A model generated the notes under the pieces. It did no database searches. It saw only the letters and a list, made by a program, of their open reading frames with translations, and was not told the origin of the DNA. Made by a program: the position numbers and the translations under genes. A stretch of DNA of 32,000 nucleotides from Acaryochloris marina MBIC11017 (lineage in GTDB: Bacteria; Cyanobacteriota; Cyanobacteriia; Thermosynechococcales; Thermosynechococcaceae), in NCBI RefSeq assembly GCF_000018105.1, contig NC_009926.1, forward strand, positions 240,001 to 272,000. Direction: 5' to 3'. This document shows positions 1-32,000 of the stretch, piece by piece; the stretch's first letter is position 1, and each line of letters begins with the position of its first letter.

Positions 1-2811
1 CGGCTGGCTTTTATGCTGGCGGATGCGCAAGTGCCGCTGCTGGTGACGACCTCCACCTCAGCGACCCATCTGCCTAACCCTACCGCCCAGGTGATCAAGT
101 TGGATGCCGATTGGCCGACCATTTCTCAGGAACCGGAACACAATCCCAGCAGTGCGGTTACGGTCGAAAACCTAGCCTACTTGATCTATACCTCCGGCTC
201 AACTGGCACACCGAAGGGCGTTTTGGTGCCCCATGCCGGATTGGTCAATCTAACCGACGACAAGATTCGCACCTGCCAGGTGCGCCCCGATAGTCGCGTC
301 CTGCAATTTTTCTCGCTCAGCTTCGATGCATCCGTTCCCGAAATTGTCATGAGTTTGGGTTGTGGTGCTGCCCTCCATCTAGCTCCCCCAGAGGATTTGC
401 TACCAGGGCCGGGACTCCTAAAGCTACTGCGAGAACAGGCCATCACCCACATCACCGCACCACCCTCTGCCCTGACCGCATTACCACCAGCAGACTTACC
501 CGCGCTGCAGATGGTGTTGGTGGGCGGCGAAGCGCCATCGCCGGAACTGATTGCCCAGTGGTCAAAAGGACGACTGTTCATCAACGCCTATGGCCCCACT
601 GAAACCACCGTCAACGCCAGCATGGTGCCTTGTGAGGCTGGAGCAGAACCAACCCTGCGACCAGCGGCCAACAAGCAGCTCTATATCCTTGATCGCCATC
701 TCCAACTCTTGCCCATTGGCGTACCGGGCGAATTGTATATCGGTGGCATCGGCCTAGCACGAGGCTATCTCAATCGGCCTGAAAAAACGGCAGCAGCCTT
801 TGTGGATTTTGGATTGCCGCTTTTCGATGCTGGATTAGATACGGGTCAGTTATTATCTCCAAACTCCAAAATCCCTAGCGCAGCGCAGCAGAGCCATGCC
901 TTTGAGGCTATAAATCCAGAATCAACTCGTTTATACAAAACCGGCGACCTAGCCTGCTACCGCCGTGACGGTCATATCAAGCTGCTGGGGCGGCTAGATC
1001 ATCAGGTGAAGATTCGAGGCTTTCGGATTGAATTGGGCGAAATTGAAGCCCGCCTGGCTCAACATCCGGCGGTTCAGGAGAGTGTGGTGATTGTACGCGA
1101 AGATCAACCGGGCGAACGCCGCTTGGTGGCCTATGTTGCAACCAGCTCAGACCCAGCACCCACCACCAGTGAGCTACACCGTTTTGTCGCTAAAACCCTG
1201 CCCAAATACATGGTGCCTGCGGTCTTCGTGCGACTAGAGGCTCTCCCGCTCAATCCAAATGGCAAAGTCGATCGGCAGGCGCTACCCGCACCGGATACGT
1301 TGCGGCCTGCCCTGGCCGAGACCTTTGTGGCTCCCCGTAATTCGACTGAGACTTGCCTGGTTCAGGTGTTTGCTGACGTGCTTGAGGTCAAGCAAGTGGG
1401 AGTTCACGATGACTTCTTTGAGTTGGGGGGGCACTCTCTGCTAGCCACTAAGCTGATTGCTCGGTTGTTGAAAGATTTTCAAATCGAGTTGGCGATCGCA
1501 GATTTGTTCGAGTCCCCCACGGTTGCCGGTTTGGCTGAACGCATTGAGTCGCTGCGGCAGGCATCTGGTTCTCAATCAGCCTCCCAGGAGGCTACCCATC
1601 AAACTATCGCAGCGTTCCTCAAAGCTGAAGCCGTCCTCGACCCCACCATTCGCCCAGCACCCGGATCGAGTCGGGCGATCGCTCCAGCCTGTGGCATCTT
1701 CTTAACTGGAGCCACCGGATTTCTTGGCGCTTTTCTACTCGCGGAACTGCTGCAACAAACCACTGCCAAAATCTATTGTTTGGTTCGCTCACACTCGCAA
1801 GCATCAGCCCAACACAAGCTGCAAGCTAGCCTGACATCCTATCAGCTCTGGCATGATGCCTGGCAATCTCGCATTATTCCCATCGTTGGCGATTTAGCTC
1901 AACCCCGTTTAGGCCTCACTGAATCGCAGTTTCAGGCTCTGGCTCGTGATGCTGACATGATTTACCACAGTGGCGCATGGGTACACCATGCCTCGCCCTA
2001 CTCCTTGCTCAAAGCCAGCAATGTTTTGGGCACTGAAGAAGTCCTGCGATTGGCCTGTCATACCAAGGTCAAGCCCGTGCATTTTATGTCGGCAACCAGC
2101 GTTTTTGCCCCCGCTGACGTTGCCAACCCCCAGGTGATCCGAGAACAGGAGGATATTACAAATCACGCACCGTTGGGCGGCTACAACCAAAGCAAATGGG
2201 TGGCCGAGCATCTGGTAGTAATGGCGGGCGATCGCGGCCTACCAGTTGCGATTTATCGGTTGGGCCGGATCTCGGGTCACAGTCAAACCGGGGTATTTAA
2301 CCCCAATGACTTTTTGTATCGTCTGATCATCGGCTGTGTTGAGCTGGGCTATGTCCCGAAAGACGCAGAGATGCTGCTCGACATGATTCCAGTGGATTAC
2401 GCTAGTCGTGCCATTGCTTACCTCTCTCAGCAGCCCAGCTCTCAGACGCAACCGTTCCACCTAGTTCATCCCCAGCCGGTTTCGTCCAGCATTCTATTCG
2501 AGGCCCTGAGATCGCAGGGCTACACCGTTCAGCAGATTTCCGAACAGCACTGGCGGAGCAAACTGCTGCACATCGCCGAAACCTCGCCCAATCACCCATT
2601 GTATCCGCTGATTCCCCTACTGACTGCTCCCAGTCAACCGTCTAGTGAACCGTCCCTGGAAGCTGTCCTCCGATTCGACTGTCAAAACACCTTGAATGGA
2701 CTAGCTAAAAGTGAGATCGCATGTCCACCCCTCGATCAATCGCTCTTACACACTTACTTCACCTATCTCAGCCAGAACGGCTGGCTCAAGCAATCTGAAC
2801 CTCAAACCTAA
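1..2811 (+). CDS. Non-ribosomal peptide synthetase, terminal module fragment (adenylation - thiolation - thioester reductase); 5' end outside window
   Basis: Frame 1 is open from nt 1 (RLAF precedes the first ATG). A-domain cores: LAYLIYTSGSTGTPKG, FDASVPE, NAYGPTE, GELYIGGIGLARGY, YKTGDL, KIRGFRIELGEIE, NPNGKVDR. Carrier motif FFELGGHSLLA. Reductase Rossmann motif GATGFLGAFLL plus YNQSKWVAE (Tyr/Lys). Confidence 0.93.
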   Translation, partial: RLAFMLADAQVPLLVTTSTSATHLPNPTAQVIKLDADWPTISQEPEHNPSSAVTVENLAYLIYTSGSTGTPKGVLVPHAGLVNLTDDKIRTCQVRPDSRVLQFFSLSFDASVPEIVMSLGCGAALHLAPPEDLLPGPGLLKLLREQAITHITAPPSALTALPPADLPALQMVLVGGEAPSPELIAQWSKGRLFINAYGPTETTVNASMVPCEAGAEPTLRPAANKQLYILDRHLQLLPIGVPGELYIGGIGLARGYLNRPEKTAAAFVDFGLPLFDAGLDTGQLLSPNSKIPSAAQQSHAFEAINPESTRLYKTGDLACYRRDGHIKLLGRLDHQVKIRGFRIELGEIEARLAQHPAVQESVVIVREDQPGERRLVAYVATSSDPAPTTSELHRFVAKTLPKYMVPAVFVRLEALPLNPNGKVDRQALPAPDTLRPALAETFVAPRNSTETCLVQVFADVLEVKQVGVHDDFFELGGHSLLATKLIARLLKDFQIELAIADLFESPTVAGLAERIESLRQASGSQSASQEATHQTIAAFLKAEAVLDPTIRPAPGSSRAIAPACGIFLTGATGFLGAFLLAELLQQTTAKIYCLVRSHSQASAQHKLQASLTSYQLWHDAWQSRIIPIVGDLAQPRLGLTESQFQALARDADMIYHSGAWVHHASPYSLLKASNVLGTEEVLRLACHTKVKPVHFMSATSVFAPADVANPQVIREQEDITNHAPLGGYNQSKWVAEHLVVMAGDRGLPVAIYRLGRISGHSQTGVFNPNDFLYRLIIGCVELGYVPKDAEMLLDMIPVDYASRAIAYLSQQPSSQTQPFHLVHPQPVSSSILFEALRSQGYTVQQISEQHWRSKLLHIAETSPNHPLYPLIPLLTAPSQPSSEPSLEAVLRFDCQNTLNGLAKSEIACPPLDQSLLHTYFTYLSQNGWLKQSEPQT

Positions 2812-2834
2812 CTTATTCCTTATTCACAACCAAT

Positions 2835-3734
2835 TTGCCAAAAACTATGACCTCTTCTACCTCCCGCTACTCCGACTACGATCCCTGGGCCTGGTTATAC
2901 AATCGCTCTGAGGCTCATCTGGCCCTTCAAGGTCTCATGCCCCTTTTGGACAAATTACTATTTCCCCACCTGCCTGAAAACGGCCAGATTCTAGATGTGT
3001 GCTGCGGCACGGGGCAGGTCTCCAAACAGCTGATCCAGCAGGGCTATCAGGTTACAGGGCTGGATGGTTCGGAGAAGATGCTGCACTACGCGCGTGAGAA
3101 TGCACCCCAGGGTAAATTTTTGCTGGACGATGCCCGCTCCTTTACCCTGCCATCTACCTTTGATGCGGCGATTTCAACTGACTCCTCTCTCAACCACATT
3201 ATGAGTCTAGACGAGCTACAGCAGGTATTTCAAAACGTGTACGCCGCCCTGAAGCAGGGCGGACGTTTCCTATTCGACTTGGGTCTGGAAAATCGATATC
3301 GCAATATCGAGGTGAATGATGGGGAACTGCAAGCTGATTACGCCTGGACGGTGGGAGAAACTTATGATGCAGACAACAAAACGGGCACGTTTACGATCAC
3401 GCTGTTTCAGCCTGCCGATTCCGACGCATCCCCCAGCCTGACAAACTCGGACAAGAGATCGCATTCCATCCCCCAACGGCTCAAGCGCTTTGTTTACAAT
3501 CGAGTCCTGCGCGTCCTGCGTCCCGGCCTTTTACCCCAGCTAATTGATAAGTATTGGCAATCTTTACCCATGACCTTTACGGCTAAGCCCTATTCTCAAG
3601 CTGAGGTACGAGCTGCTCTGGAAGTGGTGGGATTCACCCAGGTCGAAGTCTATGATTTTCGGGCTAGGAGAGCCACTCCTCAACGGAAAGATTACGCCTA
3701 CTTCCTAGCCCAAAAACCCAGTGGTCAAGCTTAA
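2835..3734 (+). CDS. Class I SAM-dependent methyltransferase
   Basis: Motif I ILDVCCGTGQVS, downstream acidic LDGSEKM, and GGRFLFD motif. Starts 24 nt after the NRPS stop on the same strand. Confidence 0.85.
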   Translation: MPKTMTSSTSRYSDYDPWAWLYNRSEAHLALQGLMPLLDKLLFPHLPENGQILDVCCGTGQVSKQLIQQGYQVTGLDGSEKMLHYARENAPQGKFLLDDARSFTLPSTFDAAISTDSSLNHIMSLDELQQVFQNVYAALKQGGRFLFDLGLENRYRNIEVNDGELQADYAWTVGETYDADNKTGTFTITLFQPADSDASPSLTNSDKRSHSIPQRLKRFVYNRVLRVLRPGLLPQLIDKYWQSLPMTFTAKPYSQAEVRAALEVVGFTQVEVYDFRARRATPQRKDYAYFLAQKPSGQA

Positions 3735-3774
3735 ATCATTGATATTAGGTAGGGGCAATAGCCATTCATCCCTA

Positions 3775-5082
3775 CTAGGTGATTTCTTGAAAAGAAGCCC
3801 CGTACTAAATTGGATGAATTAGGATGTCCCACTTGGGTAACTGAGGATGTCTCTCCAATCGTTTCTCAATGCCTTTCATTGCTTGTTTAGTAAGCGAAAT
3901 TCCTGTTTCATAAGTCTTCTGTGTCACAGTTACAACGGGGTGATTCCCCTTCCAAGTCATGGTGCTAGCCCATCCCAACAGGGTATCAACATCGGTTAAT
4001 AAGGTTCCGTTCCAGTGTTGCTCCAAAATCCCCCAACATCGCTCAATGGGGTTGTACTTGCTGTGATAAGGCGGATAGTACAGGAGTTGAATAGCGGTGC
4101 CGATGTGATCGCTAAATGCCACCAGTCGATTGAGGAACTGAGTGCGTACCCCACTATTCTCAGGACCGTTATCCAACTTGATCTGGATGAGCTGCAGGGT
4201 TTGCTGTTCGGTGGGGGCCAGGGTGTTCCACCAATCCTGGAGATTATCGACCATAAAATCGCTCGTTTTGTGAGAATGGCCAAAAATGATGTGTAATGTA
4301 TCGGTATCCTCCTCTAGGATGCCGCAGGGAATATATTTTGGCCCACTACCCATATCGTGATCACAGGCTTTCGTTTGGGTTCGAGTCTTGCCCCGACGAG
4401 AGGACTCCCCTAGTTCAACGGTGGCTTTGCAATCGATGCTCAATCGTTTGACGGTACCGTCATGGTCTTTCAGGTCTTTGTGTTTGAGGTTGGCAAAGAC
4501 GGCATCGGTTTCCGGCAGTTTTTTTGGGGTTTAGCTTTGAGGACACGACGGAGTCGATAGCCTAACCGATTCAAGACGACGGCCATGGTACTCTTTGCCG
4601 GTACAGACTTGGGGGGAAATCCTTGCGCTCTCAAGTGGGTGATAGCGGCAGCCGCTGTTAAGCGGGTATAGGCAGTTGAGCTGGAAAAGGTGGGGTCTTG
4701 TTGGCAATGGGCTTCTGCAAGCTCCCGTAAGGCGGTTGCGACCTCTGGGTGAAGGTCTTCCCAACGTTTCCTGCCACAGAAACCCGACTGAGCACCCACA
4801 CAAATCATGCCTGTTCGCTTCTCACCTAAACCTGTTGCCACCGTATTTCGACCCCAGCCAAAGATAATTTCTGTGAGATTGGGGTTCCCGTCACAGTATT
4901 TGAGGGCGATGTCTGCCTGGAAAGCCCGGCGGCGGGCTCCTGTCATTTTCGAGGAGGCAAATTTCAGATCTTCAAGTTGATTCCAGGTTAATTGGTCACG
5001 CATGCTCAGAGTTAGATTCAATGCATCACTATTACATTCTGTGCTCAGAAGTATGTGAGGTCTTTCCTAGAAATCGCCCTAG
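3775..5082 (-). mobile_element. ISAzo13-like insertion sequence (about 1.3 kb) between the methyltransferase and aminotransferase genes
   Basis: Imperfect terminal inverted repeats: CTAGGTGATTTCTTGAAAAGA at 3775-3795 versus the reverse complement of TCTTTCCTAGAAATCGCCCTAG at 5061-5082. They flank a single transposase reading frame. Confidence 0.7.
3805..5021 (-). pseudogene. ISAzo13-family DDE transposase, split into two frames at a 7-nt homopolymer (frameshifted, or expressed by -1 slippage)
   Basis: ORFs 4470-5021 and 3805-4443 are N- and C-terminal halves of one protein. Recognisable motifs: SIDCKATVELG, CDHDMG, DNGPENSG, YYPPYHSKYNPIERCWGILEQHWNG, LPKWDILIHP. The frames join across the T7 tract at 4519-4525: frame 0 reads KPQKNCRK, the -1 frame reads KPQKKLPETDAVFANLKHKD. 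Confidence 0.8.
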
Positions 5083-5090
5083 ATATCCAG

Positions 5091-5132
5091 AAAGTACGTT
5101 TCGCAAAGAAAAAAGTACGTTTTACGAAGAAA
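5091..5132 (+). repeat. Tandem 2 x 21-bp direct repeat (site A)
   Basis: AAAGTACGTTTCGCAAAGAAA followed by AAAGTACGTTTTACGAAGAAA. The same motif family occurs at 11807-11848. Confidence 0.9.
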
Positions 5133-5171
5133 AGCTAGGCTACATCCTCCTATGATAGTCTCAGATTTACT

Positions 5172-5186
5172 TGAGAATAATTCTCG
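5172..5186. promoter_or_regulatory. Fur-box-like 7-1-7 palindrome upstream of the aminotransferase operon
   Basis: TGAGAATAATTCTCG; the core GAGAAT-A-ATTCTC is a perfect palindrome. Compare the 7-1-7 Fur consensus TGATAATnATTATCA. It lies 21 nt upstream of the ATG at 5207. Confidence 0.45.
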
Positions 5187-5206
5187 ATTGCTATTAGGGT
5201 GATGTC

Positions 5207-6682
5207 ATGACCCAGTCTCTTTTAGACTCCCAATCTAATCCTCAGCAAAGTCCTCAATTGGATCCTCAGCGTGCCTATTTGGACAGGTTCATTGTGCGTT
5301 ACACCCAACGAACTCAAACCTCCAAGGCGATTGCCCAATTCTCTCGTTCCGTCCTGGCCGATCCGAGGCAATCGGAATGGTTTAGTCCAACCACCAAAGA
5401 GCTGTGCTACCTGGTTGTGGGCGAGCGATCGCAGGGATCGCGGGTCTGGGATGTCAACGGGAACGAGTACATTGACCTAATTATGGGGTTTGGAGCCAAC
5501 CTGCTGGGTCACAATCCACCATTGATTAAAGAGGCATTGCAGGCACAACTGGAAAAAGGCATCCAGCTCGGCCCCCAGGCCGAATATGCGGGTGAGGTGG
5601 CGGCCTTGATTAGTGAGCTGACAGGTTTAGAGCGGGTCGCGTTTAGCAATACGGGTACGGAAGCGGTGATGACCGCGGTGCGGCTGGCGCGAGCGGCAAC
5701 GCAGCGGACTAAAATTGCCGTCTTTACCAATTCCTATCACGGTCACGCCGATGGGGTCTTGGTAGAGCCTGGATTTCCCCTGCCCAGCATTCTACAGCGA
5801 TTGCTGGGGGGGCTCGTCTCCCGCTTAAATGCCCGCGCTGTGCCAATGGCTCCAGGCATTCCCAAGGTGATCGCTAAAAATGTTTTAGTTCTAGACTACG
5901 GCAATCCGGAATCGCTCCAAGTGATTAAAGCTCATCGCCATCAGCTAGCCGCCGTCTTGGTGGAGCCTGTTCAGAGTCAGCAGCCCGACTTACAGCCTAA
6001 AGCGTTTCTGCATGACTTGCGGTCAATCACCCAGGATTCCGGCATTGCGCTGATCTTTGACGAAATGGTGACGGGATTTCGCCTCCACTTAGGAGGAGCA
6101 CAGGCATGGTTTGGCGTTGAAGCTGACATCGCTACCTATGGCAAGGTGGTAGGTGGTGGCCTCCCCATCGGCGTGATTGGGGGTAAAGCCGCTTATCTCG
6201 ACAAGATTGACGGCGGTCAGTGGGCCTATGGCGATGACTCCTACCCCTCAGTAGAGAAGACCTTTTTTGCCGGTACCCACTGCAAGCACCCCTTATCAAT
6301 GGCAGCGGCACGGGCTTTACTCCACCATCTCAAGCAGCAAGGGCCGACCCTGCAAGAGCAATTGAATCAGCGCACCGCTTGTTTTGTGGAACAGTTCAAT
6401 GCTTTTTTAGCCGTCAATTCTTTGCCTATACAAATGGCTCATTTTGGCTCTTTCTTTAGTCCCGTTTTTCGTCAAGATGCCAGTCCATGTACAATTTCCG
6501 CGCTGATGCCGGGGTTCGAACTGTTGCGCTACCACCTGCTTGATCGGGGCATTTTGCTGCGCGGTGAAGGTGGCGGCTTTCTATCAACTGCCCATACAGA
6601 TGACGACATCAATGCTATCACTCAGGCGATGAAAGATAGCATCGCTGAGCTACAGTCAGCAGGCTTTTTTCCGACCTCATGA
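5207..6682 (+). CDS. Class-III (glutamate-1-semialdehyde aminomutase-like) PLP-dependent aminotransferase
   Basis: GSRVWDVNGNEYIDLIMGFGANLLGHNPP, AFSNTGTEAVMTAVRLARA, IFDEMVTGFR, and YGKVVGGGLPIGVIGG (PLP lysine region). This resembles AMT domains and stand-alone transaminases of NRPS/PKS clusters. Confidence 0.88.
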   Translation: MTQSLLDSQSNPQQSPQLDPQRAYLDRFIVRYTQRTQTSKAIAQFSRSVLADPRQSEWFSPTTKELCYLVVGERSQGSRVWDVNGNEYIDLIMGFGANLLGHNPPLIKEALQAQLEKGIQLGPQAEYAGEVAALISELTGLERVAFSNTGTEAVMTAVRLARAATQRTKIAVFTNSYHGHADGVLVEPGFPLPSILQRLLGGLVSRLNARAVPMAPGIPKVIAKNVLVLDYGNPESLQVIKAHRHQLAAVLVEPVQSQQPDLQPKAFLHDLRSITQDSGIALIFDEMVTGFRLHLGGAQAWFGVEADIATYGKVVGGGLPIGVIGGKAAYLDKIDGGQWAYGDDSYPSVEKTFFAGTHCKHPLSMAAARALLHHLKQQGPTLQEQLNQRTACFVEQFNAFLAVNSLPIQMAHFGSFFSPVFRQDASPCTISALMPGFELLRYHLLDRGILLRGEGGGFLSTAHTDDDINAITQAMKDSIAELQSAGFFPTS

Positions 6683-7143
6683 CGTTCCCTGCTTTGCCTC
6701 CCAGGCTCTATTTAGTCGTTCCCTGGGATTTACCGATTCAACACCCACTAGATGATGTTTATAAAGACAAACTGGAGCGATCGCTTAAACAGTTCTTGAT
6801 TGCCCTAGATCAAGATTCTGATCAAGTGGCTCAAGCAATTATCAATCGGGAACTTTCTCGTCTTGATCTCAGCTCTGTCTCCCCCATTGCATTAACCTCA
6901 ACTCAAACTGCTCTTAAGCCCTGCGAAGTCGAAGATTTTGATGCTTACTTTGAAGTCAACCACGTACAAACTAACGAACCTGCTACCTGTATGATTTGGA
7001 GTCTGCTAGTTTCCTACCAAGCATTTTTAACACTATGTCAGCAAAAACATGACTTTTATCTGGAGCATATCACCCAGCAAAAACAGGGATTTAGGAGCTA
7101 TACAAACTTACTATCTAGAGTTTTTGATCTCAATTTGGAGTGA
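6679..7143 (+). CDS. Hypothetical protein (154 aa), translationally coupled to the aminotransferase (ATGA overlap)
   Basis: ORF only; no motif recognised. The start overlaps the upstream stop (ATGA at 6679-6682) and the stop overlaps the next start (GTGA at 7140-7143). Confidence 0.55.
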   Translation: MTFPALPPRLYLVVPWDLPIQHPLDDVYKDKLERSLKQFLIALDQDSDQVAQAIINRELSRLDLSSVSPIALTSTQTALKPCEVEDFDAYFEVNHVQTNEPATCMIWSLLVSYQAFLTLCQQKHDFYLEHITQQKQGFRSYTNLLSRVFDLNLE

Positions 7144-7742
7144 ATAATAATTCAATTCCCATGATCACGAATGCTACTATCACGAATGCTGATCCCCAGC
7201 AAATATGGAAAAAATGCCATTGGCTATTCTTCATCAACATTCAGGGACTAATTCTTTCCCTGCGTCGCTTTGAGCGAAGTCTGGCTGCAAACAACTTATC
7301 CCAAGCCCGTGTAGAGTTGGAAACGGCGACTGATCTGATGCTGGCCTCTGGCTCAGCAATGGAATTGGCAGGGTGCCTTAGTCACCAAGAGTATGAGCAC
7401 CAAGTTCGGCCAACAATGGCTCCACCTCATGTCACGACCCCTGACTTTAGTGGTCTGATGTCGTGGGAACATGCCGCCCTTATCGAGATTTGGAAGAAGC
7501 TGCGCCCAACCTTTGCAAACCTACCTGACTCTTTTTCAGCTCAGCATCAGCAGTTTGTTTCCGCCTATTTCAGCTTATCCAATGCCCACAGAGCAGTTTG
7601 CCAAAAGTTTGGTGGAGATCAGATGGGCAGTTTACGCTGTGATCATATAACCGCCGTTCAGGTCTTGGACAAATTTACGAAAAATCGCTGGAAGTTAATT
7701 GACCCCAAGCGCAAAACCGCTCCAGGTTGCCCATTTCGCTAG
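7140..7742 (+). CDS. Hypothetical protein (200 aa); weak by-eye resemblance to heme-dependent aromatic oxygenases (TDO/SfmD-like)
   Basis: ORF in operon context; alternative ATG start at 7161. RPTMAPPHVTTPDFSGLMSWEHAALIEIWKKL loosely recalls the TDO segment TMTPxDFxxFRxxLxxASGFQSxQFRxxE. An HxxxC string (HRAVC) lies near the C-terminus. Confidence 0.5.
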   Translation: MNNNSIPMITNATITNADPQQIWKKCHWLFFINIQGLILSLRRFERSLAANNLSQARVELETATDLMLASGSAMELAGCLSHQEYEHQVRPTMAPPHVTTPDFSGLMSWEHAALIEIWKKLRPTFANLPDSFSAQHQQFVSAYFSLSNAHRAVCQKFGGDQMGSLRCDHITAVQVLDKFTKNRWKLIDPKRKTAPGCPFR

Positions 7743-7760
7743 GTAAGGGGAGTTTGCTAC

Positions 7761-8024
7761 ATGAAAGATGTGGGTTTGATGAACACGCTAATCGCAATCC
7801 TGACTGATTTGGGAGTTCCTAAAGATTGTCTGCATTCTGAAGCACGATTACATAAGGATCTGCAACTGGATTCGACTGAAATCGTTGAAATTTCTTTGGC
7901 GCTCAAGCGCCGATTAGATGTGCGAGTCAAGCTAGAAGGTCGGCAAGATATGACTTTGGCTCAGGTCTGTGATCGGATCGAAGTGGCTCAGCTTACTAAT
8001 TCAAATTCAGCTCATGGTTCTTGA
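7761..8024 (+). CDS. Stand-alone acyl/aryl carrier protein
   Basis: 87 aa with phosphopantetheine-attachment motif LQLDSTEIVEISLAL. AAGGGGA ribosome-binding site about 10 nt upstream. Confidence 0.85.
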   Translation: MKDVGLMNTLIAILTDLGVPKDCLHSEARLHKDLQLDSTEIVEISLALKRRLDVRVKLEGRQDMTLAQVCDRIEVAQLTNSNSAHGS

Positions 8025-8478
8025 CGTGCAGGGAAAATTGGAGTGCTTAGCACGGAATGTTGATGTTCAGTATGGAGACATCAAAGGTGTGGGTATAGAT
8101 ATTGTGTCAGTTGCCCAAATTGCAAACTTAGTTGAGCAATTTGACTGCCAATCTTTGGCTCTGCTTTTCACTCCAAATGAGTTGGATTGGTGCCAATCGG
8201 CAGGGATTGAAAAAGAAGAGCGAAACCGCGCTTTCGCTCTCTGTTTTGCCACCAAAGAAGCTGTTTCCAAAGCGCTCACAACTGGTTTAGTTGGCATCGA
8301 ATGGACTGACATTGAAGCTTACTTTGAAGCCGATAAAATTCATAACCCGATCACCGTGATGCTATCTGGTGCAGCTAGGGTCCACGCTCGGAATCATCAT
8401 ATCCAGTGCTGGCAGGTGAACTGGTGGGAATGGGATGGGCACGTCATGGTTCATGTCTTGAGTTTCCTAAGGGAATAA
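8014..8478 (+). CDS. AcpS-type 4'-phosphopantetheinyl transferase (canonical catalytic motifs)
   Basis: GVGIDIVSV (Mg-ligand Asp) and FATKEAVSKAL (Mg-ligand Glu). The ORF track opens at 7969; the ATG at 8014 or GTG at 8026 is the more likely start because the earlier one overlaps the carrier gene by 56 nt. Confidence 0.8.
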   Translation: MVLDVQGKLECLARNVDVQYGDIKGVGIDIVSVAQIANLVEQFDCQSLALLFTPNELDWCQSAGIEKEERNRAFALCFATKEAVSKALTTGLVGIEWTDIEAYFEADKIHNPITVMLSGAARVHARNHHIQCWQVNWWEWDGHVMVHVLSFLRE

Positions 8479-8488
8479 GGAAAATCAT

Positions 8489-10030
8489 ATGGGATGCATT
8501 TCTGCACAATTACCGGATATTTTTAATGTGGCGGCCTATTTCCTCGATGGCGAGGTCGCCCAGGAAAATAGTGAGCGAATTGCCCTGTTTTATCAAGAAG
8601 AAACCTACACCTACGGCCAGCTCCAGCAGTGGGTACAGCGGGCAGCGAGATCGCTGCTTATGGCGGGTATTGAACGAGAAAACCGGATTGCTCTGCTCCT
8701 GCCGGATTCCCCTGAACTCGTGTTTGCCTTTTGGGGAGCCATCTGGATGGGGGCGGTTCCTGTGCCAATCAATACTGCCTGTAGTGTCGATGAAGTTCGA
8801 TATATCTTACAGGACTCGCGAGCCAAACTGTTGGTGACAACCGAAGACTGGCAGGCTAAGTTATCCCCCATTACATCGCCCTTTTTGCAGCATACGTGGT
8901 TAAACACTGGAGAAACTCCCTTGTTATCCCAATTAGAGCAGTTGCCGGCAACTGCGATCACAGCCGCTACGTCTCGCGATGAACCTGCCTTCTGGCTTTA
9001 TACCTCCGGCAGCACCGGCAAGCCCAAAGGCGTGATTCATCTGCATCAAAGTATGGTGGTCTGTGTAGAACACTATGCCAAAACGACCTTAGGACTCCGC
9101 CGCGACGACATTACCTATTCAGTGGCGAACATTCCCTTTGCTTATGGATTAGGCAACACACTTTATATGCCGCTGGCTGTGGGGGCAGCAACGGTGCTAT
9201 CCGACGCCATCAATGCCTTCGACATCGTGGCCGACATTCAGCGCTACCAACCCACCGTATTCTTCGGCATTCCCAGCGTATACGCCAACCTCCTCGCCAT
9301 CCATGAGATCGAACCGCTTAACCCGGCTGGTTTGCGTCTCTGTGTCTCGGCAGCAGAGCAACTGCCTGAAAGTCTCTGGTATCAATGGCGGGCAACGCAT
9401 AACCAAGAGATTTACGAAGGGATTGGCACCACAGAGTTTTTGCATATCTTCCTTTCCAATCAACCCGGAGCTTGCAAACCAGGGACCTCGGGACGGCCCG
9501 TTGCTGGCTATGATGTGCGGGTGGTGGACGATGAGGGACACTCTTGTGCAGTGGCGGAAATCGGCAACCTAGTGGTCGGAGGAGAGAGCCTGATGGGGGG
9601 CTACTGGAATCATCTGCAAGCAACCCGACAGGCGATTCATGGGAGCACAATGCACACAGGAGATAAATATCAGTGCGATGCCGAGGGCTATTTCAAATTT
9701 ATGGGACGTAAGGACGACCTGTTTAAGGTGAATGGCCAGTGGGTTTCGCCGATGGAAATTGAGGATGTGTTGCACCAGCATCCCCAGGTACTAGAGGTAG
9801 CTGTGTTGCCTGAATCCCAGGCGGAGGAACGGCTTACCCAGGTGATCGCCTACATTACTCTCAAAGCCGGAAACCCTCCATCCCCAGAATTAGAAACCCA
9901 AATCTGTCGGTTTGCTAAACAGCATCTGCCCCATTTTAAGGCGCCTAAAACTGTTCAGTTTGTGGATGCCTTACCGCGCACGCCAACCGGAAAAATTCAT
10001 CGCAAATCGCTGGGTGTTGTGCATTCGTAA
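8489..10030 (+). CDS. Aryl-acid adenylating enzyme of the benzoate/4-hydroxybenzoate-CoA ligase type
   Basis: NVAAYFLD, FWLYTSGSTGKPKGVIHLHQS, GIGTTEFLHIFLSN, GTSGRPVAGY, GDKY...GRKDDLFKVNGQWVSPMEIE, PTGKIHR. Confidence 0.88.
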   Translation: MGCISAQLPDIFNVAAYFLDGEVAQENSERIALFYQEETYTYGQLQQWVQRAARSLLMAGIERENRIALLLPDSPELVFAFWGAIWMGAVPVPINTACSVDEVRYILQDSRAKLLVTTEDWQAKLSPITSPFLQHTWLNTGETPLLSQLEQLPATAITAATSRDEPAFWLYTSGSTGKPKGVIHLHQSMVVCVEHYAKTTLGLRRDDITYSVANIPFAYGLGNTLYMPLAVGAATVLSDAINAFDIVADIQRYQPTVFFGIPSVYANLLAIHEIEPLNPAGLRLCVSAAEQLPESLWYQWRATHNQEIYEGIGTTEFLHIFLSNQPGACKPGTSGRPVAGYDVRVVDDEGHSCAVAEIGNLVVGGESLMGGYWNHLQATRQAIHGSTMHTGDKYQCDAEGYFKFMGRKDDLFKVNGQWVSPMEIEDVLHQHPQVLEVAVLPESQAEERLTQVIAYITLKAGNPPSPELETQICRFAKQHLPHFKAPKTVQFVDALPRTPTGKIHRKSLGVVHS

Positions 10031-10071
10031 CGTCAGCACCTCGAAACATTTAAACCTATTGCAAGGAGATA

Positions 10072-11394
10072 TTGATGGTTACAGAATTGCACCCAACAAT
10101 CACCTATCAGGAAACATTTGTTCCAGGAAAAAGAAGCGAGATCGCAACTCTAAAATCCTGTTTGGATGCAGGACTCTTTTCCAATTACATGCTATACAAG
10201 AAAGATGGCGACGTTCGCATTGCAGGGAATGAACTGGCGACTATATCAGTCAGTCCAGATGTCATTCAGCTCCAGAGTCAGGGGCAGTCGCATACTGAAC
10301 CCGCCACCGATCCTTTTCAGCAAGTTGGCGCATTACTAAAGACATTAGCAATTAAAAATTGGACAGCCTATGGCTATGTTGCTTTCGATATGGCCAGATT
10401 CTATTCCTCCTATTCCAAATCGATACAGCAGCCGCTGCTTCACTTTCTAGTACCAGAAACCGAACTGCAATTTACCCATGCAGGGGTTCATGTTAAGCGG
10501 GTAGGCTTACTCGATCCACTGCTAAAGATTTTGGAAAGCGATCGCTCCCTCGCTGATTACCAGCCAATTCCGCTGGAGCAAGATGCTGCTGATTGCGAGC
10601 CCTATTCCCACAAAATCAAGACTCTAATCGCGGCCATCCAACAGAATGAATTGCACAAAGCCATTATCTCTCGTTCAAAAAAGCTGACTGGTGATTTAGA
10701 TTTAATCGGCACCTATGCTGTGGGAGTAAAGAACAATAATTCGGCTCGTTCCTATTGCTTTAAGCTGGCAGATGTAGGTGCTGTAGGCTTTAGCCCTGAG
10801 ATTTTGATGGAGGTCAATCAGGCGGGAATGCTAGTGACCAATCCCCTGGCTGCTACTCGCCCTCGTGGAAAAGATCATGAGGCAGATCAGCAGTTAGAGA
10901 ACGAGCTATTTACTGATGCAAAAGAGGTCAAAGAACATGCGCTTTCTATTTGGCTTGCTCAAAGTGAATTAGACTCTGTCTGCATACCTCAGACGGTGAA
11001 AGTGTTTAACTTTATGGAAGTCAAAAAGTATCGGTGTGTACAGCACTTGTCCTCGCGAGTAGGCGGACAACTGCAAACAGGTAAAACGCTTTGGGATGCC
11101 TTGAAAGTTATATTTCCGGGGGTCACTGTGACGGGCATTAATAAATCTCAGGCACTCGATTGGATCGACCAGCTAGAGAGTGAGCCACGCGGTATTTATG
11201 CAGGTGGTATTGGTTGGGTGGACAGCAAGGGAATGGCGGATTTAGCGATAGCAATTCGCTCGGTCTATCAGTATTGCAACACCATCTGCCTTAACGCTGG
11301 AGCCGGAATCGTGGCTGAATCCAATACGCAAAACGAGTATGTGGAATCAGTCAACAAAATGAACACAATGCTGACCAGTTTAGTCTTGAAATGA
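10072..11394 (+). CDS. Salicylate synthase-like chorismate-utilising enzyme (Irp9/MbtI type)
   Basis: KAIISR, GFSPEILM, NPLAATRPRG, KEVKEHALSI, VQHLSS, IFPGVTVTGINK, PRGIYAGGIGW, AIAIRSVYQ, GAGIVAES. At 440 aa it matches Irp9/MbtI in length. AAGGAGA RBS at 10063-10069; TTG at 10072 or ATG at 10075. Confidence 0.8.
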   Translation: MMVTELHPTITYQETFVPGKRSEIATLKSCLDAGLFSNYMLYKKDGDVRIAGNELATISVSPDVIQLQSQGQSHTEPATDPFQQVGALLKTLAIKNWTAYGYVAFDMARFYSSYSKSIQQPLLHFLVPETELQFTHAGVHVKRVGLLDPLLKILESDRSLADYQPIPLEQDAADCEPYSHKIKTLIAAIQQNELHKAIISRSKKLTGDLDLIGTYAVGVKNNNSARSYCFKLADVGAVGFSPEILMEVNQAGMLVTNPLAATRPRGKDHEADQQLENELFTDAKEVKEHALSIWLAQSELDSVCIPQTVKVFNFMEVKKYRCVQHLSSRVGGQLQTGKTLWDALKVIFPGVTVTGINKSQALDWIDQLESEPRGIYAGGIGWVDSKGMADLAIAIRSVYQYCNTICLNAGAGIVAESNTQNEYVESVNKMNTMLTSLVLK

Positions 11395-11403
11395 CTGACT
11401 GAA

Positions 11404-11844
11404 ATGAACCAGCCAACTCATCAGCATGAAGCTCCCTATCGACAGGGCTTACATATTGTCAAAACTGCTTGGATTGAAGCTTGCTTAGCTCAATCAGGTG
11501 AGCAGTTTGAACAGCAGTACTTTTCCATCGCAGAACGGCATCGGACCCAGATCCGAGCGCCCTATGCTCAATATCTGGCGGGCCGTTTTGCTGCCAAAGC
11601 CACAATCCTACAAATTCTCCACATTCAACTTGAGACCTTTGATCGATGGCACGACATTGAGATTAAAAATTGGCCTCATGGTGAACCCTTTGTGACGCTT
11701 GATGGCTACTGTCAAAAATTGGCCGCCGATCTTCACCTTAACAACTGGCTACTGAGCATCAGCCATATATCAACCTATGCAGCAGCCAGTGTGATCGCAC
11801 GGCTAAAAAGTCCGTTTCACAAAGAAAAAAGTCCGTTTCGCTAA
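11404..11844 (+). CDS. AcpS-like protein with substituted catalytic residues (probable pseudo-PPTase or neofunctionalised paralogue)
   Basis: Clear AcpS scaffold: YLAGRFAAK, DIEIKN..HGEPFV, LLSISHISTYAAASVIA. However, GxD is GLH, KEA is KAT and GKP is GEP. The last 12 codons are encoded by a 2 x 21-bp DNA repeat. Confidence 0.7.
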   Translation: MNQPTHQHEAPYRQGLHIVKTAWIEACLAQSGEQFEQQYFSIAERHRTQIRAPYAQYLAGRFAAKATILQILHIQLETFDRWHDIEIKNWPHGEPFVTLDGYCQKLAADLHLNNWLLSISHISTYAAASVIARLKSPFHKEKSPFR

Positions 11845-11848
11845 GAAA
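11807..11848 (+). repeat. Tandem 2 x 21-bp direct repeat (site B)
   Basis: AAAGTCCGTTTCACAAAGAAA followed by AAAGTCCGTTTCGCTAAGAAA. It spans the stop codon of the AcpS-like ORF, 24 nt before the next ORF. Confidence 0.9.
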
Positions 11849-11871
11849 TTGGCAGAGTGTAATGATTACAC

Positions 11872-12999
11872 TTGATAGATCGCTTTGATAAATCTTTCGC
11901 CTATAGTCTCCCTGTGAATTTCATCCGCCCTCAACTCTTTAATGACTGTCAAATTTGTTCAGTCATTTCTAAATCCAATGGTGAAGATCCTATTGGGAGT
12001 GCTCATCCCTGTGATATCTGGATAATGGTCGAGATTTCATTGCCTTGGACAGAAGAACGGTTGATGACGGAACCGATTCTAAGACAACTTTACCAGTTGT
12101 TTCATGACTACTACGATGCCGATGAACAACCATTTCAGATGATGCCAATGGTTATTGCGCCTGACCATAACTATTCTGTTCCCGAGTACACGCGTGTCTT
12201 GCTTTTCCAGCGCCCAGCTCCATTCTTTGCCCAGTTCAACAAACAGGAATTCCTCCTTCCTTTTGAGCAGCTTCCCCATTTGATGCAAACCGCTCTCACC
12301 CAGCCCAGCAATCTCAAAACTTTTGACTGCTATAAACAGCCGACTTCGTTGACCCGCGATCTCTTTGTTTGTACCCACGGAAATGTCGATGTGGCCTGCG
12401 CCCGCTTTGGTACTCCAGTCTATTTTGAACTTCGAAAATATTGTGGGAAAACCGAAGGCGATGGAAAATTTTCTCTAAAATCCAAAATCCAAAATCCAAA
12501 ATCTTTCTACTCCCCACCTTCCTCTAACTCCTCCACCCTCCGTGTCTGGCGCTGTTCTCATTTTGGTGGCCATCAGTTTGCGCCAACCCTGGTGGACTTG
12601 CCTACTGGCCAAGTCTGGGGACATCTGGAGATGGAGATGCTCGACACGCTAATACAGCGGCATCGTCCCGTTACGGAATTGCGGCGATTTTATCGGGGCT
12701 GGTCAGGTCTGCCTCAGTATGCCCAAATTTTGGAACGTGAAGTCTGGATGCAGCAGGGATGGGACTGGCTGGCTTACAACAAATTGGGGCACATCATGGC
12801 TCAAGATACTGATCATGAAAAATGGGACGCGGACTGGGCCGACGTGCGCCTAGAGTTTGCCTCGCCGGATGGTCTCGTTAAAGGAGCGTATGAGGCAAGG
12901 GTGGAAGTGACTGGTTCAGTATTGACAGTCTGGAATTCCGGTGAGAAGCCGGAAGCGGTGAAGCAGTACAGCATCAACCAGTTAATCTGTGTTGCGTAG
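11872..12999 (+). CDS. Sucrase/ferredoxin-like (thioredoxin-like [2Fe-2S]-type) family protein
   Basis: LFVCTHGNVDVACARFG and RCSHFGGHQFAPT motifs are typical of the Suc_Fer-like family. TTG start as given by the ORF track; start uncertain. Confidence 0.7.
   Translation: MIDRFDKSFAYSLPVNFIRPQLFNDCQICSVISKSNGEDPIGSAHPCDIWIMVEISLPWTEERLMTEPILRQLYQLFHDYYDADEQPFQMMPMVIAPDHNYSVPEYTRVLLFQRPAPFFAQFNKQEFLLPFEQLPHLMQTALTQPSNLKTFDCYKQPTSLTRDLFVCTHGNVDVACARFGTPVYFELRKYCGKTEGDGKFSLKSKIQNPKSFYSPPSSNSSTLRVWRCSHFGGHQFAPTLVDLPTGQVWGHLEMEMLDTLIQRHRPVTELRRFYRGWSGLPQYAQILEREVWMQQGWDWLAYNKLGHIMAQDTDHEKWDADWADVRLEFASPDGLVKGAYEARVEVTGSVLTVWNSGEKPEAVKQYSINQLICVA
12477..12503 (+). repeat. Heptanucleotide tandem repeat (AAAATCC) x 3.9 inside the Suc_Fer-like CDS
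   Basis: aaaatcc aaaatcc aaaatcc aaaatc read directly from the sequence; it encodes KSKIQNPKS. Confidence 0.95.
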
Positions 13000-13017
13000 C
13001 AATGGGTTAATTCTAGC

Positions 13018-14367
13018 GTGCGTACTTTCATCTTTCTCTGGCTAGGACAACTGTCTTCTTCGGTTGGCAGCAGCATGACCTATTTTGCGCTCAACCTTTG
13101 GATATGGCAGCAAACTCAGTCGGCAACATCGATTGCTCTCATCTTAGTCTTTTATCAATTGCCTCAAATTGTGATCGCTCCCCTTTCTGGTCTGCTGGCA
13201 GATCGTGTTTCTCGTAAACGCCTGCTGATTTTTAGCGATACGGCATCCGCTTACTGCACCCTTGCCGTGGGCATACTGGCCGCTTTCCAAATTCTGAAGC
13301 TTTGGCATGTCTACCTGATTGCGGCAGCGATTGGCTGCTTTGGGAACATTCAAGCACTCACCTATTCAACTCTGATTCCCCTGATTGTCCACAAACAGCA
13401 TCATACGCGGGCTAGTAGCATGGGAGCCATGGTGGGTTATGGAGCCGATATTTTTTCCCCTGCCCTCGCTGGACTCCTGTATCCACTCATTGGACTCCTA
13501 GGAATTACCTTGATTGACATGAGTACATTTGCGATCGCGATTTTTACCCTAGTGTTAGTGCCAATTCCAGCAATCGAGAAAGTTAACAAACATAACGACG
13601 AACAACGATTGGCTTTCCCAAGTGTTGAGGGAGCAAAACGGAAAATTTGGCGTGAAGTGACGTTTGGGTTTCGCTACATTGCCTCACAACCAAGCTTATT
13701 AACAATGGTTATCACCATTTCCATCTTCGCTTTTCTCCATCAGCTTGGTGAAACGCTCTATCAACCGATGATTTTAGCCCGCACGGGTGGCAACACTCAG
13801 GTCTTAGGCTTGATCGTCGCTGCCTCCGGACTCGGAGGAGTGTTCGGGGCAATTATCTTGAGTATTTGGGGTGGGTTCCGGCGGCGAATATCTGGCATAT
13901 TGGTCGGATTTATTGGAACAGGCGTGAGCAATCTCATTCTGGGACTTGGACATTTCCCTGGACTCTGGGCGGTGGCTCGGTTTGGGTCATCACTCCATAA
14001 TCCACTCGTTATGAGTTCTTACATGGCTGTCTGGTATGCCAAAATTGCCCCAGAACACCAAGGACGTATCTTCGCTGCTGACTATCTGGTGGGAATTGTG
14101 ATTGAATCTACTGCGGGTTTGAGTGCGGGGTTATTAGCTGATCGCTTACTCGAACCTGCCCTGCAGTCTGGTGAATGGATGGCTTTACATTTAGGGGGAT
14201 GGATTGGAACAGGCCCCGGAAGTGGTATGGCATTGTTAATCACGATGAGCGGGATGGGTACGGTACTGATTGGCATTATAGGATTCAAGATTCCACAGTT
14301 GCGAGATGTCGAAACACTCTTAGCCGACCATGACTCTATTGGGGATAAACACACTGCTACTAATTAA
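13018..14367 (+). CDS. MFS transporter, EntS-like (MFS_3) putative metabolite/siderophore exporter
   Basis: N-terminus FIFLWLGQLSSSVGSSMTYFALNLWIW, LADRVSRKRLLIF loop motif, and roughly 12 hydrophobic segments. Last gene of the + strand operon. Confidence 0.85.
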   Translation: MRTFIFLWLGQLSSSVGSSMTYFALNLWIWQQTQSATSIALILVFYQLPQIVIAPLSGLLADRVSRKRLLIFSDTASAYCTLAVGILAAFQILKLWHVYLIAAAIGCFGNIQALTYSTLIPLIVHKQHHTRASSMGAMVGYGADIFSPALAGLLYPLIGLLGITLIDMSTFAIAIFTLVLVPIPAIEKVNKHNDEQRLAFPSVEGAKRKIWREVTFGFRYIASQPSLLTMVITISIFAFLHQLGETLYQPMILARTGGNTQVLGLIVAASGLGGVFGAIILSIWGGFRRRISGILVGFIGTGVSNLILGLGHFPGLWAVARFGSSLHNPLVMSSYMAVWYAKIAPEHQGRIFAADYLVGIVIESTAGLSAGLLADRLLEPALQSGEWMALHLGGWIGTGPGSGMALLITMSGMGTVLIGIIGFKIPQLRDVETLLADHDSIGDKHTATN

Positions 14368-14589
14368 TTCCTGGTATATGGGGTCGCTCTTCATGGATTA
14401 CAGGGATTAACTTGAGAAATATTCTAAAAGAGCTGGAAGTAGCCCTTTCCCCCCCCTGATAGAGGACTTGGTTGGGACGTAATCGTAAGAGTTGGTTAAA
14501 AGGTGTCTCTGACCCCTATTTGAGAAAGTGGGCATAGCTATACTATCTGCCAAAAAGTAAATCGGACCCGCCAGATGGACGCATACTTG

Positions 14590-14610
14590 CTGCTGTTGAG
14601 TAGCAGTTTT
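14590..14610 (+). terminator. Weak hairpin plus T-tract about 230 nt after the MFS gene
   Basis: CTGCT-gttgagt-AGCAG followed by TTTT. The stem is only 5 bp. Confidence 0.25.
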
Positions 14611-15034
14611 CTCTAGTGGAGTCTCAAAACTGGTGATGCGTTCACAGCTAAGGGCAATGCCCAACTCTCTTGGGCTTTAGGAATCCAGGTAATGCTGCTG
14701 TACCCTTACCCAAAGCGACAGTGTACTAACAAGCCGATTTAGACTCTGTTCGAAAACTTGAAAGCATTATATAGAAAGTCTTTCAAACTTCATCTAAGCT
14801 CCAATTCCAGATTTTGAGGATGAAATCTGGAATTAAAATCGCCAATCGAATTTAGTCACCTGCCTGTATGATTTGGTGATATGTGTCAGCACGAGATCCA
14901 GTTAGGAAAAAGGTTATCGAGCGAACCTGGAACAACCTAACCAGCGTGTCTGGCTGGTAAGCGGGCTTGTTGCTCATTCCTACTATTCTCTAACTTATGG
15001 ATCTATTTGGGATAACAATTATTATCCGTTTTGC

Positions 15035-15062
15035 TTGCAAAATTTACTAATGCAAGTACAAT
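15035..15062 (+). promoter_or_regulatory. Candidate sigma70-type promoter of parA-parB
   Basis: TTGCAA (15035-15040), 16-nt spacer, TACAAT (15057-15062). The 22-bp palindrome begins 10 nt downstream. Confidence 0.4.
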
Positions 15063-15071
15063 TGGCTGAGT

Positions 15072-15093
15072 TGAACCACAACGATGTGGTTCA
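15072..15093. promoter_or_regulatory. parS-like palindrome copy 1 (one mismatch), between promoter and parA
   Basis: TGAACCACAACGATGTGGTTCA. Confidence 0.55.
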
Positions 15094-15154
15094 TAAGAAG
15101 ACTTTCAGAACCAGCAATCTAGTTCAGTGACAAAATTAGTTAATTGAGATTCAG

Positions 15155-15982
15155 ATGGCAAAAATACTTGCGTTTTTTAACCACGCAGGAGGGGTGGGTA
15201 AAACTACCTTAGTACAACAGGTTGGTTATCATCTTTCTCAATGCAAGAGAAGAGTAAAGGGTAAACGAAGTAGAAAAAAGGGTGACTACTATCGAATACT
15301 GCTTGTTGATATGGACCCTCAAGCTTCATTAACAACATTTATGGGGATTGAACCCTACGATCAAGAGAAAACTATATATAATGCCATTCTCAAAGACGAA
15401 GAATTACCTATTCTAAATGCTTTGTATGCAGGTCAGGGAATGGAGGATAGCAATGGATTGGATCTGGTGGCATCAAATTTGGGCTTAGCTATAGCTGAGC
15501 AAGAACTAATGACAGCAGTTATGAAAGACTTTAGGCTGAGGGACTCATTAGAACCAATTAAAGAAGAATATGATTTTATATTGATTGACTGCCCGCCAAG
15601 TCTTGGCAACCTAACTTATATCTCTCTTGTAGCTGCTACTCACTTACTTGTACCCATTCAATCTCAGTACAAGGCATTTAAGGGTGTCCAGCCCCTCTTT
15701 GACACTGTTAGATTGGTCTCTGCCCGTCCTAATAAGTCACTCAAAATTGCTGGTTTTATTCCTACGATGTATGACCAAAGAAATTCTCATGATGAAAGAA
15801 CATTAGCTGCAATTCAGCAACAACTAACACCTGTAGCCAAAGTTTTTTCTCCGATTCCAAGAACTACTACATTTGCTGATGCATCCGAAGAAAATCTTCC
15901 ACTTGCATTGTTTGATAACAAGCATCCTGCCTTGGAACCCATCAAAGTACTTGCAGAACAGTTAGAGAGTTTAGCGCTATGA
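15155..15982 (+). CDS. parA: ParA-family partition ATPase (Walker A lacks the signature lysine)
   Basis: FFNHAGGVGKTT Walker A, LLVDMDPQASLT, ILIDCPPSLG. The stop overlaps the parB start (ATGA). Confidence 0.88.
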   Translation: MAKILAFFNHAGGVGKTTLVQQVGYHLSQCKRRVKGKRSRKKGDYYRILLVDMDPQASLTTFMGIEPYDQEKTIYNAILKDEELPILNALYAGQGMEDSNGLDLVASNLGLAIAEQELMTAVMKDFRLRDSLEPIKEEYDFILIDCPPSLGNLTYISLVAATHLLVPIQSQYKAFKGVQPLFDTVRLVSARPNKSLKIAGFIPTMYDQRNSHDERTLAAIQQQLTPVAKVFSPIPRTTTFADASEENLPLALFDNKHPALEPIKVLAEQLESLAL

Positions 15983-16938
15983 CTAGTAAACGTGATAAAG
16001 CGTATGGTGCAACTATTGATCTTAGCCGTTTGTATGGAAGTTCTTTAGAGTCACTCGATAATGATGTAGATCAAGAAAGCGACAAGATAGCTGTAATTCC
16101 AATAGATAAGATTAAGCGTACTCCAGATCAAGTAAGAAGATACTTTGATCCCATGAAAATGAATCAATTGGTTTCTTCTGTCAGAATTGATGGAATACTT
16201 GAGAATCTCATCGTTTCATCATTAAATGATGGTAAATTTCAACTTATTTCTGGAGAACGCAGACTTCGGGCTGCGAAAGAAGTTGGGCTAACTGAAGTTC
16301 CTGTAAAAATTCTGAACCTTGATGAGTTTGATGCATTTAGAATTAGCCTAATTGAAAATCTTCAGAGAGAAGATCTTAATCCAGTTGAAGAGACGGATGG
16401 AATTATTAAACTACTAGCTGGAGAGCTGCACTTAAGGGAGGATGAAGTTGTTTCGCTCCTTTATCAAATGCAGAATAGCCTCACTAGACAAGTTGTGAAC
16501 CACAACGTTGTGGTTCAGGAGAATCAAGAGACTGTAGAAAAAATATTCAACTACTTGGGGCGGTTGAGTTGGCAATCTTTCGTCAAGCATCGGTTACCAC
16601 TGAGAAAACTTCCTGTAGATATCTTGGAATTCTTACGACAAGGGAAGTTGGCATATACGAAAGCTCAGTTAATTGCACGAATCAAAGACCAAGAATTCCG
16701 AAAAGAAATGTTAAATGTAGCTGTCACAGAAGAATTATCCTTAAGTGAGATAAGGACAAGAATCTCGGAGTTTGCACAAAAAGAGATTTCAAACAATCCT
16801 GATATTGACACTGAATTGAGAAAGAAAACTGCTGGGTGTCTCAAGGCATTGAAAAAGTCAAAGGCTATAAATTCACCTACCAAGCAGAAGAAGTTAAGGA
16901 AAATACTAGAGCAGTTAGAGAAGCTATTGGAGTCATAG
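15979..16938 (+). CDS. parB: ParB-family partition protein
   Basis: ParB N-terminal domain with LISGERRLRAAKEVGL arginine patch, then ENLQREDLNPVEE. Coupled to parA. Confidence 0.9.
   Translation: MTSKRDKAYGATIDLSRLYGSSLESLDNDVDQESDKIAVIPIDKIKRTPDQVRRYFDPMKMNQLVSSVRIDGILENLIVSSLNDGKFQLISGERRLRAAKEVGLTEVPVKILNLDEFDAFRISLIENLQREDLNPVEETDGIIKLLAGELHLREDEVVSLLYQMQNSLTRQVVNHNVVVQENQETVEKIFNYLGRLSWQSFVKHRLPLRKLPVDILEFLRQGKLAYTKAQLIARIKDQEFRKEMLNVAVTEELSLSEIRTRISEFAQKEISNNPDIDTELRKKTAGCLKALKKSKAINSPTKQKKLRKILEQLEKLLES
16496..16517. promoter_or_regulatory. parS-like palindrome copy 2 (perfect 22 bp) inside parB
   Basis: TGAACCACAACGTTGTGGTTCA; it encodes VNHNVVVQ within ParB. Confidence 0.6.
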
Positions 16939-17036
16939 TACTTATTTTTTTACTGATAAAGGAGTCTCTATTGGAGCAACCGATTACCTTGCCCTCATAC
17001 CCATAGCAACGATGTAGATGAGGAAAATGTTAATCT

Positions 17037-17261
17037 ATGAATTTTAATGACCCTCCAGTACAAGCAGCGATTATTGGTGGCGGTTGTACAATAATTAGCT
17101 CTCTAATTGCTGCGATCGCAGCCAGTATCATCGGGAAGAAAATTGCTGATGGAGGTAAACTTTCAAAATTACTAAGTATGGCAATTAAAGATATCGAATT
17201 CTTGTTAGAAGTCGAAAAGTTGCATTGTGGTTGCCCTCCCAAAGGGTGGCGAGGAAAGTGA
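17037..17261 (+). CDS. Small hypothetical membrane protein (74 aa)
   Basis: One hydrophobic helix (AAIIGGGCTIISSLIAAIAASII). A comparable ORF exists on the opposite strand, so coding status is uncertain. Confidence 0.3.
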   Translation: MNFNDPPVQAAIIGGGCTIISSLIAAIAASIIGKKIADGGKLSKLLSMAIKDIEFLLEVEKLHCGCPPKGWRGK

Positions 17262-17270
17262 GAATATGCA
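17229..17270 (+). repeat. 42-bp direct repeat, copy 1
   Basis: GGTTGCCCTCCCAAAGGGTGGCGAGGAAAGTGAGAATATGCA. Confidence 0.9.
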
Positions 17271-17332
17271 TTGTGAAAGAAATAAATCACGAGAAGGAAA
17301 GTATCTGAAGAAATTTACCCGTGATGAAGTTA

Positions 17333-17374
17333 GGTTGCCTTCCCAAAGGGTGGCGAAGAAAGTGAGAATATGCA
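17333..17374 (+). repeat. 42-bp direct repeat, copy 2 (2 mismatches)
   Basis: GGTTGCCTTCCCAAAGGGTGGCGAAGAAAGTGAGAATATGCA. Confidence 0.9.
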
Positions 17375-17476
17375 GTTAGAAAAAATGGATATAAATTTTC
17401 TAGTAAACTCACACCAGGAAGAGCTAAATCCTTATTAATGAAGTTGTAATCTCTAACTTAAACTATTCATTCTTGT

Positions 17477-17697
17477 TTACTGTTTACCCCGTCTATATTC
17501 CCACGGCATAACTGGATTACTCTGGCTCCAAAAGTTAAGCCGCTGCGTTCTCGCCTCTTCCTCAGCAGCAATATACTGATCCTCACTCTCAGAACACCCA
17601 TCCAAGTATCGGTGGTAGACCACGGCATAACCTTCCCGTACAAGCTGAAGTCCTACCGATGTCCCCCCGGAATAGATTTCTGCCACTGTGCGCTCAT
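17477..17697 (-). pseudogene. Thermonuclease (staphylococcal-nuclease-like) gene, C-terminal stump truncated by the Tn3-family element
   Basis: VAEIYSGGTSVGLQLVREGYAVVYHRYL...AAEEEARTQRLNFWSQSNPVMPWEYRR matches the SNase C-terminal pattern. The apparent N-terminus (MPLVSATLQLG) is encoded by the transposon inverted repeat. Confidence 0.65.
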
Positions 17698-17882
17698 GGC
17701 CCAATTGAAGGGTTGCTGACACCAGGGGCAATCAAACCAAATCACCCCTCAAAACAGGGCAAATTTACCGCTAATCAATAAGTTTTGCTTAAGTATTTTT
17801 TGTCGCTGTACTACTCGATATTGGAGCAAAGGTTGCCTTGTGGAGATGGGCCCCAACTCAGCAACCTCATTACAGCTACTCC

Positions 17883-18701
17883 CTACGCAGCCAAGTTTTC
17901 AATCACCAGACGCTCATTCATGTTGAGGCGGAAACGTCCATAAGGATTGATATGAAGGTAAAACAACGGCGTTAACGCCCTCAAATCTTCTTCCTGCATA
18001 CGATTCATCCACGTGGGTTCAGAAAGTACTTTTTGAATCATTAGAATATTGATGTAAACCAGGCTGATTTGCAGTAGGTGCAGGCAAAGCATGGACAGCT
18101 CTTGCATCGCCGTTTGATTACTGGCAAAGTCACCATTCTTGCCATAGAAGATGAAGTCATTGGCACTATTCCAATTTTCAATCACATTCAAACCTTCATT
18201 GATCTCTTGCCGTAAGGCTTCATCGTGCAAATACTGGCACAGGAAAATGGTCTTGATAGCTCGGCCTAATTCAGCCAAAGCAAGATAGGTGGGGTGCTTA
18301 ATGTTGTTGCGAGTGAACCGACTCAGAATCGCTTCAGGTTCGGCGGTCCCTTGCTTCATTGCGGTGGTGAACTGGATCATTGGCTCATATTGCTCCCGCA
18401 CCAGATCCCAACGCATGGGGCGCTTCACAATCGCCTTGAGATAGACATACTTCTTCTTCTGCCCGGACATCGGTAAATAGAGCTTCTGCTTGTTGATGCC
18501 CTTGAAGCGGGGCATCAGCTGAAAGTTCAGCAAATAGCAAAAGGCAAACCCCACCTCGCTTTGGCCATGGGTATCCACATAGCTTTTATTCACGGACATT
18601 TGCGTACAGTGGCGAAGTACGCCCTTCACCATAAAGGCCACCTCCGAGGAAGAACACTTCTTCAGTTGCGAGTAGATACACACGGATTTTTTCTCGACAT
18701 G
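17883..18701 (-). CDS. tnpA: Tn3-family transposase, exon 2 (272 codons plus stop)
   Basis: Begins HVEKKSVCIYSQLKKCSSSEV and continues with YVDTHGQSEVGFAFCYLLNFQLMPRFKGI (DDE_Tnp_Tn3 C-terminal region). It is in frame with exon 1 once 18702-21155 is removed. Confidence 0.85.
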   Translation of the reverse strand, partial: HVEKKSVCIYSQLKKCSSSEVAFMVKGVLRHCTQMSVNKSYVDTHGQSEVGFAFCYLLNFQLMPRFKGINKQKLYLPMSGQKKKYVYLKAIVKRPMRWDLVREQYEPMIQFTTAMKQGTAEPEAILSRFTRNNIKHPTYLALAELGRAIKTIFLCQYLHDEALRQEINEGLNVIENWNSANDFIFYGKNGDFASNQTAMQELSMLCLHLLQISLVYINILMIQKVLSEPTWMNRMQEEDLRALTPLFYLHINPYGRFRLNMNERLVIENLAA

Positions 18702-21155
18702 GTTAACCTAAGCCGGAGGATCACTCCTCCGACTTGGCTTCAAAACCGTGCGTAAATCTTTCGATTTACACGGCTCCTCAGTGGCTTGGTGCTTGTCATA
18801 CATACCATTTGGCCTGAGAGGACTTCTCCTTGGCCGTTTTAACATAATGACAATGTCTGTGTAGTAGTTGAAGATTCTTGTATACGTCCAATCCTCCCAT
18901 TGATGTAGGGAGAATGTGATCCACTTCAAGTAAATCTTCTTCTCGGAAGAACATGCCGCACTGAGCGCATTTCCCCTTCTGCTTCTTCAAGAGCATAGAT
19001 ACTCTCTTCGGAGCTTCTGGATGCTTCCCAGTCCTTGAACTCCAGTAAACTAGATTGCCATTGTAGGGACTTGCATCCCCCTTGACTTTGACATGGCGGA
19101 TAATTGGAGTCTGTCGATGTTTGAGTAATTTTTCGGTTCTAGATTTAGTTACTCTAGTCGCGAAGACCCATTTATCTCCCCCGACAGTTTGCCAATATTT
19201 ATTCACCACCCATTTCCTGGATTTGCCAGGATGGCGGTGGTTAGCCCATGTTTGAAGCTTTTGATACAGTAAATGGTCTAGACGGGAGAAGGTCTCTTTA
19301 CTAGCCATGGTCGAATAATATCTCGTCCATCCTCTAATCACGGGATTGAGGTGGCGGATTAATGCCGCTTGCGGCGCTGCCTTATGGGCGTTGATGATAC
19401 TAACGAGCCGATTGTAATGTACTTTTTGCTTCTTTCGACTGGGGGTAATGATGGTCTTAAATCCCAGCAATGTCCCGCATAATCTCCCCGATTGATGTTG
19501 ACCGACCGGGAATTGTCTAACTGAGAATCCTAGAAAATCAAATCCAGGGTTTTCAGCTTCATACCTTTTGAGAGTATGGGATATATGCGTTTTGCTAGGT
19601 TTTAGTTCCAACCCCATGTCTTTTAGCCACTCATGAACTAAGCTCTGACATCTTTGAACTACGGATAAATCCTCGTGAAGAATCACGAAGTCATCACAGT
19701 ATCGAATGACATCAGGAGTAGCAATTCTTTTTCGCTTATTCCCGTCGGCAATCTTTCTGATAGGAAAGGCTTGCTTGATTCGATACTCTAGGCCATGGAG
19801 GGCTACATTTGCCAACAAAGGAGAGATAGTCCCCCCTTGAGGTGCTCCTTCAGATGTCTGTAAGAACTGATGACCATCAATTACCCCAGCTTTTAGCCAA
19901 GTTTTTATTTGTCGGCGTAGAGTGGGAAAGGTCTTCAGCTTTTTGAGCAGTGCTTCGTGGTTTATTCGGTCAAAACATTGGGCTATATCAGCGTCCAACA
20001 CATATTTTGCTTTCTGTTTAATGGCTGCAAAAATTTGTTCTATCGCGTCATGACATGAACGGCCTGGTCTTGAACCATAGGAGTTTGGTTCGAAAACCGC
20101 TTCCCATTCAGGTTCCAGGGCTAGTTTGACTAGTGTCATTCTTGCCCTTTCATACAGGGTCGGTATACCCAAAGGACGTTGTTCGTCTTTTCCTGGTTTA
20201 GGAATCCACACCCGTCTGGTGGGAGGGGCCTTTGAGCCGAGTTTAAGTTGACCCACTAGGGGCAGACGAGCTTCTGGGGACAGAGATTTAACTCCATCCA
20301 CACCTGCCGTCTTTTTTCCCTGGTTGTCTTGTGTGACCCGTCTAACTGAAAGGCATTTGGCTGACCAGGACCTCATCAGAGTTTTCTGGAGTCTATGTAC
20401 TACTTTGACATCGCCACGTTGTCTGGCTCTGAATATGCGCTTTTGCAACTTAAACACTTTCCGCTCTAGTTTTGGCCAGGGGATTGCGCTCCATTCCATC
20501 ATCGGTTTGACCCGTGCTTTAGACATATTTATTGCTACTTGTTCCTATTCATTCCAAGTCACCGTGAGTCTGTCTGCTTATCCTCACCATTACAGTGGGG
20601 CTTTTGCTTTTGACCCAATCCTTCCCACCGCCTAACTTCTGGTTAGCACCTACTCTTAGCCAATCGACCTCCAAGAGAGATAGGCGGGGGTTACTTCGTT
20701 CCTAATAGCCATTGATTGAACTGTTAGAGTGATGCGCTCCACCGGGTTTATTGGAAGTGCTAACTGGTCGCTACTGGACACGCCAGCTCCGTATATCCTT
20801 GCCCTTTTGGGACTCCCAGCGTTATCAACCTAATTTCGCTGGTTAATGATTACGGTGGGTTAACCACATCTTCGCTTTCGCTACTCATAAGTTCTTGCTC
20901 GAAGGGGTTCAGAGCTAGGCTCCCTGTTACCTCCTTTTTTCCCCGCTTCAGGCGTTGATGGCTAGTCGCGAACCTGGGGGAAATGCTGTCACCGCTGCAC
21001 CTGCGGGATAGGACTAGAGCGGTCTAGGATACTGACTCTCACCTATATGGCTATTAAGTTGTCAAGGTACAGTTGGGATATTTTCCCCTTCTTTACGCTT
21101 GCGGCTAATCCCCTCAAACCCTATTCAGGTCTAGTTTCTAGCCAACGAATCGCAC
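18702..21155 (-). mobile_element. Group II intron (2454 nt) with intron-encoded protein
   Basis: 5' GTGCG (21155-21151). Domain V GAGCCGTGTAAATCGAAAGATTTACGCACGGTTT (18776-18743). Domain VI hairpin with bulged A (18709) 7 nt before the 3' end ...TTAAC. Candidate EBS1 CCAGTAG (20777-20771) is complementary to the last 7 exon nt, CTACTGG. Confidence 0.9.
18796..20526 (-). CDS. Group II intron reverse transcriptase/maturase with C-terminal HNH endonuclease domain
   Basis: RT blocks (RRVWIPKPGKDEQRPLGIPT, YVLDADIAQCFDRINH, GAPQGGTISPLLANVAL, IRYCDDFVIL). Maturase region RGWTRYY. HNH region CAQCG...EVDHILP...LQLLHRHCH. Confidence 0.93.
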   Translation of the reverse strand: MSKARVKPMMEWSAIPWPKLERKVFKLQKRIFRARQRGDVKVVHRLQKTLMRSWSAKCLSVRRVTQDNQGKKTAGVDGVKSLSPEARLPLVGQLKLGSKAPPTRRVWIPKPGKDEQRPLGIPTLYERARMTLVKLALEPEWEAVFEPNSYGSRPGRSCHDAIEQIFAAIKQKAKYVLDADIAQCFDRINHEALLKKLKTFPTLRRQIKTWLKAGVIDGHQFLQTSEGAPQGGTISPLLANVALHGLEYRIKQAFPIRKIADGNKRKRIATPDVIRYCDDFVILHEDLSVVQRCQSLVHEWLKDMGLELKPSKTHISHTLKRYEAENPGFDFLGFSVRQFPVGQHQSGRLCGTLLGFKTIITPSRKKQKVHYNRLVSIINAHKAAPQAALIRHLNPVIRGWTRYYSTMASKETFSRLDHLLYQKLQTWANHRHPGKSRKWVVNKYWQTVGGDKWVFATRVTKSRTEKLLKHRQTPIIRHVKVKGDASPYNGNLVYWSSRTGKHPEAPKRVSMLLKKQKGKCAQCGMFFREEDLLEVDHILPTSMGGLDVYKNLQLLHRHCHYVKTAKEKSSQAKWYV

Positions 21156-23285
21156 CCAGTAGATCATCACACCCCGGCCGCCATAGCGAACATGCCATTC
21201 CGTCATCAAATTCTGGTCCCAAGATTCAAAGTGCCGAGAATCAGACGCACAAGCCGTGGTGGCTTCCCCCCAGATATGAGAAAGGCGAATCCGGAAAATC
21301 GCATTGGCCACATCCGTAATCGCACAGCTGAGAGCTGTCTTGCTTAAAAACTTGCGTCGGACATAATGCAATTCAAAGTATCCTGCATCGGCTTCTGAAT
21401 GAGCGATGCGCTTAATTCCTAAATTGGTGCCCAGTCCGTAAATACACAACAGTAGGCGCTTGCGCAGGGACTGGGGGCTCAATATTTCACGACTAGCCGC
21501 ACTCTTGAAATGCTGGGTGAAATCAATCCGAAAGTCTGCCTCTTTGAGGACGTCCAACAAATGCGTTAATGACCACCGCTGGTTGATCTCTTCCTTGAGC
21601 TTGTGAATGTTCATGGGTTCCGGTTGAGCCTCAAGCGGGGATACCTTAATTCGTCCTCCACGCTTACTCAAGATCTCAACTTTGGAGTTGTGAGGCATCC
21701 CCTGATTTAAACGGGTCAAGGCGTTTTCCATATCAGCCTGGATTTGAGCGATGAAGGTTTCCACCTCTAGGGGCTGTTGTAGATCCTGGTAATATTCCTC
21801 TCGCCGCTCGTCAAAGTCTTGGGGTAAATCCAGGTCGGGGTTTCGATAGCGATTGGCACCGGCGACCCAAATTTCCTTACACCGTAGTTTCTCTCGCAGG
21901 GCCCTGAGGACGCACATCTCATAGGCGATGCGATCTACTTTGTCTGGCTGGTCTTCATCCTGACCCAATACCGTCTCTTGCCAGTCTGCACTAACGACCC
22001 CTTCGATGGGAACGTCGTCTGCTGAGGCATAAGGTTTTCGGGGGGTGTCCACATAGGCTTTGAGTAAATCCACAGCCTGGAGGATGGGCTGGTATTGCTT
22101 GTTATTGCACCGAAAGTCAATCACTTCCAGTACCGCAGGAAGCATTTGCCGATAATGATGACCGTAGGAAGAACGGATCCTCGAGTGTAGAAGTTGTCGG
22201 TAAGTCTGACCGCCATCATTGTAGGAGTCAACAAATGCTTCCAGAGTTTGCTCACTAGCAACGGGGTAGATAACATTTCTGACCAAGCCATCTGGTGTGG
22301 CCAGGGCTGCGGTGGCCACCTGATAAAACAGCTGGGTATGAGAGTCGGTTTTTTTGACTTTAGCGATCACCTCTGACGTCACTTTATTCTTGCTGCGTGT
22401 ATCAATGCGATGAACGATCTGAATCAATAAATCCATGATGTTGTCGATAATCTCTTGGCACCGCTGCCAACAGAAACTCGCGAGTAAGGTGAGTCGGATG
22501 GTTTTGGGGTGATGCCTCAACTCTGATAAGGTTTCTGTCTCCACTCGGAGCCGATAACACTCCAGAACTCGTGGGGTCAGATGAGAAAACAAGGTATCTG
22601 GCAAAGCCACTTGGCGGAGGCGTTGGAGCTTGATGATTTCTGAAAGCAGGCTATTGAGACCCACGGGTCCAGGATCTTTTTTTAAGGCACTCAGGGGCGG
22701 ATCTGGTATCTCTTTACCCGGCGTCACTTTGGGTTCTTGGATCAATTCATCAAGCTCAGTCTGAGTTTGCTTGGACAGCTGCTTGAGGGTTGAGGAAAAA
22801 AGCTGACGCTCAAACCGACGCTGAGCGGACCGGATTAAACGCTCAATTCTAGCAGGGGTGGGTGGTTCAATCTGAAGAGTACGCAGTTGAGCATAGACTT
22901 TCAATTTCAGATGATGGTAATCCTGCTCTTGACTCAGGACTGTATCGACTAACCAAGTACGTAGCTGATTTTGATCTGAAAGAGTGGCTTGTCGAAATCC
23001 AGTAAATTGGCGAATCTGGGCCCGGTGATATTTAACGACTCTCCCTCGCCACTTATAGTCTTGAAACTGCTCTGGCGGCAAGTCTAACTGCTCTGCCACA
23101 AAAGTTATCGCCATGCGAGGAATCTCATACTTCTGTTCGGGGAAACGTCCTTCATATTGGAAAAATTTAAGCAGCAGGACAAATCCTAAAAGAGTAACGC
23201 CTTTACGCCTAGCCAATAGATGTGCTTCATCGGGCTGGATGGACCAATGCTCAATCAGCTCTTCTGGATGCCATTTCCGTTTCAT
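21156..23285 (-). CDS. tnpA: Tn3-family transposase, exon 1 (710 codons)
   Basis: N-terminal DUF4158-like region (LLGFVLLLKFFQYEGRFP). It ends ...TEWHVRYGGRGVMIYW, immediately before intron GTGCG. Confidence 0.85.
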
Positions 23286-23437
23286 GCGATTACGCTCCTA
23301 TTAAAAGTGAATTCACTAGAGCGTAAGGCAAGCTAATGTACTATAAATAAAACTTATGATTTAAGAGTAGTGTAAGTCGATGGTATTTACACTTCTTAAT
23401 GCCTGTAACTATTACTGAGAAAGGGTTGTAGCTTTCG

Positions 23438-23907
23438 TTGCCCCAGGTGTCAGCAACCCTTCAATTGGGCCTTGATGTCGATTTGCTTAGAGCAATCTTG
23501 GTGGAGAAAACCAAACCCTCCACGCGGGAAGGGTATACCAAGGATCTGGTGGACTTCTTTTTATTCGTGACCCAAGGGGAAATGGTCTATGGAGTTGAGG
23601 GACCGAAGCGAAAAAGTGAGATAAAGGCGCAGGTGAAGAGGGAATTATCTAGGCTGAGTCAATCCTTTGTGGGGATTGGCAGACTGAAGGCTTTAGAATT
23701 AGCCGCTCGGTATCGAGAATGCATGATGCAGCGAGGGTTACAAGCGAATACTATCAATCGGCGGTTGTCCGCAGTGAAGTCCATGGTGCGGATGGCCCGT
23801 CGTTTAGAGATGTGTGATTGGACTTTGGCGGAAGTTGATGGTTTAACGGTGAAACCTTATCGAGATACCAGAGGGATTACAGCCTCTAAATTTCGACTGA
23901 TGATGGT
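23438..23907 (+). pseudogene. Tyrosine recombinase/integrase, N-terminal (SAM-like core-binding) part, interrupted by IS21 element
   Basis: STREGYTKDLVDFF and NTINRRLSAVKSMVRMA, ending ...ASKFRLMM. The first ~11 codons lie inside the Tn3 inverted repeat, so the true start is unknown. Confidence 0.7.
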
Positions 23908-24085
23908 TATTGGATGTCAACCCCATAGGCGATGTCGCGACAACCACAAGGCGGATCAACCCCCAAATTTGAACCGTATTATTTGGCGTACACTCCCTTT
24001 GCGTTAGCTCTTTTTCAGACCTCATACGATACCTTCAGAACAAAACGACAACCCGTGATCGAAATGACAACCAGTGATCGCTCGA

Positions 24086-24928
24086 TTATTTGGACTGGGA
24101 TTTTTGAGGTGGAGACTGAGTTTGAGCCGTTCTCTGAGTCGCTGATTTGCGCCGATAACTATCGGCTTGAATTTCGATAATCAAGCCATGATGAATTAAG
24201 CGATCAATGGCAGCCACCGCCATCATCGAATCAGTGAAAATGTCATCCCATTGGCTGAAGGGTTGATTCGCTGTAATCAACAAACTTTTTCGTTCATAGC
24301 GATGCGCAATTAATTCAAACAGAACGGACGTTTCCGCTTCCGACTTTTTGCAATAGCCCAAGTCATCCAAGATCAACAGATCATAGCGGTCCAGTTTTTT
24401 GAGCATTGGATGCAGCTGCAGTTGGAGCTTCGCCTGTTGCAGTTGCTGGACCAATGCGTTGGCTGCAAAGAACTTCACCCGCTTACCGAATTCCAGCATC
24501 TTTTTGGACACCCCAGTGGCCAGATGTGTTTTTCCAACACCCGAGGGCCCCAGAATAAGGCAATTCTCGGCGCGCTCCAACCAACCCGGATCTGCGGCTA
24601 ATTGCATCAAGGGAGCTGGATTGAGCTGGGGACAATGGCTAAAGTCAAAGTTGGTAAAACTTTTTGCGTTTGGGAGCCTGGCTTCGGTGAGGGCACGTTT
24701 TAGACGAGCTTGTTCTCTTCGTTGGGCCTCCGTTTCGCACAAGGCTAGTAAGAATTCCGCATAAGACCAGTTTTCCTGCATGGCTTGGGATTCGATAGAT
24801 TCCCAATGGGTCAACATGTGGGAGAGCCTGAGCTTTTTTAAATAGAGGCTCAGGTGCTGGTAGGGGCTCAGCGGGGACTGAGCAGGAGGGGAGGAGTTTG
24901 TCATAAAGTTCAAGTGAATGTTGTTCAA
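24086..24928 (-). CDS. istB: IS21-family helper ATPase IstB
   Basis: LILGPSGVGKTHLA Walker A, LLILDDLGY Walker B, SLLITANQPFSQW. The likely true start is the ATG at 24904 (MTNSS...). Confidence 0.88.
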   Translation of the reverse strand: MNNIHLNFMTNSSPPAQSPLSPYQHLSLYLKKLRLSHMLTHWESIESQAMQENWSYAEFLLALCETEAQRREQARLKRALTEARLPNAKSFTNFDFSHCPQLNPAPLMQLAADPGWLERAENCLILGPSGVGKTHLATGVSKKMLEFGKRVKFFAANALVQQLQQAKLQLQLHPMLKKLDRYDLLILDDLGYCKKSEAETSVLFELIAHRYERKSLLITANQPFSQWDDIFTDSMMAVAAIDRLIHHGLIIEIQADSYRRKSATQRTAQTQSPPQKSQSK

Positions 24929-26381
24929 TGCTGAGGTCAGGAACCTGCTTCATCTGAGGCGGCTCAAACTGTTTTTTCAGGCGATTGAGGGTAAGGCTGG
25001 ATGAGCGAAGCTGCTGCTGTAAGTACACTGCTACGGCCTGTTCTTTATCTTGAACCGCAGCAATATACAGGGCTTCCACGATGATCTTGGCAGCCTGCTC
25101 TAGGTCAAATTGGGCTTTGAGCTGTTCCCAGATTTGGCGGTATTCAGGATTGGGAAGTAGGTCTGATTGCCAGGTGCAATAGATAAAAGCACGAGGCTTC
25201 AATCGCATTGAACCAATAACATGGCGATAGTTGATGCAACGGTCGCGACGTTTGCCTTTGCCACTGACGCGCTTCCTCGGCAATTCCACCACCGGGTGTC
25301 GCTCCAGATAGCCGACAATCCGGTCATGGTATAGATGCAGTTCCAATTGACGACCAATCAGTCGAGAAGGGACGGTGTATAGAATGCAGCGAACATCGAT
25401 GGTGCTGCGTTTGCTGACTTTAGCCGTGAGCACTTCATAGTCAGGGGTTCGATATTTGGGCAGTGGTTGTAGATGGTCTTTCTCTTGCTCATACTTGGTT
25501 TGGCACTGCTGATTCAACTTGGCAACCTGTGCATCAATTAAGGCTTGATACTCAGCAACGCTCGTAAAATCTGCACTGCCGCGCAGATAGATCGCCTGCT
25601 TAATTCGGTTCTTCAGATGACCATGGGGAGATTCAATGGAGCCATTCTCATGGGCTACACCTTTGTTGTTACGAGTGGGTTCTAGCCGATAGTGGTCACA
25701 CAGTTCGTCGTACAGACGAGTGAGGTTTTTGGACCGGCGGCCGCCCATGTTGCGATAGGCTGCACTCAAACTATCAGTACGATGCTGTGTAGGAACACCT
25801 CCACAGGCTGCAAAGGCATTTTGCAATCCTTCTGAGAGGGCGACAAAGCTTTCGCCTCCTTCGATGATCTGGGCATATCGCCAGCCGCTGTATCCCAGAC
25901 GGTAATGGTAAATCAGGTGCTCAAAGGGTTTGCCGGCAATGGTAATCGTGATGCCCTTGAGTTCTGTAAAGTCGGAAAACCCTTGTACCCCGGGTTCATG
26001 ACGCAATTCAAACATCACTTCAGGGCTTGGTCCATGTAAGGCTTTCCACGTTCTCACCCGACGTTGTAGGGTCCGCAGGACTTGGGGATACTGGCCTGGA
26101 TACTTATCCTGCAGGTACTCATACAGGGTCATGGGTTTGAGGCGTGGGTCTCGACGCAGCATTGGTTCTAGCTCGTCTTCCCACACATCAGCTAAGGGGT
26201 CGGGAACGGTGCGTTGGTCCTGAAGGCGGCCGCGATTAGGTTGATGGGTGCCGGCCTCAATTCGTTGTCCGGTTCTTGTAGATATTTCGGCAATGTAAGC
26301 TGCTTCAGCTTGTTTCAAGCCGAGGTCTCTTCCGTTCATATAAACACGAGTATGATAGGAATCAATTCTTTTGTTAGGCAC
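24645..26381 (-). CDS. istA: IS21-family transposase IstA
   Basis: HTH N-terminus, then a DDE core region (GFSDFTEL..., HRTDSLSAAY, HENGSIESPHGHLK). The C-terminal ~90 aa overlap istB in another frame. Confidence 0.85.
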   Translation of the reverse strand: MPNKRIDSYHTRVYMNGRDLGLKQAEAAYIAEISTRTGQRIEAGTHQPNRGRLQDQRTVPDPLADVWEDELEPMLRRDPRLKPMTLYEYLQDKYPGQYPQVLRTLQRRVRTWKALHGPSPEVMFELRHEPGVQGFSDFTELKGITITIAGKPFEHLIYHYRLGYSGWRYAQIIEGGESFVALSEGLQNAFAACGGVPTQHRTDSLSAAYRNMGGRRSKNLTRLYDELCDHYRLEPTRNNKGVAHENGSIESPHGHLKNRIKQAIYLRGSADFTSVAEYQALIDAQVAKLNQQCQTKYEQEKDHLQPLPKYRTPDYEVLTAKVSKRSTIDVRCILYTVPSRLIGRQLELHLYHDRIVGYLERHPVVELPRKRVSGKGKRRDRCINYRHVIGSMRLKPRAFIYCTWQSDLLPNPEYRQIWEQLKAQFDLEQAAKIIVEALYIAAVQDKEQAVAVYLQQQLRSSSLTLNRLKKQFEPPQMKQVPDLSIEQHSLELYDKLLPSCSVPAEPLPAPEPLFKKAQALPHVDPLGIYRIPSHAGKLVLCGILTSLVRNGGPTKRTSSSKTCPHRSQAPKRKKFYQL

Positions 26382-26576
26382 TTGTACAGCCCTCTATTGA
26401 TTAGGGATGTAAAAAGTGTCTTTTTTCTTGAGATTGAATTCTAGAAACGCGATCTCACACATCATTTCTAGGGAATTGAGATCTAGTTTTATCCTTCTCA
26501 GGGGATGCCTGGTTTCTTCATAGCTATAGCCGACGTGACATCGTCATTAATCCGTCAGCTCGATTGTCGTCTAATA

Positions 26577-27135
26577 GATGGTATTCATCAATCGGTTTTC
26601 CCTAGCTGGGGCTCGGGATTTCGCCATGATGACGCTACTCTGGGAGGCGGGATTGCGACGGTCTGAGCTAGTGGGCTGTGATGTCCGTCATTTTGACTCG
26701 GAGCAAAAACGTTTGTCGATTTTAGGGAAAGGAAGGAATGAAAGGGAGTGGATTGATTTGACGGAAAGTGGGGTACGAGCCATATCAGAGTGGCTGGAAC
26801 TGCGAGAAGTTTATGGCCTCACGGAGCCGTTGTTTATCTCGTTGGATCGGGCGAATTGGGGGTCGCGGTTGTCGGGGACATCGGTGTATCGGATTGTCCG
26901 GGCTCTAGCAAAGAAGGCTGGGGTGAGCGAGAACTTTGGGCCTCATAAGATACGTCACAGCGGCACAACAACTTATTTGGAAATGACGGGTGGAGATTTG
27001 CGGGGGGCACAAGCCTATTCCCGACATGCCAATCTCAATACACTCAAGTTCTATGATGACAATCGCAAGCAGCTTCAGAAGAAGGCTTCTGCAAAATTGG
27101 CTGAGAAGATTACTTGGAATCAAACCTCAGATTAA
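26577..27135 (+). pseudogene. Tyrosine recombinase/integrase, C-terminal catalytic part
   Basis: RDFAMMTLLWEAGLRRSEL (Arg I), GKGRNER, HKIRHSGTT (HxxR), RHANLNTLKFY (catalytic Tyr). It rejoins the N-terminal part in frame when the IS and one GATGGT copy are removed. Confidence 0.8.
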
Positions 27136-27333
27136 TATTACTGCAACCAGTTTAGTTATGAAGATGCTAAGTCTATAGAAAAATCATCTGGCCTGAAATC
27201 CCTACACCAAGCTTGCTTTGAGAAGCAGTCCCTTGCTACTCAGTTCAATGATCCTGCAACTATTTCACCTAATCACTAGATTTCGAAAAGTCGAGCAATG
27301 CCTCACAGAGGACTTCGAGTTGTTCGAGAAAGA

Positions 27334-27359
27334 GGGCTGAGATAATCTCACCTGACTAC
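27334..27359 (+). repeat. Solo copy of the IS1-like right terminal repeat, abutting the element's left end (10-nt spacer)
   Basis: GGGCTGAGATAATCTCACCTGACTAC is identical to 28562-28587. Confidence 0.85.
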
Positions 27360-27369
27360 TGATGCTAGG

Positions 27370-28587
27370 GTAGTTAGGTGAGATAATCTCACCCCCCTAA
27401 TTTTTGGAGGCTATATAAACAGGTGTTCTGAGAATCTGAGCTTCGGTCCAAATGTGTTCAGTCAATCCAACTGCCATGGCAGGAGTTCTCTGTTGAAAGC
27501 GCTTGTTACCCTCAGGTACTTCAAGAGGAGAACGTAAACTGCGATGCTCTCTCACCCAGTTGTAGACTGTTGCACTCCACCAGGCAACGGCTTGACGAGT
27601 GTCACTGCGGTGAGCGAAAGCAAGTGAGCGTCTGACTTGATGAGCATTCATCCGTCGTGCAGTACCATTGAAACGCTCCACAGTTGAAGTATTGGGAGTG
27701 TTGTAACCCATTTTGTCTAATGCTTGATTGATGCGTTGCCAGCTCCCATGGGCTTTGCTCACCTCTACAGTTTTTAACTTTTGCCCCTGACGATGTTTGA
27801 TGATTTGGACGTGGGCAAGGGGTCGAGGAATCCGGTATTTTGAGTTGGGCGGGCGCCCCATGTTGCTCTGACGGGGGGGAGGTAGGATACCCCGAAGATG
27901 ATGGGGAACAGGGTACGATAACTCGCGTCTCCATCGGTCATCAGCACCAGGTCTCGGGGATGGGCCAGTCGTTTGTGAGTGGCTCGCATCAGCCTATCTA
28001 TTAGGTTTGTGTTACGGGGGCCAACTTCGACTTGGATGATGAATTTGCTCGCAGCATCAATGGCAACGGCATCCCAACATTGCTGCTGCTTGATTGCGAC
28101 GTATCCATGACGCTCATCCATCTCTAATACGTCGATGTCCAATTGCTGAGCTTCCTGCTCATGAAAGTCTTGGGCATGTTGACCAAATTTGAGGCTTAGA
28201 CGTTTCACTGTTGCTCGGTGAGTGTAGGTCAAGCGTGAAGTTCCTTTGATAGAGGTCCCTTCTGCAATTTGACGACCTACTTCTATTGCACGAGATTCAG
28301 GAATTTTTGTATTCCAAAAGGCAGTGTTCTTGCGTTCACTGAACGCTGCTCCACAGCAACGACAGCGTAGATACCGAATCTGATCTTGTCCATAGACTTT
28401 GCGCACGATTAAATTCTCAAGGCCCGCTTGACCATAGCTCTCACATTTTGAGTTCACGCAAGCTAGCACTGAGAGTAAAGGCCGTTTTCTCTCTTTCATG
28501 GGAGTATCTTGGCTAATGACTCCCTTCAGTAGAACCTTTTTCAGGCCTCTCTTAGCTAGAGGGGCTGAGATAATCTCACCTGACTAC
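27370..28587 (-). mobile_element. IS1-family-like insertion sequence (about 1.2 kb)
   Basis: 26-bp terminal inverted repeats: 27370-27395 GTAGTTAGGTGAGATAATCTCACCCC versus the reverse complement of 28562-28587, 23 of 26 matching. Family assignment is tentative. Confidence 0.7.
27397..28499 (-). pseudogene. IS1-like DDE transposase split at a 7-nt homopolymer
   Basis: N-terminal zinc-finger-like CVNSKC...RYLRCRCCGAAF. C-terminal NTSTVERFNGTARRMN...RRSLAFAHR...TPAMAVGLTEHIWT. The frames join across G7 at 27873-27879: ...SYLPP then RQSNMGRPPNSKY in the -1 frame. Confidence 0.75.
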
Positions 28588-28745
28588 CAAGTGGGTTTTC
28601 TTTGCATTTAGTCGTAAGCCATATTTCTCCAGCCGTCGCGGCAGTACCCGCATAAATCTAATGGCATCTTCTTCATGTTCAAACACAGCCGCAACATCGT
28701 CTGCGTATCGAATCATTGTGCCGCAACCAACCGCAGACAACTACC
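28588..28745 (-). pseudogene. Reverse transcriptase gene fragment (RT block 5-6 only), truncated by the IS1-like element
   Basis: The minus strand reads GTMIRYADDVAAVFEHEEDAIRFMRVLPRRLEKYGLRLNAKKTHL (YADD box). There is a stop codon just upstream and the IS end just downstream. Confidence 0.6.
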
Positions 28746-28788
28746 AACATCTGAAGGTGTACTCTATTGTTTTCAAAAAGTCGTTTGC

Positions 28789-29334
28789 TTAAGGCTCATA
28801 GTTCCATTCGGGTTTAGGCAGGTTTTTCACGATGTCGCGTAGACTGTAATCCGATAACTCCGTAAGTCGGCGAAACGCACGTCCAGATACATGACATTCG
28901 GCTCCCGGAAAACATCGGGCGCAGCGTTGATAGAGTCGTCGGACACTGGGGTTCTCAACAGATTGTCCAGTGATATACACACCGCCCTGCTGTTGAATTT
29001 GAAGGGTGATCTCTGTAATCAAACGGACTGCTATGCCTCGCCCTCGATGGGCAGGTTCAACAAACAAGTCAATAACCTGGCCACCTTTCATGCAGTAGTG
29101 CAAATCATAGGATGATATCCAAGCTGCAAACGCAACCAATTGATAATTTTCAGCTTCTGCAATCACCATTTGAAATTCAGCACCTAGACCATCTTGTTCT
29201 AACTTTTGGGGCGTTCCCCCCCAAGGGCGCTGAAACGTTTCTTGCATAAACGCCATCAGCAACTTTTGCAGATTGGGTGTGTCCTCTAGAGTGGCATTAC
29301 GAATGTGGTAGATCGTCGCGCTAGATACAGTCAT
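28789..29334 (-). CDS. GNAT-family N-acetyltransferase
   Basis: Acetyl-CoA motif A: LFVEPAHRGRGIAVRLI. 181 aa. Confidence 0.8.
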   Translation of the reverse strand: MTVSSATIYHIRNATLEDTPNLQKLLMAFMQETFQRPWGGTPQKLEQDGLGAEFQMVIAEAENYQLVAFAAWISSYDLHYCMKGGQVIDLFVEPAHRGRGIAVRLITEITLQIQQQGGVYITGQSVENPSVRRLYQRCARCFPGAECHVSGRAFRRLTELSDYSLRDIVKNLPKPEWNYEP

Positions 29335-29404
29335 GGTTATATTCTCAGCCCAATGATTTAAGTCTGATCAGTCATGGCCTAGCTTTCAAAGGAGATGCGC
29401 TATC

Positions 29405-30031
29405 GTGAAAGCATCGGTCTATTTTGCCGGAGGCATCGAGATGGTACGTCCCTACCTAACAGGCCTGAGTGCTTCGCTACTAATGGTGATGAGTCCACTG
29501 GTGAGTCAAGCATCGGAGCTGCCGATTGTAGAATCTGCTGCATTAGGGATTGGTAAAAATCCACCCTGGTCTGAGCCTGTTCAGGTTGAAGATCCCTTTG
29601 AAGGTCAATTTATCGCCGTTTTTGATCGGCATCGTTTTAGCGATCGCTTCTTAAATACCCATATGCGGATCGAAGTCCAAAGCCTATGGACTCAAGATTA
29701 TGTTCGCCTACTGTTCACAGCCAAGGATCGCGATTGCTATGGCCATCACGGCTTTTTATCATCATCCTATTGCAGTGAAGTAATCGACACCAAAAAAATC
29801 AGCAAATTGTTCCTCAAGATCGATGAGCAAATCTATCAAGTATCAGGCCAGCAAAACACCTTCCCCGTGAGTACAGAATTAGCCAATGCCCTTCGTAGTG
29901 CCCCGGAACAGGAGATACAAATTCGCTTGGTCACGGAAAGTGGGGCTTCGGTGGATAGCAAAATTGGTCAAAAAACCGTTAAGGCTTGGCAGAGCATCTA
30001 TACACCTACCGTCTCTCGCGGCTTAGACTGA
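29405..30031 (+). CDS. Secreted hypothetical protein
   Basis: Signal-peptide-like N-terminus (LSASLLMVMSPLVSQASE). The likely start is the ATG at 29441 (MVRPY...). No domain recognised. Confidence 0.55.
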   Translation: MKASVYFAGGIEMVRPYLTGLSASLLMVMSPLVSQASELPIVESAALGIGKNPPWSEPVQVEDPFEGQFIAVFDRHRFSDRFLNTHMRIEVQSLWTQDYVRLLFTAKDRDCYGHHGFLSSSYCSEVIDTKKISKLFLKIDEQIYQVSGQQNTFPVSTELANALRSAPEQEIQIRLVTESGASVDSKIGQKTVKAWQSIYTPTVSRGLD

Positions 30032-30036
30032 AAGGC

Positions 30037-30065
30037 ACATCAAAGACCCTCTCACTGTTTGATGT
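30037..30065 (+). terminator. Possible weak intrinsic terminator after the secreted-protein gene
   Basis: ACATCAAA-12 nt-TTTGATGT hairpin starting 6 nt after the stop codon. The stem is AT-rich and the T-tract is poor. Confidence 0.25.
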
Positions 30066-30436
30066 CATTGGTTTGAGATCAGGTCAATCCATTCGAAATT
30101 ACAAAGTAATACCTGCTGGCAATGAACCGTGGAACCAGCCCATATCTAAGGGAGCTAATTAAAAAGCTATTGAGAATAAATCTAAACTGTTAACTCAATA
30201 ATCGATTGGGGTTGCTTCACCCGTTTCTCGGGGAATCGAAGGGCTCCATTGAGCTGAATCCTAGTCATGGATTGATATTAATGCTATAAACATCGATATC
30301 GTCATAACAAAATACGGGAGTGAAATCGTCAAAGACCACTGCTAGACAATTGATTATTGAGAACGTATTCTGATTGTAGTTATCCATACACTCATTGCTT
30401 GATGATAATGACGACCAAGGATGAACTGGGCTACTG

Positions 30437-30886
30437 ATGTATTCGGCTAACACGCTTAAAGCTGAACTGAATGCGCTAGGTGGGCGGATCTCTTCGCAAC
30501 GTGAGATGATTCTGAATGCTTTCCAAGCTTTACCCGAGGGGCAACACATAAGTGCTGCGAAGCTACACCAATTACTCGTTAAACAAGACTATTCCATCGG
30601 TCTGCCGACGATTTATCGCAACCTTAAGCTGATGTCGCAGATGGGAGTATTGCGTGAGCTAGAGCTTCCCCCAGACCGAAAACTCTATGAGCTAAATCCA
30701 CCCTATCATCATCGTCATCACCACCTCATCTGTGTCAAGTGCAATCAGACCATTGAATTCAAAAATAGTTCGATCCTCAGAATAGGCAAACGTCAAGCCA
30801 AGGAAGCCGGATTTCACCTCCTAGATTGTCAGCTCACCATTCATGCACTTTGTCCAAGCTGTCAACGGTCAGTTACACAAAGTTGA
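30437..30886 (+). CDS. Fur-family metalloregulator (Fur/Zur/PerR-type; subtype not resolved)
   Basis: Winged-helix region (TIYRNLKLMSQMGVLREL), HHRHHHLICVKC metal site, and CPSC second cysteine pair. Confidence 0.85.
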   Translation: MYSANTLKAELNALGGRISSQREMILNAFQALPEGQHISAAKLHQLLVKQDYSIGLPTIYRNLKLMSQMGVLRELELPPDRKLYELNPPYHHRHHHLICVKCNQTIEFKNSSILRIGKRQAKEAGFHLLDCQLTIHALCPSCQRSVTQS

Positions 30887-31256
30887 TTAGACCAGTATGC
30901 GTTTAGAAGCTTGCCTTGCTTTTGTCAGATCTTCATCTTAGAAATAACACAACGAAACTTCCAATTTATTAACTCAGAATATCGAGTTTTCAGTTCTGCT
31001 GGCTTAGAACATTTTGCTAGTTCCAACGAATGAGTTGAATGGCACGGAAATTGTTTGAAGCGAGGAAAGGAAGTCATCACCATCATGAGAATTTTCCGAT
31101 GATCTAGGCTCATGTTTCTGTGATGGATTGTAATTAATAAGTCAGATGGATTAGAAGAATCTTAATTAAAAAGTGAATTAAAAATGAAAATCTGTTGATT
31201 ATAAAAATGAGATGATTATGAAAATACTGAATTATTATTAATACTATTTATTGATT

Positions 31257-31281
31257 TTTTGATGATCTTAATTCATCAAAA
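31257..31281. promoter_or_regulatory. Perfect 9-7-9 palindrome in an AT-rich promoter region upstream of the riboswitch
   Basis: TTTTGATGA-TCTTAAT-TCATCAAAA. A candidate -10 TACTAT lies at 31288-31293. Confidence 0.4.
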
Positions 31282-31299
31282 TAATGCTACTATCGTCCT

Positions 31300-31415
31300 G
31301 AACGAAGGGGAGTAGCTTTAGCCGCACAAGGCCCATCGTCTGAGTCAACATACTGGTGTTTAACCTGGTTCAGACGGCAATTTAGAATTTTCTAGCTTGC
31401 AAGCGAGACCTTCAT
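31300..31415 (+). ncRNA. yybP-ykoY (Mn2+) riboswitch
   Basis: Hallmark strings occur in the right order: GAAGGGGAGUAGC (31304-31316), GUCAACAUAC (31344-31353), GCAAGCGAGACCUUC (31399-31413). P1 pairs GAAGG with CCUUC. An internal helix pairs CGUCUGA with UCAGACG. A Mn-exporter-family gene lies downstream. Confidence 0.7.
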
Positions 31416-31499
31416 TAAGTCCACAACAAGAGTGGGCTTGATGGGGTCTTTGGAAATGCCTGTCATGCCTGCTCATGCAATACAGTACTGGAGCAGCAA

Positions 31500-32000
31500 A
31501 TGAACCTCTTGCCTGGATTTACAGCCGGATTGTTACTAATTACGCTTTCAGAATTGGGTGACAAAACTTTTTTTATAGGTGCCATTCTAGCGATGCGTCA
31601 TCCGCGTCGCTGGGTTTATGGGGGAGTAACCGTCGCTCTAGCTACAATGACGGCCTTGTCGGTCTGGATTGGGCAGGTAGCAACAGTCTTTCCTCAGCAG
31701 TATGTCAAAGGGGTAACGGTGGTCTTGTTTATCGGCTTTGGTCTCAAACTGCTCAACGATGCGATGCGAATGTCAGGTAATGAGGGGATGGTTCATGAGC
31801 AAGCTGATGCATTAGAGGCTGTCGAATGTCGAGAGAAGGGTGTTACCGCTTGGTCAGGCAGAGCGATATGGATGGAAGCTTTTACTTTGACTTTTATGGC
31901 GGAGTGGGGGGACCGGACCCAGGTCGCGACGATTACTCTAGCAACTGCTCAAAATCCCTATGGAGTTTTTCTAGGAGCTATTTTGGGTCATGCTATTTGT
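31500..32000 (+). CDS. UPF0016 (GDT1/TMEM165, Mnx/SynPAM71-type) putative Mn2+/cation exporter; 3' end outside window
   Basis: Not in the ORF track because no stop falls in the window. My translation from the ATG at 31500 reads MNLLPGFTAGLLLITLSELGDKTFFIGAILAM...FMAEWGDRTQVATITLA, showing both ExGD(K/R)(T/S) signature motifs. GGAG lies 6 nt upstream. Confidence 0.85.
   Translation, partial: MNLLPGFTAGLLLITLSELGDKTFFIGAILAMRHPRRWVYGGVTVALATMTALSVWIGQVATVFPQQYVKGVTVVLFIGFGLKLLNDAMRMSGNEGMVHEQADALEAVECREKGVTAWSGRAIWMEAFTLTFMAEWGDRTQVATITLATAQNPYGVFLGAILGHAIC

Follow-up and report, generated by a model that had tools for sequence, protein, structure and literature searches.

The Anabaena cylindrica gene cluster assigned to anachelin contains SalS, CoAL, Red, MT, AmT, TyrH, efflux, and thioredoxin-like genes (Calteau 2014, PMC4247773). 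[quoted passage not shown] The leptochelin cluster carries a salicylate cassette of a similar kind to the one described below, benzoate-CoA ligase included (PMC11240249). As to Acaryochloris marina MBIC11017, a siderophore cluster flanked by transposases has been located on a plasmid, where it is the source of most siderophore-gene transcripts, and iron uptake is faster in this strain (PMC6007379). That cluster (AM1_RS29740–29790) may be the one analyzed here.

The window is a stretch of 32,000 nucleotides of A. marina MBIC11017 (NC_009926.1, positions 240,001–272,000). Its positions 1–14367 very probably represent the distal half of a plasmid-borne NRPS siderophore gene cluster in which two chelator modules are combined. 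Both modules have been described earlier, and they are a salicylate starter cassette and an anachelin/fabrubactin-type Dmaq catechol cassette. The host replicon is a plasmid, probably the 374-kb one. All biosynthetic genes and the exporter gene lie on the + strand, and an insertion sequence (IS) lies on the − strand. The features are as follows.

1–2811, +, 3′ part of an NRPS gene (partial A, T, and thioester reductase; Pfam/NCBIfam AMP-binding, PP-binding, and thioester reductase)
2847–3734, +, class I SAM methyltransferase, presumed to N,N-dimethylate the amine in the Dmaq route (Pfam Methyltransf_25/11)
~3778–5082, −, ISAzo13-family IS of ~1.3 kb between the methyltransferase and aminotransferase genes (transposase ORFs and nucleotide identity)
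5092–5133, +, paired 21-bp direct repeats AAGTACGTTTCGCAAAGAAAA / AAGTACGTTTTACGAAGAAAA, 74 nt 5′ of the aminotransferase start
5172–5186, no strand, "Fur-box-like" palindrome TGAGAATAATTCTCG, 21 nt 5′ of the start codon of the aminotransferase gene
5207–6682, +, class-III PLP aminotransferase (GSA-aminomutase-like), presumed to convert a peptidyl aldehyde to an amine (Pfam Aminotran_3, 1.4e-50)
6679–7143, +, FbnL-like protein of 154 aa, putative equivalent of the N-terminal half of SfmD-type heme peroxidase (homologues and predicted structure)
7161–7742, +, FbnM-like protein of 193 aa, putative equivalent of the C-terminal half of SfmD (HxxxC heme-attachment motif, AHRAVC)
7761–8024, +, stand-alone acyl/aryl carrier protein of 87 aa (weak NCBIfam ACP matches)
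8014–8478, +, AcpS-type 4′-phosphopantetheinyl transferase (PPT1) with intact catalytic residues (Pfam ACPS, 52 bits)
8489–10030, +, benzoate-CoA-ligase-family aryl acid ligase, presumed salicylate activator (TIGR02262 at 474 bits, above the cut-off of 375)
10072–11394, +, MbtI/Irp9-type chorismate-utilizing enzyme of 440 aa, presumed bifunctional salicylate synthase (TIGR03494 and PDB ranking)
11404–11844, +, second AcpS-like protein (PPT2; NCBIfam AcpS models at 51–61 bits, below most cut-offs)
11808–11849, +, second pair of 21-bp direct repeats, which overlaps the PPT2 end and lies 22 nt before the Suc_Fer-like ORF
11872–12999, +, Suc_Fer-like (thioredoxin-like ferredoxin) protein (Pfam PF06999 at 9e-28)
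13018–14367, +, MFS (MFS_3/DHA3) efflux protein, presumed siderophore exporter (Pfam MFS_1/MFS_3)

A preliminary description had listed genes of this region, all of which were found at the positions it gave, but it overlooked four features: the IS, the split peroxidase ORFs (the presumed tyrosine-hydroxylating pair characteristic of the Dmaq route), the degenerate AcpS paralogue, and the Suc_Fer-like gene. It placed the assembly-line start to the left of the window, and the NRPS ORF indeed runs past the left edge. The full NRPS gene was obtained from the Logan contig L044, which matches window positions 1–3817 without a mismatch and reaches 2265 bp further left. The complete terminal gene encodes 1573 aa, consisting of a TubC_N docking domain, C, A, T, and R, and the thioester reductase domain scores 378.7 bits with TIGR01746 (cut-off 213). 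The specificity code of the terminal A domain is DAPTLGAVNK, which is identical in six cyanobacterial orthologues, including that of the A. cylindrica anachelin cluster; in the module of Agrobacterium tumefaciens, the eight of ten code positions readable from motifs all match, positions 278 and 517 being not covered.

The tail of the A. cylindrica cluster is colinear with the window over a five-gene block (NRPS(R)–MT–AmT–FbnL–FbnM) at 49–63% identity, its order being NRPS–MT–AmT–157 aa–195 aa–...–MFS–Suc_Fer. The anachelin parallel that the preliminary description drew thus reflects real homology. The fabrubactin-type cluster of A. tumefaciens, which adjoins an Atu3671-family monooxygenase gene, is likewise colinear (NRPS–MT–AmT–MbtH–two "siderophore biosynthesis proteins") at 26–46% identity. 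Because of this colinearity and the shared A-domain code, the reductase/transaminase/methyltransferase logic corresponds to the published Dmaq route. The methyltransferase (candidate starts 2835 and 2847, with the 295-aa version confirmed by exact look-up) shares 61% identity with its A. cylindrica counterpart and 33% with the protein that occupies the equivalent position in Agrobacterium; its top NCBIfam match, a daptide methyltransferase, is under the cut-off of that model. The aminotransferase shows 63 and 46% identity to the respective orthologues, and its best NCBIfam matches, all under cut-off, are GSA-aminomutase (hemL-type) models and GntE (guanitoxin transaminase).

The next two ORFs appear from homology and structure prediction to encode a split SfmD-like (FbnL/FbnM-type) heme peroxidase. 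The FbnL-like protein has 121 representative homologues, several of which are fused proteins of 349–396 aa that align in their N-half. Its AF2 model (pLDDT 92.6) gave SfmD as all of the top three Foldseek matches in the PDB (TMq 0.64, prob 1.00, E 0.055), and it shares 49% identity with the 157-aa protein of A. cylindrica and 26% with an Agrobacterium "siderophore biosynthesis protein." The FbnM-like protein aligns with residues 181–362 of 6VDP (phmmer E 3.5e-13) and has a precomputed Pfam assignment of PF27188 (SfmD_perox). Many of its 231 homologues are labeled "siderophore biosynthesis protein," and it is 63 and 43% identical to the A. cylindrica and Agrobacterium proteins, respectively.

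The putative salicylate cassette comprises the carrier protein, PPT1, the ligase, the MbtI/Irp9-like enzyme, and the degenerate PPT2; the families and positions that the preliminary description gave for the first three, adjoining the 440-aa enzyme, were confirmed. The LDSTE serine motif of the carrier protein is conserved in 37/37 orthologues. PPT1 scores above the cut-off of TIGR00556, and its Asp/Glu/Lys residues are kept in 34/34 orthologues. In PPT2, the Mg-binding Asp/Glu are replaced by His/Ala, and the catalytic positions vary over 36 orthologues. Among structures, the ligase matched 2V7B (benzoate-CoA ligase) and 4WV3 (anthranilate-CoA ligase) best, at 349 bits each, and the 60 best matches included no EntE/DhbE-type ligase. 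Its class therefore differs from the EntE/YbtE/MbtA type of the classical salicyl siderophores. The preliminary assignment of the 440-aa protein to the Irp9/MbtI rather than the TrpE pattern, with four quoted motifs that all occur in the translation, is borne out by the HMM and PDB rankings, in which TrpE/PabB score lower. TIGR03494 gives 314 bits, just under its cut-off of 325, and the best TrpE model 254; in the PDB, MbtI/Irp9 rank first (207/191/181 bits), with TrpE at ≤160. The general-base Lys (HKAIISR) and general-acid Glu (GFSPEI) both align. The preliminary description took salicylate synthases to be uncommon in cyanobacteria, but an orthologue is present in 42/42 fetched loci, which come from distinct genomes and are nearly all cyanobacterial. 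The complete cassette is found in ~35 of these 42 loci and is thus not rare.

The Suc_Fer-like protein is 51% identical to the orthologue that the A. cylindrica anachelin cluster carries beside its MFS gene, and its gene was not found in the loci of the relatives L001 and L002. The MFS protein is 50% identical to that of the A. cylindrica cluster. It scores 160 bits with TIGR00900, below cut-off, and 49.8 bits with EntS against a cut-off of 324; the exporter gene predicted earlier is present, but its likeness to EntS is loose.

The IS transposase is divided over ORFs 4470–5021 and 3805–4443, each with Pfam DDE_Tnp_ISAZ013. The element is 98.7% identical to a plasmid of A. marina MBIC10699 across 3778–5079 and is not present at the corresponding site in L001/L002. 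It is intergenic and disrupts no ORF, but it could exert a polar effect on the genes downstream. The 21-bp repeat has four matches in the window (0.01 expected) and is kept at the equivalent site in L001, L002, and L053; in A. cylindrica, it sits between an AraC gene and a TonB-receptor gene. The tandem repeats are a candidate binding site for an activator (AraC-type?) with an internal promoter, and the pair directly 3′ of the IS probably provides the genes from the aminotransferase to the MFS protein with an activator-dependent promoter. The palindrome TGAGAATAATTCTCG described earlier as Fur-box-like does exist, with three mismatches to the 7-1-7 Fur consensus TGATAATNATTATCA. Allowing three mismatches, this consensus has six matches in the window versus 1.5 expected, and 3/100 shuffles reach six; the 19-mer E. 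coli Fur box has no match above chance in the window, and the palindrome is only partly conserved in L001/L002 (TGCGAATCTTTCTCG). Since this evidence is weak, the sequence does not show iron regulation, and the conserved repeat is the better regulatory candidate. The ParA/ParB genes come after the cluster, and the adjacent 17 kb contains a Tn3 transposase, a group II intron, and IS21 and IS1-like fragments.

A biosynthetic route can be proposed from these genes. The salicylate synthase would convert chorismate to salicylate, and the ligase would adenylate it and load the holo-carrier protein or form a CoA ester. The loaded salicylate would then prime the upstream assembly line. Because the start of that line lies beyond the window, the case for linking salicylate to this NRPS is that their genes are contiguous, both in the window and in the relative L053. 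By analogy with the fabrubactin/anachelin literature, the two-protein SfmD-like peroxidase would hydroxylate L-Tyr to L-DOPA, and the terminal module (dock–C–A–T–R, DAPTLGAVNK) would incorporate it. The R domain would free the peptide with a C-terminal aldehyde, which the aminotransferase would convert to a primary amine and the methyltransferase would dimethylate. Catechol oxidation and aza-annulation would then yield the 1,1-dimethyl-3-amino-tetrahydro-dihydroxyquinolinium (Dmaq) chelator, and the product would be exported by the MFS protein.

Several other readings were weighed. That the product is anachelin itself (salicyl-oxazoline, polyketide Atha unit, Thr-Ser-Ser, and Dmaq), as in A. 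cylindrica, is improbable. The window has both of the anachelin cluster's chelator cassettes, the terminal A-domain code is equal, and the MFS and Suc_Fer-like genes are common to both, but the A. cylindrica proteins are just 49–63% identical, the salicylate cassette of the window lies downstream of the Dmaq cassette, and the PLP-decarboxylase-like gene of A. cylindrica is missing. Moreover, the fully syntenic Drouetiella hepatica locus (L053) has no PKS in the 10 kb upstream and has a free-standing C domain and an additional aminotransferase. Its A-domain codes (DIWEMTADDK, which we take to be Dab-like) are unfit for Thr-Ser-Ser; at this place, the A. cylindrica cluster carries DVWHISLIDK, a code for Ser. 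We also assign a low probability to a decaying, horizontally acquired remnant whose product has been lost. The IS separates the methyltransferase and aminotransferase genes, the neighboring 17 kb is rich in transposon fragments, and PPT2 lacks catalytic residues. The twelve ORFs for biosynthesis and export are nevertheless all unbroken and full length compared with their orthologues, the intergenic IS is followed on its 3′ side by the conserved promoter-like repeat, and assemblies of several independent sequencing runs recovered the identical gene arrangement. The degenerate PPT2 is conserved across cassettes and hence is not a local lesion, and the plasmid siderophore cluster of MBIC11017, possibly this one, is highly transcribed with faster iron uptake (PMC6007379).

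It is very unlikely that the 440-aa enzyme makes only isochorismate or another product and that the ligase loads benzoate, hydroxybenzoate, anthranilate, or a similar aryl acid. The sub-threshold TIGR03494 score and the substrates of the closest ligase structures would fit such a reading; against it, salicylate synthases lead TrpE/PabB/EntC/MenF by about 50 bits or more in the HMM and PDB searches, and the water-activating Lys is present in the alignment, at a position where anthranilate synthases have Gln and PabB has Ala. Genes for a glutamine amidotransferase, a PchB-like lyase, or EntA/EntB are absent from the cluster, and a 65% identical orthologue occurs in A. cylindrica, a producer of salicylate-capped anachelin. 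A saframycin/renieramycin-like tetrahydroisoquinoline alkaloid pathway, a type characterized by SfmD-type peroxidases and R-domain NRPSs, is scarcely credible. The 193-aa protein is homologous to SfmD and RenD and the NRPS ends in an R domain, but the identity to RenD is 29% as against 43–63% for the fabrubactin/anachelin-type clusters, in which the peroxidase is split into two genes in the same way. The aminotransferase, N-methyltransferase-type enzyme, salicylate cassette, and MFS_3 exporter correspond gene by gene to siderophore clusters, and orthologous clusters contain TonB-dependent receptors and periplasmic binding proteins.

The colinear blocks, the A-domain code, and the MbtI/Irp9 ranking agree with the reading, already put forward in the preliminary description, of a salicylate-primed NRPS siderophore whose last residue is R-domain-released, transaminated, and N-methylated. 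Judged from its genes, the cluster most likely makes a mixed-ligand (salicylate/Dmaq) peptide that is related, yet not identical, to anachelin. The suggestion of a possibly new pathway does not hold as to type, because the Dmaq logic has already been published; the A. marina pathway is a fresh example within an established siderophore family.

Genes on the + strand run in a co-directional row over positions 1–14367 of the window. The ORF survey together with domain scans returned every gene listed in the preliminary description, and in addition the two small ORFs, the second AcpS-like ORF, and the Suc_Fer-like gene.

Features of the predicted siderophore cluster (from domain scans unless another source is given)
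1–2811, + strand: NRPS tail with partial A domain, T domain, and thioester reductase; frame still open at the left edge (base 1)
2847–3734, + strand: SAM methyltransferase (MT)
5207–6682, + strand: class-III aminotransferase (AmT)
6679–7143, + strand: 154-aa ORF (ORF survey)
7161–7742, + strand: 193-aa ORF (ORF survey; SfmD_perox, Pfam PF27188, precomputed)
7761–8024, + strand: carrier protein, 87 aa
8014–8478, + strand: AcpS-type PPTase (PPT1)
8489–10030, + strand: benzoate-CoA-ligase-family enzyme (TIGR02262, 474 bits against a cut-off of 375)
10072–11394, + strand: chorismate-binding enzyme, 440 aa
11404–11844, + strand: second AcpS-like ORF (PPT2)
11872–12999, + strand: Suc_Fer-like protein
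13018–14367, + strand: MFS_3/DHA3 transporter

The left end of this row was extended with the Logan contig L044, which matches positions 1–3817 with 0 mismatches and adds 2265 bp on the left. The terminal NRPS gene is thus a single 1573-aa module comprising a TubC_N docking domain, C, A, T, and R. The gene 5' of it ends in A-T. The upstream reach in A. marina is set by the assembled contigs, which end 2.3 kb beyond the left edge; when the last 118 aa of the upstream NRPS served as query, nothing beyond T-domain fragments came back. The terminal module ends in a thioester reductase (R) domain (TIGR01746, 378.7 bits against a cut-off of 213) with the GATGFLG and YxxxK motifs. The ten specificity residues taken from the A4/A5 motifs of its A domain read DAPTLGAVNK in A. 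marina, and the orthologues of A. cylindrica and Drouetiella share this code with three others; in the Agrobacterium terminal A domain, the code positions readable from the printed motifs agree (8/8). The assignment of the code residues presumably follows the GrsA numbering, on which the identity from orthologue to orthologue does not depend. The terminal A domain belongs to the same specificity class as those of the anachelin and fabrubactin clusters, with DOPA or Tyr as the predicted substrate. Between motifs A6 and A7 of this domain (about 790–930), a low-complexity insertion (…DFGLPLFDAGLDTGQLLSPNSKIPSAAQQSHAFEAINPES…) widens the gap between GELYIGG and YKTGD to 69 aa.

The two small ORFs behind the aminotransferase gene correspond to the halves of a split enzyme. 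The 193-aa ORF matches residues 181–362 of SfmD (PDB ID: 6VDP) with an E-value of 3.5e-13 and retains the HxxxC motif. SfmD is the haem-dependent 3-methyl-L-tyrosine peroxygenase of saframycin biosynthesis. The 154-aa ORF had no match in the PDB by sequence, and SfmD was not found with a 53-homologue profile either. Its 121 representative homologues include fused proteins of 349–396 aa whose N-terminal half corresponds to the 154-aa ORF, and in one of these the C-terminal half matches SfmD. For the confident AF2 model of the 154-aa protein (pLDDT 92.6), the top three PDB matches by fold in Foldseek are all SfmD (TMq 0.64, prob 1.00); the E-value of these matches is just 0.055, and all remaining matches are far worse. 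The fused homologues, the SfmD-like C-terminal half in one of them, and the fold match together identify the pair as a two-protein SfmD-like haem peroxidase of the FbnL/FbnM type. SfmD itself is a single chain of 365 aa, whereas its A. marina counterpart consists of two ORFs (154 and 193 aa); the C-terminal half is alike by sequence and the N-terminal half by fold. Both ORFs are orthologous to an adjoining pair in A. cylindrica and in Agrobacterium. A saframycin-type THIQ pathway was considered and rejected because the peroxidase is split, the gene-for-gene synteny is with siderophore clusters, and RenD is just 29% identical.

The order NRPS–MT–AmT–FbnL–FbnM is common to the window and the loci of A. 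cylindrica (L050), Drouetiella hepatica (L053), and Agrobacterium tumefaciens (L054); in the window, an IS is inserted between MT and AmT. FbnL/FbnM have been described as a haem peroxidase of two proteins that forms L-DOPA and thereby starts the Dmaq route (PMC12971057, citing Vinnik 2021). According to the same article, the route to the 1,1-dimethyl-3-amino-tetrahydro-dihydroxyquinolinium chelator (Dmaq) is established for fabrubactins, and Dmaq was first observed in anachelins. It also states that Dmaq siderophore clusters are already recognised across α-proteobacteria and cyanobacteria and that antiSMASH finds them via FbnL/FbnM (PMC12971057). The block that had been described as reductase/transaminase/methyltransferase release logic corresponds, by gene families, order, and orthology, to a predicted Dmaq cassette. 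A transaminase followed by N,N-dimethylation is likewise found in guanitoxin (GntE/GntF) and daptide biosynthesis. GntE and the daptide methyltransferase were among the best NCBIfam matches, all with scores far under the family cut-offs, and we regard this likeness as an analogy of logic only.

One of the closest known counterparts lies in A. cylindrica, whose cluster Calteau et al. (2014) assigned to anachelin, listing SalS, CoAL, Red, MT, AmT, TyrH, efflux, and thioredoxin-like genes (PMC4247773). Locus L050 was found via the A. cylindrica homologue of the 193-aa protein, which is 63% identical and named "siderophore biosynthesis protein." Its order is NRPS (dock-C-A-T-R), MT, AmT, 157 aa, 195 aa, PLP enzyme, MFS, Suc_Fer-like, binding protein, TonB receptor, and AraC, and it is the tail of the cluster assigned by Calteau et al. 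Seven window proteins are 49–63% identical to their L050 counterparts. Common to the two clusters are the salicylate synthase, the CoA/PCP ligase, and the carrier protein; the terminal NRPS with its docking and R domains, the methyltransferase, the class-III aminotransferase, and the two-ORF "tyrosine hydroxylase"; and the MFS efflux and thioredoxin-like (Suc_Fer) genes. The terminal A-domain codes are identical. The A. marina cluster differs in its gene order, lacks the PLP-decarboxylase-like gene, has neither a TonB-receptor gene nor genes for a binding protein or an AraC regulator inside the window, and is plasmid-borne and IS-interrupted, whereas the Anabaena loci have no detectable AcpS beside the cassette. 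The A. tumefaciens locus, with the order NRPS, MT, AmT, MbtH, and two "siderophore biosynthesis protein" genes adjoining an Atu3671-family monooxygenase, is a fabrubactin-type cluster. Its likeness to A. marina lies in the NRPS(R)–MT–AmT–FbnL–FbnM order (fbn of Agrobacterium fabrum C58 and relatives), with 26–46% identity to the A. tumefaciens plasmid copy. In contrast, the A. marina window is without the MbtH gene, the Atu3671/FbnE-type monooxygenase, and the PKS, and the salicylate cassette of A. marina has no visible equivalent in the 40-kb Agrobacterium stretch.

The 440-aa enzyme had been read as a salicylate synthase (SalS), and the four motifs quoted for it were all found in the translation. 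The salicylate-synthase model TIGR03494 gives 314.0 bits, narrowly below its cut-off of 325.15, and the next-best model, TrpE-arch anthranilate synthase (254 bits), lies 60 bits under the TIGR03494 score. Its best structural relatives are Irp9 and MbtI: MbtI-like and Irp9-like entries come first in the PDB ranking (8QIJ, 5JY9, 2FN0, and MbtI entries; 207, 191, and 181 bits), no TrpE chain exceeds 160 bits, and PabB, EntC, and MenF are lower still. The segment HKAIISR aligns to YHKVILSR/YVKVIVSR and GFSPE to GYSPE/GFSPE, so the catalytic Lys and Glu are kept. In the superfamily of chorismate enzymes, this Lys is the water-activating base and this Glu the general acid. ORF and domain scans of the window found no amidotransferase, PchB-like, or EntA/EntB genes. 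On the strength of the ranking, the conserved Lys and Glu, and the lack of these genes, the protein does not group with TrpE/PabB, and its reading as a salicylate synthase is upheld. An anthranilate or ADC synthase was rejected on the lack of an amidotransferase gene in the window and the presence of the Lys. The absence of a PchB-like ORF from the window is consistent with a predicted bifunctional salicylate synthase, which would turn chorismate into salicylate with no isochorismate-pyruvate lyase beside it.

The top model of the neighboring ligase is TIGR02262 (benzoate-CoA ligase), above its cut-off, and its nearest PDB entries are 2V7B and 4WV3, benzoate-CoA ligase and the anthranilate-CoA ligase AuaEII, respectively. 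DHB-AMP ligase models are absent from its best 25 NCBIfam models. The ligase thus lies outside the family of EntE/DhbE/YbtE/MbtA-type aryl acid-AMP ligases. The partner ligases of yersiniabactin and mycobactin (YbtE and MbtA) belong to the EntE/DhbE family, whereas the partner in A. marina groups with the benzoate-CoA ligases. The leptochelin (lec) cluster is known to carry a comparable cassette that includes a benzoate-CoA ligase (PMC11240249), and the lusichelin (lus) cluster has a salicylate synthase and an AMP ligase (PMC12210259). In both of these cyanobacterial systems, the synthase is accompanied by a ligase that is proposed to attach salicylate to the carrier protein, and AraC-family regulators accompany the clusters (PMC11240249, PMC12210259). 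By description, their lines finish with thiazoline/thioesterase chemistry and no Dmaq.

SalS orthologues at 48–75% identity fetched 42 loci from distinct genomes, nearly all cyanobacterial and one of them Anabaena cylindrica, and the five-gene block ACP–AcpS–ligase–SalS–AcpS-like is kept in about 35 of these 42. Contrary to the initial impression, cyanobacteria thus do not rarely have a salicylate synthase gene. PPT1 keeps Asp/Glu/Lys in 34/34 orthologues. PPT2 is without the Mg-binding Asp/Glu, having His/Ala/Gln instead, and these positions vary among about 36 orthologous loci; PPT2 may act as a partner subunit with no catalysis of its own. The general view is that cyanobacteria depend on Sfp-type PPTases. 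At the Anabaena loci L012 and L016, ACP–ligase–SalS is present, but tblastn (E<1e-5) detected no AcpS gene on either flank; nearly every other cyanobacterial cassette has them.

Does the cluster make anachelin itself? The shared gene families and the identical terminal A-domain code invite this reading, but the modules upstream in the nearest syntenic relative argue against it. Two loci, of a Coleofasciculaceae MAG (L001) and of D. hepatica (L002/L053), are fully syntenic with the window, with 57–75% identity over most shared genes and 43–53% for the AcpS paralogues; both are without the IS and the Suc_Fer gene. In L053, the terminal module is preceded by a 1974-aa NRPS, an additional class-III aminotransferase, a C domain that stands alone, and an NRPS of 2623 aa; the C domain, the aminotransferase, and an A domain with the code DIWEMTADDK fall within 1355–10004. 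The 10 kb upstream of the module contain no PKS. This nearest syntenic relative does not show the anachelin-type Cy loading module, the two PKS modules, or the Thr/Ser/Ser modules. Its A-domain codes are DIWEMTADDK, which we take to be Dab-like, and DVSHS-LIWK, as opposed to the Ser code DVWHISLIDK before the A. cylindrica terminal module. In its tail, the upstream NRPS of A. marina shares 61% identity with its Drouetiella counterpart and 57.5% with that of Anabaena, values too close to favor either. The L053 modules point to a non-anachelin peptide backbone in this subgroup, and we consider production of anachelin itself highly improbable. The predicted product is a mixed salicylate/Dmaq chelator.

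The gene families, their order, and their orthology to the anachelin and fabrubactin-type clusters frame the following pathway, whose steps are drawn from the literature. Salicylate formed from chorismate would be activated by the ligase, placed on the holo-carrier protein, and used to prime the upstream line. The split peroxidase would turn Tyr into DOPA, which the last NRPS module would take in. After release as an aldehyde through the R domain, the aminotransferase would form the amine and the methyltransferase would dimethylate it. Oxidative aza-annulation would then give Dmaq, and the MFS protein would export the siderophore.

With regard to regulation, the Fur-box-like palindrome reported earlier is present (TGAGAATAATTCTCG, 5172–5186), but the case for a Fur box is weak. 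The palindrome has 3 mismatches to the 7-1-7 Fur consensus and is poorly or partly conserved in L001/L002. The window holds 6 matches of the 7-1-7 type against 1.5 expected, a number reached by 3/100 shuffles, and a scan of the window with the E. coli 19-mer Fur box gave nothing above chance. A better candidate for a regulator binding site is a tandem pair of 21-bp direct repeats (consensus AAGTMCRTTTYRCNAAGAAAW ×2) at 5092–5133, immediately downstream of the IS and separated by 74 nt from the aminotransferase gene. A second pair lies at 11808–11849, 22 nt before the annotated Suc_Fer start; this position is a poor fit to a simple promoter there. In total, 4 matches of the repeat occur in the window against 0.01 expected. 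The pair recurs at the orthologous site of the syntenic relatives (L001 4895–4936, L002 4896–4937, and L053 15718–15759), and in A. cylindrica L050 it lies at 18442–18483 (− strand) between the genes for the AraC-family regulator and the TonB receptor. By analogy with YbtA and PchR, an AraC-type activator site would be a reasonable reading of the repeat. A consensus promoter/terminator scan was not above shuffles. The window also carries a plasmid-borne Fur-family gene at 30437–30886 (Pfam FUR, 111 bits), and 20 nt upstream of it is a Fur-box-like 15-mer with 3 mismatches (TGATAATGACGACCA, 30403–30417) that may serve autoregulation. Duplicated plasmid Fur genes in MBIC11017 have been mentioned (PMC3156569).

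The IS in the MT–AmT spacer, which is absent from the preliminary description, has imperfect ends of about 20 bp (CTAGGTGATTTCT... / ...AGAAATCGCCCTAG) and shares 98.7% identity with a plasmid copy in A. marina MBIC10699. Its junction was seen again in independent read sets (L046). A ParA/ParB partition pair (15155–16938) lies directly 3' of the cluster, and the remainder of the window is a patchwork of mobile elements.

Mobile elements in the window
About 3778–5082, − strand: ISAzo13-family IS in the MT–AmT spacer, transposase in two ORFs (frameshift or stop)
17883–23285, − strand: split Tn3-family transposase (N-terminal 715 aa, 21138–23285; C-terminal 266 aa, 17883–18683)
18702–18778: Rfam Intron_gpII (48 bits) of the group II intron breaking the Tn3 transposase, with its RT/maturase/HNH ORF at 18796–20526
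23438–27135: tyrosine-recombinase gene, apparently IS21-interrupted (N-terminal SAM-like part, 23438–24007; catalytic part, 26578–27135)
24645–26381 and 24086–24928, both − strand: IS21 genes, istA-like and istB, respectively
27397–28499: IS1/rve-like fragments 3' of the recombinase remnant

The G+C content at 15155–16938 is 0.38–0.42 compared with about 0.50 within the cluster, which is consistent with a plasmid backbone beside horizontally acquired cargo. Megablast of the cluster against the PLSDB plasmids matched the IS and no other part of the cluster. The largest MBIC11017 plasmid is presumably pREB1. The size of the largest plasmid is given as "374 kbp" (PMC6007379).

A plasmid-encoded, transposase-flanked siderophore cluster that is absent from CCMEE 5410 was reported for MBIC11017 by Gallagher and Miller (PMC6007379) and in a comparison of 37 strains (PMC8949462). 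It yields most of the siderophore-gene transcripts, and iron uptake is faster in MBIC11017 than in CCMEE 5410; the cluster was described solely as homologous to that of Anabaena PCC 7120 (PMC6007379, PMC8949462). This description fits the window cluster. Since the family of Dmaq clusters is already recognised, the window cluster is an ordinary member of it, and the knowledge of how such siderophores are made is unchanged. A tentative joint reading, to which we give rather low confidence, is that the cyanobacterial salicylate cassette would have its own way of priming, in which the benzoate-CoA-ligase-type enzyme would load the free-standing carrier protein after activation of the latter by the dedicated AcpS-type PPTase with its degenerate paralogue (e.g., as a hetero-oligomer); that a siderophore-sensing AraC-type activator, not primarily Fur, would switch on the whole salicylate/Dmaq regulon via the 21-bp paired operator; and that a structurally new salicylate–Dmaq peptide would underlie the low-iron adaptation of MBIC11017. 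One invariant A-domain code for the Dmaq terminal module, from Agrobacterium to cyanobacteria, would be a handy marker for genome mining. For the widespread cyanobacterial salicylate cassette, the degenerate second AcpS paralogue and the conserved 21-bp paired repeat are two small testable features. For A. marina, a chlorophyll-d cyanobacterium, the predicted pathway offers a concrete biosynthetic reading of the plasmid siderophore cluster that has been linked to its adaptation to low iron.

Follow-up and report, generated by a model that had tools for sequence, protein, structure and literature searches.

What do two small, overlapping 'hypothetical' genes contribute to the biosynthetic gene cluster in which they lie? 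The window analysed here is a stretch of 32,000 nucleotides from the cyanobacterium Acaryochloris marina MBIC11017 (contig NC_009926.1, positions 240,001 to 272,000), and the two genes, here called L and M, are located in it between the genes of an aminotransferase and a carrier protein. An original prediction, made by eye from the sequence, had proposed that they might encode a split heme-dependent aromatic oxygenase. Our analysis leads us to propose with considerable confidence that L and M together make up a single two-chain heme enzyme (FbnL/FbnM type), which belongs to the SfmD branch of the tryptophan-dioxygenase (TDO) superfamily and most likely converts tyrosine to DOPA for a Dmaq siderophore. 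The two 'hypothetical' genes would thereby become a named step, namely catechol formation for the Dmaq chelator. The features on which the following argument is based are compiled in the table.

Table 1 Features of the L/M locus, with positions counted from the first nucleotide of the window.
Feature	Position	Strand	Basis
Terminal NRPS module, 3' part (A-T-thioester reductase)	1..2811	+	Pfam AMP-binding, PP-binding, NAD_binding_4
SAM-dependent methyltransferase (MT)	2835..3734	+	Pfam Methyltransf_25, Methyltransf_11
IS element, ISAZ013-type DDE transposase in two frames	3805..5021	-	Pfam DDE_Tnp_ISAZ013 on both ORFs
Class-III aminotransferase (AmT)	5207..6682	+	Pfam Aminotran_3, E 1.4e-50
L subunit gene, FbnL-like, P0001	6679..7143	+	ORF, ATG start, 154 aa
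M subunit gene, FbnM-like, PF27188	7140..7742	+	ORF, start at GTG 7140 (200 aa) or at ATG 7161 (193 aa)
His111 codon, = SfmD His274, labile axial heme ligand (predicted)	7470..7472	+	Alignment, invariance
HRAVC: His150 (axial, = SfmD His313) and Cys154 (= SfmD Cys317, thioether to heme vinyl; predicted)	7587..7601	+	Alignment to SfmD
Further chained genes of the operon, downstream of M	7761..14367	+	Pfam matches

Both ORFs are real and chained in the way originally described: the start codon of the L gene and the TGA stop of the gene for the class-III aminotransferase share the string ATGA, and the GTG of the M gene shares GTGA with the stop codon of the 154-aa ORF. The public gene call for M (P0003) comprises 193 aa, and as the closest homologues of M begin at the equivalent of Met8, translation may in fact start at the ATG located 17 nt past the stop of the L ORF rather than at the overlapping GTG. 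The two genes are tightly linked whichever start applies. All cyanobacterial loci with room for an L-type ORF carry one immediately upstream of their M-type gene (79 of 79; 26 with a 4-nt overlap), a pairing far beyond chance, and the same coupled arrangement occurs in Gloeocapsa. The separation into two ORFs with a stop codon between them is kept in each of these 79 loci, and L and M are therefore regarded as a two-chain variant and not as a canonical SfmD. The view that the two ORFs are orphans had to be abandoned, as M has more than 170 homologues carrying PF27188 and L has 137 representative-level relatives; for L, a word-indexed search had yielded four relatives, and its orphan status was overturned by an exhaustive profile search together with a locus scan. 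That neither protein carries a standard domain is correct for the copies of Pfam-A and NCBIfam that were scanned, in which nothing significant was found for L or M (the Pfam copy did not include PF27188). A weak Pfam match of M to Stc1 (E 0.085) fell below the cutoff and was judged to be due to chance.

The heme-binding part of the putative enzyme is expected in M. Profile A1, the alignment profile of the 200-aa M family, matched the heme-holding helical core (alpha7-alpha11) of SfmD (PDB 6vdp) at E 2.6e-18, with profile positions 6-180 aligned to chain residues 183-359, and residues H111, H150 and C154 of M aligned with H274, H313 and C317 of SfmD. The heme motif of the SfmD type, HxnHxxxC, consists of two axial histidines and one thioether-forming cysteine with n of about 37-40 (PMC8179489). 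In M, n = 38 separates both histidines, as in SfmD, and all three residues are invariant in 29 homologues of M as well as in eight fused or permuted forms. The string HRAVC, picked out by eye as a heme-attachment motif, holds the invariant His150 and Cys154; the M peptide selected for its loose likeness to the substrate-binding segment of TDO-fold enzymes is likewise present and contains His111, the predicted axial counterpart of SfmD H274. Structure prediction, suggested as a check at the time, gave a confident AF2 model of M (pLDDT 87). The best Foldseek matches of this model were all heme enzymes of the TDO superfamily, with MarE, TDO and TyrH in the top seven rows and SfmD on ranks 14 and 18 (29% identity), at probabilities of 0.99-1.0, query-normalised TM-scores (TMq) of about 0.44-0.64 and weak E-values of 0.009-0.2. 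The core of M is accordingly modelled with a TDO-like fold, and the proposal of an SfmD/TDO-type fold agrees with both the profile and the model. We suggest that M forms a five-helix core, in which the heme would be held by His111 and His150 and probably be bound covalently via Cys154. The enzyme would be unusual in combining bis-His ligation of the heme with a single thioether bond. Heme-dependent hydroxylases of L-tyrosine such as LmbB2/TyrH (PDB 7KQS), as well as TDO/MarE, share the helical heme core of the TDO superfamily and are among the top Foldseek matches, but differ by a non-covalent heme, a single proximal His and a single chain, and their sequence similarity to M is marginal.

Which reaction would such an enzyme catalyse? 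A passage in PMC12971057, citing Vinnik et al. 2021, describes FbnL/FbnM, encoded in the fabrubactin cluster of strain C58 of Agrobacterium fabrum, as a two-protein heme peroxidase, which converts L-Tyr to L-DOPA and thus initiates Dmaq formation. The catechol-forming role foreseen for L and M is in agreement with this assignment. As comparator we used the homologous pair on plasmid pAtAF1_95 of A. tumefaciens AF1/95 and not strain C58 itself; the plasmid-borne cluster contains a gene of the Atu3671 family and shows the order NRPS-MT-AmT-MbtH-L-M. M is 43% identical to its counterpart on the plasmid (E 3e-60) and L is 26% identical (E 6e-9). Both pairs consist of adjacent small genes with a 4-nt overlap (172 + 187 aa on the plasmid, 154 + 200 aa here), both retain the His/His/Cys residues and both reside in a hybrid NRPS-PKS siderophore cluster. 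In contrast to the plasmid locus, the Acaryochloris marina locus is cyanobacterial, lacks the MbtH gene that follows AmT on the plasmid, harbours an IS within the cassette and carries salicylate-starter genes directly downstream. The split two-protein enzyme is thus already described and widespread, a point that the original prediction had missed, and since this enzyme type has also been used in genome mining, our result is a confirmation of what is known and adds nothing new to it.

Following this assignment, L and M together would most likely hydroxylate L-tyrosine at C3 to yield L-DOPA, which would be loaded by the terminal NRPS module and reductively released as an aldehyde. The aminotransferase would turn the aldehyde into an amine, the methyltransferase, which presumably performs the N,N-dimethylation of Dmaq, would dimethylate this amine, and an oxidation would then close the ring; the order of these later steps is one that we infer. 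Dmaq is expected to form the catechol chelator with which an anachelin/fabrubactin-like siderophore, made by a salicylate-primed NRPS-PKS, would end.

The surroundings of the gene pair are well conserved. Among 58 loci compared, AmT is found upstream of L in 56, MT is found in 55 with the order NRPS-MT-AmT-L-M, and the terminal NRPS (NRPS_ATR) in 51; the exact succession NRPS_ATR-MT-AmT-L-M occurs in 37 and the same core in most of the others, so that the linkage of homologues to NRPS clusters, which had been named as a point to examine, is evident. Together, L, M and the conserved cassette allow the cluster to be read as a siderophore pathway of the anachelin/fabrubactin type. For anachelin, Calteau et al. 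2014 (PMC4247773) present a cluster model from Anabaena cylindrica PCC 7122, in which Red, MT, AmT and putative TyrH genes are assigned to Dmaq formation, and an Anabaena cylindrica strain (L005) carries an L-M pair, the M of which is 63% identical to that of Acaryochloris marina. The two clusters share the Dmaq gene set and a salicylate-primed NRPS-PKS, but the salicylate genes are positioned differently. In Acaryochloris marina, the terminal NRPS gene begins upstream of the window (its ORF runs on from L088 position 18090), and the genes upstream of the window encode a hybrid NRPS-PKS with a heterocyclisation/oxidase module, which is why the final compound may differ from anachelin. The downstream part of the operon encodes a carrier protein, an AcpS-like PPTase, an aryl-acid AMP ligase, a salicylate-synthase-like enzyme, a second AcpS-like protein, a Suc_Fer-like protein and an MFS exporter, in an order that recurs in only three related loci among the 58.

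But, is free tyrosine really the substrate? Among the five conserved genes of the cassette, as seen in the 58 loci, no other is an obvious candidate for the ring-closing oxidase, which is why the enzyme formed by L and M might also close the quinolinium ring of Dmaq. The same split heme enzyme could act on a different substrate or at a different step, i.e. on a carrier-bound tyrosyl residue, a modified tyrosine, a late intermediate (a reduced, aminated and methylated species) or in ring closure, the latter in addition to or instead of hydroxylation. The lack of another oxidase in the cassette would suit such a role, as would the facts that SfmD, the closest solved relative, acts on 3-methyl-L-tyrosine and not on tyrosine, and that M is only about 29% identical to SfmD. 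We nevertheless consider this explanation unlikely: free L-Tyr is the substrate given for FbnL/FbnM in the passage cited above (PMC12971057), and the cassette methyltransferase, a class-I enzyme that occurs together with the aminotransferase, fits N-methylation better than C-methylation of the ring.

A second question arises from the IS element, which sits intergenically between the methyltransferase and aminotransferase genes and interrupts a cassette that is otherwise contiguous; in Gloeocapsa and Agrobacterium, MT and AmT lie next to each other. Since the insertion divides the cassette into two transcription units, the pathway could be impaired in the Acaryochloris marina strain. L and M might even be intact relics of a non-working cluster, in which an IS-split Dmaq cassette persists on an apparently mobile-element-rich replicon; a Tn3 transposase split by a group II intron as well as ParA/ParB genes are indeed found within 10 kb downstream. 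This explanation appears very improbable to us, as none of the cassette ORFs is truncated and their catalytic residues are invariant, the insertion is intergenic, and a Fur-box-like palindrome along with a promoter-like site is retained upstream of the aminotransferase gene.

If L and M are two chains of one working enzyme, then L should stand in for the N-terminal helical layer of single-chain SfmD. In SfmD, residues 18-181 make up an N-layer and residues 180-321 a C-layer that holds the heme, and the contact of the N-layer with this core covers about 2400 square angstroms (PMC8179489). Profile A4, a deep alignment profile of the 154-aa L family, matched the Agrobacterium L protein (E 1e-39), the N-terminal half (residues 22-163) of a single-chain 370-aa protein from S. 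parvulus (E 1e-9) and residues 6-110 of RenD (E 8e-5); hhalign of the L family against residues 4-111 of RenD gave a probability of 57%. Both the S. parvulus protein and RenD align with SfmD over their full length from residue about 23-25 onward. Direct profile searches of the PDB with the L-family profiles A2 and A4 did not retrieve SfmD and returned only weak, coiled-coil-like noise. The AF2 model of L has four helices at moderate confidence (pLDDT 66). Judged from these alignments, the assignment of L as the counterpart of the SfmD N-terminal layer, without heme ligands, is supported indirectly, and the break between the two genes coincides with the boundary at which one structural layer of SfmD gives way to the other. 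L and M, translated from overlapping or adjacent frames, would then have to assemble as a heterodimer. That L is instead an accessory factor (for example a docking protein, or a chaperone that loads the heme or forms the thioether bond) of a stand-alone minimal heme enzyme M is the least probable reading of all: although every heme ligand lies in M, conservation is far lower in L than in M (mean column identity 22% in A4 versus 57% in A1) and the model of L resembles only generic four-helix bundles, L is collinear and homologous with the N-layer of enzymes that consist of one chain, single-chain forms occur in fused and permuted versions, the SfmD N-layer has its large contact area with the heme core, and the cited passage on FbnL/FbnM speaks of a two-protein enzyme.

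The preferred reading of L and M as one two-chain enzyme also invites a closer comparison with SfmD (PDB 6VDP/6VDQ; PMC8179489) and its homologue RenD. The C-terminal half is homologous, n is 38, the order of the layers is collinear, and for L and M the same type of reaction is predicted, i.e. 3-hydroxylation of the aromatic ring of a tyrosine-type substrate. The combined length of 354 aa had been noted to match single-chain members of the superfamily, which is true of SfmD with its 365 aa. SfmD differs in being one polypeptide, whereas L and M are separate gene products; moreover, it acts on 3-methyl-tyrosine in the pathway of a tetrahydroisoquinoline antibiotic (saframycin), compared to the likely use of tyrosine for a siderophore chelator.

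Fused homologues, for which a search had been recommended, do exist: natural L-M proteins of 366-406 aa, the N-terminal portion of which is formed by the L family, were found by the exhaustive profile search. An additional search for longer homologues of M scored a single protein of 399 aa, which is weak evidence. The natural break between the SfmD layers and the fused and permuted relatives provide a system for probing what the non-heme layer contributes. In a midpoint-rooted tree, the split forms constitute one clade with the single-chain forms outside, which would fit a single gene fission, followed by spread among cyanobacteria and into Agrobacterium, although midpoint rooting does not establish the root. 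The broader notion that three natural topologies (split L+M, fused L-M and permuted) exist, with the split form derived from one fission, and that L-M might additionally close the Dmaq ring, is one we hold as rather doubtful. In the permuted single chain, which is the rarer one, the last helix of L (motif GFxSYxxLLxRxF) is placed behind the C-terminus of M, and this helix would therefore dock beside the end of the heme core.

The class-III aminotransferase gene in the window is followed by two overlapping reading frames encoding an FbnL-like protein (P0001, hereafter L) and an FbnM-like protein (P0002, hereafter M). The chaining described in the original prediction was confirmed: the aminotransferase stop overlaps the ATG of L in an ATGA, and the L stop overlaps the GTG of M in a GTGA. 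As the public gene call for M comprises 193 aa and close homologues begin at the equivalent of Met8, M may actually start at the ATG at position 7161, 17 nt past the L stop. Neither protein had a significant match in local copies of Pfam-A and NCBIfam, which agrees with the supposed lack of a standard domain. The designation as orphans did not hold: a protein database search yielded more than 170 M homologues, nearly all cyanobacterial and some 190 aa long, on which the Pfam family PF27188 is precomputed and the NCBI name 'siderophore biosynthesis protein' is frequent, while an exhaustive profile search retrieved 137 representative-level relatives of L. L and M are one more ordinary example of the FbnL/FbnM type known from earlier work, neither orphans nor a new system.

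Features surrounding the L and M reading frames in the window
Feature	Position	Strand	Remark
ISAZ013-type IS	3805-5021	-	transposase in two frames; between methyltransferase and aminotransferase
Fur-box-like palindrome	5171-5187		GAGAAT-A-ATTCTC, perfect; about 20 nt 5' of aminotransferase start
Class-III aminotransferase gene	5207-6682	+	directly 5' of L ORF
L ORF (P0001, 154 aa)	6679-7143	+	ATG start, ORF call
M ORF (P0002, 200 aa)	7140-7742	+	GTG start, ORF call
AcpS-like gene, first	7969-8478		phosphopantetheinyl transferase
AcpS-like gene, second	11404-11844		same operon as first; weak on ACPS model
ParA/ParB partition genes, then Tn3-family transposase gene	15155-23285		transposase gene interrupted by group II intron reverse transcriptase/maturase with HNH domain

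Searching the solved structures with a profile built from 29 M homologues (A1), we obtained one strong match, the 3-methyl-L-tyrosine peroxygenase SfmD (6vdp, E 2.6e-18, chain residues 183-359). In SfmD, His274 and His313 are the axial heme ligands and Cys317 forms a single thioether bond, together constituting an HxnHxxxC motif with n of about 38 (PMC8179489). His111, His150 and Cys154 of M align with these three residues, are invariant across the M family and are spaced with n = 38 exactly, so the HRAVC string proposed by eye as a heme-attachment motif falls on the corresponding SfmD residues. The AlphaFold model of M is a helical bundle (pLDDT 87). All of its top Foldseek matches belong to the tryptophan-dioxygenase superfamily of heme enzymes, namely MarE, TDO, SfmD (29% identity) and heme-dependent tyrosine hydroxylase, with probabilities near 1.0, yet E-values of just 0.009-0.2. 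The suspected likeness of M to this fold was thus borne out.

For L, a word-indexed search returned only four relatives, a misleadingly low number. When these four were turned into a profile (A2) and the 80 genome loci obtained with A1 were scanned, 79 nevertheless showed a matching frame immediately 5' of the M homologue. With a deeper profile built from 109 stand-alone L proteins (A4), the count was 78 of 80, or 79 with the window included; the two loci without an upstream L frame end at a contig edge, and L is therefore present in all 79 testable loci. In 26 of the 79 L-M loci, the L stop and the longest M frame share a 4-nt overlap. There are also natural single chains of 366-406 aa (P0197, P0206, P0209, P0257, P0264) that match the L profile N-terminally and the M profile C-terminally; for P0257, five sequences in its cluster, of several origins, show the length of 406 aa. 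SfmD comprises an N-layer (residues 18-181) and a heme-holding C-layer (180-321; PMC8179489), and the break between the L and M genes coincides exactly with the boundary between them. Tested against a seven-sequence database, A4 matched a 370-aa Streptomyces parvulus protein at residues 22-163 (E 1e-9) and the SfmD homologue RenD at residues 6-110 (E 8e-5); hhalign aligned the L family with RenD residues 4-111 at a probability of 57%. Both proteins align with SfmD over almost the whole of their own length, from residue 23-25 or so onwards (E 5.9e-30 and 3.3e-43). Since SfmD was not among the matches when the L profiles were run directly against the PDB, and the L model (pLDDT 66) matched only generic helical bundles, the link from L to the SfmD N-layer is transitive, yet it is consistent in position and order. 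Taken together, the by-eye reading of a split heme-dependent aromatic oxygenase is supported in all testable parts.

Beside split and fused forms, four metagenomic proteins of about 350 aa (P0190, P0226, P0259, P0252) begin with an L part that lacks the final helix and continue with M; the missing L helix, with its GFxSYxxLLxRxF-type motif, is absent between the halves and lies instead at the extreme C-terminus. These are permuted single-chain relatives. In a quick FastTree of 190 M-domain columns, midpoint rooted and weak in root and sampling, the split forms constitute one clade (SH-like support 0.93) with three permuted forms as sister (0.92), the fused forms a separate clade (0.98), and the SfmD-type single chains together with P0252 the other side of the tree (0.96). 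The Agrobacterium M is nested within the cyanobacterial split clade beside P0078. Within the limits of that root and sampling, this topology agrees with one fission event and a later transfer into Agrobacterium; the nested position suggests, at low local support, that the L-M pair was transferred between cyanobacteria and Rhizobiaceae. Two single chains, both SfmD-like, annotated as hypothetical and adjoining NRPS genes, were noticed on plasmids: the 370-aa protein of S. parvulus pSPA1 (L084, 5437-6549), with a methyltransferase and a siderophore-interacting protein among its neighbours, and a 354-aa protein of Azospirillum sp. B510 pAB510f (L085, 7503-8567), next to a methyltransferase and a P450. 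They probably represent uncharacterised tyrosine-hydroxylating steps of other NRPS pathways.

According to PMC12971057, which cites Vinnik et al. 2021, formation of Dmaq, a quinoline chelator originally discovered in anachelins, starts with FbnL and FbnM, to which the conversion of L-tyrosine to L-DOPA is assigned; by the same source, the antiSMASH NRP-metallophore rule employs 'FbnL and FbnM' pHMMs, and FbnLM is flagged in cyanobacteria in the validation tables of that paper. In Anabaena cylindrica, reductase, methyltransferase, aminotransferase and 'TyrH' genes were assigned to Dmaq formation (Calteau et al. 2014, PMC4247773). M homologues on Agrobacterium plasmids are 42-47% identical. The annotation of pAtAF1_95 lists, in order, an NRPS, a class-I methyltransferase, an aminotransferase and MbtH, next two overlapping genes both named 'siderophore biosynthesis protein' (172 and 187 aa), and finally PKS and NRPS genes. 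An Atu3671-family monooxygenase gene is found close by. This locus is the fabrubactin-type cluster. P0002 shares 43% identity with the 187-aa protein (E 3e-60) and P0001 26% with the 172-aa protein (E 6e-9; 1e-39 with A4). A Gloeocapsa plasmid displays the same gene order. Among 58 cyanobacterial loci with enough 5' sequence, an aminotransferase was found in 56, a methyltransferase in 55 and an A-T-reductase NRPS in 51, in nearly all cases in the order NRPS_ATR-MT-AmT-L-M. The conserved Dmaq cassette is present in the window as well, but there the IS breaks it up into two transcription units; methyltransferase and aminotransferase are adjacent in Gloeocapsa and Agrobacterium.

We propose that L and M, translated from coupled frames, would form a heterodimer rebuilding the two-layer SfmD architecture, in which M would hold heme via His111 and His150, linked through Cys154. 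By analogy to SfmD, the His111-type ligand might swing off upon substrate binding or reduction to provide a site for O2 or peroxide, and tyrosine would be hydroxylated to DOPA. From the DOPA unit, the other cassette enzymes would then produce the Dmaq catechol through reductive release, transamination and N-methylation, with oxidative cyclisation last; these later steps and their order follow the cited cluster models and our own reading.

On the same contig 5' of the window lies a hybrid assembly line with a C-A-oxidase-T module, KS-AT-KR-ACP PKS modules, a second aminotransferase and a trimodular NRPS. Downstream of M follow a carrier protein, the two AcpS-like genes, an aryl-acid ligase, a salicylate-synthase-like enzyme, a Suc_Fer-like protein and an MFS exporter. 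The palindrome upstream of the aminotransferase overlaps a promoter-like -10 site and would fit iron regulation of the operon containing L and M. The contig measures 374 kb in a genome of 8.4 Mb on 10 contigs. Because the homologous clusters of Gloeocapsa and Agrobacterium are located on plasmids, the cluster in the window may be plasmid-borne, too.

Follow-up and report, generated by a model that had tools for sequence, protein, structure and literature searches.

A candidate two-subunit PPTase of the AcpS type in salicylate-capped siderophore cassettes of cyanobacteria

Introduction

PPTases occur as the AcpS trimer, as the Sfp pseudodimer and as a domain integrated in fungal FAS. Each active site of the AcpS trimer is built by two adjacent protomers, one of which contributes Asp8, Glu58 and Lys62 (Mg2+, pyrophosphate, catalysis) together with the basic helix alpha-1 that docks the ACP, and the other the Arg53 region, the GxP loop and the SxS(H/D) motif, which hold the 3',5'-ADP of CoA. 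A 32,000-nt stretch of Acaryochloris marina MBIC11017, referred to below as the window, encodes two AcpS-like proteins in a single gene run, and a sequence-only reading had described the second of them as substituted at both Mg2+-ligand positions. Is such a protein a decaying duplicate, a dead regulator of an active enzyme, or a contributor to an active site shared with its neighbour?

Results

AcpS2 keeps the AcpS fold and one face of the active site

The five genes under study are listed in Table 1.

Table 1. Genes of the cassette in the window
Feature	Position (nt)	Strand	Description
Aryl/acyl carrier protein (ACP)	7761..8024	+	Stand-alone, 87 aa; presumed substrate of the PPTase pair
AcpS1 (J-type)	8014..8478	+	154 aa; AcpS fold, metal/catalytic face only
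Benzoate-CoA-ligase-family adenylating enzyme	8489..10030	+	TIGR02262; presumed salicylate activator/loader
Salicylate synthase (chorismate-binding enzyme)	10072..11394	+	TIGR03494, Pfam Chorismate_bind; conserved in the cassette
AcpS2 (K-type)	11404..11844	+	ATG start, 146 aa; AcpS fold, CoA-nucleotide face only

The ATG of AcpS2 lies 9 nt past the TGA of the salicylate synthase gene, exactly the gap reported earlier. That its product is an AcpS homologue is well beyond chance: NCBIfam AcpS models cover it over the full length (best NF011254, E 1.2e-16), the TIGR00556 PPTase domain scores 49.2 bits, above the curated cutoff of 45.35, and Pfam PF01648 reaches 24.2 bits, just below its 25-bit cutoff. 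A phmmer search of the PDB matched residues 15-132 without gaps to V. cholerae AcpS (3qmn; E 7.8e-11), which is also the top Foldseek match (E 3e-11, target-normalised TM 0.85, rmsd 2.2 A) of the AlphaFold2 monomer (pLDDT 88.1, with low model confidence in the C-terminal tail, residues 134-146). The YLAGRFAAK, DIEI and WLLSISH motifs are all present. The AcpS scaffold proposed from the letters is thus recovered by profiles, by the phmmer match and by structure prediction, and the nearest kin of AcpS2 are complete stand-alone cyanobacterial AcpS-like proteins with 40-45% identity.

Aligned without gaps to 3qmn and 5vbx (B. subtilis AcpS numbering given first), AcpS2 has His17 in place of Asp8 (nt 11452-11454), so that GTD reads GLH, and Ala66 in place of Glu58 (nt 11599-11601), so that AAKEA reads AAKAT; the GKP position reads GEP. 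All these substitutions had been read correctly from the sequence, including the loss of both Mg2+ ligands. A further one had been missed, namely replacement of the catalytic Lys62 by Gln70 (nt 11611-11613), where ..SK reads ..LQ. Acidic ligands at shifted positions were considered and ruled out, because alignments that are gapless over 118 residues leave no room for a register shift, and none that could rescue the site was found. AcpS2 retains Arg61 (=Arg53), Gly93-Glu94-Pro95 and Ser118-Ile119-Ser120-His121, and therefore has the face that holds the 3',5'-ADP of CoA, a face that AcpS1 lacks, whereas the same-chain Asp8/Glu58/Lys62 set is absent from AcpS2 and present in AcpS1.

AcpS1 is its mirror image

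The first gene had been taken as canonical, which holds only for its metal face. AcpS1 matches PF01648 with an E value of 7.9e-14, over profile positions 1-97 only, and its AlphaFold2 monomer (pLDDT 86.4) is closest in fold to 3qmn (TM 0.90), the ~120-aa alpha/beta AcpS fold being found in the models of both proteins. The GIDIV and KEAVSK motifs are kept, with Asp29 (=Asp8), Glu82 (=Glu58) and Lys86 (=Lys62), but Arg53 is replaced by Cys77, GKP by HNP and SISH by NWWE. The copy in the window also has Gln14, Asn17 and Gln21 in place of the basic residues for ACP docking, which most of the family keeps, and with these docking arginines gone it may be impaired.

The carrier protein, whose gene end overlaps the AcpS1 start by 11 nt, gives weak but consistent NCBIfam ACP matches and carries its phosphopantetheine-acceptor Ser38 (nt 7872-7874) within LQLDSTE; its identity to the ACPs found at this cassette position in 19 loci is 53-72%, and DLQLDS(T/V/A)E is nearly invariant among them. 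A compensatory change in the ACP was considered as an explanation for the missing AcpS1 arginines and discarded, the window ACP being near-consensus. The ligase scores 474 bits against TIGR02262 (cutoff 375), is 62-79% identical to the enzyme at the same position in the 19 loci and has FatD/LusI as its published counterparts. Salicylate synthase reaches 314 bits against TIGR03494 (E 1.4e-93), slightly below the cutoff of 325, and 2.7e-70 against Pfam Chorismate_bind.

The pair belongs to a conserved cassette

The same-strand gene run of the window extends over 5207-14367, and its operon structure rests on intergenic spacing of -11 to +41 nt; a promoter and terminator scan of 4800-15200 found sites no more frequently than in shuffled sequences. 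Neighbours of the cassette encode an A-T-reductase, a methyltransferase, a class-III aminotransferase and an SfmD-like haem peroxidase, and after it come a thioredoxin-like (Suc_Fer-like) protein and an MFS exporter, gene kinds matching those proposed for the Dmaq unit and export of the anachelin cluster. The adjacent ParA/ParB genes are 86.5% identical to Acaryochloris plasmid ParA/ParB.

A protein search with AcpS2 returned one sole close relative, 61% identical and located in the same cluster on a metagenome contig (L001). Scanning one genome per prokaryotic species yielded 27 cyanobacterial loci, in whose ORFs the cassette was called by BLAST with the window proteins. The ordered set ACP-AcpS1-ligase-salicylate synthase-AcpS2 was found in 18 of the 27 species loci and on the metagenome contig, in genera including Microcoleus, Symploca, Halotia, Nostoc, Chroococcidiopsis, Waterburya, Stenomitos and Aliterella, and all AcpS1 loci, across many genera, also carry AcpS2 in fixed gene order (19/19). 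The pair is therefore part of a conserved five-gene cassette of salicylate-capped cyanobacterial siderophore clusters and no oddity of the window. In typical loci, AcpS2 is followed by a KASIII-ACP fusion, a Cy-A-T NRPS and PKS genes, with siderophore ABC-transport genes flanking; the window has no KASIII-ACP gene after AcpS2.

Both small genes appear in published cluster tables. The fatuamide table gives FatB as ACP, FatC as 'PPTase superfamily' (459 nt), FatD as ligase, FatE as salicylate synthase and FatF as 'holo-ACP synthase' (486 nt). In that of lusichelin, a 152-aa PPTase is named LusJ, and the gene after the chorismate-binding enzyme, LusO, is entered as a hypothetical protein of 126 aa; the two are probably the lusichelin counterparts of AcpS1 and AcpS2. 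Full-text searches of the fatuamide, lusichelin and leptochelin main texts found no role assigned to the two small genes.

Compared with the L001 copies, the AcpS pair is 57-61% identical and the other cluster genes are 64-81% identical, indicating that the pair evolves faster in the window lineage. Decay is visible in the L001 sister cluster itself, where IS66 has inserted into the salicylate synthase gene and the MFS gene is in fragments. The window copy of the pair could thus be functionally weakened even if the mechanism of the family holds.

The two faces are conserved reciprocally

In the structure of V. cholerae AcpS with CoA, Asp8, Glu57 and Lys61 come from chain J, and Lys51, His80, Leu83, Pro86, Ile110, Ser111 and Asp112 from the neighbouring chain K; Arg14 of helix alpha-1 docks Asp35/Asp38 of the ACP (PMC3447402). 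We refer to the two residue sets as the J face and the K face, and tabulated them for 20 AcpS1 and 21 AcpS2 cassette copies.

Among the AcpS1 copies, Asp8, Glu58 and Lys62 are present in 20/20. Position 53 is Cys in 19 and Ser in one, neither a GxP after the IE motif nor S(I/L)(S/T)H occurs in any of the 20, and a Trp-rich (T/N)W(W/C)xWD stands instead. When the set was widened by profile search to 121 clusters, Asp8, Glu58 and Lys62 were found in every one, Arg53 was lost in 120 (Cys in 118), and SISH was lost and Trp103 present in 119 each. The His105-equivalent position is variable and still His in 67/121 clusters, which means that the nucleotide face of AcpS1 has not been erased at every position. 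A basic residue (Arg or Lys) occupies position 14 in 111/121 clusters; in AcpS2, helix alpha-1 mostly carries a net acidic charge.

AcpS2 displays the opposite pattern: Arg53, Gly85, Pro87, Ser102, Ile103 and His105 are invariant in all 21 cassette copies, whereas position 8 is Glu in 12, Asp in four, His in two, Gln in two and Lys in one, position 58 is Lys in 11, Glu in four, Gln in three and Ala, Ser or Thr in one each, and position 62 is Lys in 14 and another residue in the rest. A full Asp/Glu/Lys triad survives in only 2/21, compared with 61/61 controls. The substitutions seen in the window extend to the family as loss of the triad (19/21), though not as particular residues: the window copy reads His/Ala/Gln and the L001 sister Lys/Ser/Gln. 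Glu8 and Lys58 occur together in 9/21 copies, a frequency that is not what pure drift predicts and that may reflect a salt bridge in place of the metal site, or may signal another role. Random decay, which had been named as an outcome that would undermine any functional reading, was not seen among the orthologues; since the CoA-nucleotide face is invariant in 21/21, AcpS2 is under purifying selection.

Both faces are intact in 53/53 ordinary AcpS from other phyla and in 8/8 stand-alone cyanobacterial AcpS-like proteins. Fisher tests on the face residues gave p ~1e-16 to 1e-19, naive values uncorrected for phylogeny or shared ancestry. The two co-encoded paralogues have thus undergone reciprocal loss from opposite interface faces. 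In a neighbour-joining tree (no bootstrap), the complete stand-alone clade falls among the cassette sequences, and the window and L001 copies, with the most degenerate J face, share a long branch; this topology is too unreliable to order evolutionary events.

Both types occur fused in single chains

When 1.84 billion representatives were searched by HMMER using the AcpS1 profile, several proteins of 251-315 aa showed two matched stretches; these were sorted by family HMMs and a common alignment. Five of them (P0216, P0226, P0254, P0238 and P0262) join an AcpS1-type N-half to an AcpS2-type C-half. Their N-halves score 84-99 bits against the AcpS1 HMM and carry Asp/Glu/Lys without GxP or SxSH; in their C-halves, Asp8 is replaced in 4/5 and Glu58 in 5/5, and Arg53 and P87 are present in 5/5, with SLSH, SLTH or SLAH in 4/5 (SLTR in P0262). 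The reverse order, that of Sfp, with WxxKEA in the C-half, is found in P0228, P0295 and P0308. Two fusions lie in type II PKS clusters, P0254 beside KS/CLF and cyclase genes and P0226 beside cyclase genes and an ACP.

No fusion occurs among the best 120 AcpS1 relatives, and at least 94 of the best 149 representatives (50% identity) are stand-alone, J-only proteins of AcpS1 type. One type II PKS cluster (L091) pairs an AcpS1-type gene with a partly degenerate AcpS-like ORF 5 kb downstream, in which positions 8 and 62 are Asn and Ser and the GKP and SIS motifs survive. At another type II PKS locus (L089), the AcpS1-type gene stands alone, with no AcpS2-like ORF within the 15-kb contig.

Discussion

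We consider, with a probability of roughly 0.6, that AcpS1 and AcpS2 are the two subunits of one dedicated PPTase, an obligate heteromer with a composite active site. AcpS1 would give the Asp/Glu/Lys face and the ACP-docking helix, AcpS2 the CoA-nucleotide face (Arg53 region, GxP, SISH), and a complete site would form only at the AcpS1:AcpS2 interface of a heterodimer or mixed trimer. The pair would then convert the apo carrier protein of the cassette to its holo form and so enable salicylate loading. Physical association, stoichiometry and activity are inferred here. As neither protein has the full residue set, no complete site is expected in a homotrimer of either. AcpS1 alone would be expected to bind CoA poorly, because the residues that secure its adenine, ribose and 3'-phosphate are missing from the protein. 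AcpS2 alone should be inactive, given that the D129A and E181A mutants of human PPT have a ~1000-fold lower kcat (PMC2148441). The possibility that the pair transfers salicyl-phosphopantetheine directly from salicyl-CoA was set aside, since it would load each carrier just once.

Reciprocal conservation, the controls, the 19/19 co-occurrence, the docking helix of AcpS1, the fusions and the intact predicted folds count for the heteromer. Counting against it are the persistent His105-equivalent, the docking loss of the window AcpS1, the partnerless gene of L089 and the non-random Glu8/Lys58/Lys62 reading of most cassette AcpS2 proteins, which might signal a residual or different function of that face; the insignificant profile comparison with Sfp was weighed on this side as well and leaves the Sfp parallel as an analogy. 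The idea of a dead paralogue that forms heteromers with the active enzyme or regulates it survives in its first part, the heteromer being the best supported of the readings. The half-site loss of AcpS1 in 20/20 paired orthologues speaks for mutual dependence and not for one-way regulation of an active enzyme by a dead one. Recruitment of the fold for a new function, suggested as an alternative, may not be needed.

Improbably, AcpS1 could be a working PPTase by itself, for example as a homotrimer with modified CoA binding, with AcpS2 as a non-catalytic accessory: a binder of CoA or holo-ACP, a carrier-protein chaperone or regulator, or a docking factor for the downstream KASIII-ACP/NRPS. All catalytic residues are kept in AcpS1, most orthologues have the ACP-docking arginines, the His105-equivalent remains His in more than half of the clusters, L089 has no visible partner gene, and AcpS2 adjoins the KASIII-ACP fusion gene in typical cassettes. 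However, AcpS1 lacks Arg53, GxP and SxS, the holders of CoA adenine, ribose and 3'-phosphate in every solved AcpS, and exactly those elements are invariant in AcpS2; moreover, natural fusions unite both types in one chain, and AcpS2 is kept in the window despite the absence of a KASIII-ACP gene after it. This last fact also bears on a far less likely scheme of two independent PPTases, built on the adjacency of ACP with AcpS1 and of AcpS2 with KASIII-ACP in typical cassettes, in which AcpS1 would serve the upstream stand-alone ACP and AcpS2 the downstream KASIII-fused one through non-canonical chemistry, such as Lys58 in place of the metal. The recurrence of Glu8/Lys58, with Lys58 in 11/21 copies, would suit such chemistry, but the His/Ala/Gln and Lys/Ser/Gln readings of the window and its sister do not, an ACP would dock poorly on the acidic helix alpha-1 of AcpS2, and replacement of Asp or Glu costs a characterised PPTase about three orders of magnitude in kcat.

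We give least credence to the view that AcpS2 is a functionless duplicate on its way to a pseudogene, with a host Sfp-type PPTase doing the priming. The faster evolution of the pair in the window lineage, the visible decay of the L001 cluster and the lost docking arginines of the window AcpS1 are what it would predict, but all 21 cassette copies, which come from many genera, have an intact AcpS2 frame and, at ~40% overall identity, share unchanged Arg53, GxP and WLLSISH, the fold is predicted with confidence, and the substitutions are confined to one face instead of being scattered. It was because one entire face is conserved from genus to genus that pseudogene decay was rejected.

If the heteromer is real, a conserved pair of half-competent AcpS modules adds an unfused two-gene form to the PPTase architectures, and offers a natural system for the partition of an interface site after duplication, the step presumed between AcpS and Sfp. 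More tentatively, and at slightly worse than even odds, the AcpS1 and AcpS2 types may constitute a further, widespread PPTase architecture of metal/catalytic-face-only and CoA-face-only modules, with the modules as separate proteins in the siderophore cassettes of cyanobacteria and joined in one chain, in either order, in type II PKS clusters. Such an architecture would represent the transition from AcpS trimer to Sfp pseudodimer, either as a surviving intermediate or as an independent rerun of it. Literature searches found no heteromeric or pseudoenzyme AcpS-type PPTases, an absence that is not proof. What appears new is the complementary two-gene architecture, of which we found no description; the building blocks, the chemistry and the genes in published cluster tables are known. 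Should both genes prime the aryl carrier protein, dropping one would break heterologous production, and both small genes would be needed, a practical matter given that the cassette sits in the published metallophore clusters of fatuamide, lusichelin, leptochelin and anachelin type. Many 'holo-ACP synthase' annotations in cyanobacteria are, by the same token, unlikely to denote self-sufficient enzymes.

Comparison with known systems

With group I AcpS (B. subtilis 1F7L, V. cholerae 3QMN) the window proteins share the ~120-aa fold (TM 0.85-0.90 to 3qmn) and the same active-site residues, drawn there from two neighbouring protomers. They differ in that the pair splits the residue set, AcpS2 being without Asp8/Glu58/Lys62 and AcpS1 without Arg53/GxP/SISH, a pattern that argues against three complete sites in any homotrimer of either, and in being encoded inside a siderophore cassette and not by a housekeeping gene.

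In Sfp and human PPT, the N-domain binds the 3'-phosphate and alpha-phosphate of CoA and the C-domain has Asp/Glu/Lys (PMC2148441, PMC4103896). Group II enzymes (Sfp, 1QR0/4MRT; human AASDHPPT) thus combine two AcpS-like modules into a single site, as proposed for the pair: the N-half of Sfp holds the CoA nucleotide via GKP and ISH, its C-half brings Asp107/Glu151/Lys155 for Mg2+ and catalysis, and in a common alignment the two halves split the residues as AcpS2 and AcpS1 do. Sfp is, however, one chain of at least ~220 aa, whereas in the window 2.9 kb separate one ORF of 154 aa from another of 146 aa, with the metal module first. Comparison of the family profiles with Sfp by hhalign was insignificant (E 0.045 and 0.081), and both profiles align to the Sfp C-half, on which grounds a 'split Sfp' by descent was rejected; Sfp is an analogue, not the parent. 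The pair appears to have originated within the AcpS-type clade, its resemblance to Sfp being convergent or parallel.

In evolutionary logic the proposed pair resembles the heterotrimeric phosphopantothenoylcysteine decarboxylase (PPCDC) of yeast (Hal3/Vhs3/Cab3), in which an ancestral homotrimer had interface sites, paralogues kept either the His or the Cys face, and only the mixed oligomer is complete (PMC4626798). That system is eukaryotic and unrelated in fold and reaction, and its complex has been proven by experiment, while that of AcpS1 and AcpS2 is inferred.

Among biosynthetic clusters, FatB-FatF of fatuamide form a cassette identical in gene order to that of the window. The anachelin and leptochelin clusters, with their salicylate-starter genes, were included in the comparison. 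Relative to these published clusters, the window cassette lacks the usual KASIII-ACP gene and is set among anachelin-like tailoring genes.

Residue exchanges in AcpS2 and AcpS1

Ordinary AcpS enzymes hold Mg2+ through Asp at position 8 and Glu at position 58 (B. subtilis AcpS numbering). Among the 21 AcpS2 proteins of the cyanobacterial siderophore cassettes, the AcpS-fold proteins with only the CoA-nucleotide face, Lys58 is present in 11 and occurs together with Glu8 in nine (for example, in loci L005, L010, L011, L014, L019 and L030). This pairing looks like a salt bridge occupying the former metal site, not random drift. The 13-nt direct repeat in the AcpS2 gene of the window translates into KSPF twice in the C-terminal tail (residues 134–146), a segment that is absent from the orthologues and is modelled with low confidence.

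In AcpS1, the AcpS-fold protein with only the metal/catalytic face, position 14 is Arg or Lys in 111 of the 121 clusters of the enlarged protein set. The window protein, encoded at 8014–8478, carries Gln, Asn and Gln as residues 35, 38 and 42 of its own chain, where the family has ACP-docking basic residues. These are retained in its closest relative, the AcpS1 of the metagenome contig L001, and no compensating change was seen in the cognate ACP of the window.

Genomic surroundings of the cassette

The genes flanking the cassette (window 13–7742 and 11872–14367) match the kinds proposed for the Anabaena cylindrica anachelin cluster, that is, those for the Dmaq unit and export. They encode an A-T-reductase that loses its N-terminus to the window edge, together with a methyltransferase and a class-III aminotransferase, an unknown protein of 154 aa, an SfmD-like haem peroxidase and a thioredoxin-like Suc_Fer protein; an MFS exporter is encoded as well. 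The cluster differs from typical cassettes in that the KASIII-ACP and NRPS genes usual after AcpS2 are absent 3' of AcpS2 in the window. Between the methyltransferase and aminotransferase genes lies a broken insertion sequence of the ISAzo13 type, and further along the window a group II intron divides a Tn3-family transposase gene in two.

L001 carries the cluster's only close relative, a copy that is decaying: its salicylate synthase gene is broken up by an IS66-family element, and its MFS gene is in three fragments. TonB and ExbB/ExbD genes are located 3' of the L001 cluster.

Coordinates of mobile elements and AcpS-related features in the window and compared loci
Feature	Locus	Position	Strand
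ISAzo13-type DDE transposase ORF, C-terminal part	window	3805–4443	−
ISAzo13-type DDE transposase ORF, N-terminal part	window	4470–5021	−
AAAAGTCCGTTTC direct repeat, two copies 21 nt apart, 3' end of AcpS2	window	11806–11839	
Tn3-family transposase gene, two parts (region 17883–23285)	window	21138–23285 and 17883–18683	−
Group II catalytic intron, Rfam match RF00029	window	18702–18778	
RT/maturase/HNH ORF inside intron	window	18796–20526	
Salicylate synthase gene with IS66-family element	L001	6529–9997	
MFS gene fragments	L001	11584–12911	
Complete stand-alone AcpS-like gene	L084	8001–8381	
Complete stand-alone AcpS-like gene	L085	8001–8408	
Fused PPTase P0254	L087	8001–8828	
Fused PPTase P0226	L088	6664–7425	
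Stand-alone AcpS1-type gene	L089	6748–7155	
Stand-alone AcpS1-type gene	L091	8001–8366	
Second AcpS-like ORF	L091	13471–13863	

AcpS-like genes outside the cassette

Filamentous cyanobacteria also possess catalytically complete, stand-alone AcpS-like genes outside biosynthetic clusters (L084 and L085, as well as L012, L017, L018, L020, L022, L023, L024 and L027). In L084 and L085, the two loci with neighbours examined, the gene adjoins a shared, divergent module (MazG_C, HMUDK_hel, a ~260-aa unknown protein, Peptidase_M78, an XRE-type HTH protein and a 95-aa protein), and integrases and XisH/XisI are found nearby in L085. These surroundings look like a mobile or defence-type island.

Beyond the cyanobacterial cassette, stand-alone AcpS1-type genes are also present in type II PKS clusters. 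The gene in L091 is accompanied at a distance of 5 kb by a second, partly degenerate AcpS-like ORF not detected by Pfam, and no partner is visible for the other within the 15-kb contig L089. Five further proteins from the AcpS1 profile search (P0254, P0226, P0216, P0238 and P0262) are single-chain PPTases of 251–289 aa, and the two with loci examined, P0254 and P0226, are encoded within type II PKS clusters. In all five, the metal/catalytic half precedes the CoA-nucleotide half, the reverse of the order in Sfp, so that these fusions amount to a permuted pseudodimer architecture.
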